DNA of 64,000 bases from an uncultured Elusimicrobiaceae bacterium (GTDB lineage Bacteria; Elusimicrobiota; Elusimicrobia; Elusimicrobiales; UBA9959): the NCBI GenBank assembly GCA_964415175.1, contig CAYPYG010000003.1, positions 65,586 to 129,585 on the forward strand. The letters are read 5' to 3'. The notes under the pieces were generated by a model, which saw only the letters and a list, made by a program, of their open reading frames with translations, had not been told where the DNA came from and did not search any database. Position numbers and translations under genes: made by a program. Numbering within the stretch: the stretch's first letter is position 1; the number at the start of each line of letters is the position of its first letter. This document shows, piece after piece, positions 1-64,000 of the stretch.

Positions 1-2
1 TG

Positions 3-791
3 CTGCCGGACCTGCCCAAGATAATAAAGCTGGCCGCGAAGATCGGCTATCCCTGGATACAGGTGATGAGCAACGGCCTGAGGCTGGCCGATAAGGCCTA
101 TACGCGCTCCCTGATAGGGGCCGGGGCCAACCTGTTCCGCCTTTCGCTGCACGGCCCCGGGCCGGAGATACACGACCGGCTCGTCGGGGTGGACGGCGCC
201 TTCGCGAAGCTGACGGCCGCTTTCGGCAATATCAGGGAAGGCGGCGCCGAGCTCTGCGTCAACATGGCGCTCAACGCCCCCAATTACAGGTCGCTGCCGG
301 AGATGCTCGGACTGATAACCGGGCGTTTCGGCGTGCGCGACTTCAACATCATCTTCCCTCATTACAGCGGCATGATGGCCAGGAACGCGGACCTGCTCAA
401 GGTCAGCGTCACCAGGGCCGTGCCGTACCTGAGGAAGGCATTGGCGCTTCTGAAGGAGACCGGCGTACGCCCGGAGAGCCGGATACTCATAAATTTCTGC
501 CCCTGCAATATACCCGAGGCGGCCCACCTGATGGCGGAATGGGACCGCCCGGAGCGGGCGGAGGACGACGAGCCGCTCTACTACGTGGAGGGGAAGACCG
601 ACGCCGTTTACTCGGTCAAGGAACGCATACGGGTAAAGAACAAGTCCTGTTCCCGCTGCGTCTACGACAAGGTCTGCATGGGTTTCGAGAAATGGTACGC
701 CGACGTTTTCGGCCGCCGCGAGTTCCGCCCCGTACTCCGCAAGCCGGCCCCTTTCCCGCTGCGGCCGCTGCCCCGCCGGAAAGTCGCCTGA
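3..791 (+). CDS. Radical SAM protein, C-terminal portion (5' end outside window)
   Basis: The frame is open from base 3 (LPDLPKIIKLAAKIGYPWIQVMSNGLRL), so the GTG at 63 is internal. It has barrel-like strands (VMSNG, RLSLHG). The C-terminal NFCPCN...CSRCVYDKVCMG (Cx2Cx5C) tail is shared with 6508-7434 and with the tail of 50095-51885. Confidence 0.6.
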   Translation: MPDLPKIIKLAAKIGYPWIQVMSNGLRLADKAYTRSLIGAGANLFRLSLHGPGPEIHDRLVGVDGAFAKLTAAFGNIREGGAELCVNMALNAPNYRSLPEMLGLITGRFGVRDFNIIFPHYSGMMARNADLLKVSVTRAVPYLRKALALLKETGVRPESRILINFCPCNIPEAAHLMAEWDRPERAEDDEPLYYVEGKTDAVYSVKERIRVKNKSCSRCVYDKVCMGFEKWYADVFGRREFRPVLRKPAPFPLRPLPRRKVA

Positions 792-835
792 CCTGTCCCG
801 GACCCCCCTTCCGGCCGGACGGCCGTTCCGGGGGT

Positions 836-853
836 TTATTATATAATTGTAGC
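836..853 (+). promoter_or_regulatory. AT-rich promoter-like element upstream of Nif-like pair 1
   Basis: Sequence tttattatataattgtagc has TATAAT at 842-847 overlapping ATTGTA at 846-851. It is an AT island in GC-rich DNA about 25 nt upstream of GAGGAGAG + GTG 877. This is sequence pattern only. Confidence 0.3.
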
Positions 854-876
854 GATAGCGGCCCGAGAGGAGAGAA

Positions 877-3378
877 GTGGAGAACATAGTATTTTTCGGC
901 AAAGGCGGCATCGGTAAAAGCACCATCGCCGCCAATGTTTCCGTCCTGCTGGCCGCCGCCGGCCGGAAGGTCCTGCATATCGGCTGCGACCCTAAGCGCG
1001 ATTCGACGCTCGCGCTGACCGGCCGCCGCATAAAGCCTTTCAGCGACGGCGGTTTCGCCGGCGCGGCCGCCCTGGCCGGCGCCGTTCACAAGGGCGCGAA
1101 GGGAATAGACTGCATAGAGGCCGGCGGTCCCCAGGCCGGCGTGGGGTGCGCGGGCGCAGGGATCGGGGCCATGCTCGACGCCGTGCGGGATTCCGGGCTG
1201 ATGGAGCGCAACGCCTACGATACCGTGATCTTCGACGTGCTGGGGGACGTGGTCTGCGGCGGTTTCGCCGCGCCGTTGCGGCGCGGTTTCACCAGCAAGG
1301 CCGTCATCGTAGTCTCCGAGGAGATCCTTTCCCTTTACGCCGCCAACAACCTGGTGGCGATGATAAACAACTACGCCAGGAACGGCGTGTACCTGGCCGG
1401 CCTGGCCGTCAACGCCAAGGATATTTCCGCCGTCCGCCGGACCGAGGAATTCGCAAGGGCCGTCGATACGCGGGTGCTGGGCGTGATACCGCGGGACCCG
1501 GCCGTCGGCAGGGCGGAGAAGGCCCGCAAGCCGGTCGTGCTGCTGGACCCGCGCAGCCCCGCCGCCGGCGCCCTGGCCGGGCTGACGAGGGGGATAATTT
1601 CCTCCGGGAAGCCGGCTTCACCGCCCCGCATGATGAGCGAGCGCGAATTCGAATCCTTTATAGGCGGCGCGGCGGCGGACGAGTCCCGGACCGGTCCCGC
1701 CCCGTCGGGGCGGCCGGCGCCGGTCCCGCCGCCGGCCCTGCTGGCCGCCGCCGGTTTCTCCGTGACGGGTCTCCTGGGCGGCCAGGTCGTATGCGCCTGG
1801 AAGAAGGGGGACGACGCCTGCAAGGTCTTCGTGGCCCCGCTCTCGGAGATCAGGCCCGGCATGACATCCGTCTCCGACTGGGCCTTCTGCTTCGCGCCGG
1901 GCGAAGAGCCGCGCGGCGACAGGGCTGCGTTCGAGTCCGCCGTGCGGGGGATCTCGGCGCTCCGCTTCGATGATTTCGTGGCGGCTTTCAGCGGAGGTCC
2001 GGATTTTTACGGCGACGCCGATTCCTTCGGCCGCACCGGTTACCATCCCCGCCTGCCGGAAGGCGACCGTCCCATAGACCAGCATACCGGCTTCGGCCAG
2101 TGGCACAGGTTCGTGTTCTCCGATAATTCAGGGGTCTGCGTCCCCCCGGGCACGGTCATAGTGGAGCACGGCGATATCGAGTGCCGCTTCAGCAGCTGTT
2201 CCAGCACCCTGCTCAATACTTTCCAGAAAATGGGGGGGCTCGCCAACGATCAGGCCCCGTCGATGGCGCCGTTCCTGCCCAAGGAAGGCTCGACCGTGAT
2301 GAACACGGATTTCGGTTACGGCGACGCCATACGGGGGGACGAGCGCAAGATGGCCGGGAGACTGGCCGCCGTCAAGACCAGGGGCAGCGCCGGGGGCCTG
2401 CTGGAGTTCTACAACGGCTGTTCGCCGCTGCTGCTCTCCAGCGACGTGAACAGTTTCCTGGAAAAGGCCTCGCGCGACCTCGGGATGGAAGTGCTGCGCG
2501 ACAATTTCAATAATTTCGAGGACGCCACTCCCGAGAAGGTCCGCGCGCGCGCGGCGCTGGTAGTCCGCCGGCTGGCCGCCCTGCGGAGGACGAAGCCGTC
2601 CTGCGATCTCAACCTCGTCAATTTCGCGTCATCCAAGGCGCTGCCGCTGGCGGACCTGCTCGCCGGGCGCGGTCTGTCGGCTGCCCCTCCCGAACGGGAC
2701 TTTTACGGTGATATCGCCGCCTCCCGCCTGCAGGTGCTGGCCTATCCGGACCCGGTGCTGACCACCGCCTTCGACGAGCTGAAGATAAAATGGACGGCGC
2801 CGCCGGCCCCCTACGGCTTCGCCGCCACCGAGGCCTGGCTGAGGGAACTCTTCGCCAGGCTCGGGCGCAAGGCGCCGCGCGGCGGCCTGGGGCCTTCCGC
2901 CGCGGAGGCCGCGGGCCGCTCCGCTCTTAAGAAGCGGCTTTCCCGCTTCGCGGCCGGATTCATCGCCTCTCCCGACGAGATCCCCACTCTGGAGGGGACC
3001 TGGGCGGTATCGGGAGTGCCGATGTTCTCGCTGCTGCGGGAAGCGGGCATGCCGGTGCGCCTTTTCGCCTATGCGCGGGACCGGGCGGCCCGGACGCTGG
3101 CCGTGAAAGAAGCGGGACTGCTCGGCAAGAGGACCGGCGCGAGGCCGAGGCTGCTCTTTTTCGATTCTCCCGCCGGTCTTCGCCGCGCGCTGTCGGCCGA
3201 CCGGACCATGCGCATAGTCTACTCCGACATCCCCGGCGACGCGCGGCTGGCCGAGGCGGGGAAGAACGATTTTTCGGCCGCCATGTGCGAACCGGGTTAC
3301 GAAGGGACCATAGAGACGATGCGCCGCCTGGCGAACCTTTGCGAATGGGAGTTCAATGAGCGATACGGCCGCCGATAA
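877..3378 (+). CDS. NifH-like Fe-protein/ATPase domain fused to NifD/NifE/BchN-like component-1 domain (copy 1)
   Basis: N-terminal ~255 aa carry P-loop GKGGIGKST, switch I CDPKRDST, and both Fe-protein cluster-Cys contexts (GGPQAGVGCAGAGIG and FDVLGDVVCGGFAAPLR). A P/A-rich linker follows. The C-terminal ~560 aa have component-1-like motifs VEHGDIECRF and FYNGCSPLLLSSD. GTG start with GAGGAGAG RBS. The same architecture recurs at 17215 and 21023. Confidence 0.85.
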   Translation: MENIVFFGKGGIGKSTIAANVSVLLAAAGRKVLHIGCDPKRDSTLALTGRRIKPFSDGGFAGAAALAGAVHKGAKGIDCIEAGGPQAGVGCAGAGIGAMLDAVRDSGLMERNAYDTVIFDVLGDVVCGGFAAPLRRGFTSKAVIVVSEEILSLYAANNLVAMINNYARNGVYLAGLAVNAKDISAVRRTEEFARAVDTRVLGVIPRDPAVGRAEKARKPVVLLDPRSPAAGALAGLTRGIISSGKPASPPRMMSEREFESFIGGAAADESRTGPAPSGRPAPVPPPALLAAAGFSVTGLLGGQVVCAWKKGDDACKVFVAPLSEIRPGMTSVSDWAFCFAPGEEPRGDRAAFESAVRGISALRFDDFVAAFSGGPDFYGDADSFGRTGYHPRLPEGDRPIDQHTGFGQWHRFVFSDNSGVCVPPGTVIVEHGDIECRFSSCSSTLLNTFQKMGGLANDQAPSMAPFLPKEGSTVMNTDFGYGDAIRGDERKMAGRLAAVKTRGSAGGLLEFYNGCSPLLLSSDVNSFLEKASRDLGMEVLRDNFNNFEDATPEKVRARAALVVRRLAALRRTKPSCDLNLVNFASSKALPLADLLAGRGLSAAPPERDFYGDIAASRLQVLAYPDPVLTTAFDELKIKWTAPPAPYGFAATEAWLRELFARLGRKAPRGGLGPSAAEAAGRSALKKRLSRFAAGFIASPDEIPTLEGTWAVSGVPMFSLLREAGMPVRLFAYARDRAARTLAVKEAGLLGKRTGARPRLLFFDSPAGLRRALSADRTMRIVYSDIPGDARLAEAGKNDFSAAMCEPGYEGTIETMRRLANLCEWEFNERYGRR

Positions 3379-4669
3379 AGTTTTCGAAAGGACTTACCAG
3401 CTGCCTTACCTGCTGGGGGTTTTCATGGCCGTCAACGCCGTGCGGGACGCCTGCCTGGTCGTGGACTCTCCCAACTGCGCTATGGTCAAGGCCGACCTGA
3501 TAGCCGGCAACCACGACCTCTTTTCCACGCTCCTCTCCCCCTCGGGCCGCCACCGCGTGGCCTGTACCATGGTGACCCCTTTCACCCCGCAGAAGAACCC
3601 GGAGAAAAGGGTGGCCGCCATACTGAACAGCATCGCCGGCTCCGGTGAATTCGGCGCCGTCCTGCTCACCGGCCTTCCTTTCGGCTGGCTGGCCGGGATG
3701 GATTACGACGGGATCGCGGCGGCCGTGCCGCCCGGTGTCCCGGCCGCCGCCGTTCCCGCAAAATCGATGGACCTGGACTGGTTGGAAGGCTACGACCTTT
3801 CGCTGGAGGCGCTGGCGCGCTCCCTGCGGTTCCCCGCCAGGCCCCGGCGCGCCGCCGGCAAGGTCGCCCTCGCGGGCTATATGCTGGACCGCAACGAGTT
3901 CGACCACGCGGCCAATCTGAAGGAACTTGAGAGGCTGCTGGCGCTCGCCGGCCTGGAACTCGTCTCCGTCTGGCCCTCCGGCGGCGGCGTGGCGGAACTC
4001 GCGAGGGCCGCCGAAGCTTCGCTGATCGTCTCGCTCCCCTACGGCCGACGGGCCGCCAGGACGCTGGCGGGGAGGACCGGGGCAAAGCTCCTGGAGACCG
4101 GGCTCCCCATGGGCCTGGGCGGCACTTCCGCCTGGCTGGCCGCCGTGAGAAAGGCCGCCGGGCTGAAAGGCGGACCTCCTCCCGCGCTGGCGGAGGCCGA
4201 ACGGGCCGCGGCGGCCGCGCTGGCCCCGGCGCTGCGGGTGCTCCGCAACCGGAACGTCCTCTTTGCCGGCGACCCCCATCTCTACTCCGCGTTCTCCTCG
4301 TTCGCGGCGGAACTCTGCGTCGGCGTGCCGGCGGCCCTGCTGGGCTCCTCCTCCAGAACGCTCGGCCCTTCCGCCGGACGGGCTGAGACCGTTCTCTTCG
4401 CCCCCTCCGCGTCCGAGGCGAGGTCCGCCCTGGCCGCCCTGCCGCGCTACCGCAAACCGGACCTGGCCGTGGCCAATTCTTTCGCCGTTACGGAGGGCTT
4501 CGCCGAAGGGCTGCCTTTCGTCGAGCTGGGTTTCCCGTCCTACGGGCATCACTGTCTTCTCGACGAACCTTATTTCGGCTATGCCGGCGCGCGCGTCCTG
4601 GCGGCGCGCATGCTGAACGCTCTGCAGGCGGGCCTGGCGGCGCCGTCTTTCAGGGAAAGAGGATTCTGA
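3356..4669 (+). CDS. NifK/NifN/BchB-like component-1 type subunit (copy 1)
   Basis: 437 aa with VVDSPNCAMVKADLIAGNHDLFSTLL, RVACTMV, LTGLPF and ELGFPSYGHHCL. It is clearly paralogous to 19661-20959 and 23644-24945. The ATG lies 23 nt inside the upstream gene. Confidence 0.7.
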   Translation: MSDTAADKVFERTYQLPYLLGVFMAVNAVRDACLVVDSPNCAMVKADLIAGNHDLFSTLLSPSGRHRVACTMVTPFTPQKNPEKRVAAILNSIAGSGEFGAVLLTGLPFGWLAGMDYDGIAAAVPPGVPAAAVPAKSMDLDWLEGYDLSLEALARSLRFPARPRRAAGKVALAGYMLDRNEFDHAANLKELERLLALAGLELVSVWPSGGGVAELARAAEASLIVSLPYGRRAARTLAGRTGAKLLETGLPMGLGGTSAWLAAVRKAAGLKGGPPPALAEAERAAAAALAPALRVLRNRNVLFAGDPHLYSAFSSFAAELCVGVPAALLGSSSRTLGPSAGRAETVLFAPSASEARSALAALPRYRKPDLAVANSFAVTEGFAEGLPFVELGFPSYGHHCLLDEPYFGYAGARVLAARMLNALQAGLAAPSFRERGF

Positions 4670-4724
4670 AATTTCTACGGTAAGCGGGGGGCTTCCCCGT
4701 TCTCCGCGGCGGTCCGGGGTCCGG

Positions 4725-5549
4725 TCAGGGGAAGGGCGAGTAGACCAGCCTGTCTATGTTCAGCGCGGCCAGCTGCCTTTCCGAAGAATAGAACCTCTCC
4801 GGGAATTCCAGGAACACGGCGTTCCCTCTTATCAGCAGCTTTTCCTTTATCATCGGATGCCTGAGCTCGAAATGGCCTATCAGGCACTCGCGCGAGCAGC
4901 CCGGAGCGCGCCGCGCGCCGCCGGGAGGGTCGTCGCGCAGGCCGACGGGGCAGGCCCGCGTCGCCGTCAGGTCCAGGTACGGGTAGTGGAGAGTGACGCG
5001 GAAAGAGCGCCGGTCGAAGCCGTAACGCCGGCCTTCGCGGAAATTGGAAAGAGGCAGGGTCCCTATGGCGGGTATCTCGAAGCGGGTTATCCCTATCGAG
5101 CGGAAGAACTCCAGCGCCGCGCCGTTGTGGACTTTCAGCGGCTTGCCGGTGGTGTCGAAAACGTTGTCGCGCAGCAGGCGCCCCGCGTTAAGCCGGAACG
5201 GCAGCCGGCGCTTCGCCGCGAGTTCGACGGCACCGAAATCATTGACCGTGATCTCGAGCCCGGCCGGGCGCAGGCGGCCTTTCGCGGCCAGGGCCGCCAA
5301 TTCCGCGAAGACGCGGTCCAGCTTCGCCGCCCCGCGCTCCCCCAGCATGGGCGTGAGCAGGCAGACCTTCTTGCCCAGTCCGGACAGCCGGACGGCCTCG
5401 CGGCAGAGCGACTCGTCCAGCAGTTCCTCGCAGAATTCCGGTCCGATGTAGACGCGGGAGAAGCCGCGCAGCGCGTCCTCCGGCGCCCCGGTCCCGAGAA
5501 GGGAGTCCAGGGAGACGGGGCCGAGCCTGATCCCCTTTTCGACGGCCAT
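4725..5549 (-). CDS. U32-family-like protein, putative small partner subunit (UbiV-like)
   Basis: Start chosen at ATG 5549 (MAVEKGIRLG), 3 nt after the upstream stop. Contains RVYIGPEFCEELL and a Cys group TRACP...GCSRECL. About 274 aa, directly downstream of a clearer U32 gene. The longer track ORF to 5900 is read-through in another frame. Confidence 0.5.
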   Translation of the reverse strand: MAVEKGIRLGPVSLDSLLGTGAPEDALRGFSRVYIGPEFCEELLDESLCREAVRLSGLGKKVCLLTPMLGERGAAKLDRVFAELAALAAKGRLRPAGLEITVNDFGAVELAAKRRLPFRLNAGRLLRDNVFDTTGKPLKVHNGAALEFFRSIGITRFEIPAIGTLPLSNFREGRRYGFDRRSFRVTLHYPYLDLTATRACPVGLRDDPPGGARRAPGCSRECLIGHFELRHPMIKEKLLIRGNAVFLEFPERFYSSERQLAALNIDRLVYSPFP

Positions 5550-5551
5550 CG

Positions 5552-6499
5552 TCAAAGCCCTCCCCCGTTCCAGCGGGACATCTCCGCTATGAATTCCCGC
5601 CTGGCCGCGGCCGCGGGAAGGCGCGCGCGCAGGCCTTCCGCCAGGGAGATCATCGCGCGCATGGCCCTCACCTTGGAGACCTTCGCCGCGGGCGCGTCGC
5701 GCCGCGTGCCGTATTTGAGGTAACCGACGCCCGCCGAGAGGAGATCGAAGAAGGCGGCGGCGTCCGAGAATCGCGGCGCTCCGCACGGCGTCAGCCGGCG
5801 CTCGAGGCGCGCGAGGAGGGCGGGGAGTTCCGCCGCCCGGCGGGGCAGCTCCGGGGGGAGCGGGCGCACGAGCCCGCCGGCGCCGGCCGAGACCCGGCAC
5901 ATGGCCCCTTCCGGCAGGCCGCGCCGGGTCGTGTAATGTCCCGGCTTGTGCAGCTGGCAGCGGCCGTTCACGTAGACGCAGCCGAAGAAACGGTAGTCGA
6001 AGATCTCGGTCTCTATCCCGCGCTCCCGGCAGAAAGCGAGCAGCGGCCCGGCTTCGCGGGGGTCCAGCTGGTTGGGCAGTATGAACCGGGAGACGCCGAA
6101 CCGGGAGAAGAAGGCCGCGGCGCGGCTGTTGAAGACCGGCTGCACGGAGCTCAGGTGCAGGGCGGCGCGCAGTTTCCGCCCCGGGGCCGAGAACATCCGC
6201 AGCAGGTAAGGACTGGCGAATATGAACGAGTCGGCCCCGGCCTCGTCGAGACGGCGCACGCTCTTTTCCACGGCGGCCAGCCGCCGTACCGTGGCGGTGG
6301 CCAGCAGGGCGTTGACGGCGACGGAGATCTTCCTGCCCAGGGAGTGCGCCAGCCTGATGGCCCCGGGCAGGCGGGCGAGCGGCAGCTCTCCGGAGTGGAA
6401 AGCCGGGAGCTCCCGGGCGGCCGTATAGAATTCGTCGGCACCCGCTTCGGCGAGCGGCCCGAGTTCCTTTATGTCCGAAAAACAGGAGACTATCTTCAT
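5552..6499 (-). CDS. Peptidase-U32-family protein (UbiU/RlhA/TrhP-like putative Fe-S enzyme)
   Basis: Start at ATG 6499 (MKIVSCFSDIKELGPLAEAGADEFYTA). Contains GRKISVAVNAL. EIFDYRFFGCVYVNGRCQLH is a near match to the U32 signature (C-x4-G-x-C-x-L). About 315 aa. The track ORF to 6925 overlaps the upstream gene out of frame. Confidence 0.75.
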   Translation of the reverse strand: MKIVSCFSDIKELGPLAEAGADEFYTAARELPAFHSGELPLARLPGAIRLAHSLGRKISVAVNALLATATVRRLAAVEKSVRRLDEAGADSFIFASPYLLRMFSAPGRKLRAALHLSSVQPVFNSRAAAFFSRFGVSRFILPNQLDPREAGPLLAFCRERGIETEIFDYRFFGCVYVNGRCQLHKPGHYTTRRGLPEGAMCRVSAGAGGLVRPLPPELPRRAAELPALLARLERRLTPCGAPRFSDAAAFFDLLSAGVGYLKYGTRRDAPAAKVSKVRAMRAMISLAEGLRARLPAAAARREFIAEMSRWNGGGL

Positions 6500-6507
6500 G
6501 CCGGGGC

Positions 6508-7434
6508 TCACTGGAAAGGCTCGGGTCTTATCGCCGCCGGGTCGAGGGAGGAAGCGGAGAGTTCCGACCTGCCGTGCACGCGCAGGTAATCCTTTCTGGC
6601 GCCGCAGCAGGCCGGCTCCAGGCGGCAGCGGGAGCAGGCGGCGCACGCGGCCTTGCCGGCCACCCCCGCCTCCAGGACCCGGTCGCCGCGTCTCCAGCGG
6701 TGGAACTCGAAGGAGAACCCTTCGAAGTTCCCGAGGCGGCAGAGCGGGAAGTTCTGGACCACGGCCCTGATCCCGGCGAGTTTCAGCCGGCCGAGCGCCA
6801 GTTTGAGGTACGGTTCGACCTCGGAGTAGCGGGGCACGAGTTCCGCGCTGTCCGCGACCCGTCCCGCGTTGCGCACGAAAGTGAAATTCACGAAGGCCAG
6901 GTCCGGCAGCGCGCCGGCCGTCCACTCCGCGAAGGCCGGCAGGCGGCGGTAATTGCCGCGGTAGATGATATGGAAGAGCCTGATCCTGTCCGCGGCCCCC
7001 ATGGCTTTAAGATTTTCGAGGCCTTTCATGGCCAGGGGGAACTTCACGCTCCGGGTGGCGTGCGCGTAGGTCCTCTCGTCGGCCCCGGGCAGGTTCACCG
7101 TGAAATAGTCTATCTCCTTAACTGCCTTCCGGCAGAATGCCGGGTCGGACAGCGCCACGCCGTTCGTCGAGAGCATGAAACGCCGCACCCCGGCCTTTTT
7201 CAGCGCGGCCACCCAGTCGAAGAAATCGTTCCCGGCGGTCGGCTCGCCTCCGCCCTCCAGGCTGACCGCTTCTATCCGCCGCCGCCGCACTTCGGCCAGG
7301 ACCTTGTTCAGCGGCGCCGCCGGTTCGCCCCTGGGCGGGCTCTGGCAGCAGCGGCAATAGAGGTTGCAGGTGCGGGCCATCGGCACGCACAACTGCTCGC
7401 TGATCCAGCTTTTGTCCCCGGTCTTCCGCTTCAC
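6508..7434 (-). CDS. Radical SAM protein (small, MoaA/PqqE-like core with Cx2Cx5C tail)
   Basis: CNLYCRCC (CxxxCxxC) near the N-terminus, plus SLEGGGEPT and LSTNG. The C-terminal NFPLCRLG...CAACSRCRLEPACCG resembles the tail of the 3-791 product. Its stop lies 9 nt upstream of the U32 start. Confidence 0.8.
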   Translation of the reverse strand: MKRKTGDKSWISEQLCVPMARTCNLYCRCCQSPPRGEPAAPLNKVLAEVRRRRIEAVSLEGGGEPTAGNDFFDWVAALKKAGVRRFMLSTNGVALSDPAFCRKAVKEIDYFTVNLPGADERTYAHATRSVKFPLAMKGLENLKAMGAADRIRLFHIIYRGNYRRLPAFAEWTAGALPDLAFVNFTFVRNAGRVADSAELVPRYSEVEPYLKLALGRLKLAGIRAVVQNFPLCRLGNFEGFSFEFHRWRRGDRVLEAGVAGKAACAACSRCRLEPACCGARKDYLRVHGRSELSASSLDPAAIRPEPFQ

Positions 7435-7474
7435 GAGCGTATTCTATCATTTCAGGCCGGCCCGGCAGGGGAGT

Positions 7475-7506
7475 AAAAAAAAGCCCCCGGGGAGCCGGGG
7501 GCTTTC
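7475..7506 (-). terminator. Rho-independent terminator (bidirectional hairpin) after ygeW-like gene
   Basis: GCCCCCGG (7483-7490) / loop GGAG / CCGGGGGC (7495-7502). On the minus strand it is followed by an 8-T run (A-run 7475-7482 on plus). It lies 25-55 nt downstream of the stop at 7530. Confidence 0.75.
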
Positions 7507-7529
7507 GCGGGGCGCGGCCGCCGTTCCGT

Positions 7530-8741
7530 TCAGCGCGCGCGCCTGCCGCCGGCCTTGAGGAGTTCCGCCAGCAGTTTCGCCGGGTCCTTCTTTGTGCAGG
7601 CGGTTATCATCGCGGCGATGATGAAAGGCTTGTAGCCGGCTTCCTTGTAGGTGCCGATGCGGGCCTTTTCGAAGACGCTCGCGCTCACCTCGCCCGCCTT
7701 GCAGCTGACGCCGGTGATATCGGCCGGCAGGCAGTGCATGTACACGGCCTTGCCTCCCTTCGTGAGCTTCATCTTCGCCTCGTCGCATTCCCAGCTCTTG
7801 AACTTCGCGTTGTTCTCCAGGCACTCCTTCTCCAGCGCCTTGAGACCGGCCTGGTCGCCATTCTCGAGCAGCTGCGTGCGGCGCTCCATCACCTTGAACG
7901 GGGCCCAGCTCTTTGGATAGACGATGTCGGCGTCCTTGAAGGCGCTCTCCATGCTGTTCGATACCTTGAAGCTGCCGCCGGACTTTTTAGCGTGCTTCTT
8001 CGCGACCTCGATGGTGTCGGGCAGCAGGTCGTAGCCCTCGGGGTAGGCCAGCTCCACCTCCATGCCGAAGCGGCTCATCAGCGTGATGACGCCCTGCGGC
8101 ACCGAGAGCGGCTTGCCGTAACTGGGCGAGTAGGCCCAGGTCATGGCTATTTTTTTGCCCTTGAGCTTGTCGAAGCCGCCGAAATGGTTCTTGATGAACA
8201 GCAGGTCGGACATGCTCTGCGTCGGGTGGTCGAGGTCGCACTGGAGGTTGACCACGGCCGGGCGCTGGTTGAGCACGCCCTGCTTATGGCCGTCGTCGAG
8301 GGCTTCGGCGACTTCCTTCATGTAGGTGTGGCCCTTGCCGATGAACATGTCGTCGCGGATGCCGACGGCCTCGGTCAGGAAGGAGATCATGTTGGCGGTC
8401 TCGCGCACGGTCTCGCCGTGGGCTATCTGCGACTTGCCCTCGTCGAGGTCCTGCACGGCCAGTCCGAGCAGGTTGCAAGCGCTGGCGAAGGAGAAGCGGG
8501 TGCGGGTGGAGTTGTCGCGGAAGTTGGAGACGGCCAGGCCGGTCTCGAACATGCGCGCGCTGATATTGCGGGCGTGCATCTCTTTCAGTATCTCGGCGAT
8601 CTTGAGCACCGAGTGTATCTCGGCGTCGTTCTTCTGCCAGGTCAGCAGGAAGTCCTTGTGGTAGAGGTCGGCGTCGAGTTTTTTCAGCTCGGCGATGGCC
8701 TTCTCGAGGTCGAATTTCTGCGTCTTGGTGGCGGTGGGCAT
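7530..8741 (-). CDS. ygeW: YgeW-type (knotted) carbamoyltransferase
   Basis: 403 aa. There is strong recognisable similarity to E. coli YgeW along the whole length: KDFLLTW, FRDNSTRTRFSFASA, LDEGKSQIAHGETVRETANMISF, NLQCDLDHPTQSM, KKIAMTWAYSPSYGKPLSVPQG, YMHCLPADI. Confidence 0.9.
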   Translation of the reverse strand: MPTATKTQKFDLEKAIAELKKLDADLYHKDFLLTWQKNDAEIHSVLKIAEILKEMHARNISARMFETGLAVSNFRDNSTRTRFSFASACNLLGLAVQDLDEGKSQIAHGETVRETANMISFLTEAVGIRDDMFIGKGHTYMKEVAEALDDGHKQGVLNQRPAVVNLQCDLDHPTQSMSDLLFIKNHFGGFDKLKGKKIAMTWAYSPSYGKPLSVPQGVITLMSRFGMEVELAYPEGYDLLPDTIEVAKKHAKKSGGSFKVSNSMESAFKDADIVYPKSWAPFKVMERRTQLLENGDQAGLKALEKECLENNAKFKSWECDEAKMKLTKGGKAVYMHCLPADITGVSCKAGEVSASVFEKARIGTYKEAGYKPFIIAAMITACTKKDPAKLLAELLKAGGRRAR

Positions 8742-8783
8742 GTTTTTTCTCCTGAATGATATCCTTAAAAAGGCTCCTCCGTC

Positions 8784-8797
8784 GGCGCCCGGGCGCC
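8784..8797. repeat. 14-bp perfect palindrome GGCGCCCGGGCGCC in divergent intergenic region
   Basis: Self-complementary by inspection. It lies between the divergent starts at 8741 (-) and 8845 (+). Its function (operator or 5'-UTR hairpin) is unknown. Confidence 0.3.
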
Positions 8798-8810
8798 CGG
8801 ATGCTTAATG

Positions 8811-8842
8811 GATTAAATATATTGTATCGTTTTATTGTCAAG
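8811..8842 (+). promoter_or_regulatory. AT-rich promoter-like element upstream of 8845
   Basis: Sequence gattaaatatattgtatcgttttattgtcaagg has ATTGTA at 8821-8826 and ATTGTC at 8834-8839, immediately upstream of ATG 8845. It is the same motif class as 846-851, 13004-13009 and 30705-30710. Confidence 0.3.
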
Positions 8843-8844
8843 GT

Positions 8845-9516
8845 ATGCGCTTTTTAATTCTCGCGTCCATAACCATTTTCTCCTTTTACGGCTGCTCCCC
8901 CGCGACCTACCGGCTGGGACCGGACGCCCACGCGGATTTCGCCGCCCTGACCTCTCCTCTCACGGAGGGGCGGGACTATTCCGTGGAGGTCTATGACCGC
9001 GGCGCGGAGGTGACTGTCCTGGCGCCTCACGGCGGCGACCTGGAGCGCGGCACCTCGCGCCTGGCCCGGTCCGTGGCCGGCGCCGACTGGAACCTCTATA
9101 TCTTCAACGCCTGGCTGGGGCGGGGCAGCGGCCGGCTGCACCTGACCTCGGCCAATTTCGACGACCCCCGGGCCCTGGACCTGGCGGGCCGCTCCCGGCT
9201 CGCCGTCTCGCTGCACGGCCAGGCCGAGAAGGGCAGATGGGTCTGCGTCGGCGGCGCCAACGCGGAGGCCGGCCGGCTGGTGTCGGAGGCGCTGGAAAAG
9301 GCCGGTTTCAGGACGCAGTTCCCCTGCCGGCGCCTGCCCGGCCGCTCGCCCCGGAACCTGACCAACCGGGCCGCCGCCGGCGGCGTACAGCTGGAAGTCA
9401 GCCTCTCCCTCCTGCGGGAACTTGATAAAGGGGGGGAGGATTTACCAGAATTTACGCTCGCCGTCAGGAAAGGCCTGTCGGCCGCTTTAAAGAGCATCAA
9501 GGAGACTCCCAGATGA
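8845..9516 (+). CDS. Lipoprotein, poly-gamma-glutamate hydrolase-like (DUF867/PghP-like) family
   Basis: Lipobox-like signal MRFLILASITIFSFYGCS. Contains VLAPHGGDLERGTS, LAVSLHG and GGVQLEVS, motifs typical of the DUF867/PghP zinc hydrolase fold. Confidence 0.65.
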   Translation: MRFLILASITIFSFYGCSPATYRLGPDAHADFAALTSPLTEGRDYSVEVYDRGAEVTVLAPHGGDLERGTSRLARSVAGADWNLYIFNAWLGRGSGRLHLTSANFDDPRALDLAGRSRLAVSLHGQAEKGRWVCVGGANAEAGRLVSEALEKAGFRTQFPCRRLPGRSPRNLTNRAAAGGVQLEVSLSLLRELDKGGEDLPEFTLAVRKGLSAALKSIKETPR

Positions 9517-10613
9517 AAAAGATAAGGATATTCGCTTTCGGCGGCAACGAGGTGGCCCCGGTCGGCCTCAAGGACAAGGACGGCAGGACCATCAATCCCG
9601 ATATCGCCATGCAGTGGCAGCGCACCGCCGAGACCGGCAAGCTGGTGGCCGACATCTTCGAGAAACACCCCGAAGACAGGTACGTCATCACTCACGGCAA
9701 CGGCCCGCAGGTCGGCAATATCCTGCAGCGCGCCGAGATGTGCCGCCCGACGCTCTTCCCGCTGCCGCTCGACGTCTGCGTGGCCGATACGCAGGGAGCC
9801 ATGTCCTTCATGATGGCCCAGCTCAACAATGAGCTCAATATCCGCGGCATCGACAATATCCTGGCCGGCGTCGTGACGCAGGTCGTGGTCAACAAGGACG
9901 ACCCGGATTTCAAGAACCCCTCCAAGTACGTCGGCCAGTCCTATACCGCCGAGGAGGCGAAGCGGCGCCAGGCCGAGGGCTGGGTCATGAAGATGTACAA
10001 GAAGGACGCCGCCGGCAACGAGATCTGGCGCCGCGTCGTGCCCTCCCCGGCCCCGGTGGACATCGTCGAGATAGACGCCATCGAGGCCCTGCTGGAGAAG
10101 GGCATAGTGCCGATAACCGTCGGCGGCGGCGGCATCCCCGTGCGCGAGGTGCCGGTCGAGATACAGGACGGCAAAGAGGTTTACTCCACCAATTACGGCG
10201 TGAAGTTCTCCCGCCCCCACAAGGGCGGCAAGCCGCTCAAGATGTACACCGGCGTGGAGGCCGTCATCGACAAGGACCTGGCCAGCGCCCTGCTGGGCTG
10301 CATGCTGATGAAGCGCGCCAAAGCCCGCGGCGAAAAGGTCGAGGTAAGCCTGACCATCTTCACCGGCGAGGACGGCGCCAAGCTCAATTACCAGAAACCC
10401 GACGAGAAGGCGCTGCGCGTCATAAAGGTCTCGGAGCTGGAGGAGATCTACAACCGGAAGCCGGCCCCGTTCCCGCCTGGCTCGATGGGCCCCAAGATCA
10501 AGGCCGTGATAGAGTTCATCAAGAACGGCGGTTCGGTGGCCTATATCTCCAAGACCGAGCTGTTCGAGGAGACGCTCGCGGGCAAGGCCGGCACCACCGT
10601 CCTGCCGGGCTGA
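9513..10613 (+). CDS. Carbamate kinase family protein (ArcC/YqeA-like)
   Basis: Contains IFAFGGNEV, VITHGNGPQVGNIL, ITVGGGGIPV and AVIDKDLASALL. The ATG overlaps the upstream stop (ATGA at 9513-9516). It neighbours ygeW as in the E. coli ygeW-yqeA region. Confidence 0.8.
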   Translation: MKKIRIFAFGGNEVAPVGLKDKDGRTINPDIAMQWQRTAETGKLVADIFEKHPEDRYVITHGNGPQVGNILQRAEMCRPTLFPLPLDVCVADTQGAMSFMMAQLNNELNIRGIDNILAGVVTQVVVNKDDPDFKNPSKYVGQSYTAEEAKRRQAEGWVMKMYKKDAAGNEIWRRVVPSPAPVDIVEIDAIEALLEKGIVPITVGGGGIPVREVPVEIQDGKEVYSTNYGVKFSRPHKGGKPLKMYTGVEAVIDKDLASALLGCMLMKRAKARGEKVEVSLTIFTGEDGAKLNYQKPDEKALRVIKVSELEEIYNRKPAPFPPGSMGPKIKAVIEFIKNGGSVAYISKTELFEETLAGKAGTTVLPG

Positions 10614-10623
10614 GGCGCGAACG

Positions 10624-11865
10624 ATGAAAAAAATAAAAACCCTGCAGTGCATACACTGCGGCAAGGACCATAAGCTTTCGGAGACCAGGTACAACTGCGT
10701 CGCCTGCGGCGGCAACCTGCAGGTGCTCTACGATTACAACCTGGTGAAGAAGCGGCTCAACTACGAGGTCCTCAAGGAGAACTGGGACCGCAGCATCTGG
10801 CGCTACGCGGAGCTGCTGCCGCTGCCCAACCTCAAGCATATCCCGCCGGTGCAGATAGGCTGGACGCCCCTCTACAGGGCCGAGAAGCTGGGCCAGACGA
10901 TAAACGTGCCCAACCTTTTCGTGAAGGACGACGGCCGCAACCCGTCGGCCTCGTTCAAGGACCGCGCCAACGCGGTGGTGGTGGCGCGCGCGATGGACCA
11001 GAAAGAGAAGGTCATTACGACCGCTTCCACCGGCAACGCCGCCTCCTCGCTGGCCTGCCTGACAGGGAGCCTGGACATCTCTACCGTCATTTTCATGCCC
11101 GAGAACGCGCCGCCGGCCAAGATCGCGCAGGTGCTGGTCTTCGGCGCGACGGTCATCCTGGTCAGGGGCAATTACGACGACGCCTTCGACCTCTGCCTCA
11201 AGGCCAGCCGCGAGTACGGCTGGTATAACCGCAGCACCGGCTACAACCCCTTCACGCGCGAGGGCAAGAAGACCTGCGCCTTCGAGATCTGCGAACAGCT
11301 CAAGTGGGAGGTGCCGGACAAGGTCGTAGTGCCCGTCGGGGACGGCAACATCATAAGCGGCGTCTGGAAGGGCTTCGTGGAGTTCCAGAACCTGGACATC
11401 ATCGAGAAGCTGCCGCAGCTGATAGCCGTGCAGGCCGAGGGCAGCGACGCCGTCAAGCGCGCCTTCGAGTCCGGCGCCGACATACAGGCCGTGAGCGGGA
11501 AAACGCTGGCCGACAGCATCTCCGTCTGCGTGCCGCGCGACGGGCAGGCCGCCGTAGGCGCGATAAAGGATTCCGGCGGCTTCGCGGTCTCGGTCACCGA
11601 CGACGAGATCCTGGCCGCCATACCCGAGCTGGCCCGCGGCTCCAACGTTTTCGCCGAGCCCGCCGGGGCCGCCTCCTGGGCGGGCCTCAAGAAGGCCGCC
11701 GCGCAGGGCCTGGTCAAAGAGAACGAGAGCGTGGTCCTGCTGGTCACGGGCAGCGGGCTCAAGGACGTCGGCGCCGCCATGAAGTCCGTCGGCAAGCCGC
11801 ACGTGATAAAGCCCGACCTCGGCGAGCTGAAGAAGCTGGTCTCCGGGCTGAAACTGCCGGCCTGA
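10624..11865 (+). CDS. Threonine-synthase-like PLP-dependent enzyme with N-terminal zinc ribbon
   Basis: CIHCG...CVACGG zinc ribbon followed by LQVLYDY. PLP-lysine motif NPSASFKDRA and glycine loop TASTGNAASSLA. The short ThrC-type layout. Confidence 0.75.
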   Translation: MKKIKTLQCIHCGKDHKLSETRYNCVACGGNLQVLYDYNLVKKRLNYEVLKENWDRSIWRYAELLPLPNLKHIPPVQIGWTPLYRAEKLGQTINVPNLFVKDDGRNPSASFKDRANAVVVARAMDQKEKVITTASTGNAASSLACLTGSLDISTVIFMPENAPPAKIAQVLVFGATVILVRGNYDDAFDLCLKASREYGWYNRSTGYNPFTREGKKTCAFEICEQLKWEVPDKVVVPVGDGNIISGVWKGFVEFQNLDIIEKLPQLIAVQAEGSDAVKRAFESGADIQAVSGKTLADSISVCVPRDGQAAVGAIKDSGGFAVSVTDDEILAAIPELARGSNVFAEPAGAASWAGLKKAAAQGLVKENESVVLLVTGSGLKDVGAAMKSVGKPHVIKPDLGELKKLVSGLKLPA

Positions 11866-11894
11866 GGGCCGGCCGCGCGGCGGCCGGACGGAGC

Positions 11895-12968
11895 ATGACG
11901 GGAAAGAAAGAGATCTCCAAGCTCAAGATCGCGGTCACCTCGGACTGCTGTCTCTCCTGCACGCACTGTTTCATAGATAAATCGGCCGGGCTGACCGTGA
12001 AGGAGCCCGACGCGCGGCGCGCCGTGGACGCGCTTCTGGGGTCCCCCGGGAACGCCAAGAAACTGGAACTCTACGGCGGGGAAGCCCTGCTGAAACTGCC
12101 GCTGCTGGAGCGTATAACGGACTATGCCCGCGCCGCGGCCGCGCGCCGCCGCAAGAAGCTCTCGGTCTGGCTGGCCTCCAACGGTCTCACCCTCGGCCCC
12201 GGAGAACTCGGGTTCGTCCGGTCCAGGGATATCGTGCTTTCGATAAGCCTCTACGGCTCCGCCGCCTCGCACGACCGGGTCCGCCGCTTTCCCGGCGGCC
12301 GGGGAAGTTTCGAAGCGCTGGAACGGCGGCTGCCGGCGGTGTTCGCCGCGCTCGACCCCATGCGCGTGACGGCGCTGCTCTGCGTTCATCCCTCGCGCGC
12401 GGGCCTGGCCGACAGGGACCTCGCCGGCATCCTGTCCCTCGGTTTCCGGATCGTCAACATAGAGTGCGTGCACGGCGCGCCGTGGGGGACCGCGCGGCTG
12501 GCGGCTTTTTCGCGCGCCCTGGCGCGGGCGCGCTCCTCCTTCCTCGGGACCGTGCGGGCCGGCGGTTTCTATGCCTTCGAGCCCTTCATGGAGAGGGCGT
12601 CGCCGGCGCGTGCGAAGGGACCGGATTCCTGCCCTTTCCTGCGCGACCTGGAGCTTTTCCCCGACGGGCATTACTCGCTTTACCCTTTCGGTTTCGTCGA
12701 TTATCCGCGTTACGCCGCCCAGGTCAGGATCGGGACGCCGGCGGAAGGGTTCCTGGGCCGCTTCAGAGACTGCCGCCCCGGCGGGCCGGACTGTCCCTCG
12801 TGCGTGAGCCGTTACTACCGGGTGCCCGGGCTTTCCGGCGGTTCCGAGGCATATTCCCTGCGCACGGCTTTCCTGGACGCCCTGCTGCGGGAGGTGCTCG
12901 CCTCCAAAGACCCCTCCCTCCGGCGCTATTCCGGCCGGCTCGTTTCCCTGGCCGCCTCGGTCTGGTAA
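11895..12968 (+). CDS. Radical SAM protein (distant relative of the paralog family, Cys-rich tail retained)
   Basis: Start at ATG 11895 (MTGKKEISKLKIAVTSDCCLSCTHC = CxxxCxxC). Contains YGGEALL, SISLYGSAASHDRVRRF and CRPGGPDCPSC. The track ORF from 11304 is out-of-frame overlap with the ThrC-like gene. Confidence 0.75.
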   Translation: MTGKKEISKLKIAVTSDCCLSCTHCFIDKSAGLTVKEPDARRAVDALLGSPGNAKKLELYGGEALLKLPLLERITDYARAAAARRRKKLSVWLASNGLTLGPGELGFVRSRDIVLSISLYGSAASHDRVRRFPGGRGSFEALERRLPAVFAALDPMRVTALLCVHPSRAGLADRDLAGILSLGFRIVNIECVHGAPWGTARLAAFSRALARARSSFLGTVRAGGFYAFEPFMERASPARAKGPDSCPFLRDLELFPDGHYSLYPFGFVDYPRYAAQVRIGTPAEGFLGRFRDCRPGGPDCPSCVSRYYRVPGLSGGSEAYSLRTAFLDALLREVLASKDPSLRRYSGRLVSLAASVW

Positions 12969-12993
12969 AGGCGGGGCGGCGGATTGTCGCCGC

Positions 12994-13010
12994 TTATAAT
13001 TTAATTGTAT
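12994..13010 (+). promoter_or_regulatory. AT-rich promoter-like element upstream of 13072
   Basis: Sequence ttataatttaattgtat has TATAAT at 12995-13000 and ATTGTA at 13004-13009, inside a 103-nt intergenic gap. Confidence 0.25.
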
Positions 13011-13071
13011 ACTGGGGGCCGGCGGAGCGTCCGCGCGGACCGCCGCCTGAGAGCGAGGACGGGGGACGATT

Positions 13072-14106
13072 ATGAGGAACTGGATAATCCTGCTGATAAT
13101 AGCGCTGATGGCGCTCATCCTGGGTCTTCAGTACGCGGAAAAGAAGAGAACGGCCGCCACGGCCGTCCCGGGCCCGACGCAGCAAGGCGGGCCCGAGGGC
13201 GTACCCCTGCCCTCCGACACCGGCCCGGACGGCACCTTCGTCAATACCGGCGCGTACGATCCGGATAAGTCCGCCTGCGTGGGCGGCTCGGTCGGGGAGA
13301 TCCTCGGGGCCTACAATATGACCTGGGGGCCGAAATCGGGCAACCAGCCCTATTCGCTGAAAACGGCCGCCACGGAAAAACTGCAGAAAGGCCTGGCCGA
13401 TTATTTTTACTGCCGGGCTTTCGCCGCGAGGGACTCCGCGTCCTGCGAGAACCTGAACAATCTGCCGAGCGACCGGCGGAGGGACTGCCGTCTCGACCTG
13501 GCCGAGATGTTCTCCATGGCCTATTCCGCCGGTGTGTACAGCGACAATTCGTTCTGTGTCGCGAGGCTCAAGGAATCCGAGGCGGATTTCCCCTTCCTCG
13601 CCGGCAAGGACCACGCCGCGTTATGCGCGGCGGCCGCCAGGGGCTGCGAGGGGCTGCCGGCGGACGAGAAGAAGCAGTGCCTGACGCTGTTCCCCAGGTC
13701 CAAGGAGGACTGCGCCGGCGCCCGCGCTTCCTGCCTCGAATATTACGCTCTTTACCGGGCGATAAAGTCCGGCGATCCCGCCGACTGCCCCTCCAGCCAC
13801 AGCGACTCCTGCCGGCCCTTCGTGGCCAAGGCGGAGGCCGAGTGCTCCCCCCTGGCCCTCAACGTAAGCCGGTACTACTGCGCGGAACTGGAAAAGGCCC
13901 GCGACGCCTCCCCGGCTGCCATGCTGATCAGGCAGGAGGAGGCCCGGCAGAAGGACGCCGAGCGGGAGAAGGCCAAGCAGGAGGCGGCCGCGCGGCTGGC
14001 GGCCGAGCACGAAGCGGCCAAACAGGCCGAACGGGAGCGGCTCGAGCGGGAGAAACTGCTCGAGGAGATAAACAAAGAGATCCGGAAGTCGATGGGGAAA
14101 AAATAG
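13072..14106 (+). CDS. Membrane-anchored Cys-rich protein with charged coiled-coil tail (hypothetical)
   Basis: N-terminal TM or signal anchor WIILLIIALMALILGL. The ectodomain has about 16 Cys. The tail is EEARQKDAEREKAKQEAAARLAAEHEAAKQAERERLEREKLLEE. No family was recognised. Confidence 0.6.
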   Translation: MRNWIILLIIALMALILGLQYAEKKRTAATAVPGPTQQGGPEGVPLPSDTGPDGTFVNTGAYDPDKSACVGGSVGEILGAYNMTWGPKSGNQPYSLKTAATEKLQKGLADYFYCRAFAARDSASCENLNNLPSDRRRDCRLDLAEMFSMAYSAGVYSDNSFCVARLKESEADFPFLAGKDHAALCAAAARGCEGLPADEKKQCLTLFPRSKEDCAGARASCLEYYALYRAIKSGDPADCPSSHSDSCRPFVAKAEAECSPLALNVSRYYCAELEKARDASPAAMLIRQEEARQKDAEREKAKQEAAARLAAEHEAAKQAERERLEREKLLEEINKEIRKSMGKK

Positions 14107-14111
14107 TCCGC

Positions 14112-14136
14112 CGGCCCGGCGGGCGGGGCCGGGCCG
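14112..14136 (+). other. GC-rich stem-loop between 13072-14106 and P1
   Basis: CGGCCCGGC (14112-14120) / 7-nt loop / GCCGGGCCG (14128-14136) forms a 9-bp perfect stem. It is followed by TCCTTCC, with no clear U tract, so the terminator call is weak. Confidence 0.35.
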
Positions 14137-14148
14137 TCCTTCCACCCT

Positions 14149-15666
14149 ATGAAACACCCGCGAACGATACCGGAACCTTTCCTGCTTGAGGTCTTCCTGA
14201 CCAACCGGTGCAATATGGACTGCTCCTATTGCGCCTCCCGGCACATGATAACGCAGAAGACCGGCCGCGCCCTGAGCTTCGGGCAGCTCAAGGCCGCGGT
14301 GGACGTTTACGCCGCCTACGGCCGCGACGGCGGCGGGCCCCGCCGCGTTTCCGTGACGGGCGGGGAGCCTCTGCTGGAATTCGATACTCTTAAGCGCTTC
14401 GTCCGCTACGTCAGGCGCCGGTATCCCGGTTTCGAGATCAAGGTCGTGACCAATGCCACGCTGCTGGACAGGGAGAAAGCGGAGTTCTTCTTCGAGAACG
14501 ATGTCTTCCTCGTGATAAGCCTCGACGGCTGCCGGGAGGAGCACGACAGGCACCGCGTCTTCGGGGACGGCGCCGGACGCTCCGCCTTCGACGCCGTCCT
14601 GCGCAATCTCCGGCGCCTGCCGGCCGGGATGCGCCGCTCCGGCAACTTCTGCGTCTCCACGGTCATAACCTCCGAGACCGTCGCCTCTCTGCCCAGGACG
14701 CTGCGCTTCTTCGAGGAACTGGGGTTCCGCCAGGTCGCGCTCGGCTTCGACGAGTACGAGATGTGGAAGCCGGACGGGATACGCCGCCTGGAGAGAGCGC
14801 TAGCGGAGATAAAGGAGCGCCATTTCCGCGGGATAGTCGAGAGCGGCGACCTCGACGACCTCATCTGCTTCTCTTTCGTCGCCAGCTACCGGCTGGAAAG
14901 CCAGCGCCTGCTCTCGGATTATTTCGACGTTTTCTGCCGCGAGGTCACGCTGATGTTCGACGGGTACTTCTATCCCGGCGAGGCGGTCTTCGGCATGTCG
15001 GGGGAGGAGAAGTACAGGATAGGGACCCCGCGGACCGGGATAGACTTCGGCCGGGTCCGGGAGATCTATTCCGAGGCTTTCCCGGTCATACGGCGCTACG
15101 GGGAGAACGTGGGCGTGATCTGGCCGGTCAGCAGGTACTTCCACGCCGCCAACCGCGGCGTCGATCCGGACGCGATGATCGGGAACGCCGTGAGCGTCAA
15201 CGCCGCTTTCGACCGGGTCTTCGGCCCCTATTGGCGCATACAGAAGGTGCTGCTGCTGCTTAAGTCCGACGCGGCTTTCGGCGATTTCGCGCATCGCCCG
15301 AAGTATCTGGCGGGCAGGGAGACCGGCAGGCTGCGGCTCGCCGTATCCGGGATATCCGGACTCGCGGGCCTGCGGGCCGCGACCGACTATTTCCTGTATT
15401 CGCCCGGGAAGAAAAAGTCGCTGGTCCTGGAGGCCGTTGATCCCTCCGCCAGGACCCTGGACGCGGCGGAGGGGATGATTCTCTATTCGGTCATGAAGGC
15501 CCGTTCCCTTGGAAAAAAACTGGAACTGACGCTGGAGGCCGATGCGTCCTGCCTCGATGCCGGACGTTGGCGTTACCTGACCGAGCACGGCGTCAGGATC
15601 GGTATCAAGACTTCGGTAAAGAGCGCGCCCCGGAGATCACAGAACCCGCGGTGCCGCGTCTTATGA
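14149..15666 (+). CDS. Radical SAM paralog P1 (anSME/SPASM-type core, novel C-terminal domain)
   Basis: LLEVFLTNRCNMDCSYCAS; TGGEPLLEF; SLDGCREEHDRHRVF; FGDFAHRPKY; FLYSPGKKKSLVL; MKARSLGKKLEL. Confidence 0.85.
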   Translation: MKHPRTIPEPFLLEVFLTNRCNMDCSYCASRHMITQKTGRALSFGQLKAAVDVYAAYGRDGGGPRRVSVTGGEPLLEFDTLKRFVRYVRRRYPGFEIKVVTNATLLDREKAEFFFENDVFLVISLDGCREEHDRHRVFGDGAGRSAFDAVLRNLRRLPAGMRRSGNFCVSTVITSETVASLPRTLRFFEELGFRQVALGFDEYEMWKPDGIRRLERALAEIKERHFRGIVESGDLDDLICFSFVASYRLESQRLLSDYFDVFCREVTLMFDGYFYPGEAVFGMSGEEKYRIGTPRTGIDFGRVREIYSEAFPVIRRYGENVGVIWPVSRYFHAANRGVDPDAMIGNAVSVNAAFDRVFGPYWRIQKVLLLLKSDAAFGDFAHRPKYLAGRETGRLRLAVSGISGLAGLRAATDYFLYSPGKKKSLVLEAVDPSARTLDAAEGMILYSVMKARSLGKKLELTLEADASCLDAGRWRYLTEHGVRIGIKTSVKSAPRRSQNPRCRVL

Positions 15667-17210
15667 TGAAACGCTTCGCCGCCGGCGCTGACCCTCTACA
15701 GTCGGCCATTCATTTAGCCCAGGATTTTCTGCGCTCTGGAGACGACGAAAAGGCCATTCCGCTGATCGATTGGGTCCTCGCGGCGAATCCGGGTTTGGCG
15801 CATGTCCATTATCTTAAAGCCATGGTCCACGCCCGCCGGGGGGAGCGCGGACGCGCGCTCTGCCGGCTCAGGAAATCCTTGTCCCTCGACCCCGGAAACG
15901 TGCCGGCAGAAAATCTTTTTTTCTTTCTCTCGAAACACGCGGATTGGCGGCCGTCCGAAGGCGACTCATTACATCTTTTTAAAGAGGCCGCCTCGGCCAG
16001 AGAGAGTCGGGACTGGCGGAAACTGCGCACGCGCCTTATCGATATTGCTTTCGCGCAGTCCCATAATAAAGCACCGGATCTTTTGACCGTGCAGATATTA
16101 TGCACGCTTTCTCACTATGAGAAGGCCTGTGAGGCCCTTTCGCTGATGACTTCATCCGTCGGCGGGAGAAGGATGTTCAACCCGGATCATCCCTGGGACC
16201 CGGTCGTCAAATGTGAACTGCCGGCGGGCTATTATGCCCGACATCTCCGGGCGCTTAAAAGAACCAGGGTGCGGCGGGAGCTCTCCGGGTTCCTTACATA
16301 TCTCCGGTGTTCTTTGGAGAGGAGTATCCCTTCGTTGGGAAGCCGGAGATGGATGCGCGCGCTGAATGGGCTGCTGCGCAGAGGCAAAGGGCGCTATGAT
16401 TTCGCGCGGTATATACCCGGCGAGATAATGCTCTTTTCCGGCTCATATGCCGGGGCTGTCCGGGAATTCCGGCGGATGCTTTCTTCCGGATACACCCACC
16501 CCCACGTGCATTGCTATATCGGCGAAGCGCTTTTATGTGAAGGCGACGTGGAGGGAGGGCTGAAAAAGTTCGAGGACGCTTGCGGGGTGGCGTTACCGGA
16601 AGAGAAAGAGGACGTGGTCGTCTGGGAGGGCGAGATGCGGCTGTTCCTGAAACAGTACAGGCGCGTCATCGCCCTTCTAAAGGACAGCGGCCACCGCTAT
16701 GCGGCCGGGTGGCTGGGGGCGGCCTATCTGGAGTTGGGTGATACGAAAAATGCTCTTGCCAGTCTCAGGAAAGCCGTGGTCAGCTCTCCTGAGGACGCGG
16801 AGGTGCGCACCTGGCTTGGGGAAGCTTACAGGCGTGTCGGCCGCAGCAGGGAAGCCTTCAAGGAACTGGAGACGGCCGGCCGTCTTTGGACCGATGATGT
16901 ATCCGTTTCCGGAGAGAGTGGCGGGGCCTGGGTTCGGTTGAATAAAGTGCTTCTGTTCTCTAAAACCGGGGCGGACGCGGCCATGGAGCGCGAGTTCTTC
17001 CTGGCCGAGCGGGAATGGCCTGAGCTTTTTTCCATCGCCCGCAAGGACCTCGGCATGTGCCTCCCGGCGCCGGCGGACCCGGCCGGCCGGCGCCGGATAA
17101 CGGAATACATTCTTGACATCTGCGGAGGCTACAGGCGGATGGAGAGACACTTTCTGCCCATGATAATGCGAAATCGCGGCGCGGCCGGGCCGCGGCCGAA
17201 GGGACGCTGA
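15663..17210 (+). CDS. TPR-repeat protein
   Basis: Start at ATG 15663 (MMKRFAAG) overlaps the P1 stop (ATGA). It has TPR-like helices throughout (AIHLAQDFLRSGDDEKAIPLIDWVL, YLELGDTKNALASLRKAVVSSPEDAEVRTWLGEAYRRVGRSREA). It is visibly less GC-rich than its neighbours. Confidence 0.75.
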   Translation: MMKRFAAGADPLQSAIHLAQDFLRSGDDEKAIPLIDWVLAANPGLAHVHYLKAMVHARRGERGRALCRLRKSLSLDPGNVPAENLFFFLSKHADWRPSEGDSLHLFKEAASARESRDWRKLRTRLIDIAFAQSHNKAPDLLTVQILCTLSHYEKACEALSLMTSSVGGRRMFNPDHPWDPVVKCELPAGYYARHLRALKRTRVRRELSGFLTYLRCSLERSIPSLGSRRWMRALNGLLRRGKGRYDFARYIPGEIMLFSGSYAGAVREFRRMLSSGYTHPHVHCYIGEALLCEGDVEGGLKKFEDACGVALPEEKEDVVVWEGEMRLFLKQYRRVIALLKDSGHRYAAGWLGAAYLELGDTKNALASLRKAVVSSPEDAEVRTWLGEAYRRVGRSREAFKELETAGRLWTDDVSVSGESGGAWVRLNKVLLFSKTGADAAMEREFFLAEREWPELFSIARKDLGMCLPAPADPAGRRRITEYILDICGGYRRMERHFLPMIMRNRGAAGPRPKGR

Positions 17211-17214
17211 ATAA

Positions 17215-19683
17215 ATGGAAAGCATAGTCTTCTTCGGAAAAGGAGGGGTGGGAAAGAGCACCATCGCCTCGAACGTGACGGTCGTCCTGGCCCGCGGCGG
17301 CCGGAAGGTCCTCCATGTGGGCTGCGACCCCAAAATGGATTCGACGCTGGCGCTGATGGGCCGGCATATCCCGCCGTACGCGGGGAAGGCGGGCGACGGA
17401 GACCGGCTGGTCGAGAGCGTCTTCGAATCGCCAGTCCCCGGCGTCCATTGCGTGGAGGCCGGCGGGCCCGAGCCCGGGGTCGGCTGCGCCGGGCTGGGGA
17501 TAGGCATAATGCTGGACGCGATGAAGGACGGCGGGCTCCTGGAGGACGCCGGCTACGGGGCCGCCGTCTTCGACGTTCTGGGCGACGTGGTCTGCGGCGG
17601 TTTCGCCGCCCCTCTGCGCCGCGGTTTCGCCAGGAAGGTCGTGATAGTCACCTCGGAGACGCCGCTCTCGCTTTACGCCGCCAACCGGCTGATAATGATG
17701 ACGGGGAATTATTCGCGCAACGGCGTCTACCTGGCCGGCCTGGCCGTCAACGCGCTGAGGCCGGAGGGTGTCGGTACCGCGGAGGCCTTCGCCGCCGCGG
17801 TCAATACGCGCGTTCTCGGGGTGACGCTCCGGGACCCCGCGGTGTCGGAGGCGGAGAACGCGCGGCTTCCGGCCGTGCTGTCGAGCCCGAAAAGCGACTT
17901 CGCCCGCCGCCTGGTGAAACTCTGTTCCGCCATACAGGCGGCCGGCAGGCCGTCCTCCCCTCCGCGCGCCCTGACCGAGGCCGAGTTCCGCTCTTTTATC
18001 GGGGGGGGCGCCGGCCCCGCCGCCCGCCCTTCCGGCGCGCGCCGGGGCGGCCGTTCCGCTCCCGCGGCGCCGGAGAAACTGATCGTCTCGGCGGGATTCC
18101 GTTTCGCGGGCATCGAGGGGGGGCAGCTCCTTTTCGACTGGACCTCCTCGCGCGGCGTCTTCAGGACCGTCATCGCCCCCGCGTCGGCTTCGAAGGGTGG
18201 CGCGACCGTGTTCTCCGACTGGACGGTCTGCTTCCATCCCTCCGCCGGCCGCGCCTCGGAGGCCTTCGGCGTGGAACTGATGGAGGCGGCGGGACGTCTC
18301 GCTTCGCTGCGTTTCGAGGAGCTGTCCGGGGCCCAGGCCGGACCCGGAGGGGAACCCGTTCCGGCGCTCCGCCACGCGGGCGCCCCGGCGGGGGAACGGC
18401 ATCACCTGGGTTTCGGCCGCTGGCCGCGGTTCATCTTCGCCGGTAGCGAGGTCGACGCCCTGGCGCCGCCGGACTCGGTCATGGCGATGCACGGGGACGA
18501 CGAGTGCCGTTTCTGCATCTGCGAGGGCGGCGCGCTGGGCGCTTTCAGCGAGAACGCCTGCGTCAGGCCGGGCGGCGCGGACATGCCGGGCCCGGTGCTG
18601 CCCAGGTCCGACGAACGGGAGCCTTCCACCGGTCTGCGCTCCATCGAGGCGGTCATGGGCGACGACGATAAGATGCTCGCGGCCATGCGCGCCGCCGCCG
18701 CCCAGGCCGGGCCGGGCGGGCTGGCCGAGTTCTACGTGGGCTGTTCCCCGCTGCTGCTGGCCAGCGACGCCGGGGCCGCGGCCCGTCGCGTCCGCGCTGA
18801 AACCGGCGTCGAGGTCTCCCTGGAGCGCTACTGTTCGCTGGGCAGACATTCCCCGGAGAAGGCGGAGCGCCGCGCCGCCTTCATGGCCGACAAACTTCGC
18901 CGCGCGGCCCGCTCCCCGTCGCGGGACGTGAACCTGGTCTATTACGGCGAATGCCCGCCCGGACTGCGCGCGCTGCTCAACGACAGGGGGATATCCGCGG
19001 AGGAGCCGGGCGAGGATTTTTACGCCGGTTCGGCGGCCGCCAGGCTGCAGGTCCTCTCCGCGCCCGACCCGGTGCTGCAGAACGCCCTCGACCGGGCGGG
19101 TCTGCGCTGGCTGCTGCCGCCGGCGCCCTACGGCCTCGCCGGCACCTCCGCCTGGCTGGAGGCCATAGCCGGCGCCCTGGGCCGCCGGGGTTTCGACGCC
19201 GCTCCTCCGCCCGCGACGCTCGCCGTCCACGCCCGACTGCGCCGCCGCGCCGCCGGAGTTTCCGCCGCTTTCGTACTGCCCGCCGGGGACGCGGCGCTGC
19301 TCTCCGGCGGCGGGGCTTTCAGGCGCGTCCCCGTCCCGGCCGTGCTGGCCGAGGGAGGCTTCGGCCTGCGCTTTTTCGTGCTGGCGCGCCCGGCCGACGG
19401 ACGGAAGGCCGCCGCCGGGCTGAAGGCCGCGCTGCCGGGGTTCAGGTTCCCGGCGCCGGTCCTTTTCTCCTCCCCGCAGGGCCTGGCCCGCCCGCTGAAA
19501 GCCGACCGGTCCGTGCGCCTGGTCTACTCCGACGTGCGTTCGGACGGGCGGGTGACGGCGGCCGGGAAGACCCCTTTCTCCTCCGGTATATTCGAGCCCG
19601 GCTTCGACGGCGCGGCGGAGACGCTGCGCCGCCTGCTGGAACTGTGCGACTGGGATTTCAATGAACGCTACTTCGCGCGCTGA
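17215..19683 (+). CDS. NifH-like domain fused to NifD/E/BchN-like domain (copy 2)
   Basis: GKGGVGKST, CDPKMDST, GGPEPGVGCAGLGIG and FDVLGDVVCGGFAAPLR, then MAMHGDDECRF and FYVGCSPLLLASD. 822 aa. Starts 4 nt after the TPR gene stop. Confidence 0.85.
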   Translation: MESIVFFGKGGVGKSTIASNVTVVLARGGRKVLHVGCDPKMDSTLALMGRHIPPYAGKAGDGDRLVESVFESPVPGVHCVEAGGPEPGVGCAGLGIGIMLDAMKDGGLLEDAGYGAAVFDVLGDVVCGGFAAPLRRGFARKVVIVTSETPLSLYAANRLIMMTGNYSRNGVYLAGLAVNALRPEGVGTAEAFAAAVNTRVLGVTLRDPAVSEAENARLPAVLSSPKSDFARRLVKLCSAIQAAGRPSSPPRALTEAEFRSFIGGGAGPAARPSGARRGGRSAPAAPEKLIVSAGFRFAGIEGGQLLFDWTSSRGVFRTVIAPASASKGGATVFSDWTVCFHPSAGRASEAFGVELMEAAGRLASLRFEELSGAQAGPGGEPVPALRHAGAPAGERHHLGFGRWPRFIFAGSEVDALAPPDSVMAMHGDDECRFCICEGGALGAFSENACVRPGGADMPGPVLPRSDEREPSTGLRSIEAVMGDDDKMLAAMRAAAAQAGPGGLAEFYVGCSPLLLASDAGAAARRVRAETGVEVSLERYCSLGRHSPEKAERRAAFMADKLRRAARSPSRDVNLVYYGECPPGLRALLNDRGISAEEPGEDFYAGSAAARLQVLSAPDPVLQNALDRAGLRWLLPPAPYGLAGTSAWLEAIAGALGRRGFDAAPPPATLAVHARLRRRAAGVSAAFVLPAGDAALLSGGGAFRRVPVPAVLAEGGFGLRFFVLARPADGRKAAAGLKAALPGFRFPAPVLFSSPQGLARPLKADRSVRLVYSDVRSDGRVTAAGKTPFSSGIFEPGFDGAAETLRRLLELCDWDFNERYFAR

Positions 19684-20959
19684 GCGCTTCCCTAAACTTT
19701 TCAGCCTGCCCTACCAGCTGGGGGTCTACCTCGCGGTGAACGCCGTGAGCGACGCCGGGCTGGTAGTGGACGGCGGGGATTGCGTCATGCCCAAGGCCGA
19801 TTTCATCGCCGGGAACCACGATCTCCGGTCCACGCTGCTTTCCCCCGACGGAAAGCACCGTATCGTCTGCACCATGACCGCCCCCCTGCCCCAGGACTCC
19901 AACCACGAGAGGAAGATCTCTTCGCTGCTGGCCGAGGTCGCCTCGGACGGGGGTTTTTCCGCGGTGCTGGTCACCGGCCTGCCTTTCTTCAAGCTGGCCG
20001 GGGTGGATTACGAGGGCGTCGCCGCGGGGATCACGAAAGGGGCGCCGGTCGCCGATGTGCCGGCCCTTTCGCTGGAGGCCGGCTGGCTGGAGGGCTACGA
20101 CCTGGCGCTGGAAGCGCTGGTCCGGCTGCTGCCGGCCCCGCGCCGCCGCGTCCGCCGTCCCGGTAAGCGGCCCCGCGTGGCCGTCGCCGGTTACCTTTTC
20201 GACCGCGGGGAACGCGATCATGCCGCCAATCTCGCGGAACTGGGCCGCCTGCTGCAACTGAGCGGCCTGGAGCTCGTCTCGGTGCTGCCGTCGGGCGTTC
20301 CCTTCCTGGAACTGGCCCGGGGTCTGGAGGCGGACCTCGTAGTCTCCCTTCCCTACGGCCGCCGTGCCGCCGCGCGGCTGGCCGCCCGCTCCGGCGCCGT
20401 CCTGCTGGAGACGGGGCTGCCGATGGGCCTGAAAGGCACTTCGGCCTGGCTGGCCGCGCTGCGCCGCGCCGCCGGACTCCGGGGAGGGCCGCCGGCCGCC
20501 GTCGCCGCGGAGGAAGTCCTGGCCGCCGGGGAGATGGCCCCGCTGCTGGACGTGCTGGCCCACCGCGGCGCCGTATTCGCCGGAGACCCGCATCTGTTCG
20601 GGGCTTTCGCCTCCTTCGCCGGGGAATTGAAGCTCCGCGTGCCGGCCGCGGTGCTGGATTCCGGCACGCGGGAGAAACTGCCGGTCCGTCCGCCTGAACT
20701 CCTGCTCCTGTGCCCGGACATGGCCGGGGCCGCCGGAGCGGTCGCAGCGCTGGCGGGCTATGACAGGCCTCATCTGCTGGTGGGCAATTCTTTCGCGGCG
20801 ACCGAAGGGCTGGCCCCCGGGCTGCCGTTCGTCGAGCTCGGGTTCCCTTCCTACGGACATCACTGCCTCAACGACGAGCCCTTCCTCGGCTTCGCCGGGG
20901 CCAGGACGCTCGCCGGCAGGATGGCGAACGCCTTAAGGGGCGGCAACGGGCCCCGCTGA
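19661..20959 (+). CDS. NifK/N/BchB-like subunit (copy 2)
   Basis: 432 aa with LVVDGGDCVMPKADFIAGNHDLRSTLL, IVCTMT and ELGFPSYGHHCL. It has the same 23-nt overlap with its upstream fusion gene as copy 1. Confidence 0.7.
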   Translation: MNATSRAERFPKLFSLPYQLGVYLAVNAVSDAGLVVDGGDCVMPKADFIAGNHDLRSTLLSPDGKHRIVCTMTAPLPQDSNHERKISSLLAEVASDGGFSAVLVTGLPFFKLAGVDYEGVAAGITKGAPVADVPALSLEAGWLEGYDLALEALVRLLPAPRRRVRRPGKRPRVAVAGYLFDRGERDHAANLAELGRLLQLSGLELVSVLPSGVPFLELARGLEADLVVSLPYGRRAAARLAARSGAVLLETGLPMGLKGTSAWLAALRRAAGLRGGPPAAVAAEEVLAAGEMAPLLDVLAHRGAVFAGDPHLFGAFASFAGELKLRVPAAVLDSGTREKLPVRPPELLLLCPDMAGAAGAVAALAGYDRPHLLVGNSFAATEGLAPGLPFVELGFPSYGHHCLNDEPFLGFAGARTLAGRMANALRGGNGPR

Positions 20960-21022
20960 GCTTTCGCCGGAAACGCCTCCCGTTTTTAGGTAAAATAAAG
21001 CGCGCGCGGAACGGCGTATAAT

Positions 21023-23644
21023 ATGGAAAGCATCGTATTCTTCGGGAAAGGCGGGATAGGCAAGAGCACGCTGGCCTCCAACGTGTCGGCGCTGCTGGCG
21101 GCCGGCGGCGGCCGCGTCCTGCACATCGGCTGCGACCCCAAGATGGATTCCACGCTGGCGCTGATGGGCCGCCATATCCAGCCTTTTTCCGATTCCCCCG
21201 GCCCCGACCCGGAGGCGCGCCTGCGCGAGTTCATCTTCGACGCTCCGGTGAAGGGCGTGCGCTGTATAGAGGTCGGCGGCCCCCGGCCCGGCCTGGGCTG
21301 CGCCGGCACCGGGATAGGCGTCATGCTGGACGCCGTAAGGGATTCGGGACTCCTCGAGAAGGACGGCTACACGGCGGCGGTCTTCGACGTGCTGGGCGAC
21401 GTGGTCTGCGGAGGTTTCGCCGCGCCGCTCCGGCGGGGCTTCGCGAAAAAGGTCGTTATCGTGGTGTCGGAAGAGCTCCTTTCGCTCTATTCCGCCAACA
21501 AACTGATAAAGATGGTCGAGAACTACGCCCGCAACGGCGTCTACCTGGCCGGGCTGGCGGTCAACGCCAAGAACGCGGCCGGCGCGAGAACGGCGGCGGA
21601 TTTCGCTGCCGCCGTGAATACGCGCGTACTGGCCGTCATCCCGCGCGACCCGGCCGTGGCGGCCGCGGAGCGCGGACGGGTGCCGGCGGTACTGGCCTCG
21701 CCGAAGAGCCCTTTCGCCGGGGCTCTGCGCGGTCTTTGCGCCGCCATACGCGCGGCGCGGCCGGGTTCTTCGCCGCCCAGGGCCATGAGCGACCAGGAGT
21801 TCTCGGATTTTATAGAGGGCCGCCCCCCCGCCGCCCGGCCGCCCGCCCCGCGGAGCGTTCTTCCGGCCGGCCGTTCCGGGGCTTCCCGCGGCCTGGCCGC
21901 GGCCTTTACGCGGGCCCGCATGAAACCCATAGGCCTGGAGGGCGGCCAGATCGTCTGCGAGTGGACCGTGCCGTCCTCCTTTGACTGGGGAGAGAGGGGG
22001 CAGGGTCCGGCGAACGGGCGGACCTCGCCGCGCGGGACGCTGAAGATCCTCATCGCCCCCGCCGCCGGCTCCCGGGACGGGCCGATAAGGCTCTCCGACT
22101 GGGCGGTCTGTTTCTACCCCGGCCGGGCGGAGCCCCAGGTACGCGGTCTGGGCGAGGAACTCGCGGCGGCCGCCGCCGGCCTCGCCGGTTTTAAATACGC
22201 GGAGTTGACGGATTATTTCGGCCGCGGCGGGGATCATTACGCCAGGATAAGTTCGTTTTCCGAACACGGGGAACAAACCGGGCCTTTCGGCACGCTCATC
22301 CTCCCGCACATGAGACTGGGGCAGTGGCAGCGGTTTATCTTTCCGCCGGGCACTGTGGACCTGCATATACCGCAGGGCGCGGTCATGGTGGAGCACGGCG
22401 ACATCGAGTGCCGTTTCAGCTGCTGCGACAACGGGGCGTTGAACCTGTTCCGCGAACAAGCCGGTCTCGCCGGTTCCAGCGGCCCCTCGCGCTGCCCGCT
22501 GCTGCCGAAGGAAGAAGCGCACGTGATGAACACCGATTTCGGGGCGCTGGACGCCGCCCGCGGCGACGAAGCGCTGATAAAAGATTCGCTCGACCGCGCC
22601 GCGCGCCTGGCCGGGCCGGGAGGATTGGTGGAATTCTACCTCAGCTGCGCGCCGATGCTGCTGGCCGGCGACACCGCCAGGCTGCTGGAGGGGGTCGAAG
22701 AAGAGCGCGCTGTGACGGCGGTGCAGCTGGGCAGCGACAGCGCCGGGCTGTCGGAGAGGGTCGAGGAAAAGCGCGGCGCGACGGTGGTGGTGGAGAACTG
22801 CAACGGTATTCTTTCCGGCTACGCGTCGGCCAAAACCAAAGCGCGCGCCGCTTTCATGGCCCGCAGGCTGGCGGCGTTCAGGGGCGTGAAACCCTCCGTG
22901 GACGTCAACCTCATCGGTTTCGGGGCTTGCCGGGAAGAGCTCGCCGCCCTGCTGGAGCGGACGGGGCTCACGAGCGCTTCGCCCTCGGAGGATTTTTACG
23001 CGTCGGTCTCGCGCGGCAGGCTGGCCGTGCTGCCCGCCCCCGACGCCGCGCTGTGCGCCGCTTTCGACGAGGCCGGGCTCAAATGGCTCGTCCCGCCCGC
23101 GCCTTACGGCTTCGCCGGAGTCCGCGCCTGGCTGGAAGGCATCCGCGCGGCCCTCGGCCGCCGGACCCCGGCCGCCGGGCCGGCTCCAGGAGCGGAAAAA
23201 GAGCGGCGCGCGCTGGCGCTGGCCGCCGGGCGCTACCGCGCCTGTTTCGTCGCCGCGCCGGAGGAGCTGGAGCCGCTCGCCGGCGGCATCCTCACGGGCG
23301 GCGTGCCGGTGCTGCCGGTAGTGCTCGAGGGCGGCTTCAGGGCGGACCTGCTGGTATACGCGCCGGACCCCGCGGCCAGAACCAGGGCGGCCGCGGCGGC
23401 GCTCGCTCTCGGGCGGAAGCTCGGGGCGCCGCTGCGGCCGCGCTTCTTCTCCACGCCCGCGCGGCTCGACGCGCTGCTCAGGCGGCCCCGCGCCATGAAG
23501 CTCGTCTATTCCGACGCCAGGCTGGACCCCCGCGTGACCGGCGCCGGCCGGAGACCTTTTTCCGCGGCGCTGTTCGAGCCGGGTTATGACGGGGCGCTGG
23601 AGACGGTCCGCCGGCTGCTGGAACTCTGCGAGTGTGACTTTTAA
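21023..23644 (+). CDS. NifH-like domain fused to NifD/E/BchN-like domain (copy 3)
   Basis: GKGGIGKST, CDPKMDST, GGPRPGLGCAGTGIG and FDVLGDVVCGGFAAPLR, then MVEHGDIECRF and FYLSCAPMLLAGD. 873 aa, with an insertion relative to copies 1 and 2. Confidence 0.85.
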   Translation: MESIVFFGKGGIGKSTLASNVSALLAAGGGRVLHIGCDPKMDSTLALMGRHIQPFSDSPGPDPEARLREFIFDAPVKGVRCIEVGGPRPGLGCAGTGIGVMLDAVRDSGLLEKDGYTAAVFDVLGDVVCGGFAAPLRRGFAKKVVIVVSEELLSLYSANKLIKMVENYARNGVYLAGLAVNAKNAAGARTAADFAAAVNTRVLAVIPRDPAVAAAERGRVPAVLASPKSPFAGALRGLCAAIRAARPGSSPPRAMSDQEFSDFIEGRPPAARPPAPRSVLPAGRSGASRGLAAAFTRARMKPIGLEGGQIVCEWTVPSSFDWGERGQGPANGRTSPRGTLKILIAPAAGSRDGPIRLSDWAVCFYPGRAEPQVRGLGEELAAAAAGLAGFKYAELTDYFGRGGDHYARISSFSEHGEQTGPFGTLILPHMRLGQWQRFIFPPGTVDLHIPQGAVMVEHGDIECRFSCCDNGALNLFREQAGLAGSSGPSRCPLLPKEEAHVMNTDFGALDAARGDEALIKDSLDRAARLAGPGGLVEFYLSCAPMLLAGDTARLLEGVEEERAVTAVQLGSDSAGLSERVEEKRGATVVVENCNGILSGYASAKTKARAAFMARRLAAFRGVKPSVDVNLIGFGACREELAALLERTGLTSASPSEDFYASVSRGRLAVLPAPDAALCAAFDEAGLKWLVPPAPYGFAGVRAWLEGIRAALGRRTPAAGPAPGAEKERRALALAAGRYRACFVAAPEELEPLAGGILTGGVPVLPVVLEGGFRADLLVYAPDPAARTRAAAAALALGRKLGAPLRPRFFSTPARLDALLRRPRAMKLVYSDARLDPRVTGAGRRPFSAALFEPGYDGALETVRRLLELCECDF

Positions 23645-24945
23645 TGAAGAACGCCGCGGCTCCCGAAAAATTCCGGAAGACCTACGACCCGCCCTACCTG
23701 CTGGGAGTCTATCTCGCGGTCAACGCCGTTCCCGACGCGGCCGTCATGGTGGACGGGCCCAGCTGCGTCATAACGAAAGCGGATTATATCGCCGGCAACC
23801 ACGATCTTCATTCCACGCTTCTCTCCTGCGACGGGCGGCACAGGGTGATGTGCACCGTGACCAGCACGATGCCGCAGCCGCCCAACCCCGAGGATAAACT
23901 GTCCGCGCTGCTGGAAAGCGCGGCCGGTTCCGGCCTCTACGGCGTGGTGCTGCTTACCGGGCTGCCTTTCATGAGGCTTATCGGCATGGATTACGAGGGG
24001 ATAGCCTCCCGCGTCCGTTCCGGCGCGCCGGTAGCCGTCGTGCCCCCGCTTTCCCTGGAGGGCGACTGGCTGGACGGTTACGCGAAGGCGCTGGACGCGC
24101 TGGTCTCCGCGCTGCCCGTCCGCCGGGTACGCAAGAGGCGCCGTTCGGCGGTGATAGCGGGTTATCTTTTCGACAGGAACGAGCGCGACCACTCCGCCAA
24201 CATTTCCGGTCTGAAGCGCCTGCTCGCGGCCGCGGGCGTGGACCTGCTGGCCGTGCTGCCCGGGGGGAAGGAATTCAAAAGCTGGGAGCGCGCCCGGGAG
24301 GCGGAACTGGTCATTTCGATGCCGTACGGCAGGCAGGCCGCCGCGCGGCTGGCCGCCATGACAGGCGCGCGCCTCGTGGAAACTGGTCTTCCCGTCGGGA
24401 TCGGGGGAACGTCCGCCTGGCTGGCCTCCGTAAGGGCCGCCGCGGGACTCAAAGGTCCTCTGCCTCCGGTCCTCGCGGAACTGGAACGGGCGACCAGGCG
24501 TGAACTCGCTCCGGCGCAGGCCGCGCTCGCGCATCATAACATCGTTTTCGCGGGGGACCCTTACCTTTATTCCGCGCTCCGCGGCTTCGCGCTCGAGCTG
24601 TGCATGCGGGTGCCTGCCGCTTTTATCGGCTCTTTAAGCCGCCCGTTGTCCGCACCGGGTCCCGCCGCCAAGCTCGTTATGTTCGCCCCGGAGGTCGCGG
24701 AGGCGGCGGAGGCGCTGGCCGCGCTGGGCCGTTACGACAGGCCGCACCTGGGCGTATGCGATTCGCTGGCCATCACCGCGGGGCTGACCGGCGGTGTTCC
24801 CGCGGTGGAGCTGGGGTTCCCGTCCTACGCCCATCATTGTCTGAGCGACGAGCCTTTTATGGGTTATGAAGGCGCCAGGTCCCTGGCAGGCCGGCTGCTG
24901 AACGCCCTTCAGTCCGCGGAGCCGGCGGCCGACCGCGGGCGATGA
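23644..24945 (+). CDS. NifK/N/BchB-like subunit (copy 3)
   Basis: 433 aa with VMVDGPSCVITKADYIAGNHDLHSTLL, VMCTVT and ELGFPSYAHHCL. The ATG shares one base with the upstream TAA (TAATG). Confidence 0.7.
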   Translation: MKNAAAPEKFRKTYDPPYLLGVYLAVNAVPDAAVMVDGPSCVITKADYIAGNHDLHSTLLSCDGRHRVMCTVTSTMPQPPNPEDKLSALLESAAGSGLYGVVLLTGLPFMRLIGMDYEGIASRVRSGAPVAVVPPLSLEGDWLDGYAKALDALVSALPVRRVRKRRRSAVIAGYLFDRNERDHSANISGLKRLLAAAGVDLLAVLPGGKEFKSWERAREAELVISMPYGRQAAARLAAMTGARLVETGLPVGIGGTSAWLASVRAAAGLKGPLPPVLAELERATRRELAPAQAALAHHNIVFAGDPYLYSALRGFALELCMRVPAAFIGSLSRPLSAPGPAAKLVMFAPEVAEAAEALAALGRYDRPHLGVCDSLAITAGLTGGVPAVELGFPSYAHHCLSDEPFMGYEGARSLAGRLLNALQSAEPAADRGR

Positions 24946-26403
24946 CTATCCCTGGTCCGGGAGCGGCCCAGGCCGGGATGTCCCCGCGAGCCTGAGTTTC
25001 TTGCCAAGGTAGCGCGCCTTCATGGCGGCGTAGAGCGCCATCCCGTCCGCCAGTTCCCGGCAGGACGCGGGTTCCCCGGCGCATTCCAGCGCCAGTTCCT
25101 TGCGCTCGCCCGGAGAGTAAAGGAAGGGGTCGAGCCTCTCCCGCAGTTTTACCGTCGAACAATCTGGACGGACCGCGAGGCGGAGGGAGCGTATCTCCTT
25201 GTCCCCCCGGTGGCGCGGCAGGTGAGTGAAGTCCCCGAAACCGGGGGTCATGTAGAGGCTTTTGTAGATGGCGAAGATGGAGAGATAATAGCGGGACTCC
25301 TCCTGGAAGGCCCGGTTCAGCTCGGAGGTGCTTTCCAGGATACGGTCTATTTTTTTCTCCGGGTAGCCGTTCACGAGCCCCCAGTAGTAGCCTTCCACCG
25401 GATTGCGCGGACCGGAGCGGTAGCGGCATTTCCTGGAAACCTCGTCGAGCATGGGGGCGAGTATGTCCCTGAGCCGCCCGAGGTCTATGCCGCTCTCCAG
25501 GTCCCCTATGCGGTATTTCGGGTCGATGGGCGGCGGCGCGGTCACGAAATCCGGCGAAGGGTAGAAGAAGCCGTCGTAGTGCAGGGCGAGCGTGCCCGAA
25601 GTGCATTCCCTGCCGTCGTCCTCCGATTTCAGCTCCCGCCTCAGCGGGAATTCCGCGAACGCGGCCTCGGTGCGTTTCACGTCCGAGCCCGGGTTCAGCG
25701 CTCCGAGGAACCCGTCTATCATGCGTCGTAAAGCCAGCCGGAAGCGTTCGATATCGGCCCTCTCCCATATTCCGTAAGCCTCCAGGCCTACCGGGATGGT
25801 CCTCGCCCCGAGGTCGTGCCTGAAAAAATCGACTATCTCCGGCAGCGCGTCCACGGTCCCGGGCGTCAGCGTGGGGGTGATGCAGCAGCGGTCCATGCGC
25901 TCCGGCGTCGGGTAGCCCTTCCTGAGATTTGCCGTCACGGCCTCGAAGACCGAGCCGCGCCCGCCGTCCGCGAATTTCCTGTGCAGATCGTTGACCGGTT
26001 TTATCCCGTCGAGGCTTACGCGCGCGAGAACCCCGTTCCGGAAGAAATAATCCGCCCGGTCCTTCGTCAGGAGGGTCCCGTTGGTGGCCACGGCCAGCTC
26101 GAAGTCCAGCCCCTCGGAGCGTATGTAATCGATGGTCCTTTTGACCAGGTCGAACTCCAGCAGGGGCTCCCCGCCGGAGAACTCCAGCTTGACGGACCCG
26201 GTGAACGTGCGGCGCATCCTGGGGCCCCTGGACACCAGGTCCACGAAGCGCTTCAACTGGGCGAAGGTCAGCGTCCTGTTCTCCGCGCCCCCCCGGAGAT
26301 GCCTGGTGTAGCAGTAGGAGCAGGCCTGGTTGCAGCGGTTCGTCATGATGATCTCGAGGTCGAGCATGGGCGGCTTGGCCGGTTTTGACGGTCCTGTCTT
26401 CAT
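24946..26403 (-). CDS. Radical SAM paralog P2
   Basis: Start at ATG 26403 (MKTGPSKPAKPPMLDLEIIMTNRCNQACSYCYT). SGGEPLLEF; SLDGIKPVNDLHRKF; GFGDFTHLPRH; FLYSPGERKEL; MKARYLGKKLRL. The track ORF to 26871 is read-through of P3. Confidence 0.85.
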   Translation of the reverse strand: MKTGPSKPAKPPMLDLEIIMTNRCNQACSYCYTRHLRGGAENRTLTFAQLKRFVDLVSRGPRMRRTFTGSVKLEFSGGEPLLEFDLVKRTIDYIRSEGLDFELAVATNGTLLTKDRADYFFRNGVLARVSLDGIKPVNDLHRKFADGGRGSVFEAVTANLRKGYPTPERMDRCCITPTLTPGTVDALPEIVDFFRHDLGARTIPVGLEAYGIWERADIERFRLALRRMIDGFLGALNPGSDVKRTEAAFAEFPLRRELKSEDDGRECTSGTLALHYDGFFYPSPDFVTAPPPIDPKYRIGDLESGIDLGRLRDILAPMLDEVSRKCRYRSGPRNPVEGYYWGLVNGYPEKKIDRILESTSELNRAFQEESRYYLSIFAIYKSLYMTPGFGDFTHLPRHRGDKEIRSLRLAVRPDCSTVKLRERLDPFLYSPGERKELALECAGEPASCRELADGMALYAAMKARYLGKKLRLAGTSRPGPLPDQG

Positions 26404-26405
26404 CG

Positions 26406-27905
26406 TCACCTCGTTCTCCCCGGAAAGTGCTCCAGTTCCACGCGCAGCTTTTTCCCCAGCCAGGCGGCCTTCATGGCCGAATACATGAGGACGGCTTCGG
26501 TCTTTTCTTCCGCCGCCCCGGCGGACCCCAGCACAAGGGTCTTCCGCCCGCCGGGAGAATAAAGGAAGTGGTCCACCTCGCCGCGCAGCCGGGCAAGGGA
26601 GGACTCTTCGCCGGCCTCCAGCCGCAGGCGGCGGACCTCCGCGCCCGCCGCGTGTTTCGGCGCGTGGGGGAAATCCCCGAAACCGGCTTCGCGGGAGAGC
26701 CCGCCGTAAAGCCGGTGCAGTCTGAGGAACCCTCCGGCCTCTTCGCGGAAGACCCTGTTGACCTCGGAGGTGCTCTCCAGGATCCGCTCTATCCGCGCGC
26801 GGGAGTAGCGGTTCACCAGGCCCCAGTAATAGCCCTCCACGGGAGAGCGCGGCCCGGACCGGAACCGGCACTTGCGGTCTATGGCGCGCAGCATCGGCGC
26901 GAAAGCGCGGCGCACCGCCGCGAAGTCTATCCCGCTTTCCAGGTCCCCGACGCGGTACTTTTCCTCCGGCGGGGGCGGGGCGACCACGAAGTCCGGCGAG
27001 GGATAAAAGTGTCCGTCGTAGAGAAGGGCGAGCGTCACGGTGGCCTGTTCCGGCCCCTCGCGGTAGCAGCGGATGTCCTGGCGTACGGGGAAATCGGCGA
27101 AAGCGGCCTCTATCTCCTTAGGGTCGCCCCCGGGAGCGAGGGGGGACAGGAAACCGCGGACGGAGCGCCGCAGGGCCAGGCGCAGACGCCGCAGGCCGGC
27201 GGCGTCCCATTCGCCGAAGGCCTCCAGTCCTATCCTGAGCTTGCGCACCCCCATTTCCCCGCGGAAAAAACGGATCGTGTCCGGCAGGGTAGGGATGGTC
27301 TCCGGGTCCAGGGTCGGGGATATGTTGCAATAGGCCCTGTGGCGCTCCGTGGGGAAGCAGGCGGAGATGTTCTTCATGACGGCGTCGAAGACGGATTTGT
27401 CCCTGTCGTGGGCGAAGACCCGGTGCCTGTCGTTGACCGCCTTCAGTCCGTCCAGGCTTATCCTTATGTCGACTCCGTTGGCGACCAGCCAGTCCGCGCG
27501 CTCCGGGGTCAGCAGCGTGCCGTTCGTGGCGATGGCGAGCTCGAAATCCAGACCGCGCCCGCGGATATACTCCACCGCGCGTTTGAGCGACGAATACTCC
27601 ATGAGCGGCTCGCCCCCGGCGAACTCCAGGCGCACCGGGCCGGCGAACTCCGTCCTTATCGCGCGGTCGGAGGCCAGGAGGTCCACGAAGCGTTCGAGCT
27701 GTTCCGGTGTCAGCTTTCTGGCGGAGCTGTCGTCGCGGAGATGGCGCGAGGAGCAGTAGGAACAGGCCAGGTTGCAGCGGTTGGTCAGGAATACTTCGAC
27801 CTCGAAGGCCGGCCGCGGGACCGGTGAGGCCGCCTTTTTCATTCCGGCGGCCGCCCCGCGGCGGGCGGGAACGGGGCTGTTTGCGCGTGACGTCGTTCTG
27901 CTCAT
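26406..27905 (-). CDS. Radical SAM paralog P3
   Basis: FEVEVFLTNRCNLACSYCSS; GGEPLMEY; SLDGLKAVNDRHRVF; GFGDFPHAPKH; FLYSPGGRKTL; MKAAWLGKKLRV. The start could alternatively be the internal MKKAAS, 21 codons downstream. Confidence 0.8.
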   Translation of the reverse strand: MSRTTSRANSPVPARRGAAAGMKKAASPVPRPAFEVEVFLTNRCNLACSYCSSRHLRDDSSARKLTPEQLERFVDLLASDRAIRTEFAGPVRLEFAGGEPLMEYSSLKRAVEYIRGRGLDFELAIATNGTLLTPERADWLVANGVDIRISLDGLKAVNDRHRVFAHDRDKSVFDAVMKNISACFPTERHRAYCNISPTLDPETIPTLPDTIRFFRGEMGVRKLRIGLEAFGEWDAAGLRRLRLALRRSVRGFLSPLAPGGDPKEIEAAFADFPVRQDIRCYREGPEQATVTLALLYDGHFYPSPDFVVAPPPPEEKYRVGDLESGIDFAAVRRAFAPMLRAIDRKCRFRSGPRSPVEGYYWGLVNRYSRARIERILESTSEVNRVFREEAGGFLRLHRLYGGLSREAGFGDFPHAPKHAAGAEVRRLRLEAGEESSLARLRGEVDHFLYSPGGRKTLVLGSAGAAEEKTEAVLMYSAMKAAWLGKKLRVELEHFPGRTR

Positions 27906-27977
27906 CTTCGGGCCGGGCGCGGGCGGCCGCGGCGCCTTATGATTTTAACACTTTTCCGCGCCGGGTAAGGCCCGCCT

Positions 27978-27990
27978 ATTTAATATAATC
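27978..27990. promoter_or_regulatory. AT-rich element in divergent intergenic region between P3 (-) and P4 (+)
   Basis: Sequence atttaatataatc has TATAAT at 27984-27989, about 50 nt upstream of ATG 28039, which has a GGAGGAAGGAG RBS. It is the only AT island in the 133-nt gap. Confidence 0.3.
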
Positions 27991-28038
27991 TACGCCAGGA
28001 GCGCCGCGCCGCGCGCGGGGAGGAAGGAGCCGCCGGGA

Positions 28039-29427
28039 ATGAAAAAAAAGAGCGTGAAGCCGCAGCACCCCCGTTCGCCTTTCCTGCTGGAACTGGTGCT
28101 CTCCAACCGCTGCAACCTGGCCTGCGACTATTGTTCCTCCTCTTTCCTTCTGAAAGATAAGACCAGGAAGGTCCTTCCGTTCGGAACTCTCCGGCGCGCC
28201 GTCGACCTTTACGCGGTCTGTCTGCAGAAGAACGGCCTCGCCGGTGAGGGGCTCGTCTCCTTCACGGGCAACGAGCCGCTCCTGGATTTCCCGCTGCTGC
28301 GCCGGGTCGTCCGCTATATACGCCGCGCGTACCCCCGGATGAGGATGCGGCTGGATACGAACGGCACACTGCTGGACGCGGGGAAGGCCTCCTTCCTTTC
28401 CCGCAACGGCGTGCGTATCTTCGTCAGCCTGGACGGCTGCCGCGCGGCCCACGACAGGCACCGGACCTTTCCCGGCGGACGCGGGTCCTTCGACGCCGTC
28501 GTCGGGGCGCTCCGCGCTCTGCCGGAAGAGCTGCGCTCGGGCGGGGGACTCTGCGTCTGGTCGGTCGTCACGCCGGAGACCATCGGCCTGCTGCCGGAGT
28601 CCCTGGACCTCTTCCGCGGGCTCGGGGTCGGCACGGTGGTGCTCGGCCTCGAGACCTACGCCAGGTGGGACGCCGCGGCCCTTCGCCGGCTGAAGGCCGC
28701 TTTCCGGCTGTTCAGATCGCGGCCGCTCGAAGCGCTCGGCGGCTCCCCCCCGCCCCGCTTCCTCTTCGGCCTTTCGGGCGCCTCCGATTTCCGCGGGATG
28801 ATCGGGCAGGCCGTCTCGCTGGCGCTGGACGGCCGGTTCTATCCCTGCGATTTCGCCCTCATACCTCCGGGCGGGCGGGACCTCAGCGTGGGGGACCTGG
28901 AGAGCGGCATAGACATGCGGAAGCTGGACCGGATGATCTCGTCGCCCATGTTCCGCCGCATCGAACGCGGCTGCGAGCGCATGTCGGGCCTGCGCGCGCC
29001 GGTGGAGAGATATTACCGCGGGCTTTCCCTGGGGCTTTCCGGGCGGGAACTCTCCCGCGACCTGCGGGACACTTCCAGGGTCAACCTGCTTTTCGCGCGG
29101 GAGATGTCCGGTTATCTCGGACTGCTGGAGACCGGCGAGCGGCTGGCGACCGCTCCCGGTTTCGGCGACCTGGCCCACTCTCCCAAGTATTCCGCGGACA
29201 AGACCGCGGCCGCGTTCAGGCTGCGTCCGGGCGGCGCGCCGCTTTCCGCGCAGCGCGCCGGCCTGGACCTTTTCCTGTACGCGCCCGGCCGGAGAAAATC
29301 CCTGACCCTCGGGTTCGCGGCCGGGGACGACGCGGCCCGCGGGCCGGCCGCCGACCTCTGCGCTTATTCACTGGCCAAGGCCGGCCTGCTGGGCCTGAAA
29401 CTCGCCGTCAGCCTGGAGCCGGAGTGA
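28039..29427 (+). CDS. Radical SAM paralog P4
   Basis: LLELVLSNRCNLACDYCSS; TGNEPLLDF; SLDGCRAAHDRHRTF; GFGDLAHSPKY; FLYAPGRRKSL. Confidence 0.85.
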   Translation: MKKKSVKPQHPRSPFLLELVLSNRCNLACDYCSSSFLLKDKTRKVLPFGTLRRAVDLYAVCLQKNGLAGEGLVSFTGNEPLLDFPLLRRVVRYIRRAYPRMRMRLDTNGTLLDAGKASFLSRNGVRIFVSLDGCRAAHDRHRTFPGGRGSFDAVVGALRALPEELRSGGGLCVWSVVTPETIGLLPESLDLFRGLGVGTVVLGLETYARWDAAALRRLKAAFRLFRSRPLEALGGSPPPRFLFGLSGASDFRGMIGQAVSLALDGRFYPCDFALIPPGGRDLSVGDLESGIDMRKLDRMISSPMFRRIERGCERMSGLRAPVERYYRGLSLGLSGRELSRDLRDTSRVNLLFAREMSGYLGLLETGERLATAPGFGDLAHSPKYSADKTAAAFRLRPGGAPLSAQRAGLDLFLYAPGRRKSLTLGFAAGDDAARGPAADLCAYSLAKAGLLGLKLAVSLEPE

Positions 29428-30692
29428 GAGGGGATTTCCTGCTGGAGGTCTTCATCGGATGGCCCGGCTGCGGGAACGGGACCTCCGGGATCGCGCCGGA
29501 ACTCCTGCGCCGGGCGCTGGTCCGCGCGCGGCGCTTCGCCGGCCGGGGCGGGCGTTTCAAGATCGTTTTCACCGGCGGAGAGCCGCTCGGGGACCCCGGC
29601 CCGCTGTTCCGGCTGCTCCGGGCGGCGCGCCGCGCGGTCCCTTCGGCGGAACTGGAGGTCGTCTCCTCCGCGGAACTGCTGACCCCGCGGACCGTCCGGG
29701 ACCTGGTCTCCGCCGGCGCGGAGATAAGCGCCCGTTTCGACCTGCGCGGCGGCCGCCGCGCCCGCGCGGTCGTCCCCGCCCCTCTGGCCGCGACGATGTC
29801 CGACGGACGTCTCGCCGCGAGGGTGCACGCCGCCGCCGTTCTCGATTCGCGTTCGATAGGACGCCTGCCGGAGATCGCCCGCCTCCTCGGAGCACGCTCC
29901 GGGTTCAAGCAGCTGGAGATAGCGCTGGACGCCGGGGTAACATGGACCCCCGCCGCTCTGGACCGGCTGCGCCTGGAGCTGAAAGGCCTGAAAAGGTCCG
30001 CGGCCGCGGCGCTCGCCGCCGGCGGCCCGCCCGCCGGTTTTATTTTCAGCGGTTTCTCCGGGGCGCCCGCCGAGGAGGACCCGGGCCGGGCCCTCACGCT
30101 GTTCCCCGACGGGAGTTTCTTCCCGTCCGACCTGGCGACCCTGCCGCCGCTGCGGCGCTTCGCGGCCGGGGACGCCGCGGGGGGCATAGACGCTTCCCGG
30201 CTGCGCCGCCTGGCGGCCTTTCAGTCCGGGCTGGCCCGGAAGTACGGTGCGGGGCCCGTTTCGCCGGCCGAGAGTTACGCCCTGGGCGCCGCGCGCGGGC
30301 TTTCAGGGCGCGCGCTCGAGGGTTTCCTGGAGGGCGCCGCCCGCGTCAACCGGGTCTTCGCGGAGGAGGCCGGACCGCTGTTCTTCCTGGCCGGTATTTT
30401 CGCCCGCCTGCGCCGCGAACCCGGTTTCGGCGACCTGGTCCATCCGCCCAAATACGCCGCCCCGGTGCTCATGAGGGAGATGGCCATCGCCTGCGACGGT
30501 CCCGCGCCGGCCTCCCTGCGGGCCTGCGCCGACCTTTTCCTGCGGTCCCCCGGCGCGGCCAAGAGACTCTCGCTGGGAGGCCGGCCGGGTTCCCCGGCGG
30601 TCCCCCTCGCGGCCTACCTGCTGGCCGCCTCGCTGCTGCTCGGAAGGAAGTCCGCTCTTTCGATGATCCCTCCCGCCGGCCGTTCTCGCTAG
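29424..30692 (+). CDS. Degenerate paralog P5 lacking the CxxxCxxC radical-SAM cluster motif
   Basis: GTG start overlaps the P4 stop (GTGA 29424-29427). FLLEVFIGWPGCGNGTSG replaces TNRCNxxCxYC. It keeps TGGEPLG, GFGDLVHPPKY and FLRSPGAAKRL. The track ORF from 28665 is out-of-frame overlap with P4. Confidence 0.7.
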   Translation: MRGDFLLEVFIGWPGCGNGTSGIAPELLRRALVRARRFAGRGGRFKIVFTGGEPLGDPGPLFRLLRAARRAVPSAELEVVSSAELLTPRTVRDLVSAGAEISARFDLRGGRRARAVVPAPLAATMSDGRLAARVHAAAVLDSRSIGRLPEIARLLGARSGFKQLEIALDAGVTWTPAALDRLRLELKGLKRSAAAALAAGGPPAGFIFSGFSGAPAEEDPGRALTLFPDGSFFPSDLATLPPLRRFAAGDAAGGIDASRLRRLAAFQSGLARKYGAGPVSPAESYALGAARGLSGRALEGFLEGAARVNRVFAEEAGPLFFLAGIFARLRREPGFGDLVHPPKYAAPVLMREMAIACDGPAPASLRACADLFLRSPGAAKRLSLGGRPGSPAVPLAAYLLAASLLLGRKSALSMIPPAGRSR

Positions 30693-30697
30693 CTTTC

Positions 30698-30712
30698 TTA
30701 TTTTATTGTATC
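30698..30712 (+). promoter_or_regulatory. AT-rich promoter-like element upstream of AKR gene
   Basis: Sequence cttattttattgtatca has ATTGTA at 30705-30710, within the 102-nt gap after P5. Confidence 0.25.
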
Positions 30713-30723
30713 ATTGGCATAAG

Positions 30724-30766
30724 AGCCGCTGTGATGCATTCCGTAACCGCATTCGGCGGCTTTTTT
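30724..30766 (+). terminator. Terminator-like hairpin plus T-run (terminator or leader attenuator)
   Basis: AGCCGC (30724-30729) pairs with GCGGCT (30756-30761), with partial inner pairing (GATGC/GCATT). It is followed by TTTTTT (30761-30766). It lies downstream of the AT-rich element and 29 nt upstream of ATG 30795. Confidence 0.45.
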
Positions 30767-30794
30767 CAAGCCCCGGCGGCGGGGAGCTCCGGTC

Positions 30795-32090
30795 ATGAAA
30801 AAAAGGAAACTGGGAAATACAGGGCTCCGCGTCTCCGTGCTGGGTTACGGTTCGGGGGTGCTGAGTTCCGTTCCTCCGGGGGAGCCTTCGGCGGCGCGTC
30901 TCCTCAACCGGCTTCTCGACTCCGGCGTCAACTATATCGACACCTCGCCCGACTACGGCAGCAGCGAAGAGCTCATCGGCCGGGCCCTGTCCGGGAGGAG
31001 GAGCGAGTTCTTCCTGGCCACCAAGTGCGGCTGCCCGGACAGGGGCTGGAGCCGCGGACATGTCTGGACCGCCGCCAGACTGCTGCACAATATCGAGAAC
31101 AGTCTGCGCCGCCTGAAGACCTCCTGCGTCGACGTGTGGCAGCTCCATAATCCGCCCCCGGAACTGGTCCGGCGCGGCGGCCTGCTGGAGGTCATGGAGA
31201 AGGTGCGGCGGCAGGGGAAGGCCCGTTTCGTTTCCGTCAGCACTTTTCTGCCCGACGCGGAGGAGTACATCGGCTGGGGGGCTTTCGACGTGTTCCAGCT
31301 GCCCTACGGCGCGCTGGACCGGCGCAACGAGTCCGCGGTCGCCGCGGCCTCCTGTTCAGGGGCCGGCGTGGTGGTCCGAGGGAGCATAGCGGAGGGCGAG
31401 CCGAAAGGCGCGCTTTCGCGCGACAGGCTCTGGAAGTTCTGGGCGGCGGCCGGCCTCGACGGCCTGCGCCCGGAGGACGAGAGCCGGACGGCTTTCCTGC
31501 TGCGCTTCGCTCTTTCCAACCCGGACGTGGACACCGCCGTCCTCGGTACCCGTTCTTCCGCGCATCTGGACGAGGCCGTGCGGGCGGCCGAAGCCGGTCC
31601 TCTGCCCGCGGAACTGGTCCGGGAGGTCCGCCGCAGGCTGGACGCCGCGGGCTGCCCGTCCGCGCCTCCCCGCGGGCGCAGGAAAGCCGGCGGCGGGCCG
31701 GGCAGCGTCGAAGTCGAGGTGAAGCCGGCGGAGGCCGCCTGCCTGCCGGCGCTCGTCGAGTCCGCCGCCGCGGGCGGCGCGCGGATCAGGCTGCGCCCAG
31801 GGACCGGCCCCTGGGACAGGTCGTCCCTGGCGGCCCTAAGGCGCGGTCTGGCCGGCCTCGGCAAGACCATTATCTCGGGCGTCGCCAGGGGGCGCCGCCT
31901 GCACCTGGACGGCGCCGGCGGCCGCGCGGCTTCGGGGACGGGCCCGGCGGCGGAGGAACTTCGCCGGGGGCTGGACAGGATAGCGGAAGGAGTGGAGTCG
32001 CTGGCGGACAGAAGCAAGGCGTTCAGGGAGTACCTCGACGAAGCCGCGGGCGGCCGCGGCGTGCGGGGGCGCGGACGCGGCAAGAGGTAA
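30795..32090 (+). CDS. Aldo/keto reductase with ~140-aa C-terminal extension related to the locus-specific module
   Basis: AKR N-terminus KLGNTGLRVSVLGYG, then NYIDTSPDYG and VDVWQLHN. The extension (~31665-32090) has LRRGLAGLGKTII and KAFREYLDEA, matching LRAGLAGLGQLLL / PAFKAYLAAL of 42353-43135. Confidence 0.8.
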   Translation: MKKRKLGNTGLRVSVLGYGSGVLSSVPPGEPSAARLLNRLLDSGVNYIDTSPDYGSSEELIGRALSGRRSEFFLATKCGCPDRGWSRGHVWTAARLLHNIENSLRRLKTSCVDVWQLHNPPPELVRRGGLLEVMEKVRRQGKARFVSVSTFLPDAEEYIGWGAFDVFQLPYGALDRRNESAVAAASCSGAGVVVRGSIAEGEPKGALSRDRLWKFWAAAGLDGLRPEDESRTAFLLRFALSNPDVDTAVLGTRSSAHLDEAVRAAEAGPLPAELVREVRRRLDAAGCPSAPPRGRRKAGGGPGSVEVEVKPAEAACLPALVESAAAGGARIRLRPGTGPWDRSSLAALRRGLAGLGKTIISGVARGRRLHLDGAGGRAASGTGPAAEELRRGLDRIAEGVESLADRSKAFREYLDEAAGGRGVRGRGRGKR

Positions 32091-32099
32091 GGAGAGGCC

Positions 32100-34283
32100 A
32101 TGAAAAGCACTTATACCGAACAGGTCGGCATGACCAACGCTCTTTCGATAGAGATCTTCATCACCAACCGCTGCAGCATGGACTGTTCCTACTGCTCGTC
32201 GCGGTACATGATACACGAGAAGGACGCCAGGCGCCTGAGCTTCGAGCAGCTCAAGGTCGCCTTCGACGCGCTGGACCGCGATCCCTACATCAAAAAGCAT
32301 TTCGGCGGCAAGGTGCACGTGGACCTGACCGGCGGCGAGCCGCTGATAGAGTACGAGACCATAAAACAGATCGTGGCCTACGTGCGGGCCAACCTGAAGC
32401 TCGAATACGAGTTCGAGCTGGAGACCAACGGCACGCTGCTCACCGAGGAGCGGATAAAGTACCTCATCGACAACAAGATAGAGATACGGCTCAGCCTCGA
32501 CGGCTACAAGGCCCAGAACGACAAGCACCGCCGGTTCCGCAACGCCAGCGACGCCTCCGCCTACGAGGCCATCATCCGCAAGATGAAAATGGGCCTTATC
32601 GGGACCAGGCACATGGACCTGGTCTATGTCGGGGCCATACTGGACGCGGAGGACTTCCAGAACCTGCCCAAGGTGATGGACTATTTCAAGAACGAACTGG
32701 GCTTCAGGCGCATGGAGATAGGTCCGTCGGCCTACGAGCTCTGGGACGAGGCGGCCATCGCCCGTCTCCGCAAGGCCCTGCGCAGCATGACGCCCGAGCT
32801 GATGGCCACGCTGGAGCACCAGATGGGCATCAATAAGCGCGAGTCCGTCTTCCACGAATTCCTCTTCACCCAGTCGAAGACCATCGGCACGGCCTACGAG
32901 GACCTGGCCAAGAAGACCATAACCCTGTTCTACGACGGCTGCTGGTACATGTGCGACTTCGTGGTCAAGCCGCCGCTCGACCCGAAGTTCCGCGTCGGGG
33001 AGCTGAAGAAAGGGATAGATTTCGGCCGCATCCGGACGATAAGCCGCTACCCGATGTTCAAGGAGATCTACTCCAAGTGCGAGCACCGCTCCGGGTTCTT
33101 CTCCCCCGTAGAGGGTTATTACTGGGGAGTGGTCCATAAGTTCACGCCGAAACAGCTCGACGACATGATGTGGAACACCTCCAACATGAACAAGGTCCTG
33201 GGCGAGGAGGTCGGCTGGTACACCAAGCTGCAGAAGACCTATTACGACCTTTACATGAAGCCCGGCTTCGGCGACTTCGGCCACGACCCCAAGCATAAGG
33301 CCGGCAAGGAGATGCGCACGCTCCGCCTGTCGGTCAGCGACTCGTCCGATATCGTCAGGCTGAGGGCCGCGGTGGACTTCTTCCTCTACTCGCCCGGCGA
33401 CCGCAAGCGCCTGGTCATGGACGCCACCGACAACGGCGCGGAGACCGCGCGGATAGTCGAAGGCATGGTCCTCTACTCGCTGGTCAAGACCGGCAAGGGC
33501 TACCTGGACAAGAAGCTCCGCCTGATGCTGGAGACCGACGCGAAGGGTTTCGACGACGACAACTGGCGCTTCCTCGACGACCACGGCGTGCAGGTCGGCA
33601 TCAAGGCGGCCTCCCGCTACAGCGCCGCCACGGCCTACCGCCGCAGCTACCAGATGGACGCCGCCCTGAACACGGTCGACAGCACCTACGCCGTGCCCGG
33701 CGTCACGCGGCGCAACGCGCGGAACCTGCCGACCCTGGTGGAGGCGGCCGTGCGCAACGGCTGCCGCTGGGTGCGGCTGGAACTGTCGGGCCGCGAGGAC
33801 TGGCGCGACGCCGACATCGCGGGGCTGCGCTCCGGGATGGAGAAGCTCGGCCAGGCGCTCGTGGCCGGCATCGCCAAAGGAGAGCCGGTTTACCTGCTTA
33901 ACTTCGAGGAGGCCGAAACCCCCGCCGGCTGCCCCGTCTTCGCCGATTCCTTCCTGGCCGACGGCGGCGGCGACTACAGGCTTGTCCCGCCGCAATGGCG
34001 CTATGACGGCCGCGGCGTGAAGGTCGGCGATTTCGACCGCGGCGTCGGGGAGCTCGCCGGCTGCGCCTGGTCCGCCGCTTCGGGGACCTGCGCGGCCTGC
34101 GCGCGCCGGCCGGCCGCCGCCGGTTACGACGCCTGGGCGGAGCGGGAATTCTCCGCGGGGCTGCGCAGGGCGCTGGAAGGCATCAGATACCTGGCCGCCA
34201 AAAAGAAGCCCTTCGCCGCCTACCTGGAGGCCCTGCGCTCCGACAGGGAGAGGGTCTCGGGGCTGCTCATAAACAAGAAATGA
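32100..34283 (+). CDS. Radical SAM paralog P6 fused to C-terminal Cys4 module
   Basis: SIEIFITNRCSMDCSYCSS; TGGEPLIEY; SLDGYKAQNDKHRRF; GFGDFGHDPKH; FLYSPGDRKRL. Then a ~220-aa extension carries AGCPVF...YRLVPPQWRYDGRGVKVG...GCAWSAASGTCAAC...FAAYLEAL. AAGGAGAGG RBS. Confidence 0.85.
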   Translation: MKSTYTEQVGMTNALSIEIFITNRCSMDCSYCSSRYMIHEKDARRLSFEQLKVAFDALDRDPYIKKHFGGKVHVDLTGGEPLIEYETIKQIVAYVRANLKLEYEFELETNGTLLTEERIKYLIDNKIEIRLSLDGYKAQNDKHRRFRNASDASAYEAIIRKMKMGLIGTRHMDLVYVGAILDAEDFQNLPKVMDYFKNELGFRRMEIGPSAYELWDEAAIARLRKALRSMTPELMATLEHQMGINKRESVFHEFLFTQSKTIGTAYEDLAKKTITLFYDGCWYMCDFVVKPPLDPKFRVGELKKGIDFGRIRTISRYPMFKEIYSKCEHRSGFFSPVEGYYWGVVHKFTPKQLDDMMWNTSNMNKVLGEEVGWYTKLQKTYYDLYMKPGFGDFGHDPKHKAGKEMRTLRLSVSDSSDIVRLRAAVDFFLYSPGDRKRLVMDATDNGAETARIVEGMVLYSLVKTGKGYLDKKLRLMLETDAKGFDDDNWRFLDDHGVQVGIKAASRYSAATAYRRSYQMDAALNTVDSTYAVPGVTRRNARNLPTLVEAAVRNGCRWVRLELSGREDWRDADIAGLRSGMEKLGQALVAGIAKGEPVYLLNFEEAETPAGCPVFADSFLADGGGDYRLVPPQWRYDGRGVKVGDFDRGVGELAGCAWSAASGTCAACARRPAAAGYDAWAEREFSAGLRRALEGIRYLAAKKKPFAAYLEALRSDRERVSGLLINKK

Positions 34284-35845
34284 CGGCCAGGACCCTGTCT
34301 CGCGGCAAAGGCGGCGGGCCCGCCGGCGGAAGCGCCGGCCGGGCCATCGCCCCGACGCTGCTCGAGGTGGAGGTCTATCTTACCAACCGCTGCAACCTCG
34401 CCTGCTCCTACTGTTCCGCCAGGCACATCATACGCGAGCGCGACGTCTCGCGGCTCACCGGCGCGCAGCTCGTGCGGGCGGTCGACCTGCTGGCCGGCGA
34501 CCCCGGGGTGCGCCGGCGCTACGGCGGGCGCGTCAGGCTGACCTTCAAGGGAGGGGAGCCTCTCCTGGAGTACGGCGCGATGAAGGCGGCGATAGACCGC
34601 GTCAGGGAGCGCCGCCTCGGCTTCGAGCTGGCGCTGACCACCAACGGCACGCTGCTGACCCCGGAGCGGATGGACTACCTGGCGGCGAACGGCGTGGAGG
34701 TCTGCGTCAGCATAGACGGCTACAAGGAGGTCAACGACCTCCACCGCAAGTTCAAAGGGGCGGGCGGGCGTTCCGTCTACGACGCGGTGATGGGGAACCT
34801 GCGGCGGCTGATGGGGGACGAACGCTACCGCCGGCGCATACACATAGGGACCACTTTCACCGCCGACACCATCGCCAGCGCGCCGGAAGTGGCCGAGTTC
34901 TTCAGCCGCCGCCTCGGCTTCCGCCAGCTCAAGATAGGCATAGAGGTCTACGGGATCTGGGGACGGGCCGGCATCGCCGCGCTCCGCCGGGCTTTGCGGG
35001 CTTTCAAGTCGAGGTTCCTCGCTTCCCTGCCCGCGGCGGCGGCCGCCGGCCGCGTGGAGGAGCTCCTCTCCGAGATACAGTTCTCCCAGTACATGCGCAA
35101 CCTGCCCAATGTGTGGGACGGGGAGGCCCCGCTCAACGAGCTGGCCGCCAATCCCCTCGCCCTTTTCTACGACGGCGCCTTCTATCCCTGCGACCTGGCC
35201 CTGAAACCGCCCCTGGAGGCCGGGTACCGCGTGGGCGACCTCCGCAGCGGCCTCGATCTCCGGCGCTTCGACGAGATATGCGCCCTGCCGCGCTTCGCCG
35301 GGCTGTCCCGGAAATGCGCCCATCCTTCCGGCCTGCTCTCCCCCGTCGAGCGCTGCTGCTGGGGGATAGTCAACGGCTACGGCCCCGCCAGGCTGGCGCG
35401 CCTGCTGGAGAACACCTCCGAGGTCAACGAGGTATTCGGGCGGGAGATGGGCCCGTATGCCAGGATGCAGAGGGTCTGCGAACAGCTTTTCATGACGCCG
35501 GGCTTCGGCGATTTCGCGCATGAGCCGAAGTACCGCGCCCCGCGCGAAGTCCGCTCGCTGCGGGTCCGGGCCGCGCCGGGCGGGGATATCGTGCGGCTCC
35601 GGGCGGCCGCCGACTACGCGCTCTGCTCCCCGGGTCCGCGCAAGAAGCTCGTTATAGAGACGCCCCGCGGCGGCGGGGCGCTGGACCTCGCCGAGGCCCT
35701 CTCGCTGTACGCCGCGGTGAAGGCCCGGTGCCTCGGCAAGAGGCTGCTGCTCGCGGTGCGCTCCCCGGCGGGCGCCGCCGACGCCGCGAGAAAAAGGTCC
35801 TTCGCGGAGCTGGGCGTGCGGCTGGAGGAAACATGGGGGGAGTGA
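34280..35845 (+). CDS. Radical SAM paralog P7
   Basis: LLEVEVYLTNRCNLACSYCSA; KGGEPLLEY; SIDGYKEVNDLHRKF; GFGDFAHEPKY; VKARCLGKRLLL. ATGA overlap at 34280-34283. Confidence 0.85.
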   Translation: MTARTLSRGKGGGPAGGSAGRAIAPTLLEVEVYLTNRCNLACSYCSARHIIRERDVSRLTGAQLVRAVDLLAGDPGVRRRYGGRVRLTFKGGEPLLEYGAMKAAIDRVRERRLGFELALTTNGTLLTPERMDYLAANGVEVCVSIDGYKEVNDLHRKFKGAGGRSVYDAVMGNLRRLMGDERYRRRIHIGTTFTADTIASAPEVAEFFSRRLGFRQLKIGIEVYGIWGRAGIAALRRALRAFKSRFLASLPAAAAAGRVEELLSEIQFSQYMRNLPNVWDGEAPLNELAANPLALFYDGAFYPCDLALKPPLEAGYRVGDLRSGLDLRRFDEICALPRFAGLSRKCAHPSGLLSPVERCCWGIVNGYGPARLARLLENTSEVNEVFGREMGPYARMQRVCEQLFMTPGFGDFAHEPKYRAPREVRSLRVRAAPGGDIVRLRAAADYALCSPGPRKKLVIETPRGGGALDLAEALSLYAAVKARCLGKRLLLAVRSPAGAADAARKRSFAELGVRLEETWGE

Positions 35846-37251
35846 AGCGCCCCGCCGGGCCGGAGCCGTTCCTGGTCGAAATATTCCTGACCGGCCGCTG
35901 CAACATGGACTGTACCTACTGCGCGGCGCGTTACATGATCCATGCGAAGGAGCCCGGCCTGCTGACTTTCGAACAGCTGAAGCGGGCGGCGGAAGTGATA
36001 GCCGCCGACCGCGTGGTGAGGCGGAAGCACGGGGGGAGGGTCAGGATCTCCTTCACCGGCGGCGAGCCGATGCTCGAGTTCGCTCTTATCGAGAAGGCGG
36101 TGCGCCATATGCGGGCGCGGTACCCGGACTGGGAATTCGACGTCTCCACCAACGGCACGCTCCTGACACCGGAGAGGCTCGAGTTCTTCCTGCGCAACGA
36201 CGTGGGGCTCAGCGTCAGCCTGGACGGTTTCGGCCGCGTCAACGATTCCCACCGCCGCTTCGTCTCGGGAAAGGCTTCCGCTTTCGGCGTGGTCGAGCGG
36301 AGCCTGCGCGCCGGCCTGGACGATCCGCGCTACCGCGACCTGTTCCACGTCGCCGCGACGCTGACCTCCCGCACCATCGGGGACCTGCCCGGCGTCGTGA
36401 GTTTCTTCAGGGAACGGACGGGGCTCAGGGAGCTCGAGATAGCGCTGGAGGCCTACGAGGACTGGGGACCGCCGGCGCGCGCCGGGCTGCGCCGCGTCCT
36501 GCGCGGGCTGGGGAGGAGATGCGCGGCGGCCCTGGAGCGCGGCGAAGGGGCCGAGGAGGCTTTCAGGGAATTCATCTTCACGCAGGCGAAGGGGGCCGAG
36601 GGACGGGAACTGACCCAAAAAGCGCTGACGCTCTTTTACGACGGCCGTTTCTACCCGTGCGACTTCGTGGTCAAGCCGCCGCTGGAGGAGGAATACTGCG
36701 TGGGGGACCTGGAGCGGGGACTGGACCACGGCCGCCTGGAAGCCCTGGAGCGGCTGCCTCTTTTCAGGGAGATAGAGAGGAAATGCGAGTTCAAGTCCGG
36801 CCTGCTCTCCCCCGTCGAGCGCTACTACTGGGGGATGGTGCACGGCTATTCGAGGGCCGGACTGGACGCCGTCCTTCTCAATACTTCCGAGGTCAACAGA
36901 ATCTTCCACGAGGAACTGGGACCTTACCTGCGCCTCCAGCGCGCCTACGCCAGGCTGTTCATGTCCCCCGGCTTCGGCGATTTCGTCCACGCCCCTAAAT
37001 TCGCCGGGAGCTCCGCCGCCGGCCTGCTCCGGCTGGCCGTTCCGGCCGGAGCCCCGCCCGCGCGGCTGCGGGCCGCGGCCGACTGGCAGCTCCACTCTCC
37101 CGGCGCCGGCGCGCTCAGGCTGGCCGCGGCGGACGGCCGTCCGGCGCGGGCCGCCGCCGGGGACATCGCTTTCTACGCCATGGTCAAATCGCGCATGCTG
37201 GGGAAGAGGTCGCGCGTGGAGCTGGAAGCGGACGGCGGGGGGCGGGCATGA
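35833..37251 (+). CDS. Radical SAM paralog P8
   Basis: Start at ATG 35833 (MGGVKRPAGPEPFLVEIFLTGRCNMDCTYCAA), a 13-nt overlap with P7. TGGEPMLEF; SLDGFGRVNDSHRRF; GFGDFVHAPKF; VKSRMLGKRSRV. Confidence 0.85.
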   Translation: MGGVKRPAGPEPFLVEIFLTGRCNMDCTYCAARYMIHAKEPGLLTFEQLKRAAEVIAADRVVRRKHGGRVRISFTGGEPMLEFALIEKAVRHMRARYPDWEFDVSTNGTLLTPERLEFFLRNDVGLSVSLDGFGRVNDSHRRFVSGKASAFGVVERSLRAGLDDPRYRDLFHVAATLTSRTIGDLPGVVSFFRERTGLRELEIALEAYEDWGPPARAGLRRVLRGLGRRCAAALERGEGAEEAFREFIFTQAKGAEGRELTQKALTLFYDGRFYPCDFVVKPPLEEEYCVGDLERGLDHGRLEALERLPLFREIERKCEFKSGLLSPVERYYWGMVHGYSRAGLDAVLLNTSEVNRIFHEELGPYLRLQRAYARLFMSPGFGDFVHAPKFAGSSAAGLLRLAVPAGAPPARLRAAADWQLHSPGAGALRLAAADGRPARAAAGDIAFYAMVKSRMLGKRSRVELEADGGGRA

Positions 37252-38648
37252 TAGTCAACCCTCTGCGCGCCGACCACCGCCCGCGGGAGGAGTTCCTGCT
37301 CGAGGTCTTCCTTACCAACCGCTGCAACCTGGACTGCTCGTACTGCTCCTCGCGGCGGATGATAGACGAGCCGGCGCGGCGCGCCCTTTCTTTCGGGCAG
37401 GTGCGGCGCGCGGTGGACGTCTTCGCCGCCTACGGGCGCCGCCGCGGCGCGCGCCAGGAGCGCACCGTCTTTTTCACCGGCGGCGAGCCTTTCCTGGAAT
37501 ACGACGTTCTCCGGCGCTCCGTGGAGTACATCGACTCCCTGCCGGGCGGGTTCCGCGTCAGGATAGCCACCAACGCGACGATGCTGGACCCGGCGAGGGT
37601 GAAGTTCCTGCTGGACCATGACGTCCGGATATTCGTCAGTCTCGACGGCTGCCGGAAAGCGCACGACCGCCACCGGGTCTCCCGCGGCGGCCGCGGCTCC
37701 TTCACGGAGATAGACCGGGCGTTGCGCCGGCTGCCGCGCTCCGTGCGCGGCGGGCCCAATTTCTGCGTTTCCGCCACCTTCACCTCCGAGACCGCGAAGT
37801 GGCTTCCCGAGAGCCTGGATTACTTCCGGGACCTGGGCATAAGAGTGGTCGAGATCTGCCCCGAGGCCTACGAGGTCTGGCGGCCGGCGGACATAGCCCG
37901 CGCGGCCGCGGTGCTGGCCCGCGTGGCGAGGGAGCGCCTCTACCGCCGCTTCGAAGGGGAGGCCGGCGGGCCGCAGTTCGTGTTCTCCAATAGTTCGGCC
38001 CCCGACAACTCGAAATGGGCCGTCGCCGACTACAGGGATACCCTGCTGCACAGCGTCAGTTTCATGTACGACGGCTTTTTCTATCCCTGCGAGGCGGTCT
38101 TCGGCGGCGGGACGGAGGCCGCCTACCGCATCGGCGACGCGGAGCGCGGCATAGACCGGCGGCGGGCGGAGAAAGTGTACGCGGCCGCGCTCGCGCGCAT
38201 ACGCCGCTGCGCCCCCTCGGTCGGCACGCTGCTGACGGCAGGGCGCTATTATTACGCCGTGAACGCCGGGCTCGACCCGGCGGAATATTTCGACAACGCC
38301 CGCCGGGTTAACGAGGCCTTCGACTCGGCGTTGGGAGGCTGCCTGCGCGCCCAGCTGCTGCATGACCGCGTCACGGCGCTGCCCGATTTCGGCGATTTCG
38401 CTCACGCTCCCCGCCTCGCCTCCCGGCGGGAGCTCCCCGCCCTAAGGCTGGAAGCTGCGCCCGGCTCCGACCCGGCCCGCCTGCGGGCCTGCGTCGACCA
38501 TTTCCTGTACTCTCCCGGCGCGCGAAAGGCGCTGGCCATCCGCCGCGCCGCCGGCGCGGAGGAAGTATCCTCGGCCCTGGCGCTGTACGCCCTTTCCAAG
38601 GCGGGCCGCCTGCGCAAAAGACTTTCCGTCAGGACGGAGGCGGCGTGA
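37248..38648 (+). CDS. Radical SAM paralog P9
   Basis: FLLEVFLTNRCNLDCSYCSS; TGGEPFLEY; SLDGCRKAHDRHRVS; DFGDFAHAPRL; FLYSPGARKAL. ATGA overlap at 37248-37251. Confidence 0.85.
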   Translation: MIVNPLRADHRPREEFLLEVFLTNRCNLDCSYCSSRRMIDEPARRALSFGQVRRAVDVFAAYGRRRGARQERTVFFTGGEPFLEYDVLRRSVEYIDSLPGGFRVRIATNATMLDPARVKFLLDHDVRIFVSLDGCRKAHDRHRVSRGGRGSFTEIDRALRRLPRSVRGGPNFCVSATFTSETAKWLPESLDYFRDLGIRVVEICPEAYEVWRPADIARAAAVLARVARERLYRRFEGEAGGPQFVFSNSSAPDNSKWAVADYRDTLLHSVSFMYDGFFYPCEAVFGGGTEAAYRIGDAERGIDRRRAEKVYAAALARIRRCAPSVGTLLTAGRYYYAVNAGLDPAEYFDNARRVNEAFDSALGGCLRAQLLHDRVTALPDFGDFAHAPRLASRRELPALRLEAAPGSDPARLRACVDHFLYSPGARKALAIRRAAGAEEVSSALALYALSKAGRLRKRLSVRTEAA

Positions 38649-40942
38649 AGGATGCCGCCGTCAGACCGCCGGAGCGGGAGGTCGAGGTCCACGGGCCTTC
38701 GCTGACCCCGGCGAAGGCCGCCCCGCTGCTGCGTACGGGCGCCGAGGTCTGGGCCGTTTTCGAAGGCGCGGCCGGCGCGCGCGCTACGGCGGCCGCGCTC
38801 GCCGCCCTTCCCCCGGACCTGCTCCGGCGGGTATGCGTGTCCGGCGTTTTCGGCCCCGCCGACGCCGGCTCGCTGCTGCGCTCCGCCCGGCTCTTCCGCA
38901 AGACGGACATAAAAGAACTGGTCTTCGAACTGGACGCGCGCGCCGCGTGGAGGGGAAAGGGGCTGGCGCGGCTGCGCGCGGAGCTGAAGCGGATAGCCCT
39001 GGACTTCGCCCGCGAACTGCGGTCGGGTTCGTTCCCGTGGCCGCAGCCGAGCCGCCTCTACGGCATCGACCTGGCCGGAGGTTCCTTCGCCCCGCCCGGC
39101 GCAGCCGCCGCGGTAAGGAAGGAGATCGGGCCTTTCGCCGCCATAGAGAGGAAGCTCCGCCGCCTGGCCGCCGGGGACGCGGCCGGGGCCCTGGAATTCT
39201 TCCAGCCCCTCACGGCCCGCGGCTTCCGCGGCCGTATCGGGCGCAAGGCGGAGACTCTCAGGCGGCTGGCCGCGTCCGGCAGGGCCGTGCCGCCGTCCTA
39301 CGTGCTTTCGGCGGGAACGCTGCGGCGCCTGTCGCCGGCGCTCGGCGCGGACCGGCGGGGGCCGTCCCCGCGCGGCGCCGGCCTCCGGTTCCTGGCCGAA
39401 CTGCGCGGGCTTTTCCCGGCGGGCCGCCGCTTCATCGTCAGGAGTTCCTCCGCCGAAGAGGACGGGCCGGGCGCTTCCTTCGCCGGGGTCTTCCGCTCGG
39501 AAGTGGTCGCTTCGCCGGGCGCCGCTCCCGCCGCGATACGGCGCTGCCTGGTCTCCGGGCGGGACGCGGGAGCGGCCGCCTACAGGCGTCTCGCCGGCCG
39601 CGGCCGGCGGCCCGCCGGAGGCATGGCGCTGCTGTTCCAGCCTTTCGTAGAGACCGGGCTCGGGGGCGTCGCCGTCTTCGACGGGCAGGGCCGGGCCGTC
39701 ATGGAACTTTCCCGCGGCGGCAACGACGGCATAACGGGCGGCCGTTCCGCCGACTGGCGTTATACTCTCGACGCGCGCGCCCGCCGCCTGGACTGCCCGC
39801 CGCGCTCCCCGCTGTCCCGTTCCGCGGCCGCGCGGCTGCTCTCGGCGCTGGCCTCCGCGAAGAGCGCTCTGTTCCCGTCGGGCGCCGCCTCGTTCGAATT
39901 CCTGGCCGGGGAAGGAGAACCCCTTTTCCTGCAGGCGCGCCCCCTGCCGCGCGCGCCCGAAGAGCCGCGCGCGGACATGCCGGCCGTCTACGCGCGCATA
40001 GCGGCGGCCATGGCCGGCCTCGGCCTCGGGCCGCGCGGCTGGAGCCTGGCCGAGACGGCGGACGTGGCGGCCTTCAATTTCCTCGGCCTCGCGCGGCCGG
40101 CGGGAGAACGCCTGGAACATTTCCGCGTCAGGATAAGCCGCGCGGCCAGGGAGAAGATCTCCCCGCGCGGCTGGGTCAGCGTCAAGTACGACGACGACGA
40201 CGACACTCTTTTTCCCTCCGGGCTCCCGCCGCTCCGCCGCGCCGCGCTGGAACGCCTGGCCGAAGAGGGGATATTCGTCATTTTCGTGCTGCCGAAAGAA
40301 GGCGAGACGGTCCTGCGGAGGACGCTCTCTTTCCCCGCGCCGGGCGGCCGGCTGCGCGTCCCGTTCTCCTATTCCCCCGAAGGGCTGGAGAAGGAGGAGG
40401 AACGCGACCTGCTCCGGCGCGGCCCGGCGGAGGCGGCCGCCTGGCTGAGGCGCCTGGCCCGCGAACGGGAGATCTGGCTGGGCGTGCGCCGCGTCGTCCG
40501 GGCCGGAAAGACCGGGGCCTACGGCCGGGCGCTGGCCCGCTTCCTCCCGGGGGAACTGGCGCTCATAGCGCGCAAGGAGCGGCTGGCGCGCCGCGCGGCC
40601 GCGCGCGCTCCCGGGGACGGCGCCGCGGTAAAAGGGCTGCCTTTCCGCCCGTCCGACGCGGTAGTCTCCGGCGTGGCCGTGACGGCCGCCCGGGCCGCCG
40701 CCTGGAAAGGCGGACCCTTCGTCTATTTCGGCCACGACCTGGAGCCCTGTTTCCTGCCGCTGATGGGCCGCATAAAGGCGGTCGTCGTCTCGCGGGGGGC
40801 CTTCGGTTCCCACGCGGCGCAGATCTGCTCGGAACTCGGCGTCCCGCTGATACTCGAAACGTCCAACCTGGGCCTGGTCAGGGACGGCGACCGGGTCGCG
40901 CTGGACCTGCGCACCGGGGAAGTGAGGAGGAAGCCGGAATGA
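38645..40942 (+). CDS. PEP-utilising-enzyme-like phosphotransferase (ATP-grasp PPDK_N-type domain + C-terminal swivel-His domain, no TIM-barrel domain)
   Basis: GTG start with GTGA overlap at 38645-38648. The central region has RIGRKAETLRRLAASGRAVPPSYVL and FIVRSSSAEEDGPGASFAGVF (PpsA/PPDK nucleotide-binding domain). The C-terminal end has VVVSRGAFGSHAAQICSELGVPLIL (phospho-His mobile domain). The N-terminal ~190 aa are unassigned. Confidence 0.75.
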   Translation: MKDAAVRPPEREVEVHGPSLTPAKAAPLLRTGAEVWAVFEGAAGARATAAALAALPPDLLRRVCVSGVFGPADAGSLLRSARLFRKTDIKELVFELDARAAWRGKGLARLRAELKRIALDFARELRSGSFPWPQPSRLYGIDLAGGSFAPPGAAAAVRKEIGPFAAIERKLRRLAAGDAAGALEFFQPLTARGFRGRIGRKAETLRRLAASGRAVPPSYVLSAGTLRRLSPALGADRRGPSPRGAGLRFLAELRGLFPAGRRFIVRSSSAEEDGPGASFAGVFRSEVVASPGAAPAAIRRCLVSGRDAGAAAYRRLAGRGRRPAGGMALLFQPFVETGLGGVAVFDGQGRAVMELSRGGNDGITGGRSADWRYTLDARARRLDCPPRSPLSRSAAARLLSALASAKSALFPSGAASFEFLAGEGEPLFLQARPLPRAPEEPRADMPAVYARIAAAMAGLGLGPRGWSLAETADVAAFNFLGLARPAGERLEHFRVRISRAAREKISPRGWVSVKYDDDDDTLFPSGLPPLRRAALERLAEEGIFVIFVLPKEGETVLRRTLSFPAPGGRLRVPFSYSPEGLEKEEERDLLRRGPAEAAAWLRRLAREREIWLGVRRVVRAGKTGAYGRALARFLPGELALIARKERLARRAAARAPGDGAAVKGLPFRPSDAVVSGVAVTAARAAAWKGGPFVYFGHDLEPCFLPLMGRIKAVVVSRGAFGSHAAQICSELGVPLILETSNLGLVRDGDRVALDLRTGEVRRKPE

Positions 40943-42315
40943 AGTCCGTCCTCCCGCCGCCCACGCTGGAACTTTATTTCACCAACCGGTGCAACCTGGA
41001 CTGCGCGTATTGTTCCAGCCGCGCCGTCAAAGCGGGCGGGACCAGGACGATGAGCCTGGAGGAGATAGTCCGCGGAACGGACCTGGCCCTGGACTATGTC
41101 CGCCGGGCCGGCGGCGGCCCGCTTACCGTGGGACTTACCGGCGGAGAGCCGCTCACGGAATTCCCGCTGCTGCGGCGCGCGGTGGAGACGCTGCGCCGCA
41201 GGCGCGGCCTGAACCTGCACGTCTGCACCAACGGGACCCTGCTGGACCGGGAGAAGGCCGGCTTCCTGCTCGACAGCGGCGTGGAACTGGACATAAGTCT
41301 CGACGGGCCGGCGGCGCTGCACGACCGCAACAGGCGGGCGGGGCCGGGCGGGCCGCGCTCCGTCTTCGCCGCGGTACTGCGGAACCTGGAGCGTCTGCCG
41401 CCCTCCTGGACGGGGCGGATGCGCGCCGTCTCCACCTTCGATTCCCGCACCATCGGCGGCGCCGCCGGCGCGCTGGAATTCCTGCGGGACCTGGGTTTCC
41501 GGCAGGCCGGCTTCGGCATCGACATATACGAGAACTGGTCCCGGCGGGACCTCGTACGGCTGGCCGGGACGCTCGCCCTGTTCCGGCGCCGGTATACCGG
41601 CGCCTGGCTCTCGGCGCTGCGGTCCCGGCGGCCCGACCCGCCCCCCTTCCCGTTCGAGGACGGCCTGGTCGGAAGCCTGCGGCCGGAGGACTCCCGCGAG
41701 CTCTCGCTTTCGGTGGACGGCTATTTCTTCCCCTCGGACACGGTCCGCCGCGGTCCCGGCCGGCCGGGCTGGACGGTGGGCGACCTGCGGACGGGTATCG
41801 ACGCCTCCCTGCTGTCGAAAGCCCGGGCCAGGGTCTCGCGCGCCGCGTCCGGTCTCGGTTTCTCCAACTGGATAATACCTCCCGCCGACCGCTACTGGCA
41901 CGCGGTGTTCCGCGGCGCCGACCCCGTCCCTTCGCTGGCCAACGCGGCGGAGGTCTCGGCCGTGTTCGGACGGGAACTGGGCGGCCTGCTGGAGGCCCGG
42001 CGGGCGCTGGACGCGCTGGCGGTCGAGCCCGGTTTCGGGGACCTCGTCCACCGTCCCAGGCACGCCGCCCCGCGCGGCGTGGGCTCTTTCGCCTCCGCCG
42101 CGGGACGGCTGGCGGCGGCCAGGAGGGGAGTGGACTATTTCCTGCATTCCCCGGCGCGCGGCGGCCGGCTGACCCTGGAAGGCGCGGACGGGGAACGCTC
42201 CCGGCGCCTGGCGTTCTACGCGCTGCTGAAGGCGGCGCGGCTGGGGGGCTCGCTGAAGATCGCGCTCCGCCGGCAGGGCCCCGGCGGCCCCCGTTATGGT
42301 AAAATTGGAAGATAA
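40939..42315 (+). CDS. Radical SAM paralog P10
   Basis: TLELYFTNRCNLDCAYCSS; TGGEPLTEF; SLDGPAALHDRNRRA; GFGDLVHRPRH; FLHSPARGGRL; LKAARLGGSLKI. ATGA overlap at 40939-40942. The track ORF 38833-42315 is a composite. Confidence 0.85.
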   Translation: MKSVLPPPTLELYFTNRCNLDCAYCSSRAVKAGGTRTMSLEEIVRGTDLALDYVRRAGGGPLTVGLTGGEPLTEFPLLRRAVETLRRRRGLNLHVCTNGTLLDREKAGFLLDSGVELDISLDGPAALHDRNRRAGPGGPRSVFAAVLRNLERLPPSWTGRMRAVSTFDSRTIGGAAGALEFLRDLGFRQAGFGIDIYENWSRRDLVRLAGTLALFRRRYTGAWLSALRSRRPDPPPFPFEDGLVGSLRPEDSRELSLSVDGYFFPSDTVRRGPGRPGWTVGDLRTGIDASLLSKARARVSRAASGLGFSNWIIPPADRYWHAVFRGADPVPSLANAAEVSAVFGRELGGLLEARRALDALAVEPGFGDLVHRPRHAAPRGVGSFASAAGRLAAARRGVDYFLHSPARGGRLTLEGADGERSRRLAFYALLKAARLGGSLKIALRRQGPGGPRYGKIGR

Positions 42316-42352
42316 ATACTCGGAGGCGGGGCGACCGCCACGGAGGCGGACA

Positions 42353-43135
42353 ATGAAAGGTTTCGATCAGGACGAGATAAGGTTCATCAAGGAACACGGT
42401 ATTTTCCTCGGCTTGCGCGACACGGGCGGCGGGAAGCCTTCGCCCGACCTGGCCGGCTATGACAGGCTCTACGGCATAATCGGGCTCGACCGCCGCAACG
42501 CTTCGAGGGCCGCGGCCCTGGCCGGGACCGCGCTGAAGAACGGGTACACGCGGCTGCGTTTCGAACTCTGCGGCAAGGGCCGCTGGACCGCCAGGGAGCT
42601 CGACGGCCTGCGCGCCGGCCTGGCCGGGCTGGGCCAGCTGCTGCTCAAAAGCGTCATCGCGAAAAAACCTTTCATCCTCCTGAACCTGGAGGACCTGCTG
42701 GACCCCGAAGAGGGCTGCCGCATCTTCTCCGATATGCTGATGGCCGACGCTAAAGGGAACTACGTGCTGGTGCCCCCGCAGTGGCGCTACGACGGCCGCG
42801 GGGTCAAGGTCGGCCACGCCGACACCGGCATAAAGGAGTACCAGGGCTGCGTCCACGACGCCAAGTCGGCCCGCTGCGTCGAATGCGAGAAGAAGAATTT
42901 CGCGCTGCTGGCCAAGATCTACGACGGCAACGCCACCGCCGGTTTCCGCGCCGGCATAGGGAAGATCTTCGAGAGCGTCCGCTACCTGGCCGGCGCCAAG
43001 CCCGCCTTCAAGGCCTACCTGGCCGCCCTCCGGGAGGACAGGGACCTGGAGTCGGGCCTGTTCATAAACGAGGCCGGCAAGAAGGCGGAGAAGACGAAGA
43101 GGGCGAAAACGGCGGCCAGGGCGAAGACGCGTTAA
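42353..43135 (+). CDS. Free-standing Cys4 module protein (cluster-motif-less relative of the paralog C-terminal half)
   Basis: Start at ATG 42353 (MKGFDQDEIRF), preceded by GGAGGCGG. EGCRIF...YVLVPPQWRYDGRGVKVG...GCVHDAKSARCVEC...PAFKAYLAAL is collinear with the C-terminal extension of P6. It has a Lys-rich tail. Confidence 0.7.
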   Translation: MKGFDQDEIRFIKEHGIFLGLRDTGGGKPSPDLAGYDRLYGIIGLDRRNASRAAALAGTALKNGYTRLRFELCGKGRWTARELDGLRAGLAGLGQLLLKSVIAKKPFILLNLEDLLDPEEGCRIFSDMLMADAKGNYVLVPPQWRYDGRGVKVGHADTGIKEYQGCVHDAKSARCVECEKKNFALLAKIYDGNATAGFRAGIGKIFESVRYLAGAKPAFKAYLAALREDRDLESGLFINEAGKKAEKTKRAKTAARAKTR

Positions 43136-43187
43136 CGGTCCGCCCGCCGCCGGCTTCCCGCTCCCGTTCCCAGCGGTCCGCCACATT

Positions 43188-44546
43188 ATGTCCGTTTTCC
43201 GACCCACGAGGCTGGAGATCTTCCTCACCAACAAGTGCAACCTCAGGTGCACCTACTGCTCCTCCAGGCATCTCCTGGCCGGCGCGGCCAGGACGCTGTC
43301 CGCCCCCGCGCTTAAAAGAGCCGTCTCCGTCTTCGCCGCCTACGGCCCGGGGCCCGGCGGCCCGCGCACCATCTGCTTCACCGGCGGCGAGCCGCTGCTG
43401 GAGTTCCCCCTGCTGAAGGAGGCCGTGCTCCACATCCGCTCTCTGCGCGAGCGCTTCGATATCACCGTCAACACCAACGCCACCCTGCTCGACCGGAGCA
43501 AGGCCGCCTTCCTGGCCCGCAGCGGCGTCTACCTGGCCGTCAGCCTGGACGGGGGGAAGGAAGTCCACGACGCCCACCGCGTCTTCGCGGGAGGGGGGAA
43601 GGCCTCGGTCTACGACGCGCTGCTGCGCAACCTGCGCGCGCTGCCGCCGGATTCCCTGTCCGGCGTGCGGGCCTCCGTGACCGTCACCTCGCGCACGATG
43701 CCGTCGCTGCCGGACACCATAGAGACCCTGCAGGACATGGGTTTCCGTTTCGTCGAACTGGGGCTGGACGCCTACGAGCGCTGGACGCCGGCCGGGCTCC
43801 GCGCCCTGGGGCGGACGCTGGACGCCCTGCGGGGCCGCTACGCCGCCGCGCTGGCCTCGGGCGACCCCGCCAGGATCGCCCGCGTCTTTTCCTTCTCTCT
43901 CGAGAACAAGCGGCAGAAGGCCGGCTTCTACACCCCGCTGGGGGATGTTTCGCTTTCGCCGGAGGGGATCTTCTACCCGTCGGATACGCTGGCCACGGCC
44001 GCCGAGGGCGGCGCGGATTTCGCCGTGGGGGACCTGGAGAAGGGGATAGACGAGTCGAAGCTGCGCGCCGTCTACCGCCGGGCGGCCGCGATCATACCGC
44101 CCGGCGCGCGCGCGGAAGGAGCCTTCTCCCCCGTGGACAGGTGCCTCTACTGCCTCGTCCACGGCCTGGACCCGCGCGCCCTGCTCGCCGACGCCGCGGC
44201 CGCCAACCGCCTTTTCTCGGAGAAGATAGGCGGCCTGCTGGAAGTGCAGCGGGTCTGGCGCGAGCTGGCCAGGGACAGGGAGTTCGGCGACCTCGCCCAC
44301 GCGCCGAGGCAGGCCGCCTCCAAACCCGTGCGGCGGCTGGCCGTCGCGGCCGGAGGACTTTCGCCGGCCGCCCTGCGCGCCGCCGCCGACTTCGCCCTTT
44401 ATTCGCCCTCCCCGTCGGTGCGGCTGCGGCTGGCCGCCGGCCGCGGCGGCGGGCCCGCCCTGGGGACGGCGGCGGTCTACTCCTCGCTCAAGGCCAGGCT
44501 GCTGGGCAAAAAGCTGCGCCTGGCGGCGGAGGCGGACCTCTTATGA
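43188..44546 (+). CDS. Radical SAM paralog P11
   Basis: RLEIFLTNKCNLRCTYCSS; TGGEPLLEF; SLDGGKEVHDAHRVF; EFGDLAHAPRQ; LKARLLGKKLRL. Confidence 0.85.
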   Translation: MSVFRPTRLEIFLTNKCNLRCTYCSSRHLLAGAARTLSAPALKRAVSVFAAYGPGPGGPRTICFTGGEPLLEFPLLKEAVLHIRSLRERFDITVNTNATLLDRSKAAFLARSGVYLAVSLDGGKEVHDAHRVFAGGGKASVYDALLRNLRALPPDSLSGVRASVTVTSRTMPSLPDTIETLQDMGFRFVELGLDAYERWTPAGLRALGRTLDALRGRYAAALASGDPARIARVFSFSLENKRQKAGFYTPLGDVSLSPEGIFYPSDTLATAAEGGADFAVGDLEKGIDESKLRAVYRRAAAIIPPGARAEGAFSPVDRCLYCLVHGLDPRALLADAAAANRLFSEKIGGLLEVQRVWRELARDREFGDLAHAPRQAASKPVRRLAVAAGGLSPAALRAAADFALYSPSPSVRLRLAAGRGGGPALGTAAVYSSLKARLLGKKLRLAAEADLL

Positions 44547-45865
44547 GCGCGGGACTTTTCTCGAGGCGGCTGGACATCTTCGTCACCAACAGGTGCAACC
44601 TGGACTGCGACTACTGTTCCTCCAGGGGGATGCTCGGCCCCTCCGCCGCCCGCTCCCTGTCCGCCGCGGAACTGCGCCGGGCCGTGGACCTTTTCGCGGC
44701 TTGCGGGCCGGGGGGCGGGGAGCCGCGCACCATCGCTTTCAGCGGCGGGGAGCCTTTCCTCGAGTTCGACGCGGTCGCCGCCGCGGCGCGCTATATCCGT
44801 TCCCGCCGGGAGAAGTTCCTCGTCAGCGTGACCACCAACGGCACGCTGCTGACCCGCGACAGGGCCCTGCGCCTGCTGGACGAAGGGGTCTGCCTGGTGC
44901 TGAGCGTGGACGGCGGCCGCGCCGCCACCGACCGCCACCGCCGGTTCCGCTCCGGCGGCGCTTCCGTCTTCGGCGCCGTGAAGAGGAACCTCGGGCGGCT
45001 GCCGGCCAGCGCGCTGAACCGGCTGCACGTGACGCTGACGCTCACCTCCCGCACGATAGCGTCCGTGGCGGAGAGCGCGCGCCTGCTGGAGGAGATGGGC
45101 TTCGCTTCCGTCGAGATAGGCCTGGACGTCTACGAGACCTGGACCCCGGAGAAGCTGGCCCTGCTCGGCCGGGCCCTGGCGTCCTTCCGGGACCGCGCGC
45201 TGCGCTCCGCCGACGCCGGCGTCCTGCGGCGCGGCGGCGGACTGGTCTTCCGCTCCTTCTTCCAGGACTACGACGCCGGCGAGAAAGTGCTGCCTTTCGA
45301 TACGCTCTGCCTTTCCCCCGAAGGCGTCTTCTTCCCCTGCGACGCGCTCTGCGCCGCCTGGCCGCGGCAGGACCGCTACTCGGTCGGCGACCTGCGCCGC
45401 GGAGTGGACCTGCGCCGCCTCCGGCGGATATACGCCGGCGCCCTGTCCTTCATCCGCCGCCGCGGCCGGGCCGACGGCGTGCTCTCGCCCGTCGACAGGT
45501 ACTTCTTCGCCCTGGCCAGGGGGACCGACCCGGCCGCGCTGCTGCGCAACGGGGCCGAGGTGGACCGGATCTTCGACAGGGAACTGGGAGGCCTGGCCGG
45601 GGTGGAGAAATGCGCCGCCTCGGCGCGCTTCGCCCCGGCCGCGCCCGCGCCCTTCCGCTCGGCCCGGGCGGCCCTTCCCGGCGGGCCGGCGGCCTGCGGC
45701 GCCGTCCGCTCGCTTCTCTCCGGCGCCGGCGACAAAACCCTTTCGCTGCGGTTGCCCGGCGGCAGCGGCCGGCCGGCGGCCTCCGGCCCGCTCGCGCTCT
45801 ATTCGCTGCTGGCCGCCCGCGGCCGCCGCGGCAGGTTCGCCCTTTCGCTGGAGGCCGGCGCATGA
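44543..45865 (+). CDS. Radical SAM paralog P12 (C-terminal motifs degenerate)
   Basis: RLDIFVTNRCNLDCDYCSS; SGGEPFLEF; SVDGGRAATDRHRRF. The GFGDF and LYSPG motifs are not recognisable. ATGA overlap at 44543-44546. Confidence 0.8.
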   Translation: MSAGLFSRRLDIFVTNRCNLDCDYCSSRGMLGPSAARSLSAAELRRAVDLFAACGPGGGEPRTIAFSGGEPFLEFDAVAAAARYIRSRREKFLVSVTTNGTLLTRDRALRLLDEGVCLVLSVDGGRAATDRHRRFRSGGASVFGAVKRNLGRLPASALNRLHVTLTLTSRTIASVAESARLLEEMGFASVEIGLDVYETWTPEKLALLGRALASFRDRALRSADAGVLRRGGGLVFRSFFQDYDAGEKVLPFDTLCLSPEGVFFPCDALCAAWPRQDRYSVGDLRRGVDLRRLRRIYAGALSFIRRRGRADGVLSPVDRYFFALARGTDPAALLRNGAEVDRIFDRELGGLAGVEKCAASARFAPAAPAPFRSARAALPGGPAACGAVRSLLSGAGDKTLSLRLPGGSGRPAASGPLALYSLLAARGRRGRFALSLEAGA

Positions 45866-47283
45866 ACCGCTCCTCCGCCCTCCGCGCGCTTCAGCTGCTG
45901 CCGGCCAGCCTTGAGATCTACCTGACCTCCGCCTGCAATATGCGCTGCGGCTATTGCTCCAGTTCCGCCATCGTGAACGGCCCGGCCCGGCGCCTGACGG
46001 CGGGGCAGGTGAAGCGCGGCATAGATATTTTCGCCGCCCTCTGTTCGCCCCGGACCGCGGCGGCCGCCGGCGGGGACCCCAAGTTCCGGGTCGTCGGCCT
46101 GACCGGCGGGGAGCCGCTGCTCGAGTTCGGCGCCGTCGCAGCCGCCGTCGAGCACGTGCGCAAGAACCACAAGCGGCTCTCGGTGACGGTCTCGACCAAC
46201 GGCCTGCTGCTGGACCGGGAGAAGGCGCGGTTCCTGCTGGACCGGGACGTGGACCTCACGGTCAGCCTGGACGGGCCGCGCCGGGCCACGGATTCCCAGC
46301 GGCGCTTCGCGGCCGGCGGGGGCTCCGTATCCGCCGCGGTGCTGCGCCGCCTCGCGCGGCTGCCCGCCTCCTATCTCCGCCGCATGCGCGTGATGGCCAC
46401 CTTCACCCCGGATACCGCGCCGGACATCGCCGGCAGCGTGCGCTTCCTGCGGAGGCTCGGTTTCGCCGCCGTGGAGGCCGACCTCGACATGTACGCCGAC
46501 TGGACCGCCCGCGACCTGGCCCGCCTGCGCGCCGGCCTGGCCCGCCTGCGCGGCCTCTACATGCGGGGTTTCCGCGACGGGGACTGGACCTCCGACTGGG
46601 GGGATATCTTCGGCGGCGCGCTGCAGAACAAAGTGCGCGGCGCCGGCCCCTACGAGGCCTTCCACGAATTCTCCCTCTCCTGCGACGGCTGGTTCTACCC
46701 GGCCGACGTGCCCGCCCTGTTCGGGCCCGGGCCGGGTCCCGGCGCTTTCGCCGTGGGCGGCCTGGAAAAAGGCGTCGACCTCCGGCGGCTTAAAGGATAT
46801 TTCGACGGGGCCGCCGCCTTCCTGGGGCGCCGCTCCGGTACCGGCGAGGCGGTGCCGCCCGCCTGCCGCTATTTCAACGCCCTGGCCAGGGGGCTCGACC
46901 CCGCCGCCGCGATGGCGGGTTTCGGCCGCCTCTGCGCCGCGTTCGACGAAGAGCTCGGCGGCCTGCTGCGCCTGGAGCGCGTCTTCCGCCGGCTGGCCCG
47001 CGCCCGCGATTTCGGGGACTTCTCCCATCGGCCGAGAACCCTGCCCCGCCACCGGGCGGCTTCGCTCGCCGTGCATCCGTCCGCAGGACTCGGCGCGGCG
47101 CGCCGCGCCGCCGACGGGGCGCTCTATGCCCCCGGCCGCCGCAAGGTCCTGCGCTTCGCCGATCCGGGACCGGCCGGGCGCGGCGACGCGCTGGGGCTGG
47201 CCCTCTATTCCGCCCTCAAGGGCGCCTGGCTGGGCGGGAAGCCGCGCGTCGCCCTGGAATCCGGCGGCGGGAGGTCCTCGTGA
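45862..47283 (+). CDS. Radical SAM paralog P13
   Basis: SLEIYLTSACNMRCGYCSS; TGGEPLLEF; SLDGPRRATDSQRRF; DFGDFSHRPRT; ALYAPGRRKVL; LKGAWLGGKPRV. ATGA overlap at 45862-45865. Confidence 0.85.
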   Translation: MNRSSALRALQLLPASLEIYLTSACNMRCGYCSSSAIVNGPARRLTAGQVKRGIDIFAALCSPRTAAAAGGDPKFRVVGLTGGEPLLEFGAVAAAVEHVRKNHKRLSVTVSTNGLLLDREKARFLLDRDVDLTVSLDGPRRATDSQRRFAAGGGSVSAAVLRRLARLPASYLRRMRVMATFTPDTAPDIAGSVRFLRRLGFAAVEADLDMYADWTARDLARLRAGLARLRGLYMRGFRDGDWTSDWGDIFGGALQNKVRGAGPYEAFHEFSLSCDGWFYPADVPALFGPGPGPGAFAVGGLEKGVDLRRLKGYFDGAAAFLGRRSGTGEAVPPACRYFNALARGLDPAAAMAGFGRLCAAFDEELGGLLRLERVFRRLARARDFGDFSHRPRTLPRHRAASLAVHPSAGLGAARRAADGALYAPGRRKVLRFADPGPAGRGDALGLALYSALKGAWLGGKPRVALESGGGRSS

Positions 47284-48689
47284 GCCGCGCTGTCCCTCTC
47301 CCGGCCGCGCGCCGGCTGCGCGCCGTCCCCTCTTCCCTGGACATATACATGACGGACGCCTGCAATATGCGCTGCGGCTACTGCGCCAGCGCCAGGTTCA
47401 TAGAGGGCGGCGGGGCCAGGACGCTGCCGCCGCGGCTCCTGCTGAGGGGAGTGGACGCCTTCGCGGCGCTGGTCGCCCCCCGCCGCGGCGCGGCCGATCC
47501 TGCCGCGGTGAGGGAGATCTCCTTCACCGGCGGCGAGCCGCTGCTCCGCTGGGACCTGCTGAGGGATTCGGTCCGGGCGATAAAGCGCGAATACCCCTGG
47601 CTCAAGCAGACCGTCTTCACCAACGGCACTCTGCTCACGCCGGAAAAGGCGGACACGCTGCTGCGCGCGGGCGTCAGGATAGTGGTGAGCCTCGACGGCG
47701 GCCGCGCCGTCAACGACCGGCACCGCCGGCTGGCCGACGGCCGCCCCGGCTTCGCGGCCGTGGCCGCGAACCTGCGCCGCCTCGGCGCCGCCCGCCGCGC
47801 GGAGCTGCACCTGATGGCCACCTTTACCTCCGCTACCGCCGGGAAACTGGTCGATACCGTGCGGCTGTTCAGGACCTTCGGCTGCCGCGACATACATCTC
47901 GGCCTGGACCTTTACGAGGACTGGTCCCCCGCGGCCCTGGCCCGCCTGCGGGCCGCCCTGGCGGAACTGCGCGGCTACTGCCTGCGCGGCGGCGCCGCCG
48001 TCCGGGGGCCGGGCGGGGACTGGGATTTCAACTTCTATTTCAAGGACCGCGTGTCCGCCTGCCTCGACCTGACGCCGTCGAACTCCTTCACCCTCTCGCC
48101 CGACGGCTTCTTCTATCCCTGCGACGAGCTCTGCATCTCGGCCGCGGACCCGGCGAAGTACGCCGTCGGGTCGGCGGAGAGCGGCCTGGACCTGCGCCGG
48201 CTGGAACGGGTCTACTCCGCCGTGGAGCGGCGCGTGAGGGGGCTGGACCTGGTCAACGGCGTGCTTTCGCCCATAGACAGGTATTTCCGCGCGGTACTGG
48301 ACGGGCGCGACCCGTCCGCCTCCCTGCGGGCCGGCGGGCGGGTGACGCGCGTCTTCCTGGAGGAGCTCGGCGGGCTGGTGGAAGTGGAGCGGCTTTTCAA
48401 ACTGCTGGTGCGCGCGCCCGGTTTCGGCGATCTCATGCACCGGCCCCGCCACGCCCTGCGCGCCGGGGCCCGCCGCGCGCGGCTGTCCGCGCCGGCTTCG
48501 CCCGCCGCGCTGGCGGCTTCGCGGGCCGCCGCGGACCTGCTGCTTTACTCCCCGGGGAAGCGCAAGGAACTGGTCCTGCGGAGCGAAGGGGCTTTCGGCG
48601 AGGCGGCCCGCGGCCTCGCCCTCTACGCGGCGCTCAAGGGCGCGCGGCTCGGCGGGCGGACCCGGGTGGGCCTGGAGGCGGGCCGGTGA
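47280..48689 (+). CDS. Radical SAM paralog P14
   Basis: SLDIYMTDACNMRCGYCAS; TGGEPLLRW; SLDGGRAVNDRHRRL; GFGDLMHRPRH; LLYSPGKRKEL; LKGARLGGRTRV. GTGA overlap at 47280-47283. Confidence 0.85.
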   Translation: MSRAVPLPAARRLRAVPSSLDIYMTDACNMRCGYCASARFIEGGGARTLPPRLLLRGVDAFAALVAPRRGAADPAAVREISFTGGEPLLRWDLLRDSVRAIKREYPWLKQTVFTNGTLLTPEKADTLLRAGVRIVVSLDGGRAVNDRHRRLADGRPGFAAVAANLRRLGAARRAELHLMATFTSATAGKLVDTVRLFRTFGCRDIHLGLDLYEDWSPAALARLRAALAELRGYCLRGGAAVRGPGGDWDFNFYFKDRVSACLDLTPSNSFTLSPDGFFYPCDELCISAADPAKYAVGSAESGLDLRRLERVYSAVERRVRGLDLVNGVLSPIDRYFRAVLDGRDPSASLRAGGRVTRVFLEELGGLVEVERLFKLLVRAPGFGDLMHRPRHALRAGARRARLSAPASPAALAASRAAADLLLYSPGKRKELVLRSEGAFGEAARGLALYAALKGARLGGRTRVGLEAGR

Positions 48690-50077
48690 AAAAGAACCCC
48701 GCCCTTCCGCTCTATCCGCGGGCCGAATTCCCCCGGGAGCTGGACGTCTGCCTGACCGACGCCTGCAACCTCGACTGCCGCTACTGCTATTTCACCGCCA
48801 AGGCCAGGACCGCGCCGTCCTCCCTCTCGCCGGCGCAGGTTGAGCGGGCGCTGGACCTTTACCTCGAGCGCCTGCCGGCCCGGCGCGTGCAGAAGTTCAG
48901 CTTTTCCGGCGGCGAGCCGCTGCTGCGCTGGGACTCGCTCATAAGCGGCGTGGCCTCCGCCCGCCGCCGGCTGGGCCCGCGGCCCAATATCGAAGTTTTC
49001 ACCAACGGCACCCTGCTCGACCGGCGTAAGGCGGAGGCCCTGCTGGCGCACGACCCCGAGCTGGTCATAAGCCTGGACGGGCCGCGCGCGGTCTGCGACG
49101 CGGGCCGCCGCTTCTACGGCCGCGGCGGCTCGGTATTCGACGCCGTCGACCGCAATCTCCGCGCGCTCGGGCGGGGACTGGTCTCGCGCTGCTTCGCCGG
49201 CTCCACTTTCAGCGCCGCGACGGTCTCCAGGATGCGCGAGAGCGTGGAGTACCTGCTGGAGCGCGGCTTTAAATGCGTGATAGTGGACCTGGACGTCCTG
49301 GCGCGCTGGGACCGGCGCGCGCTGGACGTCCTGCGCCGGCAGGCGGAGGGCCTCAAGAAACTTTACTCCTCTTCCATGAACCTGGGTTTCGGCGAGGTGC
49401 AGCAGCGGCTGCGCTTCGACTTCCTGATCTCGCGGGAGGAGCTGCGGCAGGTGGCGCGCCCCGCGGGGCTCAGGGAACTTTCCCTGGCGCCCGACGGGAA
49501 GTTCTACCCCAGCGGGCTGGTCTCCGGGCGCGGCGCGGAGAAGGCGCGCTACGCCGTCGGCAGCCTCGCGGAAGGTTTCGACACGGACAGGATGAACGCC
49601 GTGCTGGGCGAGCTGCGCGGCTATTTCGGCCGGCACGCCAGGAGCGGCTACAACGGCTGCCCCACCCACGTCTATTTCGCCTGCCGCCTGGAGGGGCGCT
49701 CCGCGGAGGAGGTCTTCGATTCGGGCGAACGCCTGTTCGGGGCGCTGGACCCGGTAGTGGGCCCCGTCATAGATTTCGAGCTGCTGCAGAACTCCCTGGC
49801 CTCGGCGAAGGACCTCGGGGATTTCGATCACCCGCCGCGGCTGGCGCCCGCCGCGGGCCCGGCGGAGCTGAGGCTCTCCCTTTCTCCCGGGGCGGGCCGG
49901 GCCAGGGACGCCGCGGACGCGGCGCTTTATTCGCCCGGCCCCTGCAAGCGCCTGGAACTGGCGGCCGCGGAGAACGACCCGCCCGACGCGCTGCGCCGCC
50001 TCGCGGCCTATTCCCTGATGAAGGCGCGGCTGCTGGGGAAGAAAGTCAGGCTCGCGGTCGCGGCGGGGGCCGATTAA
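48686..50077 (+). CDS. Radical SAM paralog P15
   Basis: GTG start with GTGA overlap at 48686-48689. ELDVCLTDACNLDCRYCYF; SGGEPLLRW; SLDGPRAVCDAGRRF; DLGDFDHPPRL; ALYSPGPCKRL; MKARLLGKKVRL. Confidence 0.85.
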   Translation: MKKNPALPLYPRAEFPRELDVCLTDACNLDCRYCYFTAKARTAPSSLSPAQVERALDLYLERLPARRVQKFSFSGGEPLLRWDSLISGVASARRRLGPRPNIEVFTNGTLLDRRKAEALLAHDPELVISLDGPRAVCDAGRRFYGRGGSVFDAVDRNLRALGRGLVSRCFAGSTFSAATVSRMRESVEYLLERGFKCVIVDLDVLARWDRRALDVLRRQAEGLKKLYSSSMNLGFGEVQQRLRFDFLISREELRQVARPAGLRELSLAPDGKFYPSGLVSGRGAEKARYAVGSLAEGFDTDRMNAVLGELRGYFGRHARSGYNGCPTHVYFACRLEGRSAEEVFDSGERLFGALDPVVGPVIDFELLQNSLASAKDLGDFDHPPRLAPAAGPAELRLSLSPGAGRARDAADAALYSPGPCKRLELAAAENDPPDALRRLAAYSLMKARLLGKKVRLAVAAGAD

Positions 50078-50094
50078 AGTATCATATTCACGGC

Positions 50095-51885
50095 ATGGCC
50101 ATGGACGATACGCAACTCAGGGCGCTTTTCGGGCTGATGGACGCGGAGAACCCGCCCGAATACCCGCCCCATTACCCGCCGCCCGCGCTCTGGAAAAAGA
50201 CCTTCTCCGGCGCGGACGCCGCCGCCGCCTGGCGGCGCGCGCTGGCTCGCCGCGGCGACCTGGTCCTCTACGTCCACCTGCCTTTCTGCCGAGAGGTCTG
50301 CGCTTTCTGCGGCTTCTACGCCCGCCCCTGCCCCGGTCCCGGCGCCGTCGACGATTATCTCTCCGCGCTGGAGAGGGAGGCGGCCCTGCTCTCGCCCCTT
50401 TTCGCGGGCCGCCGCTTCAAATGGCTCTGTTTCGGCGGCGGCACGCCGTCGCTGCTCTCCGGCCCGCAGCTGGAGCGCCTCTTCGACGCGGTGAAAGGGA
50501 ACTTCCGGCCCGCGCGGGGGGCCCGCACCGCCTTCGAATCGCACCCGGACAGCCTGGACCCGGCCAAGCTGCGGCTGCTCAAGAAGCTCGGCGTGGACTG
50601 GCTTTCCATCGGCGTGCAGACCTTCGACGACGGGGTGCTGAAAAAGAACGGCCGCCGGCAGGACAATTCCAGGGTGCCGGGCCTGGTGCGCGCCGCCCGG
50701 GCCGCGGGCATAAAGAACGTCCAGCTCGACCTCATCGCCGGCCTGCCCTTCCAGTCCCGGGAGGCTTTCGAGGCCGACGTGGAGAAGGCCGCGCGGCTGG
50801 ACCCCGAGCGCATCTACCTCTTCCCGTTCCAGGCCAAGGAACGCGTGCGGCTGAAGGCGCGGCAGGCGCCCTGGCTGTGGGAGGCCTACCGCCGCGCGGT
50901 GGAGTCGCTCTCCCGGCGGGGCTACGAGCTCAGCTGCGGCCGCTGGCTTTATAAAAGGAGCGGCGGCGACTGGCCTTACAGCTACGACCAGGGCGAGCGC
51001 ATGTCCCGCGATTTCTACTCGGTGCTGGGTCTCGGCGCCGGCGCCATCTCCTACGCCAGGTACGGCGCGCGTTACCAGAACCTGGCGGACCCCGCCGACT
51101 ACGCGCGGGCGCTGTCCGGCGGCCGCCTGCCCGCGGCCAGGGGCTGCCGGCTGGGCGAAAAGGAGGAGGCGCTCAATTTCCTCCTGCTCAATTTCCTCCA
51201 GCGCGGCGCGCTGGACCGGCGGGAATTCCGCTCCGTCTTCGGCCGCGGCCCGCGCGGCGCCTTCGGCCGGGTCCTGGACTCGCTGGCCGCCGACGGTACG
51301 CTGGTCGCCTCCCGGGACGGCTGGCTCCTGGACGACAGGGAGAACGGCCTGTTCCGTCTCAGGAAGGCCTTTTACCCGGCGCGGCCGCTGACCGCCGCCG
51401 CGCGCGGCTGCGGCCGGCGCCTGGTCTCCGCGGCGCGCGCCGCGCGCCGGCCTTCCGCCGCGACGGCAGGGAGCGGCCGCGACGGCGCCCCCGGCACGCT
51501 CGTTTTCGAAGCGGGGCGCGCCCCTTTCGCCGCGCTCGCGCCCGCGCTGCTGCGGGAGATAAAAGCGCGCCGTCCCGTGACGGTCCTTCTCTACTGCGCC
51601 GGGCCCGGGCCGGGCCCCGCGCTGCCGCGCCTGGCGGAGCTGGTCGGCCGCGCGGGGCTGAAGGCGGCCGTCAACCTGCCGCCCTGCCTGCTGCCCGGCC
51701 TGCCGCGGCTGCCACAGGCCGCGCCGGCCGGGAGCGGCGATCCCGGCGTCTTCCGGCCGGAAGGCTGGGTCAAGCCGGCGCGCTGCGCCGACTGCGCGCT
51801 GCAGCTGGAATGCCCGGGCCTGGACGCCGCCTACGCCGCGCGCCACGGCGCGCGGGCGGTGAAGCCGCTGAGGAGGCGCCCGTGA
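50095..51885 (+). CDS. HemN/HemW-family radical SAM protein with ~130-aa Cys-containing C-terminal extension
   Basis: Start at ATG 50095 (MAMDDTQ). LYVHLPFCREVCAFCGFY matches the HemN-type cluster motif. Also GGGTPSLL and SIGVQTFDD. The tail (~51493-51882) has NLPPCLLPG...CADCALQLECPG (Cx2Cx5C), as in 3-791 and 6508-7434. Confidence 0.85.
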   Translation: MAMDDTQLRALFGLMDAENPPEYPPHYPPPALWKKTFSGADAAAAWRRALARRGDLVLYVHLPFCREVCAFCGFYARPCPGPGAVDDYLSALEREAALLSPLFAGRRFKWLCFGGGTPSLLSGPQLERLFDAVKGNFRPARGARTAFESHPDSLDPAKLRLLKKLGVDWLSIGVQTFDDGVLKKNGRRQDNSRVPGLVRAARAAGIKNVQLDLIAGLPFQSREAFEADVEKAARLDPERIYLFPFQAKERVRLKARQAPWLWEAYRRAVESLSRRGYELSCGRWLYKRSGGDWPYSYDQGERMSRDFYSVLGLGAGAISYARYGARYQNLADPADYARALSGGRLPAARGCRLGEKEEALNFLLLNFLQRGALDRREFRSVFGRGPRGAFGRVLDSLAADGTLVASRDGWLLDDRENGLFRLRKAFYPARPLTAAARGCGRRLVSAARAARRPSAATAGSGRDGAPGTLVFEAGRAPFAALAPALLREIKARRPVTVLLYCAGPGPGPALPRLAELVGRAGLKAAVNLPPCLLPGLPRLPQAAPAGSGDPGVFRPEGWVKPARCADCALQLECPGLDAAYAARHGARAVKPLRRRP

Positions 51886-53351
51886 AGAAAAAGGAGACGC
51901 TGCCGATAGGCTCCTTCGACATCTGCCTGTCCAACCGCTGCAACCTGGCGTGCCGGTACTGCTATTTCGATTCCATAAACCGGGGCGCGCCGCGGTTCCT
52001 GGACTTCGCGGCCGTGAAGAAGGCCGTCGACGCCTATGTCTCCCTCGTTTCCGTCAGGGGCATAGACAAGATCAGCGTCGCGGGCGGCGAGCCGTTCCTG
52101 GATTTCCCGCTGCTGCTGAAGATAGCGAAGTACATACGGCGTTCCTGCGGGCCGCGGACGGAGATAGAGGTCTTCACCAACGGCACGCTGGCGACGCCGG
52201 AGAAAGTGCGGCGCCTGCTTCCCTACACCGGCAAGATAGTGGTGAGCCTGGACGGCGGAAAGGGGAGCAACGATCTCAACCGGGTCTTCCTGAAAGGCGG
52301 AGGTTCGGTCTTCGAGGCCGTGATGAACAATCTCCGCGGCCTCACCGCGGCGGAGCGGCTGAAGGTGTGCGCCAGCATGACGGTGACGGCCGCCACCGCC
52401 GGCGGCCTCTGTTCCAATGTGCGGTTCCTGCGCGGGCTGGGCCTGGGCGAGGTGCAGATAAACCTGAACCTGCTCGAGCGGTGGTCCGCCCCGTCGCTGG
52501 AGCGTCTGCGCGCCTCGGTCCGGGAACTGAAGTCCTATTACGGCGCGCTGGCGGCCGCGCGGCTGCGCTCCTTCGAGGGTTTCCGCTTCGGCCTGGAGTA
52601 CATCCTGCTCAAATGGGACGAGACTCTCAGCGAGAGCGGGGTCTTCAAGGAGATCTCCGTCGCGCCGGACGGTCGTTTCTATCCCTGCGGCATAGTCTCC
52701 ACTTACGGCCCGCAGAAAGAGGTTTTCGCCGTCGGTTCGCTGGAAAAGGGGTTCGACCGCCGCCGTCTTCGTTCGCTGCGCGGCAAGGCCGTCCGCGCCA
52801 TGCTGCCCGCGGACCGCGGGATAGGGCTGCTGGAATACATCCCCAACCCGATGCTGCTCTATTTCGAGACCCGGCTCAAAGGCGAGGACCTGCGGGAGGT
52901 CTTCGCCAACGCGCGCCGCGTCTTCAAGGTCTTCTACGACGAGCTTTCCGTCTTCCTGCGGCTGGAGAGGTTCTTCGACATCCTCTCCAGCGACCCGCTG
53001 GTGGGCGACTTCTCCCACGAGCCGCCCTTCAGGTCCGGAAAGGGACTGCGGTCCCTGGCCGTCGCCATGGGCGAGCCCGGCCGACCGGCCGCCAAGGCCT
53101 GCGCCTGCGGCAAGGGCTGGGTCGGTTTCCCGGGCCTGGCGCAGCGGCGGCGCGCGGCCGACCTGCTGCTCTATTCCCCCGGCGGGAACAAGGAGCTGCG
53201 GCTGCGCTCGGAGCGTCCGTCGGAGGAGTTCGAACTGACCGGCTCCGCGGCCGTCTACGCGGCCCTCAAGGCCCGCGCGCTGGGAGGAAAGCTGAAGGTG
53301 AAAGTGGAACTCCCGCCGGGCGGCGTCACTTCTTCTTCTTCACGTACTTGA
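51882..53351 (+). CDS. Radical SAM paralog P16
   Basis: GTG start with GTGA overlap at 51882-51885. SFDICLSNRCNLACRYCYF; AGGEPFLDF; SLDGGKGSNDLNRVF; LVGDFSHEPPF; LLYSPGGNKEL; LKARALGGKLKV. Confidence 0.85.
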   Translation: MKKKETLPIGSFDICLSNRCNLACRYCYFDSINRGAPRFLDFAAVKKAVDAYVSLVSVRGIDKISVAGGEPFLDFPLLLKIAKYIRRSCGPRTEIEVFTNGTLATPEKVRRLLPYTGKIVVSLDGGKGSNDLNRVFLKGGGSVFEAVMNNLRGLTAAERLKVCASMTVTAATAGGLCSNVRFLRGLGLGEVQINLNLLERWSAPSLERLRASVRELKSYYGALAAARLRSFEGFRFGLEYILLKWDETLSESGVFKEISVAPDGRFYPCGIVSTYGPQKEVFAVGSLEKGFDRRRLRSLRGKAVRAMLPADRGIGLLEYIPNPMLLYFETRLKGEDLREVFANARRVFKVFYDELSVFLRLERFFDILSSDPLVGDFSHEPPFRSGKGLRSLAVAMGEPGRPAAKACACGKGWVGFPGLAQRRRAADLLLYSPGGNKELRLRSERPSEEFELTGSAAVYAALKARALGGKLKVKVELPPGGVTSSSSRT

Positions 53352-55395
53352 GCCGGCTTATGCCGGTGCCGGGGAAGTAGAAGTCCAGTATCTCCCTGTA
53401 TTTCTTCCCGTGCCTGCCCGCCATGCCCGCCGCCCCCGACTGGCACAGCCCTATGCCGTGCCCCCAGCCGCCGCCGTAGAGCCAGTAGTTGCGCACTCTG
53501 CCGTCGGGGAACCTGTTGGTCTCCATGAAGAAAAGCGTGCTCTTGAGCGAGCCGAACCCCAGGATATTGCGTATCAGGTGCTCGCGGTCCACGTCCACGG
53601 TCTTCCTGGAGCCGACGAAGCGTATGGAGTTGACGTTGCCGGAGACGGCCCGGCGCAGCGGGACCACTTCTTTCAGCGAGCCGGTGCCGTAACTCCTGTT
53701 CACCCTGAACTCGATGTCCTTGTGCTTGAGTATGCGCAGCCAGCGGTATTCGGAAGGGCGCACGGCTTCCGGGTAATTGCAGCTGGCCGGCGGGTTCCCG
53801 GTCATCCAGAGATGGAAATCCCAGGGCCCGCGCGGCGCCGCGGGCGCTTCCTCTTCGGGCATGTCCGGGCGCCCCTTAAGATAGGCCAGCGGGCTCCAGC
53901 CGGTGACCTCGCCCGAGGACTGGGTGTGGCCGCCGCAGTTGGAGTGGTAGAAGGTCCAGGCGGGCTTGCCCTTGTAGGTCAGTATCTCGGACTCCGTCTC
54001 CAGCACGGCTTTATTGGTGGAGTTCGCCTCGTGGCCCACGCCGCGGTAGACCTGGCAGTGCTGGCTGTCGCAGATGTGGTAGCCGTCGGCTTTGTGCGGT
54101 CCGCCGCGGGAACGCAGCACGGCCTGCGTGCGGGCTATGACGGCCTGCGCCTTGAGCGATTCGTAGGGCCATTGCGGGGAGACCTCGGCCGGCACTACCC
54201 CGAGCAGGTAGAGCTCCATGTCGATGTGATTGCGCACGCCGATGCCGCGGCCGGGCAGGGGGTAGAGTTCCAGCGCGCCGCGGTACTGGCGGTCGGAATA
54301 CCTGAAGTACGGGTTGCCGCAGTTCCTGACGGCCTCTATTATCACGGAGCCGGTCCTCTTGTCGAGCGATTCGAGCATTATGGCCCCCTGGAAACGGCCG
54401 TAGACCGCGCCCTCCGCGTTCTTCAGCACTATCCTGCCGTTCTCGAAAAGGGCGGTCCAGCTCTCGCCCGCCGGGACCGTCGCGTAGAGTTTGCCGCTGG
54501 ACCGGCCCGTTATCGTGAAGCCCTCGAAGGAGCGCAGCCGCAGTATATTGTTGCGGCCCTGTTTGCCGGTATTATCGGTGCCGACGCCCACTTTCAGCCT
54601 CACCGACTTCTCCAGAGCCTGCACGGCGTCGACGTGCTCCACGCGCGTGGGAGAGGTGATGCGGAAAGGCGGCCTGATGTCCTCGGGCTGCTTCGTCAGC
54701 TTCCCTTCGAGGACCTTTATGTTCTCCGCGGCTATCGGGTGCTCCGGCGCGTAGTCCAGGACCCTGTAGTACTGGTTCCAGGCCTCGTCGAACTTCTTCT
54801 GCCGCGCGTAGATGCCGGCCAGCGGCAGCCGGGCCTCCACGAAGGAAGGGTCCTGCCGGAGCACTTCGATGAGCTTTTCCTCGGCCTCGGCGTACATGCG
54901 GAAGTTCACGTAGTTCCAGGCGATGATATAATCCACGCCGGAGAAATCGGGCCGCAGTTCCTTGTAGCGCGACAGCAGGCGCATCGTGCCCGCCCTGTCC
55001 CCCAGATGGGAGCGCACGCTGGCCATGCCGAGCACCGATCTCGAATGGCCCGGCCTCAGCTTCAGCGCCCTTTCGAAGAAATAGACGGCCTTGTCGTAGG
55101 AAGCCTCGTGGAAATATAGCCAGCCAGCCTCGCACAGGATGTCCGGGTCCCCGGGCTTCTCCGCCGCGGCTTTTTCCAGCAGTTCCGCCGCGCGGCGGCC
55201 CCTGCCCAGCTGTTTCAGGACCATCGCGGCGTCCAGCAGCGGCTTCACCGAAGAAGGGTCGGCCTCGAAAGCGTCCTGGTAGGCCCTGGCCGAGTCGGTC
55301 AGGCGGCCGGACAGGTAGAGGTTGTAAGCATCGGCCGAGGCGCCGGCCGGGGCGGCCGTGAAAAGGAGCAACAGGGGGAAAAAATAAATATTCAT
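53326..55395 (-). CDS. Secreted TPR-repeat protein with C-terminal SpoIID/LytB domain
   Basis: Signal peptide MNIYFFPLLLLFTAAPAGASA, then N-terminal TPR helices. SpoIID-type motifs are YLLGVVPAEV, LKAQAVIARTQ, HICDSQHCQVYRG and TFYHSNCGGHTQS. The 3' end overlaps P16 by 26 nt (convergent). Confidence 0.85.
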   Translation of the reverse strand: MNIYFFPLLLLFTAAPAGASADAYNLYLSGRLTDSARAYQDAFEADPSSVKPLLDAAMVLKQLGRGRRAAELLEKAAAEKPGDPDILCEAGWLYFHEASYDKAVYFFERALKLRPGHSRSVLGMASVRSHLGDRAGTMRLLSRYKELRPDFSGVDYIIAWNYVNFRMYAEAEEKLIEVLRQDPSFVEARLPLAGIYARQKKFDEAWNQYYRVLDYAPEHPIAAENIKVLEGKLTKQPEDIRPPFRITSPTRVEHVDAVQALEKSVRLKVGVGTDNTGKQGRNNILRLRSFEGFTITGRSSGKLYATVPAGESWTALFENGRIVLKNAEGAVYGRFQGAIMLESLDKRTGSVIIEAVRNCGNPYFRYSDRQYRGALELYPLPGRGIGVRNHIDMELYLLGVVPAEVSPQWPYESLKAQAVIARTQAVLRSRGGPHKADGYHICDSQHCQVYRGVGHEANSTNKAVLETESEILTYKGKPAWTFYHSNCGGHTQSSGEVTGWSPLAYLKGRPDMPEEEAPAAPRGPWDFHLWMTGNPPASCNYPEAVRPSEYRWLRILKHKDIEFRVNRSYGTGSLKEVVPLRRAVSGNVNSIRFVGSRKTVDVDREHLIRNILGFGSLKSTLFFMETNRFPDGRVRNYWLYGGGWGHGIGLCQSGAAGMAGRHGKKYREILDFYFPGTGISRLKYVKKKK

Positions 55396-55518
55396 CGCCA
55401 GCGCAGCGCCAAATCCTATAATATCTTATGAAATTAGGGGGAACCCTCAAAAAAGCCGGACTTGCGGCGCAATAAAAAATGGACCTGGAACGTTATATAT
55501 GCGAGGAGGCCGGGCGAC

Positions 55519-56112
55519 ATGCTGAGCGACGCTGAACTGGTCCGGTCCTTCAGGGGCGGCGACGAGGCCGCTCTGGGAGAGCTGATAGAGCGGCACAGGA
55601 ACGGGCTTTACGCCTACCTGCGCCGGCTGGCCGGGGACGCGGCGAGGGCGGAGGATATGTTCCAGGACACCTGGGTCAAGGTCGCGCGCAACATAGGCGC
55701 CTACAGGGAGGAAAGCAAATTCTCCGCCTGGCTTTTTTCGGTCGCCCACAACACCGCCATGGACGCGCTCAGGCGACGCCGGCCCGATAACGTATCTCTG
55801 GACGCGGCATCGGCGGGGGACACCATGCGGCATGGCGTCCCGGTTCCGTTCGGCCGCCCGCTGTCCGAGGTCATAGCCTCCGCCGAGCCCGGCCCCGAGG
55901 CTTCTTACGCGGCTTCGGAGTCCCGCCGGACCATAGACGCGGCGCTGGCGGCGCTTTCGCCGGAGCAGAGGGAAGTCTTCCTGCTCAGGCATTATTCGGG
56001 GATGTCGTTCAGGGAGATCGCGGAGGCGCTGGGCGTGCCGATCGGCACCGTTCTCGCGCGGGCTTCCAGGGCGGCGGCGAAACTCAGGGAGAAACTGGCG
56101 GGGGAAATATGA
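55519..56112 (+). CDS. ECF-type RNA polymerase sigma factor (sigma-70 family, group 4)
   Basis: Start at ATG 55519, with GAGGAGG 9 nt upstream. Region 2 is DMFQDTWVKVARNIGAY...FSAWLFSVAHNTAMDALRRR. Region 4 is LSPEQREVFLLRHYSGMSFREIAEALGVPIGTVLARASRA. Confidence 0.85.
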   Translation: MLSDAELVRSFRGGDEAALGELIERHRNGLYAYLRRLAGDAARAEDMFQDTWVKVARNIGAYREESKFSAWLFSVAHNTAMDALRRRRPDNVSLDAASAGDTMRHGVPVPFGRPLSEVIASAEPGPEASYAASESRRTIDAALAALSPEQREVFLLRHYSGMSFREIAEALGVPIGTVLARASRAAAKLREKLAGEI

Positions 56113-56582
56113 GCTGTGATAAAGAAGGAAAGACTTTGCTGCTGTATTACGGCGAACTGCCGCCTGGCGAGGCGGCCGCCGCGCGCGCCCACGCCGACTC
56201 CTGCGCGGATTGCCGCCGCCTGCTGGCCGGTCTGGGGAAGGCCGCAGCCATGCTGGCCGCCTCCGACCCCGCCGCGCCCGCCGGCCTGTCCGCCCTGACG
56301 CTGGAGCGCGCCGTGGCCGGAGGCCAGGGCCTGCTTTCCTGGATTTTCCTCGACTGGCGGCGGGCGGCCGTTTCGGCCGCGGCCGCGGTCATGATGGTCG
56401 CCGTTTTCCGCGGCGCCGCGCCCGAGCCCGTTCCGCAGGCGGTCTCGCTGGCGACGATAGAGGAGGGGCTCGAGGACCTGGAATATTCCATCTACCAGGC
56501 GCGGGTGGACTTCTCCTCGCGCGACACGCAGGATTTCGACTATAAGTACGCGGACATGGAGTCGAGAAAAGAAAGCGTTTAA
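56109..56582 (+). CDS. Anti-sigma factor (zf-HC2-like) with one TM segment
   Basis: ATGA overlap with the sigma gene. Contains HADSCADCRRLL (H-x3-C-x2-C) and a hydrophobic segment AAVSAAAAVMMVAVF. Confidence 0.7.
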   Translation: MSCDKEGKTLLLYYGELPPGEAAAARAHADSCADCRRLLAGLGKAAAMLAASDPAAPAGLSALTLERAVAGGQGLLSWIFLDWRRAAVSAAAAVMMVAVFRGAAPEPVPQAVSLATIEEGLEDLEYSIYQARVDFSSRDTQDFDYKYADMESRKESV

Positions 56583-56598
56583 GATGACCGGAGGGTAT

Positions 56599-57315
56599 AT
56601 GAAAAGGACTGTGGCGGTGTTATTCGGTTCGATGCTGGCTTTCGCGGCGTCGGCGCCTTTCGCGGCGGCCCTGGACGACGGGCCGGACGGGGAGGAGATC
56701 GAGATAGAGGAGGTTTTCGAGGGAGGCCCGGGTATGGGAATGGGCCCCGGCGGCCGGCAGGGCGGCGGTCCCGGCATGATGCAGCGCGGCCCGCAGGAGC
56801 GGCAGATGAACGTCAAGTTCCGCAAGACCATGCGCCAGGGGGAGGGCCGCTTCGGCTGGGAGGAGGAGGGAGGCGAGGACAGGGTGCTGGAGATCGTGAA
56901 GAAGCACGATCCCGCCTTCCACGGCAAGTTGCTCGGACTGCGCGAGTCCGCCCCGGCCAAGTACAAGATGGCGACCCGGATGGCCGGCAAGGCCTTCATG
57001 ATGTCCAGGATGGAACAGGACCCGTCGCTGGAGAAGGACGCGGTGCGCATGATGGCGCTGGAGTACGAGACCCGCGAACTCGGCCTCTCCTATGAGAAGG
57101 CCAAGGACTCCGAGAAGGCGAAGCTAAAGGCCGAGCTGAAGAAAGGCCTCTCCGAACTGTTCGACCTGCGCCTCAAGGGGCAGGAACTGCGCGTGAAGCG
57201 CATGGAGAAGGACCTCGCCAAGCTCAAGGGCCAGCTCGAGAAGCGAAAGGGCTCCAAGGCCAGGCTCGTGGAGAGCCGCCTGGAGCAGATGACCGGCGAA
57301 GCCGAGACCTGGTAA
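56599..57315 (+). CDS. Secreted Gly/Met-rich, coiled-coil protein (hypothetical periplasmic)
   Basis: Start at ATG 56599 (MKRTVAVLFGSMLAFAASAPFAAA signal). GGPGMGMGPGGRQGGGPGMMQRGP is followed by a K/E-rich helical region. It is third in the sigma/anti-sigma operon. Confidence 0.6.
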   Translation: MKRTVAVLFGSMLAFAASAPFAAALDDGPDGEEIEIEEVFEGGPGMGMGPGGRQGGGPGMMQRGPQERQMNVKFRKTMRQGEGRFGWEEEGGEDRVLEIVKKHDPAFHGKLLGLRESAPAKYKMATRMAGKAFMMSRMEQDPSLEKDAVRMMALEYETRELGLSYEKAKDSEKAKLKAELKKGLSELFDLRLKGQELRVKRMEKDLAKLKGQLEKRKGSKARLVESRLEQMTGEAETW

Positions 57316-57335
57316 GCCGCCGTCGCCGGGAAATA

Positions 57336-57369
57336 AAGAACCCCCGCGGGCCCGCCCGCGGGGGTTCTT
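57336..57369. terminator. Bidirectional rho-independent terminator between convergent genes
   Basis: AAGAACCCCCGCGGG (57336-57350) / loop CCCG / CCCGCGGGGGTTCTT (57355-57369) forms a perfect 15-bp stem. It is flanked by A/T runs on both sides (gaaataa ... atttgg). Confidence 0.85.
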
Positions 57370-57385
57370 ATTTGGACCGCGGCCC

Positions 57386-58588
57386 TTACTTCACCAGCTT
57401 GGCCGCGTCGACCATGCCGGCGCCCTGGTGGCCGGGATCGACGGCCGGGAGCAGCGTCGCCGCGCCCTTGAGCGCCGCGCGCACGGCTTCCGCGCCCTTA
57501 TGGCCGGCTTCCACCGCCAGCGCCGCCAGGCCCGCCGCGTGGGGGCTGGCCATCGAGGTGCCGGACATCGTGGTGTAGCCGCCGCCCTTCTTGGTCGAGT
57601 AGACGCTGACGCCGGGGGCTATAACGGAGAGTTCCGGGCCCTTGGACGAGAAGTAGGCCAGCTTGTCGGAGGAGTCCGACGCCGAGACCGCGATGGCCTC
57701 CGGGTACTTGGCGGGGTAGTTGACCGCGCCGGAGTCGTTGCCCGCGGCGCAGACTATCGCTATGCCGGCCTTGTGCGCCTCGGTCATCGCCTCCGCGAGG
57801 GCCGCGGTGCCGCTGCGGCCGCCCAGGCTCATATTGATGACCTGCATCCCGTTCTCGACGGCCCACTGTATGCCGGCGACGATCCAGGAATACTGGCCGG
57901 AGCCGTTCTTATCGAGGACCTTCACGCCGTAGAGACTGGCGCGGGGGGCCACGCCGGCCACGCCGGCGCCGTCGCGCACCGCGGCGACCGTGCCGGACAC
58001 GTGGGTGCCGTGGCCCTGGTCGTCCATCGGGTCGGGGCCCTGGGTCACCGCGTTCCAGCCGCCCTTATAATTGGGGGCCAGCTCGGGGTGGGTATAGTCT
58101 ATGCCGGTGTCTATCACGGCGACCTTGACGCCGTCGCCGGTCACATCGGTCCAGGCTCCGGCGGCGTTGACGCGCTTTATGCCCCAGGGCAGCTCGGCGT
58201 CCTCTTCCTTAGTGAAGGAGACGGAGGGCGCGGCGGCCGGGGTAGCCAGTTCGCCGGCGGAGGTCAGCGCGGACTCCATGGTCGGCAGCGGGCTGGTCCT
58301 CAGCGAGGCTTCGTTGAGCCAGGGCAGGTAGAGGTCGTCCTCCACGTTGGTCACGCCTTTGAGCGACCAGATCTTGAAATCCTTGACGTCCTCGGGGAAG
58401 ACGGCCGCGACCGCGCCGATGAGCCGCAGGTCGCGCTCCACGGTGCCGCCGATGCTGTTTATCTGGACGAACCTCTCCGACGACTTCATGTGCCTGTCGA
58501 ACGTCACTATCTTGCTCCCGCCGGCGAAGGCCGAGGCCGCGAAGGACGCGGTCAGCGCCAGGGACAACATTATTTTGAGCTGCTTCAT
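57386..58588 (-). CDS. Secreted subtilisin-like serine protease (peptidase S8) with N-terminal propeptide
   Basis: Signal MKQLKIMLSLALTASFAASAFA. The catalytic triad contexts are VAVIDTGIDYTHPEL, HGTHVSGTVAA and GTSMASPHAAGLAAL. Confidence 0.9.
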   Translation of the reverse strand: MKQLKIMLSLALTASFAASAFAGGSKIVTFDRHMKSSERFVQINSIGGTVERDLRLIGAVAAVFPEDVKDFKIWSLKGVTNVEDDLYLPWLNEASLRTSPLPTMESALTSAGELATPAAAPSVSFTKEEDAELPWGIKRVNAAGAWTDVTGDGVKVAVIDTGIDYTHPELAPNYKGGWNAVTQGPDPMDDQGHGTHVSGTVAAVRDGAGVAGVAPRASLYGVKVLDKNGSGQYSWIVAGIQWAVENGMQVINMSLGGRSGTAALAEAMTEAHKAGIAIVCAAGNDSGAVNYPAKYPEAIAVSASDSSDKLAYFSSKGPELSVIAPGVSVYSTKKGGGYTTMSGTSMASPHAAGLAALAVEAGHKGAEAVRAALKGAATLLPAVDPGHQGAGMVDAAKLVK

Positions 58589-58638
58589 GAAGAACCTCCG
58601 TTGGGTCAGGCCGGAGCCTACCCTTTGTACCTACAGCA

Positions 58639-58668
58639 TTTATAGGACTTTTGATTGACAGGTGTCAA
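58639..58668 (-). promoter_or_regulatory. Sigma-70-like promoter for the S8 protease gene
   Basis: On the minus strand, TTGACA (58663-58668), an 18-nt spacer, then TATAAA (58639-58644). GGAGG RBS at ~58596-58600 before ATG 58588. TTGACA is also part of the inverted repeat TTGACAggTGTCAA (58655-58668). Confidence 0.5.
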
Positions 58669-58710
58669 GCGCCGTATTGACCGGGGACAAGGCGGCGGGC
58701 GGAGGACGGG

Positions 58711-59634
58711 TCAGAAAGGGGTCTTGACCTTGCTGGTATCGAACTTGTCCACGACGCCGCTCACTTCCGGGTTGGACATGAGCATGGCGAGGGTCTGCGG
58801 GTTCTGCATGGCCAGCTGCACCAGCTGGGGGTTCTCCTGCACCAGGGCGGCGATCGCGTTCGGATCGTTCATCAGCGCCTTGGCCGCCGGCGTCTCCAGC
58901 ATGGCCGCGACCATGCCGCTGGAGGCCACGGCGCTTACCACGGCCGGATTGTTCATGGCCGCCTTGACCACGGGGTTGTTGAGGAAACTGACCGGGCCGG
59001 AGCCCTTGAGGTACTGTTTGAGCGCTTCGGGGCTCGAAGTCGCCTGCTTGACCGTGCCGCGGGCCATGAAGCCTTCGACCACGTACTTGTTGTTGAGCAG
59101 CGCCCTCACCGCCTTGGGGTTCTTCATCGCGGCGCCGACGGCCTTGGTCAGATAGCCTTTCTGGTGCCCGACGCTCATCTGCTCCCGCTTGTTCACGTCG
59201 GCCATGTCCGGCTTCTTTATCCCGGCGGCCAGCGCTTTGGACGCGGACATGCGCTCGTCGCCGCCGCCGGTCCCGCCGTCCCGGCCCTCCGCCGGCTTGG
59301 CGCCCCGCTTTTTCTCCCCGTCGGAAGAGGCGGAGCCGGACCTCACCAGGGGCTGTTCCGGCTCCTCGCCTCCCGTCCGGTACCTGACGCGCAGGACGCC
59401 GTCCACGAATTCAGGCTCCTCCAGCTCTCCCCAATCCTTGAGCTCCCCTTCGTCGGAAGCGAAGGCGCTGTAATCCTCCTTCGAGAGGCTGATCTCGCTG
59501 GAGTCTATCTTCATGCTCCAGCGGACCAGCGGCCAGAGCAGCAGCAGGTAGACCGGCGTCAGGTAGAGCCAGATGCGCCAGCCGGATCGTTTTTCGCCTG
59601 TCTCCATAAAGGGGTAAATATGATATAACACCAA
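58711..59634 (-). CDS. Membrane-anchored protein with C-terminal STI1/ubiquilin-like NP-repeat helices (hypothetical)
   Basis: TM segment WRIWLYLTPVYLLLLWPLV. The C-terminal repeats are NNPVVKAAMNNPAVVSAV...LMNDPNAIAALVQENPQLVQLAMQNPQTLAMLMSNPEV. The start may be the internal METGEK (59607). Confidence 0.6.
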   Translation of the reverse strand: MVLYHIYPFMETGEKRSGWRIWLYLTPVYLLLLWPLVRWSMKIDSSEISLSKEDYSAFASDEGELKDWGELEEPEFVDGVLRVRYRTGGEEPEQPLVRSGSASSDGEKKRGAKPAEGRDGGTGGGDERMSASKALAAGIKKPDMADVNKREQMSVGHQKGYLTKAVGAAMKNPKAVRALLNNKYVVEGFMARGTVKQATSSPEALKQYLKGSGPVSFLNNPVVKAAMNNPAVVSAVASSGMVAAMLETPAAKALMNDPNAIAALVQENPQLVQLAMQNPQTLAMLMSNPEVSGVVDKFDTSKVKTPF

Positions 59635-59669
59635 ATATAGCCCGCTGTCAATGATATCTTTCTGAATAC

Positions 59670-60929
59670 ATGACCAAATACCTGTTATACTACCCCGCGC
59701 TGTTCGCGGCCAACCTGCTGCAGGCCTTCCTTTTTTTTACCGGGCTCTACTACCTTTTTCTCAGTTTCAGGGGCCTGGCCCGTCCGCCCGCGGCGCCGCG
59801 CGACCCGGGAACGAGGGCCGTCTTCGCCGTCATGCTGCCGGCCTATAACGAGGAGAAGGTCGTGAAGTATTCCCTCGAAAGCCTACTGGGTATGGATTAC
59901 CCGCGCGAGGCTTTCGACGTCTGGCTGGTGGCCGACCACTGCACCGACGCGACGGCGGAGATAGGCGAGGCGGCCGGCGCGCGGGTGCTGCGCTACGGCC
60001 CCGCCGACGGTCCCGCCGGCAAGGCGCGGGCGCTGAACTGGGGCACGGACCGCGCGCTGGCGCACCGGCGCTACGACGCCTTCTGTTATTTCGACGCCGA
60101 TTCCCTGGCCCATCCCGGCTTCCTGAAGGCGATGAACGCGAGACTGGCCGCGGGGGAGACGGCGATACAGGGGCGGCAGCTCGCCAAGAACAAGCGCGAA
60201 GGGCTCATCCCGCGGATCCTGGCGGCCGGCCACTGCATCACGAACCGCTTCTTCCAGCAGCCCAAGGAGGCCTGGGGACTTTCCGCCACGTTCCACGGCA
60301 AAGGGATCTGCCTGACGGCTTCCGTCGCCGCCGCCTTCCGCTGGGACCAGCACTGCCTGACCGAGGACCTGGAACTCCAGATGCGCCTGGCCCGGCACGG
60401 GGTGCGCATCGCCTGGGCGGCCGACGCCGTAGTGTACGACGAGGAGCCGGTGACGCTGGCGCAGTACGTCAAACGCTCCATACGCTGGACGCGCGGTTCA
60501 CTGGACACGGCGCGCAGGCATCTGCGGGGGCTGTGGGCGCGCGCCGTCCTGAAGGGCGATTTGCGCGCGCTGGAGGCCGGCGTCTACTGCGCCCAGGCCT
60601 ACAAGTTCGCGGTCGTTTTGCTTGCGGCCGCCCTTATTTATTACACTAGGGACGGCTTCAACCTCGTGCTGTGGTTCTACGAGGTGCTGCCGGGTTCGCG
60701 GGCGGCCCTGAAAGCGCTGTCCCTCGCGCCCCTGTTGCTCTACCCCTCGACCGCGATACTGCTGGCGGGGGAAGGAGCGGACGTTTTCGCGGCTTACTTC
60801 CTGCATCCCGTGCTGCTCTCGCTGAGGATGCCGGTCTTCGTTGCGGGGCTTTTCCGCAGCCGGGACTACTGGGGCAGGACGGAACACGCCAGCCGGGTCG
60901 CCATTTCCGAACTGGCCGACCAGGAATAG
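59670..60929 (+). CDS. Membrane glycosyltransferase family 2 (processive-type)
   Basis: N- and C-terminal TM segments. Contains AVMLPAYNEEKVV, YFDADS and a QxxRW-like KRSIRWTRG. Confidence 0.8.
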   Translation: MTKYLLYYPALFAANLLQAFLFFTGLYYLFLSFRGLARPPAAPRDPGTRAVFAVMLPAYNEEKVVKYSLESLLGMDYPREAFDVWLVADHCTDATAEIGEAAGARVLRYGPADGPAGKARALNWGTDRALAHRRYDAFCYFDADSLAHPGFLKAMNARLAAGETAIQGRQLAKNKREGLIPRILAAGHCITNRFFQQPKEAWGLSATFHGKGICLTASVAAAFRWDQHCLTEDLELQMRLARHGVRIAWAADAVVYDEEPVTLAQYVKRSIRWTRGSLDTARRHLRGLWARAVLKGDLRALEAGVYCAQAYKFAVVLLAAALIYYTRDGFNLVLWFYEVLPGSRAALKALSLAPLLLYPSTAILLAGEGADVFAAYFLHPVLLSLRMPVFVAGLFRSRDYWGRTEHASRVAISELADQE

Positions 60930-60950
60930 GCCGCCGCACGGAGGATGAAA

Positions 60951-61556
60951 ATGAACAGGATGATCCTACTGCCGGCCTGCCTGGCCGCGGCCGCGCTGCT
61001 GGCCCCGGTCTCGTTCGCCGCCGACCTCGAAGTGCCCCCGGAACCGGGCGCCCTCAGCGTCTCCAGGCCGGAGGCCGGGGCCGTGATCACCGATCTGGGC
61101 GGGCGGCTGAAGCTGAGCGCCCGCCAGGAAGAGCGCATCTCGGGCGCGATACAGAAGCAGACGCGCGACTTCGACACGATCTTCAAGGAATACGAGGCGG
61201 CGGCCGCCGAGGAGAAGAAATGGCGGTACCGCATGAACGAGACCCGGTACCGGCTTTCCCTGATAAGCAGGGGGATACCCGACCTCGTCAGGGAATACCT
61301 GGACGAGGAGCAGCGGGAGGCCTTCGACGAACTCCTGGAGGAGCGGCGCAGGACCCTGGCCGAGATGAAGCAGTCCGCCCAGCCGCCGGAGAAACCGGCC
61401 GAGGCGAAGCCCAGGCCCAAGAAGAAGGTCCTGGTGCGGAAAAAGAAGGCCCCGTCCAAGGCCAAACCCGCCCCGGCCGCGCCGGCCGCCCCGGCTCCGG
61501 CCGAAGAGCCGCCGGCCCCCGAAGAAGAGTACGACGACCTGGGTTCTTATCCCTGA
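60951..61556 (+). CDS. Secreted protein with K/P/A-rich tail (hypothetical)
   Basis: Signal MNRMILLPACLAAAALLAPVSFA. ATG 60951 is preferred (GGAGG at 60940-60944), and ATG 60945 is an alternative. The tail is PEKPAEAKPRPKKKVLVRKKKAPSKAKPAPAAPAAPAPAEEPPAPEEE. Confidence 0.6.
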   Translation: MNRMILLPACLAAAALLAPVSFAADLEVPPEPGALSVSRPEAGAVITDLGGRLKLSARQEERISGAIQKQTRDFDTIFKEYEAAAAEEKKWRYRMNETRYRLSLISRGIPDLVREYLDEEQREAFDELLEERRRTLAEMKQSAQPPEKPAEAKPRPKKKVLVRKKKAPSKAKPAPAAPAAPAPAEEPPAPEEEYDDLGSYP

Positions 61557-61630
61557 ACTCCCGGTCCGGGACCGGCGCGGGGCCGCGCCCGTCCCGCGGG
61601 GCGGGGGGACGGGCTGAAGGCCCCGCCGAT

Positions 61631-64000
61631 ATGCTGAGAAGGAGATTTTCCGGGGGGGAGCCTCCCGCGGGTATTGCGATGCCGGAATTCATCCCACCAC
61701 GCGCTCCGGGCCGACGCCGGGGCGTAACCCTTACCGAACTGATGATAGCGATGTCCGTCATCACCATAGGCGTGGTGGGAGGGATGGGCGCTTTCAAGTA
61801 CATCAACGTCGCCCTGGCGCAGTCGAGGCTGAAGACCATCGCCACCAACCTCGCGCAGGAGCGGATGGAAGTGCTCAAGAACATGTCGTACTTCCAGATC
61901 AAGGTCACCACCGCCCCGGCCGTCAGTTCCGGCTATTCGCCTGATTTCATCTACGACACCGGCAGTTACCCCCCGGAACTGATAACCCTCTGGGGCATGC
62001 CGCCTTTCACCCGTTCCGTGAACGTGGACTACGCCTACGTGTCCGGCAACACGGTCTCCACCGTCACGTATACGGCCAGCGATACCGGGATGAAAAGGAT
62101 CACGGTCTACGTCACCTGGACCGACCGCGGCGAAGGCCGGAAGGTCCAGATCGACAGCTATTACCAGAACCCGGACGCCGCCACGCTGAGCGCCGGTTTC
62201 AGCGGCACGGTGAGCGAAGCGGGAGTGCCGGCGCAGGGCGTCCTGGTCCAGGTGGTAGGCACCCCGAAGTGGAGAGGTTACACCGACGCGGCCGGGGAAT
62301 ACCGGTTCCAGGTGGCGCCGGGGACCTATACGCTCAGCTGTTCGTCGGCCGGGTTCTTCTCCCAGACGACCCCCCAGAGCCTCAGCGTGCCGCAGGGCTC
62401 CTATGTGCCGAAGGATTTCTCCATCGTCCGCATCGGGACCGGCACCATCGCCTCCGACAGCGTCTACGCGGTCAATCCGGGCCTGGTCATAAGCCAGGTC
62501 GTGGCCTCGACGGTGCAGGCCGGGGGTTTCGACGCGCAGTACGTGGAACTTTTCAATCCGACGTCCGCCCCGGTAGATATCGGCCTGAACGCTTTCAGCC
62601 ATTCCATAAGGCTCAATTACGGCAGCAAGTACATGAACCAGCTCTGCTCCGACATCCCGCTGGTCTATGTCTCCACTTTCGTCCCCGCCGGAAGCTATTA
62701 CCTGATCGCCAACGCGCCCTCCCTTACCGTCGGGGGGGTCGCGCTGACGGCCGACGCGTATTACACCGATTCGGCCAACTCGGCCTGTTCCGTCGGCAGC
62801 CCGCCGGGTTTCGCCTGGGCGCCGCCGGGCGCGAAACCGATCCTGATGTACGACCACAGCGGCGCGGTCTGGCTCACGGACGCTTCGGGTCCCGTCATCG
62901 ACTCCGTCGGTTGGCGGCATACGGCCAGCGTGCCGGCCGAATGCGAAACTTCCTGCATCCCCCTGCCGGCCGGCCTCAAGCGGGATGACCAGCTCGTCCG
63001 GTTCTCCCTGCCCTGCGCGCCGGGGACGGTCTACGGCCGCGCCTACGACAGCGGGAACAACGCGAACGATTTTTATTACAACCCCGGCGGCGCGGCCGCC
63101 GGCCTGCCCTACCGCCCCTTCAACAAGGCCGCCGGCGCGCAGACCGTGCTTTCGGGCGTCCCGGCGACCGGGGCTTACGTGCTTTCCGACGACGGCAATT
63201 CCCCGGCCGTCCGCTCGTCGGTCAGTTCCGTCTCCGGCGCGCAGGGGCAGACCTGCCCGGTCTCCTCCTTCACGCTGGTCGGGGTGGCCACCGGCACCTG
63301 GAGCCTGACGGCGGCGTACGGCTCCTATATGGCGGTGATCGCGGGCGTGACGGTCTCGCAGAACGCGACGACCATGGTCCCCGGCGCCTCCACCTCTCCG
63401 CCCTGGCCCGTCGCCGGCCTCAATTATTCGGTCCTGACCTCCACTTATACTGGCGGGCTGGTCTCCGGCCACGTTTACGGCGCGGGGCCGGATCACTGGA
63501 CGCCGCTCCAGGGCAAGGCGGTCTGCTCCTCCGACGGCAATTCCATAACGACCGACGCCCAGGGCTGGTACTTCCTCGCCGTTTCGACGGGCACGGCCGT
63601 GATCACGGCCAACTGCGGTTCCGACGACGGCAATTACGGGACGGAGAACGCGGTGGTGAGCGTGAACCAGGGCGAGGTGACCACGGCGCCGGACCTGCAC
63701 CTCTCCCGCGGCGGCTATATCCGGGGTTACGTCACTTCCGGGACGGGGGCCCTGCCCAATATCCCGGTGCGGGCCTCCAACGGAGGGCCCGTCTACGAGG
63801 ATGTCAGCGACATCACGGGCTATTTCTACATCTTCGCCGCCACTTCCTCCGCCACCTACCAGATAGAACCCGACCTGGACCCGCTGCAGACCTATACCTC
63901 GGTGCCCGACATGCCGCTGGCCGCCGACGTGACCGTCGCGGGGGCCGTCGTCTTCGCCGGCACCATCACGGTGGTGGGGGCCATGGGGACCATCAACGGC
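61631..64000 (+). CDS. Large prepilin-type N-terminal-motif protein with CarboxypepD_reg-like and lamin-tail-like (LTD) regions; 3' end outside window
   Basis: It is not in the ORF track because no stop occurs. I translated 61631-64000 and found it open throughout. Contains RRGVTLTELMIAMSVITIGVVGG (pilin-like cleavage/methylation segment), GYTDAAGEYRFQVAPGTYTL and VISQVV...AQYVELFNPTSAPVDI (LTD-like). An alternative start is ATG 61679 (MPEFIPP). Confidence 0.7.
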   Translation, partial: MLRRRFSGGEPPAGIAMPEFIPPRAPGRRRGVTLTELMIAMSVITIGVVGGMGAFKYINVALAQSRLKTIATNLAQERMEVLKNMSYFQIKVTTAPAVSSGYSPDFIYDTGSYPPELITLWGMPPFTRSVNVDYAYVSGNTVSTVTYTASDTGMKRITVYVTWTDRGEGRKVQIDSYYQNPDAATLSAGFSGTVSEAGVPAQGVLVQVVGTPKWRGYTDAAGEYRFQVAPGTYTLSCSSAGFFSQTTPQSLSVPQGSYVPKDFSIVRIGTGTIASDSVYAVNPGLVISQVVASTVQAGGFDAQYVELFNPTSAPVDIGLNAFSHSIRLNYGSKYMNQLCSDIPLVYVSTFVPAGSYYLIANAPSLTVGGVALTADAYYTDSANSACSVGSPPGFAWAPPGAKPILMYDHSGAVWLTDASGPVIDSVGWRHTASVPAECETSCIPLPAGLKRDDQLVRFSLPCAPGTVYGRAYDSGNNANDFYYNPGGAAAGLPYRPFNKAAGAQTVLSGVPATGAYVLSDDGNSPAVRSSVSSVSGAQGQTCPVSSFTLVGVATGTWSLTAAYGSYMAVIAGVTVSQNATTMVPGASTSPPWPVAGLNYSVLTSTYTGGLVSGHVYGAGPDHWTPLQGKAVCSSDGNSITTDAQGWYFLAVSTGTAVITANCGSDDGNYGTENAVVSVNQGEVTTAPDLHLSRGGYIRGYVTSGTGALPNIPVRASNGGPVYEDVSDITGYFYIFAATSSATYQIEPDLDPLQTYTSVPDMPLAADVTVAGAVVFAGTITVVGAMGTING

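What the first reader, a model, noticed from the sequence alone, without database searches (positions are those of the whole stretch)
32100..53351. 21-kb co-directional chain of radical SAM paralogs linked by 4-nt start/stop overlaps
The junctions are as follows.
- P6/P7: ATGA at 34280.
- P7/P8: 13-nt overlap at 35833-35845.
- P8/P9: ATGA at 37248.
- P9/PEP-enzyme: GTGA at 38645.
- PEP-enzyme/P10: ATGA at 40939.
- P11/P12: ATGA at 44543.
- P12/P13: ATGA at 45862.
- P13/P14: GTGA at 47280.
- P14/P15: GTGA at 48686.
- HemN-like/P16: GTGA at 51882.

The same pattern occurs at P4/P5 (GTGA 29424) and P1/TPR (ATGA 15663). Only three small gaps exist in this chain (42316-42352, 43136-43187, 50078-50094). 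Such systematic coupling implies a single long polycistron and equimolar production. That is consistent with a multi-enzyme assembly line or complex rather than independent enzymes.
Basis: seen in the sequence. Interest (0 to 1): 0.8.

Follow-up and report, generated by a model that had tools for sequence, protein, structure and literature searches.

The report
Radical-SAM paralog chain, HxS-peptide supercluster
The tightly packed 21-kb string of related radical-SAM enzyme genes is real, and it belongs to a roughly 70-kb cluster in uncultured Elusimicrobia (about 30 such enzymes plus three nitrogenase-like reductases) that most likely remodels a ribosomal peptide of about 22 His-Gly-Ser repeats, not a tetrapyrrole as previously proposed.

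Summary
Observation confirmed. 11 of 16 same-strand junctions in 28039-53351 are 4-nt overlaps, against 5 of 21 elsewhere (p=0.009).

The genes are 16 ancient paralogs (24-53% identity) of one unnamed radical-SAM subfamily. It resembles CteB/PapB-type peptide maturases but lacks auxiliary-cluster cysteines and an N-terminal RRE, and has its own C-terminal domain. Order and overlaps are conserved, with 1:1 positional orthologs down to 52-70% identity, so the paralogs are specialised, not redundant.

The locus is the published "Group VI nitrogenase-like + radical-SAM suite" of groundwater Elusimicrobia (Méheust 2020; function still unknown in 2026).

New here: in a colinear close relative the cluster starts about 19 kb upstream with HxsB-HxsD-HxsA, where HxsA is a leader plus 22 His-x-Ser repeats. 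Two unrelated metagenomic loci carry NflH-NflD-NflK with an HxsA gene directly downstream. Six accessory families of the window recur in another HxsA cluster.

Best reading: a hugely expanded HXS-type peptide-maturation system. A polycistron is plausible. Equimolar production and a physical complex are unproven.

The parts
28039..29427 (+). P4, radical-SAM paralog (462 aa); first gene of the co-directional run
   Evidence: Pfam Radical_SAM 6.8e-15. GGAGG 8 nt upstream. Ortholog in L010 at 56% and in L015 at 71%.
29424..30692 (+). P5, pseudo-radical-SAM paralog (422 aa) lacking CX3CX2C; GTGA overlap with P4
   Evidence: Alignment A1 shows the cluster motif deleted and there is no CX3CX2C. It is retained in L015 (57%) and L010 (41%) at the same position.
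30721..30766 (+). Conserved hairpin plus U-run between P5 and the reductase gene; possible terminator or attenuator
   Evidence: Fold energy -24.9 kcal/mol, z = -3.35, 0 of 200 shuffles as stable. Conserved in L015. No Rfam match.
30795..32090 (+). Aldo/keto reductase (431 aa) with a ~150-aa C-terminal extension
   Evidence: Pfam Aldo_ket_red 3.8e-34. The C-terminus weakly resembles the P6 C-terminal/unk260 domain.
32100..34283 (+). P6, paralog fused to a 250-aa C-terminal half-barrel/Cys domain (727 aa)
   Evidence: Residues 482-726 are 40% identical to the 260-aa ORF (1e-50). AF2 model: core pLDDT 85-95, extension poorly predicted.
34280..35845 (+). P7, paralog (521 aa); ATGA overlap with P6
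35842..37251 (+). P8, paralog (469 or 472 aa; start GTG 35842 or ATG 35833)
37248..38648 (+). P9, paralog (466 aa)
   Evidence: Homologs are named Elusimicrobiales.
38645..40942 (+). PEP-utiliser-type phosphotransferase (765 aa): ATP-grasp piece plus swivelling His domain, no PEP/pyruvate barrel
   Evidence: Pfam PEP-utilizers 7e-10 and PPDK_N 3.5e-7. The GSHAA His motif aligns to PEP synthase. Only 7 homolog clusters among 5.8 billion.
40939..42315 (+). P10, paralog (458 aa)
42353..43135 (+). unk260: stand-alone homolog of the P6 C-terminal domain, with conserved C...CX9CX2C
   Evidence: No Pfam or NCBIfam hit. Homology and cysteine pattern shown. Marker found in only 3 species-level genomes, all Elusimicrobia.
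43188..44546 (+). P11, paralog (452 aa)
44543..45865 (+). P12, paralog (440 aa)
45862..47283 (+). P13, paralog (473 aa)
47280..48689 (+). P14, paralog (469 aa)
48686..50077 (+). P15, paralog (463 aa)
50095..51885 (+). HemN-like radical-SAM enzyme (596 aa), a different family
   Evidence: NCBIfam STM4012 family 2e-58 and hemN 1e-45, both below cut-off. 42%-identical homolog in the HxsA cluster L020 (5e-93).
51882..53351 (+). P16, paralog (489 aa); last gene of the chain
14149..15666 (+). P1, paralog (505 aa); ATGA overlap with a TPR protein (15663-17210)
24946..27842 (-). P2 and P3, paralogs on the opposite strand (53% identical), divergent from P4
11895..14106 (+). rs357 (rSAM, 357 aa) and unk344 (membrane-anchored protein with 14 Cys); both families recur next to HxsA genes elsewhere
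   Evidence: The rs357-like gene follows HxsA in L020 (33%, 2e-53). An unk344-like gene lies directly upstream of HxsA in L020, L022 and L023.
877..4669 (+). NflH::NflD fusion plus NflK, set 1 (nitrogenase-like, Group VI type)
   Evidence: Pfam Fer4_NifH 4e-65 plus Oxidored_nitro.
17215..24945 (+). NflH::NflD plus NflK, sets 2 and 3
   Evidence: Pfam. P-loop and the GVGCAG / VVCGGF cysteines align to NifH.
4725..7434 (-). unk276 + U32 (UbiU-like) + rSAM308 (HxsC-like) triad
   Evidence: Conserved in L014. A U32 gene is also present near the distant chain L008.
63..791 (+). 3' part of a ~336-aa rSAM/SPASM gene cut by the window start; its family is repeated in HxsA clusters

Best explanation
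**What it is.** The chain is the downstream half of a conserved biosynthetic supercluster of about 70 kb in uncultured Elusimicrobiales. This is the 'Group VI nitrogenase-like + radical-SAM suite'. I read it as a hugely expanded His-Xaa-Ser (HXS-type) peptide-maturation system.

**Shown**
- Thirteen of the genes in 28039-53351 (12 with an intact CX3CX2C motif plus the dead P5), and P1-P3 elsewhere in the window, belong to one unnamed rSAM subfamily. It has a CteB/PapB-like core, a vestigial SPASM start (DGxFYPC), no auxiliary-cluster cysteines and no N-terminal RRE. It also has a family-specific C-terminal beta-alpha-beta-alpha-beta domain with the motifs FGDFxHxP and FLYSPG.
- The paralogs are old and non-redundant, with one-to-one positional orthologs across species.
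- The genes are translationally coupled. Shine-Dalgarno sequences often sit inside the conserved C-terminal Leu-Glu-Ala codons of the upstream paralog.

**Inferred**
- The run from about 30795 to 53351 is one transcript.
- The substrate is an exported ribosomal peptide, HxsA. It consists of a signal-like leader, about 22 His-Gly/Ser-Ser repeats and a GGWC tail. In the closest relative it is encoded about 19 kb upstream of the window, behind HxsB and HxsD.
- The upstream HxsB/C/D-type enzymes bind and start modifying the peptide.
- The P paralogs each use SAM-derived 5'-deoxyadenosyl radicals for a distinct step or position on the His/Ser repeats or on later intermediates. They may act as hetero-oligomers with the dead paralog P5 and the Cys4 protein unk260.
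- The PEP-type enzyme phosphorylates a hydroxyl (Ser) to make a leaving group.
- The aldo-keto reductase reduces a carbonyl.
- The HemN-like enzyme adds carbon.
- The three NflHDK sets carry out ATP-driven low-potential reductions of the resulting unsaturated or heteroaromatic rings.
For: **Identity of the family**
- Pfam, NCBIfam and PDB profile hits. CteB is the closest solved structure at 6.7e-38, then ChlB, anSME and TigE. PapB is the best NCBIfam hit, far below cut-off.
- Alignment motifs and cysteine loss. AF2 model.
- The family is small: about 50 clusters at 50% identity among 1.84 billion proteins.

**Conserved order and orthology.**

**Coupling.**. No internal promoter or terminator signal.

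**Literature context.**

**HXS link**
1. L021 comes from WAS_Bin_5, whose other contig carries the chain at 85-98% protein identity (PEP enzyme to P16: 92-98%). It is colinear with the window and its upstream DNA at 88-92% identity. It starts with rSAM/SPASM - HxsD (PF27806) - a 139-aa HxsA with 22 HxS units ending GGWC. An HxsB follows, above the NCBIfam equivalog cut-off (425 vs 370 bits).
2. L056 and L051 are unrelated metagenome loci. They carry rSAM - NflH - NflD - NflK with an HxsA-like gene directly downstream on the same strand.
3. The HxsA cluster L020 shares at least 6 families with the window: unk344-like (4e-14), rs357-like (2e-53), HemN-like (42%, 5e-93), rSAM308-like, the ~300-aa rSAM/SPASM family, and a distant P-family member, P0087.
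4. An unk344-like gene sits directly upstream of HxsA in L020, L022 and L023.
5. The nearest outgroup rSAM, P0040, lies in an Hxs cluster.

**No tetrapyrrole pathway genes.** None besides the HemN-like genes in about 72 kb.
Against: - No HxS-repeat ORF lies inside the window. I could not fetch the upstream 20 kb of the window's own contig, so HxsA is inferred from a relative with ~90% DNA identity.
- HxsA is 30-70 kb away from the chain.
- The P family lacks an RRE and the auxiliary clusters typical of peptide cross-linkers.
- Its C-terminal domain shows no relation to HxsD (hhalign probability 0.3%).
- The P-like neighbours of HxsA in most other loci match only the N-terminal core. P0087 lacks the FGDFxHxP motif.
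- All nitrogenase-like enzymes of known function act on small molecules.
- AKR, PEP-type phosphotransferases and U32 enzymes are more typical of small-molecule chemistry.
- Nearly identical repeats do not obviously need 16 different enzymes.
- No transcript, protein or product data exist.
Confidence: 0.55

Rival explanations
1. Tetrapyrrole or novel-cofactor pathway, the published hypothesis. The Nfl enzymes reduce a tetrapyrrole ring as DPOR, COR and CfbCD do. The rSAM paralogs, like AhbC, AhbD and NirJ, remodel its side chains one position at a time.
For: - Proposed by Méheust et al. and repeated in the 2026 Chem Rev review.
- NflK's best NCBIfam hits are DPOR BchN/BchB, though weak at 46 bits.
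- HemN-like genes are present.
- SPASM-group rSAMs include AhbC, AhbD and NirJ, which give weak hits of about 45 bits.
- There is no RRE, and no precursor gene inside the window.
Against: - About 72 kb contains no chelatase, methyltransferase (CobA/CysG) or Hem biosynthesis gene.
- The paralogs score two to three times higher against peptide maturases (PapB 115 bits, CteB 134 bits) than against NirJ or AhbD.
- HxsA genes lie directly next to NflK in two independent loci and at the head of the cluster in the close relative.
Confidence: 0.2
2. Another small-molecule natural product, for example an amino-acid-derived or lipid product. It would be built by sequential radical steps, with the Hxs genes upstream being an unrelated neighbouring system.
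For: - AKR, PEP-type phosphotransferase, U32/UbiU-like, YgeW carbamoyltransferase, carbamate-kinase-like, threonine-synthase-like, aminotransferase V and M20 peptidase genes are interspersed.
- A distant PEP-enzyme homolog sits beside a PUFA-type polyketide synthase.
Against: - Families from the window recur inside other HxsA clusters.
- The whole ~19 kb between HxsA and NflHD1 in L021 is co-directional and rSAM-rich.
- The YgeW/carbamate-kinase module looks like ordinary catabolism.
Confidence: 0.12
3. Ordinary compact operon of independently acting or partly redundant paralogs. On this view the 4-nt overlaps merely reflect genome compaction and tandem duplication, and carry no implication for stoichiometry or assembly.
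For: - Overlaps of this kind occur at 5 of 21 other junctions in the window.
- Physical neighbours are each other's closest paralogs, as tandem duplication predicts.
- Paralog remnants and extra copies show turnover.
Against: - Ortholog identity (52-96%) far exceeds paralog identity (24-53%), with strict positional conservation. Each copy is therefore individually maintained.
- Overlaps and GGAGG sites are enriched in the chain.
Confidence: 0.08
4. Same substrate, different role. Like the E. coli HxsABCD system, the cluster is an anti-phage defence whose exported, modified HxS-repeat effector blocks phage DNA entry.
For: - HXS is an experimentally shown defence system whose rSAM enzymes mature HxsA (PMC13128918).
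- The HxsA leaders here look signal-like.
Against: - Canonical HXS has four genes in over 99.8% of cases, and 99.7% are in Pseudomonadota.
- PADLOC gives only generic viperin-type rSAM hits.
- A 70-kb, roughly 30-rSAM, ATP-costly system is out of scale for known defence islands.
Confidence: 0.1

Closest known systems
HXS (His-Xaa-Ser) system HxsABCD (TIGR03977/TIGR03978 families; Li et al., Nat Commun 2026, PMC13128918)
   Same: - A ribosomal HxS-repeat protein is matured by paired rSAM enzymes with a small partner, HxsD.
- The close relative's cluster begins with HxsB (above equivalog cut-off), HxsD and HxsA.
- rSAM308 and several upstream genes are HxsC-like.
- The precursor has an N-terminal signal-like leader.
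   Different: - About 30 rSAM genes instead of 2.
- Three nitrogenase-like reductases, a PEP-type phosphotransferase, an AKR and a U32 enzyme are added.
- HxsA is a short peptide with 22 contiguous HGS/HSS units and a GGWC end. It is not a peptidoglycan-binding protein with 5 repeats.
- The host is Elusimicrobia, not Pseudomonadota.
- None of the four canonical genes lies in the window.
- The P family is not HxsB or HxsC (far below cut-offs).
Group VI nitrogenase-like (NFL) gene neighbourhoods of groundwater Elusimicrobia (Méheust et al. 2020, bioRxiv 10.1101/765248 / ISME J; Chem Rev 2026, PMC13474568)
   Same: - Same phylum and high GC.
- Several NflH/D/K copies next to many rSAM genes, including a HemN-like one.
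- NflH keeps the P-loop and both cluster cysteines.
   Different: - The papers count up to 13 rSAM genes near nifH and propose a tetrapyrrole substrate.
- In the text and supplement legends I could read, they do not define the paralog family, its conserved order and overlaps, the dead paralog, the Cys4 partner or any HxS-repeat precursor.
CteB / PapB / CcpM / QhpD thioether-forming rSAM-SPASM peptide maturases, and anSME
   Same: - Best sequence and fold matches for the catalytic core: CteB 5WGG at 6.7e-38 and Foldseek 1e-15; PapB model at 1e-33.
- The DGxFYPC start of the SPASM domain is retained.
   Different: - No N-terminal RRE.
- The seven SPASM cysteines are missing.
- An extra ~130-aa C-terminal domain is present.
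- All scores are far below family cut-offs, so thioether chemistry is unlikely.
Rifampicin phosphotransferase / PigC-RedH type PEP-utiliser enzymes (for the gene at 38645-40942)
   Same: An ATP-grasp piece plus a swivelling phospho-His domain, without a PEP/pyruvate barrel. The His motif is conserved.
   Different: - Only weak, partial matches (E of 1e-5 to 1e-14, far below cut-offs).
- A ~190-aa N-terminal region is unique and is absent from the 558-aa orthologs.

Membership tests
Radical SAM superfamily (P6-P16, P1-P4) | CX3CX2C cluster motif and GGE SAM-binding motif in a partial TIM barrel | tested here: met
   15 of 16 paralogs keep CX3CX2C and P5 does not. Pfam Radical_SAM E of 1e-13 to 1e-20. 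AF2 core pLDDT 85-95, with Foldseek hits to rSAM structures.
SPASM/twitch rSAM peptide maturases (CteB, PapB, SCIFF type) | C-terminal SPASM domain with 7 cysteines binding two auxiliary [4Fe-4S] clusters | tested here: not met
   No Pfam SPASM hit. Only the YPC cysteine is kept, and only in some paralogs, and no other conserved Cys is seen.
SPASM/twitch rSAM peptide maturases (CteB, PapB, SCIFF type) | N-terminal RRE (leader-peptide recognition) domain | tested here: not met
   The paralogs start 10-35 residues before the cluster motif. Matches begin at position ~80-100 of RRE-bearing models and at CteB residue 99.
SPASM/twitch rSAM peptide maturases (CteB, PapB, SCIFF type) | Score above the curated family cut-off | tested here: not met
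   Best is PapB at 96-115 bits against a cut-off of 340. All other models are also far below.
HXS (His-Xaa-Ser) system | HxsA precursor with tandem His-Xaa-Ser repeats in the locus | tested here: inconclusive
   Absent from the window. Present (22 repeats) at the head of the colinear cluster in the relative WAS_Bin_5, L021. The window's own upstream DNA beyond 9 kb could not be fetched.
HXS (His-Xaa-Ser) system | HxsB and HxsC radical-SAM maturases | tested here: inconclusive
   - HxsB is above cut-off in L021 (425 vs 370 bits).
- HxsC-like genes there are below cut-off (160 vs 268).
- In the window only rSAM308 is HxsC-like (63 bits), and the P family hits HxsB weakly.
HXS (His-Xaa-Ser) system | HxsD small partner protein | tested here: inconclusive
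   PF27806 is recorded for the 97-aa gene in L021. There is none in the window. The P C-terminal domain is unrelated to HxsD.
HXS (His-Xaa-Ser) system | Anti-phage activity through an exported effector | not testable with these tools
   Known only from E. coli experiments. PADLOC gives generic viperin-like rSAM hits only.
Group VI nitrogenase-like (NFL) cluster | NflH with P-loop and the two [4Fe-4S] cysteines (Cys97/Cys132 equivalents) | tested here: met
   GKGGVGKST, GVGCAG and VVCGGF align to NifH. Fer4_NifH E of 1e-56 to 1e-65.
Group VI nitrogenase-like (NFL) cluster | Highly divergent NflD/NflK, in Elusimicrobia, flanked by many rSAM genes | tested here: met
   - Oxidored_nitro hits only.
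- Best named relatives are DPOR subunits at about 46 bits.
- Homologs are named Elusimicrobiales/Elusimicrobia.
- 18 intact rSAM genes lie in the window.
Group VI nitrogenase-like (NFL) cluster | Placement in the Group VI clade of a NifH/NifD phylogeny | not tested
Assignment rests on taxon, context and the literature description.
Single polycistronic operon | One promoter, no internal terminators, continuous transcript | tested here: inconclusive
   - Consensus scans show nothing above shuffled expectation inside the chain.
- A conserved hairpin plus U-run lies just upstream at 30721-30766.
- No RNA data are available.
Tetrapyrrole biosynthesis cluster | Tetrapyrrole core genes (Hem, CobA/CysG, chelatase) or tetrapyrrole-specific rSAMs above cut-off | tested here: not met
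   None in the window or in the 19 kb upstream of the relative. HemN, NirJ and AhbD models are all below cut-off.

The most novel reading that the evidence does not exclude
Group VI nitrogenase-like reductases are not tetrapyrrole enzymes. They would be the first members of the nitrogenase superfamily to act in the maturation of a ribosomal peptide. Together with about 30 radical-SAM enzymes, including the 16-paralog chain, they would convert an exported poly(His-Gly-Ser) peptide into a new, heavily rearranged and reduced product. That product could be a peptide-derived cofactor, a metal-binding polymer or an envelope material. The paralog chain would work as a position- or step-specific assembly line.
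Probability: 0.4. Interest if true: 0.9.

Novelty: new variant of a known kind. Interest (0 to 1): 0.72.

Why it matters
- The function of Group VI nitrogenase-like systems is listed as unknown in the 2026 review of the superfamily. The only hypothesis there is a tetrapyrrole cofactor.
- Linking these clusters to a concrete, genetically encoded substrate, an HxS-repeat peptide, makes the question directly testable. One can co-express HxsA with defined modules and follow mass shifts.
- If correct, it extends nitrogenase-type ATP-driven reduction to peptide chemistry.
- It would define one of the largest known sets of radical-SAM enzymes devoted to one product.
- It would show that the four-gene HXS defence system of Proteobacteria has giant relatives with probably different roles.
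- The conserved chain of 16 specialised paralogs, with a dead member and natural fusions, is also a good system for studying how radical-SAM enzymes diversify and cooperate.

Tried and rejected
1. **Precursor peptide inside the window.** No intergenic space exceeds 200 nt in the chain, and no HxS or GGWC ORF occurs in six frames.
2. **P C-terminal domain as a fused HxsD or RRE.** hhalign probability 0.3%. The predicted beta-alpha-beta-alpha-beta topology differs from an RRE.
3. **Thioether/SPASM chemistry.** The auxiliary-cluster cysteines are absent.
4. **Known RNA elements for the hairpin at 30721-30766 or anywhere in the window.** No Rfam hits.
5. **Defence-system membership.** PADLOC gives only weak viperin-type hits.
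6. **unk260 as a firm [4Fe-4S] protein.** The cysteines are lost in the L010 P6 ortholog and in the L008 extensions, so this stays tentative.
7. **PUFA/lipid lead.** It comes from the distant PEP-enzyme homolog P0007. It is a single, 41%-identical case without rSAM neighbours.
8. **Broad marker search with a 10-sequence alignment.** It failed for lack of conserved columns and was redone with 7 sequences.
10. **Walking upstream on the window's own contig.** I used a 90%-identical relative instead.
12. **Literature linking nitrogenase-like enzymes to RiPPs.** None of the 12 top-ranked papers listed (of 218 holding at least 3 of the 4 terms) mentions 'nitrogenase-like'.

Full report
**1. The observation**

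The window is about 68% GC. I re-derived genes from codon-position GC and re-read each junction. So are the two cited outside the span (GTGA at 29424, ATGA at 15663) and the three gaps (37, 52 and 17 nt).

P7/P8 can also be read as a GTGA 4-nt overlap if P8 starts at GTG 35842. In the co-directional run 28039-53351, 11 of 16 junctions are -4 overlaps, against 5 of 21 elsewhere in the window (Fisher p=0.009).

A full GGAGG lies within 21 nt upstream of 10 of 16 chain genes, against 4 of 29 others (p=0.002). It often sits inside the conserved C-terminal Leu-Glu-Ala codons (CTGGAGGC) of the upstream paralog.

**2. What the genes are**

Pfam finds one Radical_SAM domain in P6-P16 and in P1-P4. The 765-aa gene has PEP-utilizers + PPDK_N. 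Nothing matches the 260-aa ORF at 42353-43135.

P1-P16 align end to end at 24-53% identity. Fifteen keep CX3CX2C. P5 has lost it.

The best named relatives are peptide maturases, all far below family cut-offs:
- PapB at 96-115 bits against a cut-off of 340.
- CcpM, SCIFF/CteB, QhpD and HxsB.
- Matches start after the RRE of those models.

A profile of the 16 paralogs finds CteB as the closest solved structure (6.7e-38), then ChlB, anSME and TigE. An AlphaFold2 model of P6 has core pLDDT of 85-95, and Foldseek gives the same ranking.

The SPASM start (DGxFYPC) survives but the auxiliary-cluster cysteines do not. Residues about 375-470 form a family-specific beta-alpha-beta-alpha-beta domain with the motifs FGDFxHxP and FLYSPG.

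The full-length family is tiny. About 50 clusters at 50% identity occur among 1.84 billion proteins. Where named, they are all Elusimicrobia.

The 260-aa ORF is homologous to the C-terminal extension of P6 (40% identity, 1e-50). It carries C...CX9CX2C. In a distant lineage (L008/L019) a shorter version of this domain is fused to nearly every paralog.

The PEP-type enzyme keeps the phospho-histidine motif but has no PEP/pyruvate barrel. It has only seven homolog clusters in 5.8 billion.

**3. Conservation**

The window is identical to contigs from three sources. Relatives show the same order and the same overlaps:

| Locus | Protein identity to window |
|---|---|
| L011 | 85-98% |
| L004 | 81-96% |
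| L007 / L012 | 74-87% |
| L010 / L013 | 52-70% |

- Each gene's best match is its positional counterpart. A neighbour-joining tree pairs the orthologs.
- The 52-70% lineage has one extra paralog between P9 and the PEP enzyme, and a shorter PEP enzyme.
- Physical neighbours are each other's closest paralogs: {P6, P7, P8, P2, P3}, {P10-P14} and {P15, P16}. The chain therefore grew by tandem duplication long ago, and every copy has since been kept.
- The dead paralog P5 is also kept, though it evolves faster.
- Only three species-level genomes out of 185,579 carry the unk260 marker.

Order is not shuffled.

**4. Transcription**

Consensus scans find no excess of promoter-like or terminator-like sites inside the chain. 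Just upstream, between P5 and the aldo-keto reductase, lies a stable hairpin followed by U6.
- It spans 30721-30766, with a fold energy of -24.9 kcal/mol and z = -3.35.
- A conserved AT-rich element precedes it, and both are conserved in L015.
- It matches no Rfam family.

The unit may therefore start at 30795, or be attenuated there. This is inference, because no RNA data were available.

**5. Context and literature**

The window also holds:
- three NflH::NflD fusions, each followed by NflK;
- a U32/UbiU-like + unknown + HxsC-like rSAM triad;
- a YgeW carbamoyltransferase / carbamate-kinase-like / threonine-synthase-like module;
- two TPR proteins;
- a membrane-anchored protein with 14 Cys, unk344.

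This is the situation described by Méheust et al. [quoted passage not shown] A July 2026 review still lists Group VI as 'unknown cofactor synthesis'. So the existence of the rSAM suite is already known. Its anatomy and substrate are not.

**6. The turn: an HxS-repeat peptide**

- The nearest outgroup rSAM (P0040) and a distant family member (P0087) both lie in clusters with HxsD, HxsB-like enzymes and short ORFs ending in His-x-Ser repeats, for example ...GHGSHVSHGSHGSHGSHGSHGSHGSHRRGGWCGG.
- The P0087 cluster (L020) shares at least six families with the window: unk344-like (4e-14), rs357-like (2e-53), HemN-like (42%, 5e-93), rSAM308-like, the ~300-aa rSAM/SPASM family, and the P family.
- Upstream of the window, the same genome has at least seven more rSAM genes.
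- In the close relative WAS_Bin_5 the upstream region reads: rSAM/SPASM - HxsD - a 139-aa HxsA - 11 more rSAM-family genes (10 with an intact CX3CX2C) - NflHD1.
  - This relative shows 88-92% DNA identity and is colinear. Its other contig carries the chain.
  - HxsA has a signal-like leader, 22 HxS units and an ARGGWC end.
  - The rSAM genes include an HxsB above the NCBIfam equivalog cut-off.
- A metagenome scan with this HxsA found 42 related precursor loci.
  - Two unrelated ones carry an HxsB-like rSAM - NflH - NflD - NflK with the HxsA gene directly downstream on the same strand: L056 (62% GC) and L051 (71% GC).
  - In three loci an unk344-like gene sits directly upstream of HxsA.
- The E. 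coli four-gene HXS system was shown in 2026 to be an anti-phage system. There HxsB and HxsC mature HxsA through N-terminal processing and a +8 Da (+C/-4H-type) change on an SHRSS motif. HxsC binds HxsD. Over 99.8% of such systems have just four genes.
- None of the 12 top-ranked papers listed for 'nitrogenase-like' with RiPP terms mentions 'nitrogenase-like'.

**7. Most likely mechanism**

*Shown:*
- the family identity;
- loss of the auxiliary clusters;
- conserved order;
- translational coupling;
- recurrence of Nfl genes and of the window's accessory families next to HxsA genes.

*Inferred:* the supercluster matures an exported HxS-repeat peptide.
- Hxs-type enzymes engage the leader.
- The P paralogs perform distinct radical steps on His/Ser residues or on later intermediates.
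- The PEP-type enzyme phosphorylates a hydroxyl.
- The reductase and the HemN-like enzyme handle carbonyl chemistry and carbon addition.
- The three NflHDK sets deliver ATP-driven reductions.

A hetero-oligomeric arrangement is suggested by four things: the natural two-paralog fusion P0042, seen on several contigs; relatives with three or four rSAM domains in one chain; the retained dead paralog; and the Cys4 partner. It remains untested.

*Weak points:*
- HxsA is inferred from a relative and lies 30-70 kb from the chain.
- The P family has no RRE and is unrelated to HxsD.
- Nearly identical repeats do not obviously need 16 enzymes.
- Known nitrogenase-like enzymes act on small molecules.

I give this explanation 0.55, the published tetrapyrrole idea 0.2, another small molecule 0.12, and a plain operon of independent paralogs 0.08. 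An anti-phage role (0.1) concerns the cluster's role rather than its substrate, so it is not exclusive of the main reading.

**8. Verdict**

The feature is a new, extreme variant of known kinds, namely HXS-type rSAM peptide maturation and the Group VI NFL cluster. Its interest lies less in the 4-nt overlaps than in what the chain belongs to.

Noticed in passing
window 30697-30766: A conserved AT-rich element (ATTTTATTGTATCATT) is followed by a strong hairpin plus U6 between P5 and the reductase gene. Both are conserved in L015, and neither matches Rfam. It could be a terminator for P4-P5 or a leader attenuator for the chain.
   Followed up: partly
L056 9984-17651 (minus strand); L051 1365-8886 (minus strand): These are compact operons from unrelated metagenomes: HxsB-like rSAM - NflH - NflD - NflK with an HxS-repeat peptide gene directly downstream. 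The L056 leader contains a twin-arginine-like TRRALV...AQA signal. They look like a minimal version of the Nfl-HxsA association.
   Followed up: partly
window 7530-11865: A YgeW knotted carbamoyltransferase (688 bits, above cut-off), a carbamate-kinase-like gene, a threonine-synthase-like gene and a poly-gamma-glutamate-hydrolase-like gene sit between Nfl set 1 and P1. An M20 peptidase and a class V aminotransferase lie upstream of the window. The set resembles the E. coli ygeW-ygeY-yqeA neighbourhood (from my own knowledge), so it may be an unrelated catabolic insert.
   Followed up: partly
window 877-4669, 17215-20959, 21023-24945: In all three sets NflH and NflD are fused into one 822-873-aa protein, while they are separate genes in L056. 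Two NflHD/NflK junctions are identical 23-nt overlaps and the third is a 1-nt overlap.
   Followed up: no
window 4725-7434 (minus strand): The triad unknown-276-aa + U32 (UbiU-like, weak) + HxsC-like rSAM is linked by 4-nt overlaps. It is conserved in L014, and a U32 gene also lies beside the distant chain L008. It may be an O2-independent hydroxylase module.
   Followed up: no
GCA_029557855.1 contigs JAKQHU010000158.1 (L003) and JAKQHU010000115.1 (L007): The same MAG holds two versions of the chain, with PEP enzymes 100% and 75% identical to the window. Either two strains were binned together or the chain is duplicated in the genome.
   Followed up: no
P0042 (964 aa); P0075, P0081, P0088 (962-1324 aa): P0042 is a natural in-frame fusion of two P-type paralogs, found on 4 JGI contigs and 1 ENA contig. 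The three distant relatives each carry three or four complete rSAM domains with their own CX3CX2C in a single polypeptide.
   Followed up: partly
L010 828-1427 (minus strand); L015 3874-4383 (minus strand): These are truncated paralog remnants (169-199 aa) that keep only the C-terminal FGDFxHxP/FLYSPG domain. There are also extra paralogs: one between P9 and the PEP enzyme in L010/L013, and a third P3-like gene in L015. Together they indicate birth-and-death turnover at the edges of the array.
   Followed up: no
L035 (151-kb contig), L026, L033: HxsA-like precursors vary widely, from 8 to 56 HxS units, with C-terminal ends GGWC, GSW, GSY, SCY or GCY. L033 has two tandem precursor genes.
   Followed up: no
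window 53326-58588: Directly after the chain come a convergent TPR + SpoIID-domain protein (overlapping the P16 stop by 26 nt), an ECF sigma / zf-HC2 anti-sigma pair and a subtilase. These are envelope-related genes that could process or regulate an exported product.
   Followed up: no
window 58711-59607 (minus strand): A 298-aa protein has a C-terminal Ubiquilin-1-like / STI1-DP domain hit (2e-10), which is unusual in bacteria.
   Followed up: no
L006 (ERZ909598 groundwater contig): The most distant PEP-enzyme homolog (41% identity) sits next to a PUFA-type polyketide synthase, not next to rSAM genes.
   Followed up: no

What the first reader, a model, noticed from the sequence alone, without database searches (positions are those of the whole stretch)
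38645..40942. PpsA/rifampicin-phosphotransferase-like enzyme translationally coupled inside the rSAM chain
The protein has a PPDK_N-type ATP-grasp region (FIVRSSSAEEDGPGASFAGVF) and a C-terminal swivel phospho-His domain (GSHAAQICSELGVPLIL). It lacks a PEP/pyruvate TIM-barrel domain. That is the domain set of small-molecule phosphotransferases such as rifampicin phosphotransferase, not of PEP synthase. It overlaps P9 (GTGA) and P10 (ATGA), so it is made together with them. It could phosphorylate or activate the pathway intermediate.
Basis: partly seen in the sequence, partly recalled or inferred. Interest (0 to 1): 0.6.

Follow-up and report, generated by a model that had tools for sequence, protein, structure and literature searches.

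The report
Orphan swivel-histidine dikinase in radical-SAM operon
This gene encodes an ATP-driven phosphate-transfer enzyme built like the rifampicin-inactivating kinase but with an unrecognisable substrate-binding domain and a fused remnant of a radical-SAM enzyme, and it sits inside a giant Elusimicrobia gene cluster whose product is still unknown.

Summary
ORF 38645-40942 (+, 765 aa) is real. It carries a PPDK_N ATP-grasp domain and a C-terminal PEP-utilizers swivel domain, both above Pfam cut-offs. It has no PEP/pyruvate barrel. It overlaps both flanking radical-SAM genes by 4 nt (GTGA, ATGA).

The residues for ATP-to-His transfer are invariant in 13 homologues of 29-83% identity: K201, R266, S285, E418, Q430, R432 and H723. 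The best solved-structure match is Listeria rifampin phosphotransferase (Foldseek E 3e-15).

It is not a member of the RPH, PigC/RedH or PpsA families. The acceptor domain (aa ~436-660) is an orphan by sequence, profile and fold.

In related contigs this paralogue is a separate 446-aa gene directly upstream. The remnant is under purifying selection.

The family is tiny: about 9 clusters at 50% identity among 1.84 billion representatives. All 12 genome hits are Elusimicrobiota.

The surrounding locus is the published "Group VI nitrogenase-like + radical SAM" cluster, whose function is still unknown in 2026. The held text of those papers does not mention this gene.

Most likely it is a dikinase (ATP to AMP + Pi) that phosphorylates or activates a pathway intermediate. 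The acceptor is unknown. I rate it a new variant of a known kind, of moderate interest.

The parts
38645..40942 (+). Whole gene: 765-aa four-part protein (rSAM relic, ATP-grasp, orphan acceptor domain, phospho-His swivel)
38636..38640 (+). GGAGG Shine-Dalgarno, 4 nt before the GTG start. The start overlaps the upstream stop (GTGA, 38645-38648).
   Evidence: read directly from sequence
38645..39199 (+). N-terminal ~185 aa: relic of the middle of a radical-SAM partial barrel. It lacks CxxxCxxC. It is present only in the three closest homologues.
   Evidence: phmmer gives E 5.7e-19 to aa 91-239 of the 446-aa cluster-less rSAM paralogue directly upstream of the short-form gene in L003, and E 6e-10 to 1e-4 to window rSAMs. 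pLDDT is 84-94. dN/dS is 0.31-0.39.
39200..39949 (+). ATP-grasp nucleotide-binding domain (aa ~186-435), with invariant K201, R266-S267-S268, E272-D273, S285, E418, Q430 and R432
   Evidence: Pfam PPDK_N. PDB profile hits to PpsA 9dae/8a8e and RPH 5fbs, with R117<->R266 and T136<->S285. Foldseek hits to RPH and HpeI. Invariance.
39245..39247 (+). Codon of K201 (the GxK motif, equivalent to Lys22 of RPH and PPDK)
   Evidence: Aligned to GGK of PpsA. Invariant. The role of Lys22 is from PMC4844700.
39950..40624 (+). Orphan acceptor (second-substrate) domain plus long linker helices (aa ~436-660). Family-invariant residues: D444, W466, E470, R484, E491-H492, W510, P524, F547, E585.
   Evidence: No Pfam family in any member. 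No PDB sequence hit. hhalign probability 0.07% against 60 RPH/PpsA-like proteins. The AF2 domain model (pLDDT 83) has a best Foldseek-PDB E of 0.07.
40625..40939 (+). C-terminal phospho-histidine swivel domain (aa ~661-765)
   Evidence: Pfam PEP-utilizers at 38.8 bits. Aligned to the swivel domains of PpsA and RPH. dN/dS is 0.06-0.11, the most constrained part.
40811..40813 (+). Codon of H723, the predicted phospho-carrier histidine (motif SRGAFGSHAAQ)
   Evidence: Aligned to His of TSHAA in PpsA and to His825 of RPH-Lm. Invariant in 13 sequences.
37248..38648 (+). Upstream radical-SAM gene (CNLDCSYC at aa 26). Its stop overlaps the target's start.
40939..42315 (+). Downstream radical-SAM gene (CNLDCAYC at aa 18). 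Its ATG overlaps the target's stop. SD GGAGG at 40926-40930.
42296..43135 (+). Conserved 279-aa protein of unknown family that always follows the downstream rSAM in syntenic contigs. By eye it resembles a truncated rSAM/SPASM paralogue.
   Evidence: No Pfam or NCBIfam hit. An orthologue at 67% identity holds the same position in L011, and 245-260-aa genes hold it in L003 and L004. Sequence.

Best explanation
The gene encodes a catalytically competent swivelling-histidine dikinase of the RPH-type architecture.

Proposed mechanism:
1. The ATP-grasp domain (aa ~186-435) binds ATP.
2. His723 on the C-terminal swivel domain attacks the beta-phosphate. AMP and Pi are released. This step is inferred by homology.
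3. The phospho-His domain swings to the family-specific acceptor domain (aa ~436-660) and passes the phosphate to an oxygen nucleophile on a second substrate.

I infer that the acceptor is an intermediate of the pathway encoded by the co-translated radical-SAM chain. Phosphorylation would either tag that intermediate or activate it as a leaving group.

The N-terminal 185 aa are a remnant of a cluster-less radical-SAM paralogue. In sister lineages this paralogue is a separate gene immediately upstream. I propose that the remnant is a non-catalytic adaptor or substrate-recognition module that links the kinase to the same substrate or to the rSAM enzymes.

Shown: domain identities, conserved catalytic residues, operon structure, origin of the fusion, selection. 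Inferred: the AMP + Pi stoichiometry, the identity and chemical class of the acceptor, and the adaptor role.

Confidence by step: about 0.8 that it is a working swivel-His dikinase, and about 0.55 that its acceptor belongs to the rSAM-chain pathway.
For: Domains:
- Pfam PPDK_N and PEP-utilizers score above cut-off, and no barrel is found.
- PDB profile hits cover only the ATP-grasp and swivel domains of PpsA (9dae 7.5e-31, 8a8e 1.4e-29) and RPH-Lm (4e-19).
- The full-length AF2 model has pLDDT 81.7. Its best PDB fold matches are RPH-Lm 5hv1 (E 3.3e-15), then PPDK and HpeI.

Catalytic residues:
- The residues equivalent to those that matter in RPH-Lm (Lys22, Arg117, Thr136, His825; PMC4844700) are K201, R266, S285 and H723. 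All are invariant across 13 sequences of 29-83% identity.
- dN/dS is 0.06-0.11 in the swivel domain and 0.24-0.34 in the ATP-grasp and acceptor domains.

Operon:
- The order rSAM-rSAM-kinase-rSAM-unknown-rSAM recurs in L002-L005 and L011 at 53-82% identity.
- Terminator-like sites in 31.5-45 kb are not enriched (8 found, 8.4 expected).

Fusion:
- aa 12-145 align to aa 91-239 of the L003 446-aa pseudo-rSAM (E 5.7e-19), which has no CxxxCxxC.
- There is no in-frame start codon between codons 66 and 214. K201 can therefore only be made as part of the fusion.
- The relic has dN/dS 0.31-0.39 and pLDDT 84-94.

Precedent: RPH, HpeHI, phenylphosphate synthase and HapC/PigC all use this two-site swivel mechanism on non-pyruvate acceptors (PMC4844700, PMC12167813, PMC13534948).
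Against: - No biochemical data exist and the acceptor is unknown.
- The acceptor domain has no homologue, so no substrate class can be read from it.
- Family members at 34-41% identity, which share the same invariant acceptor-domain residues, lie in other contexts. One group is beside a PUFA-synthase-like PKS with envelope-type proteins (L001, L014, L016). Another follows a YgeW / carbamate-kinase / ThrC-like gene run (L017-L020). A third lies among B12-rSAM, amine-oxidase and U32 genes (L006, L007, L013). The acceptor may therefore not be specific to the rSAM chain.
- The Pfam ATP-grasp match covers only a quarter of the model. The domain is unusually short (~250 aa).
- The swivel motif departs from the usual GG-x-T-S-H: it reads G-A-F-G-S-H, and the regulatory Thr is replaced by Gly.
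- The adaptor role of the relic is pure inference.
Confidence: 0.55

Rival explanations
1. It is a PigC/RedH/HapC-like ATP-dependent ligase. The phospho-His activates a carbonyl or hydroxyl oxygen only transiently. A second nucleophile then displaces phosphate and forms a C-C, C-N or C-O bond. No stable phospho-product accumulates.
For: NCBIfam gives weak hits to RedH (1.1e-7, aa 198-378) and PigC (5.4e-6), comparable to the RPH hit (3e-5). HapC/PigC share the ATP-grasp plus C-terminal swivel architecture (PMC13534948). The family-invariant E491-H492 and R484 in the acceptor domain could serve acid/base chemistry.
Against: [quoted passage not shown] The acceptor domain is unrelated to anything. 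No pyrrole or aldehyde pathway genes are nearby.
Confidence: 0.15
2. The acceptor is a peptide or protein, not a small molecule. Candidates are a ribosomal precursor processed by the rSAM/SPASM-like enzymes, or a partner enzyme phosphorylated as in the Enzyme I to HPr relay.
For: The flanking rSAMs score best, though far below cut-offs, against peptide maturases: PapB, CcpM, SCIFF, QhpD, HxsB. HxsC-like and HxsD-like genes occur in the window and in L006. One family member (P0022) carries a C-terminal TPR extension, and TPR proteins sit in the cluster. Fusion to a pseudo-rSAM suggests protein-protein contacts. Enzyme I N-terminal domain appears among the weak fold hits.
Against: I found no small precursor-like ORF with coding composition in the gaps of the cluster; this check was not exhaustive. 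All characterised enzymes with this domain order act on small molecules. The published reading of the cluster is tetrapyrrole or cofactor chemistry.
Confidence: 0.15
3. The kinase serves a lineage-wide function of Elusimicrobia that is unrelated to the rSAM chain, for example lipid or envelope metabolism, or scavenging of a phenolic or enolic compound. Its position in this operon is a lineage-specific accident of gene order.
For: Homologues with the same invariant acceptor residues lie beside PUFA-synthase-like PKS and envelope genes (L001, L014, L016), after ygeW / carbamate kinase / thrC-like genes (L017-L020), or alone (L008, L012).
Against: Within the rSAM-chain clade the position is fixed. 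The gene is overlapped on both sides over 53-82% identity. It has fused to an rSAM paralogue. The ygeW / carbamate-kinase / thrC-like run and a U32 gene are themselves inside this window's super-cluster, so the other contexts share components with this one.
Confidence: 0.12
4. It is a genuine PEP synthase or PPDK whose PEP/pyruvate barrel is encoded separately, or it is a decaying inactive relic.
For: Public fragments of it are annotated 'PEP/pyruvate-binding domain-containing protein' and 'PEP-utilizing enzyme'. The best NCBIfam names are 'phosphoenolpyruvate synthase'.
Against: No PEP-utilizers_C is found in any of 13 members or in any window protein scanned. The swivel domain is C-terminal rather than central. 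NCBIfam scores are 53 bits against cut-offs of 600-1,060. Catalytic residues are invariant and dN/dS is well below 1, which argues against decay.
Confidence: 0.03

Closest known systems
Rifampin phosphotransferase (RPH-Lm; PDB 5hv1, 5fbs; NCBIfam NF041857)
   Same: The three-part logic is the same: N-terminal ATP-grasp, central second-substrate domain, C-terminal phospho-His swivel. RPH-Lm is the best fold match (E 3.3e-15). Equivalents of Lys22, Arg117, Thr136 and His825 are conserved.
   Different: The acceptor domain is ~220 aa against 428 aa for the RIF-binding domain, and has no detectable sequence or fold similarity. There is an extra N-terminal rSAM-relic domain. NF041857 scores 22.6 bits against a cut-off of 999. 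The context is a biosynthetic operon, not resistance.
Two-component small-molecule dikinases HpeHI, CreHI and phenylphosphate synthase PpsAB
   Same: The ATP-grasp fold matches HpeI (9goj: Foldseek 6.6e-8, profile 1.4e-15). The swivel-His mechanism yields AMP (PMC12167813).
   Different: Those enzymes are split into two polypeptides, have an RPH-like acceptor domain, and phosphorylate phenols in catabolism. This protein is a single chain with an orphan acceptor domain.
Prodiginine condensing enzymes PigC, RedH and HapC
   Same: The domain order is the same and there is weak ATP-grasp similarity. They are biosynthetic rather than central-metabolic enzymes.
   Different: Scores are 25-30 bits against cut-offs of 1,300-1,350. 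There is no similarity in the acceptor region and no prodiginine genes are present.
PEP synthase (PpsA) and pyruvate phosphate dikinase (PPDK)
   Same: The ATP-grasp and swivel domains are homologous. PpsA gives the best sequence hits (9dae 7.5e-31).
   Different: There is no PEP/pyruvate TIM barrel. The swivel domain is C-terminal, not central. The regulatory Thr before the His is replaced by Gly.
Group VI nitrogenase-like (NFL) plus radical-SAM clusters of groundwater Elusimicrobia (Meheust et al. 2020; Chem Rev 2026)
   Same: The window is this kind of locus. It has three NifH/NifD/NifK-like sets and about 18 rSAM genes in an Elusimicrobiales MAG.
   Different: The held text of those papers does not mention a dikinase. 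They propose tetrapyrrole reduction, and nothing here tests that.

Membership tests
PEP synthase / PPDK (true pyruvate dikinases) | C-terminal PEP/pyruvate-binding TIM barrel (Pfam PEP-utilizers_C, PF02896) | tested here: not met
   Absent at E<=1 in the target and in all 13 family members. The protein ends with the swivel domain, and the next gene is an rSAM.
PEP synthase / PPDK (true pyruvate dikinases) | Phospho-His swivel domain located centrally, between the ATP-grasp and the barrel | tested here: not met
   The swivel domain is at aa 661-765 of 765.
PEP synthase / PPDK (true pyruvate dikinases) | Whole-protein score above the NCBIfam equivalog cut-offs | tested here: not met
   The best score is 53.1 bits against a cut-off of 883 (NF004881). 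TIGR01418 scores 29.5 against 739.75.
Swivelling-His dikinase superfamily (ATP-grasp plus phospho-His mobile domain) | PPDK_N-type ATP-grasp with the phosphate-binding Lys and Arg and the Mg/ATP-site Glu/Gln/Arg | tested here: met
   Pfam scores 30.2 bits against 27. K201, R266, S285, E418, Q430 and R432 are invariant and aligned to PpsA/RPH residues.
Swivelling-His dikinase superfamily (ATP-grasp plus phospho-His mobile domain) | Mobile domain with the conserved catalytic His in a G-rich loop (..G-x-x-x-S/T-H-A-A..) | tested here: met
   Pfam scores 38.8 bits against 23.1. H723 aligns to the His of TSHAA in PpsA and to His825 of RPH-Lm, and is invariant.
Swivelling-His dikinase superfamily (ATP-grasp plus phospho-His mobile domain) | ATP converted to AMP + Pi with beta-phosphate transfer through phospho-His | not testable with these tools
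   This needs an enzyme assay.
Rifampin phosphotransferase family (NF041857) | Domain order ATP-grasp, acceptor domain, C-terminal swivel | tested here: met
Rifampin phosphotransferase family (NF041857) | Homologous RIF-binding domain (~430 aa, with the Arg666-Glu667 catalytic pair) | tested here: not met
   The central domain is ~220 aa. The RPH alignment covers only the ATP-grasp and swivel domains. hhalign gives probability 0.07% against RPH/PpsA-like proteins. The domain model has no RPH hit in Foldseek-PDB.
Rifampin phosphotransferase family (NF041857) | Score above the equivalog cut-off (999 bits) | tested here: not met
   22.6 bits
PigC/RedH prodiginine ligases (NF052631, NF052632) | Score above the equivalog cut-offs (1,300-1,350 bits) and an homologous acceptor region | tested here: not met
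   24.6 and 30.2 bits, with the ATP-grasp region only matched
Radical SAM superfamily (for the N-terminal 185 aa) | CxxxCxxC [4Fe-4S] motif and a SAM-binding GGE motif | tested here: not met
   There is no CxxxCxxC in the protein. The relic corresponds to aa 91-239 of its parent, downstream of where those motifs lie. It is homologous to rSAM barrels but cannot be a functional member.

The most novel reading that the evidence does not exclude
The enzyme founds a new class of dikinase. An orphan acceptor domain works together with a domesticated, cluster-less radical-SAM barrel that acts as a substrate-recognition adaptor. The enzyme phosphorylates a hydroxyl or enol that is installed or exposed by the radical-SAM, U32 or nitrogenase-like enzymes. 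The substrate would be an unprecedented product: a modified tetrapyrrole-like cofactor, a polycyclic or polyunsaturated lipid, or a peptide. The phosphate would act as a leaving group for a further radical or reductive step. This would be the first link between swivelling-His dikinase chemistry and a radical-SAM / Group VI NFL pathway. It would also provide a chemically traceable (+80 Da, 32P-labelled) handle on the product of that cluster.
Probability: 0.2. Interest if true: 0.8.

Novelty: new variant of a known kind. Interest (0 to 1): 0.5.

Why it matters
The Group VI nitrogenase-like / radical-SAM clusters of groundwater Elusimicrobia were flagged in 2020. A 2026 review still lists them as of unknown function. 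A dikinase embedded in and co-translated with the rSAM chain predicts that some intermediate carries a phosphorylatable oxygen. That gives an experimental handle through 32P or mass-shift tracking and an H723A block.

The family also extends the small-molecule dikinase group (RPH, HpeHI, PigC) with a third, unrelated kind of acceptor domain. It also gives a clear example of a degenerate radical-SAM paralogue kept under selection as a fused non-catalytic module.

Tried and rejected
- **Second copy in the window.** I looked for a second copy or pseudogene downstream of the ThrC-like gene, where the family sits in L017-L020. tblastn found none. That position holds another rSAM-like ORF.
- **Acceptor domain similarity.** I looked for any similarity by Pfam on 13 members, a PDB profile, hhalign against 60 RPH/PpsA-like proteins, and Foldseek-PDB on a separate AF2 model. 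All were negative.
- **Word-indexed searches.** A search with the acceptor-domain profile returned only one fragment of the same family. A search with the whole-family profile returned only the close clade. Neither was informative.
- **Split PEP-binding barrel.** I tried tblastn with the tails of PpsA-type relatives. None of the collected relatives had the required architecture, so this test could not be run.
- **Precursor-peptide ORF.** I looked in the gaps of the cluster by composition and found none convincing.
- **ORF 29459-31150.** It turned out to be an out-of-frame artefact. The real gene there is a cluster-less rSAM paralogue in the frame of 28665-30692.
- **Promoter and terminator scan.** It showed nothing beyond chance.
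- **Literature.** Searches found no paper linking this kind of kinase to radical-SAM or Group VI NFL clusters.

Full report
**1. Observation**

The ORF at 38645-40942 (+) exists as described. It has a GTG start and a TGA stop and encodes 765 aa.

The GTG overlaps the TGA of the upstream gene (GTGA, 38645-38648). The ATG of the downstream gene overlaps the ORF's own TGA (ATGA, 40939-42). Each start is preceded by GGAGG, at 38636-38640 and at 40926-40930.

In a 70% GC window many long ORFs are spurious, but this one is coding:
- GC3 is 0.84.
- Homologues exist at 29-100% identity.
- dN/dS against two orthologues is 0.06-0.39 in every part.

Pfam finds PPDK_N (aa 262-343, 30.2 bits, cut-off 27) and the PEP-utilizers mobile domain (aa 696-758, 38.8 bits, cut-off 23.1). 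Nothing else appears at E<=1, so there is no PEP-utilizers_C barrel. Both neighbours (37248-38648 and 40939-42315) are radical-SAM proteins with CxxxCxxC.

**2. Anatomy**

The protein has four parts.

*(a) aa 1-185: a fused radical-SAM remnant.* This part is absent from most homologues, which are 558-579 aa.
- By phmmer it is homologous to the radical-SAM proteins of the window (E 6e-10 to 1e-4). Its strongest match (E 5.7e-19) is to aa 91-239 of a 446-aa gene that lies directly upstream of, and overlaps by 4 nt, the short-form kinase in contig L003.
- That 446-aa protein has no CxxxCxxC motif.
- The window lineage has four rSAM genes before the kinase, where L003 and L011 have five.
- So the N-terminal part is the middle of a cluster-less rSAM paralogue that was truncated at both ends and fused in frame.
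- There is no in-frame start codon between codons 66 and 214. The essential K201 can therefore only be made as part of the fusion.
- The relic folds confidently in AlphaFold (pLDDT 84-94). Its dN/dS of 0.31-0.39 is similar to that of the catalytic domains.

*(b) aa ~186-435: a compact ATP-grasp domain.*

*(c) aa ~436-660: an alpha/beta domain followed by two long helices.*

*(d) aa ~661-765: the swivel domain.*

**3. Catalytic competence**

A profile of 13 family members hits only the ATP-grasp and swivel domains of solved PEP synthases (9dae 7.5e-31, 8a8e 1.4e-29), of Listeria rifampin phosphotransferase (4e-19) and of HpeI (1.4e-15).

In those alignments RPH-Lm Arg117, Thr136 and His825 fall on R266, S285 and H723. 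The GGK lysine of PpsA (Lys22 in RPH and PPDK) falls on K201. The E...LQxRP motif falls on E418, Q430 and R432. In RPH-Lm, Lys22, Arg117, Thr136 and His825 are the residues shown by mutagenesis to matter (PMC4844700). All of these positions are invariant across 13 sequences of 29-83% identity.

The swivel domain is the most constrained part, with dN/dS of 0.06-0.11.

**4. Fold**

The full-length AF2 model has pLDDT 81.7 and pTM 0.64. Its best PDB matches are RPH-Lm (5hv1 E 3.3e-15; 5hv3, 5hv2, 5fbs), then PPDK and HpeI.

So the nearest sequence neighbours share the RPH-type order rather than the PpsA order.

**5. The acceptor domain is an orphan**

- No Pfam family is found in any of the 13 members.
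- No PDB sequence hit is found with a domain profile (best E 0.6).
- hhalign gives probability 0.07% against an alignment of 60 RPH/PpsA-like proteins.
- A separate AF2 model of the domain (pLDDT 83.3) has no significant Foldseek-PDB match (best E 0.07, probability 0.14).

The domain carries family-invariant residues: D444, W466, E470, R484, E491-H492, W510, P524, F547 and E585. These are candidates for the second active site, by analogy with the Arg666-Glu667 pair of RPH. This is inference.

**6. Rarity and distribution**

- Eight hits were found among 5.8 billion clustered proteins.
- In an exhaustive HMM search of 1.84 billion representatives, only about nine clusters at 50% identity match across the acceptor domain. 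Some 16,000 others match only the ATP-grasp and swivel domains.
- All 12 loci found in GTDB species genomes are Elusimicrobiota MAGs. That scan used a family-specific peptide pattern, so it could only find close signatures.
- Public fragments of the same protein are named 'PEP-utilizing enzyme' or 'PEP/pyruvate-binding domain-containing protein' from Elusimicrobiales.

**7. Context**

The window is a super-cluster containing:
- three NifH-NifD-like fusion proteins, each followed by a NifK-like protein (859-4669, 17215-20959, 21023-24945);
- about 18 radical-SAM genes, plus cluster-less paralogues;
- an aldo-keto reductase, a U32-family protein and TPR proteins;
- a ygeW / gamma-PGA-hydrolase-like / carbamate-kinase-like / ThrC-like run.

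This matches the 'Group VI nitrogenase paralogue plus radical SAM' loci described in groundwater Elusimicrobia and proposed to reduce a tetrapyrrole (bioRxiv 10.1101/765248). A 2026 review still lists them under 'unknown cofactor synthesis' (PMC13474568). The held text and supplements do not mention a dikinase.

The local order rSAM-rSAM-kinase-rSAM-unknown(245-279 aa)-rSAM, with 4-nt overlaps, recurs in contigs at 53-82% identity (L002-L005, L011).

More distant family members (34-41% identity) sit elsewhere:
- divergent from a PUFA-synthase-like PKS and overlapped with envelope-type unknowns (L001, L014, L016);
- as the last gene after ygeW / carbamate-kinase / ThrC-like genes (L017-L020);
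- among B12-rSAM, rSAM/SPASM, amine-oxidase, two U32 and HxsD-like genes (L006, L007, L013).

Several of these components (the ygeW run, U32, an HxsC-like rSAM) also occur in the present window. The contexts therefore overlap, but they do not point to one substrate.

**8. Mechanism proposed**

ATP binds in the ATP-grasp domain. His723 takes the beta-phosphate, with AMP + Pi as products, as in RPH, HpeHI and phenylphosphate synthase. The swivel domain then delivers the phosphate to an oxygen on a substrate held by the orphan domain.

The gene is co-translated with rSAM enzymes and has captured a piece of a cluster-less rSAM paralogue. The most economical reading is that the acceptor is an intermediate of that pathway, and that the relic helps to recognise it or to dock onto the rSAM enzymes.

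Whether the phosphate stays or serves as a leaving group (as in PigC) cannot be decided here. Neither can whether the acceptor is a small molecule or a peptide. The flanking rSAMs resemble peptide maturases most closely, but at scores far below the family cut-offs.

**9. Comparison and verdict**

The protein works like RPH and HpeHI. It is a member of the swivelling-His dikinase superfamily, because both defining domains and their catalytic residues are met.

It is not a member of the RPH, PigC/RedH or PpsA/PPDK families. It scores 22-53 bits against cut-offs of 600-1,350, has a different acceptor domain and lacks a barrel.

The architectural interpretation is supported. The N-terminal relic was missed, and the functional part remains inference.

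I rate it a new variant of a known kind. Interest is moderate (0.5). The enzyme type is familiar. What raises the interest is the orphan acceptor domain, the domesticated rSAM fragment, and the position inside an unsolved and unusual cluster, which make it a useful experimental handle.

Noticed in passing
window 859-3378, 17215-19683, 21023-23644 (each followed by a NifK-like gene at 3356-4669, 19661-20959, 23644-24945): There are three paralogous single ORFs in which a NifH-like domain (Fer4_NifH, E 1e-56 to 1e-65) is fused in frame to a NifD-like Oxidored_nitro domain. The held text of the Group VI NFL papers speaks of separate nifH and nifD genes and does not mention a fusion.
   Followed up: partly
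window ~5552-6499 (-) and 4725-5549 (-): A Peptidase_U32 family protein (Pfam 3e-12) lies next to an unannotated 274-aa partner. Two U32 genes also lie near the kinase homologue in L006 and L007. U32 pairs such as UbiU/UbiV are O2-independent hydroxylases (my recollection), which could create a phosphorylatable OH.
   Followed up: partly
window 7530-11865; L017-L020: The window has a run of YgeW knotted carbamoyltransferase (688 bits, above cut-off), a gamma-PGA-hydrolase-like protein, a carbamate-kinase-like protein and a ThrC-like PLP enzyme. In four other Elusimicrobia genomes the same run is followed directly by a member of the kinase family. In this window an rSAM-like ORF (~11.9-12.97 kb) takes that place.
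   Followed up: partly
window ~29.43-30.69 kb (frame of ORF 28665-30692) and 42296-43135: There are further cluster-less or truncated radical-SAM paralogues. The first keeps a GGEP motif but has no CxxxCxxC. The mechanically listed ORF 29459-31150 over the same DNA is an out-of-frame artefact. The cluster seems to generate and retain degenerate rSAM copies.
   Followed up: partly
window 13072-14106: This gene encodes a 344-aa Cys-rich protein with an N-terminal hydrophobic segment, a Lys/Glu-rich tail and no family hit. A weak homologue (28% identity, E 3e-7) lies between HxsC-like and HxsB-like rSAM genes in L006. It is a possible protein substrate or partner of the rSAM enzymes.
   Followed up: no
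L001, L014, L016 (about 0-9.8 kb of each locus): A subfamily of the kinase (41% identity to the target) is always divergently adjacent to a PUFA-synthase-like multidomain PKS (KS-AT-ACP-KR, FabA, enoyl reductase). It overlaps by 4 nt a run of unknown envelope-type genes (GNA1162-like lipoprotein, a 1,347-aa protein).
   Followed up: partly
L008 833-3502 (P0022): One family member carries a ~300-aa C-terminal TPR extension after the swivel domain. This hints at a protein partner.
   Followed up: no
window 10001-12000 and 32001-34000: These two stretches have lower GC (0.63-0.64) and strongly positive AT skew (+0.16 to +0.18), where most of the rest of the window is negative. They coincide with the carbamate-kinase/ThrC-like genes and the 727-aa rSAM at 32100-34283, which may have a different origin.
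   Followed up: no
proteins P0029, P0031, P0041 and others: Among remote relatives there are giant proteins of 1,300-2,650 aa with 3-7 matched stretches. These are tandem arrays of ATP-grasp and swivel modules.
   Followed up: no
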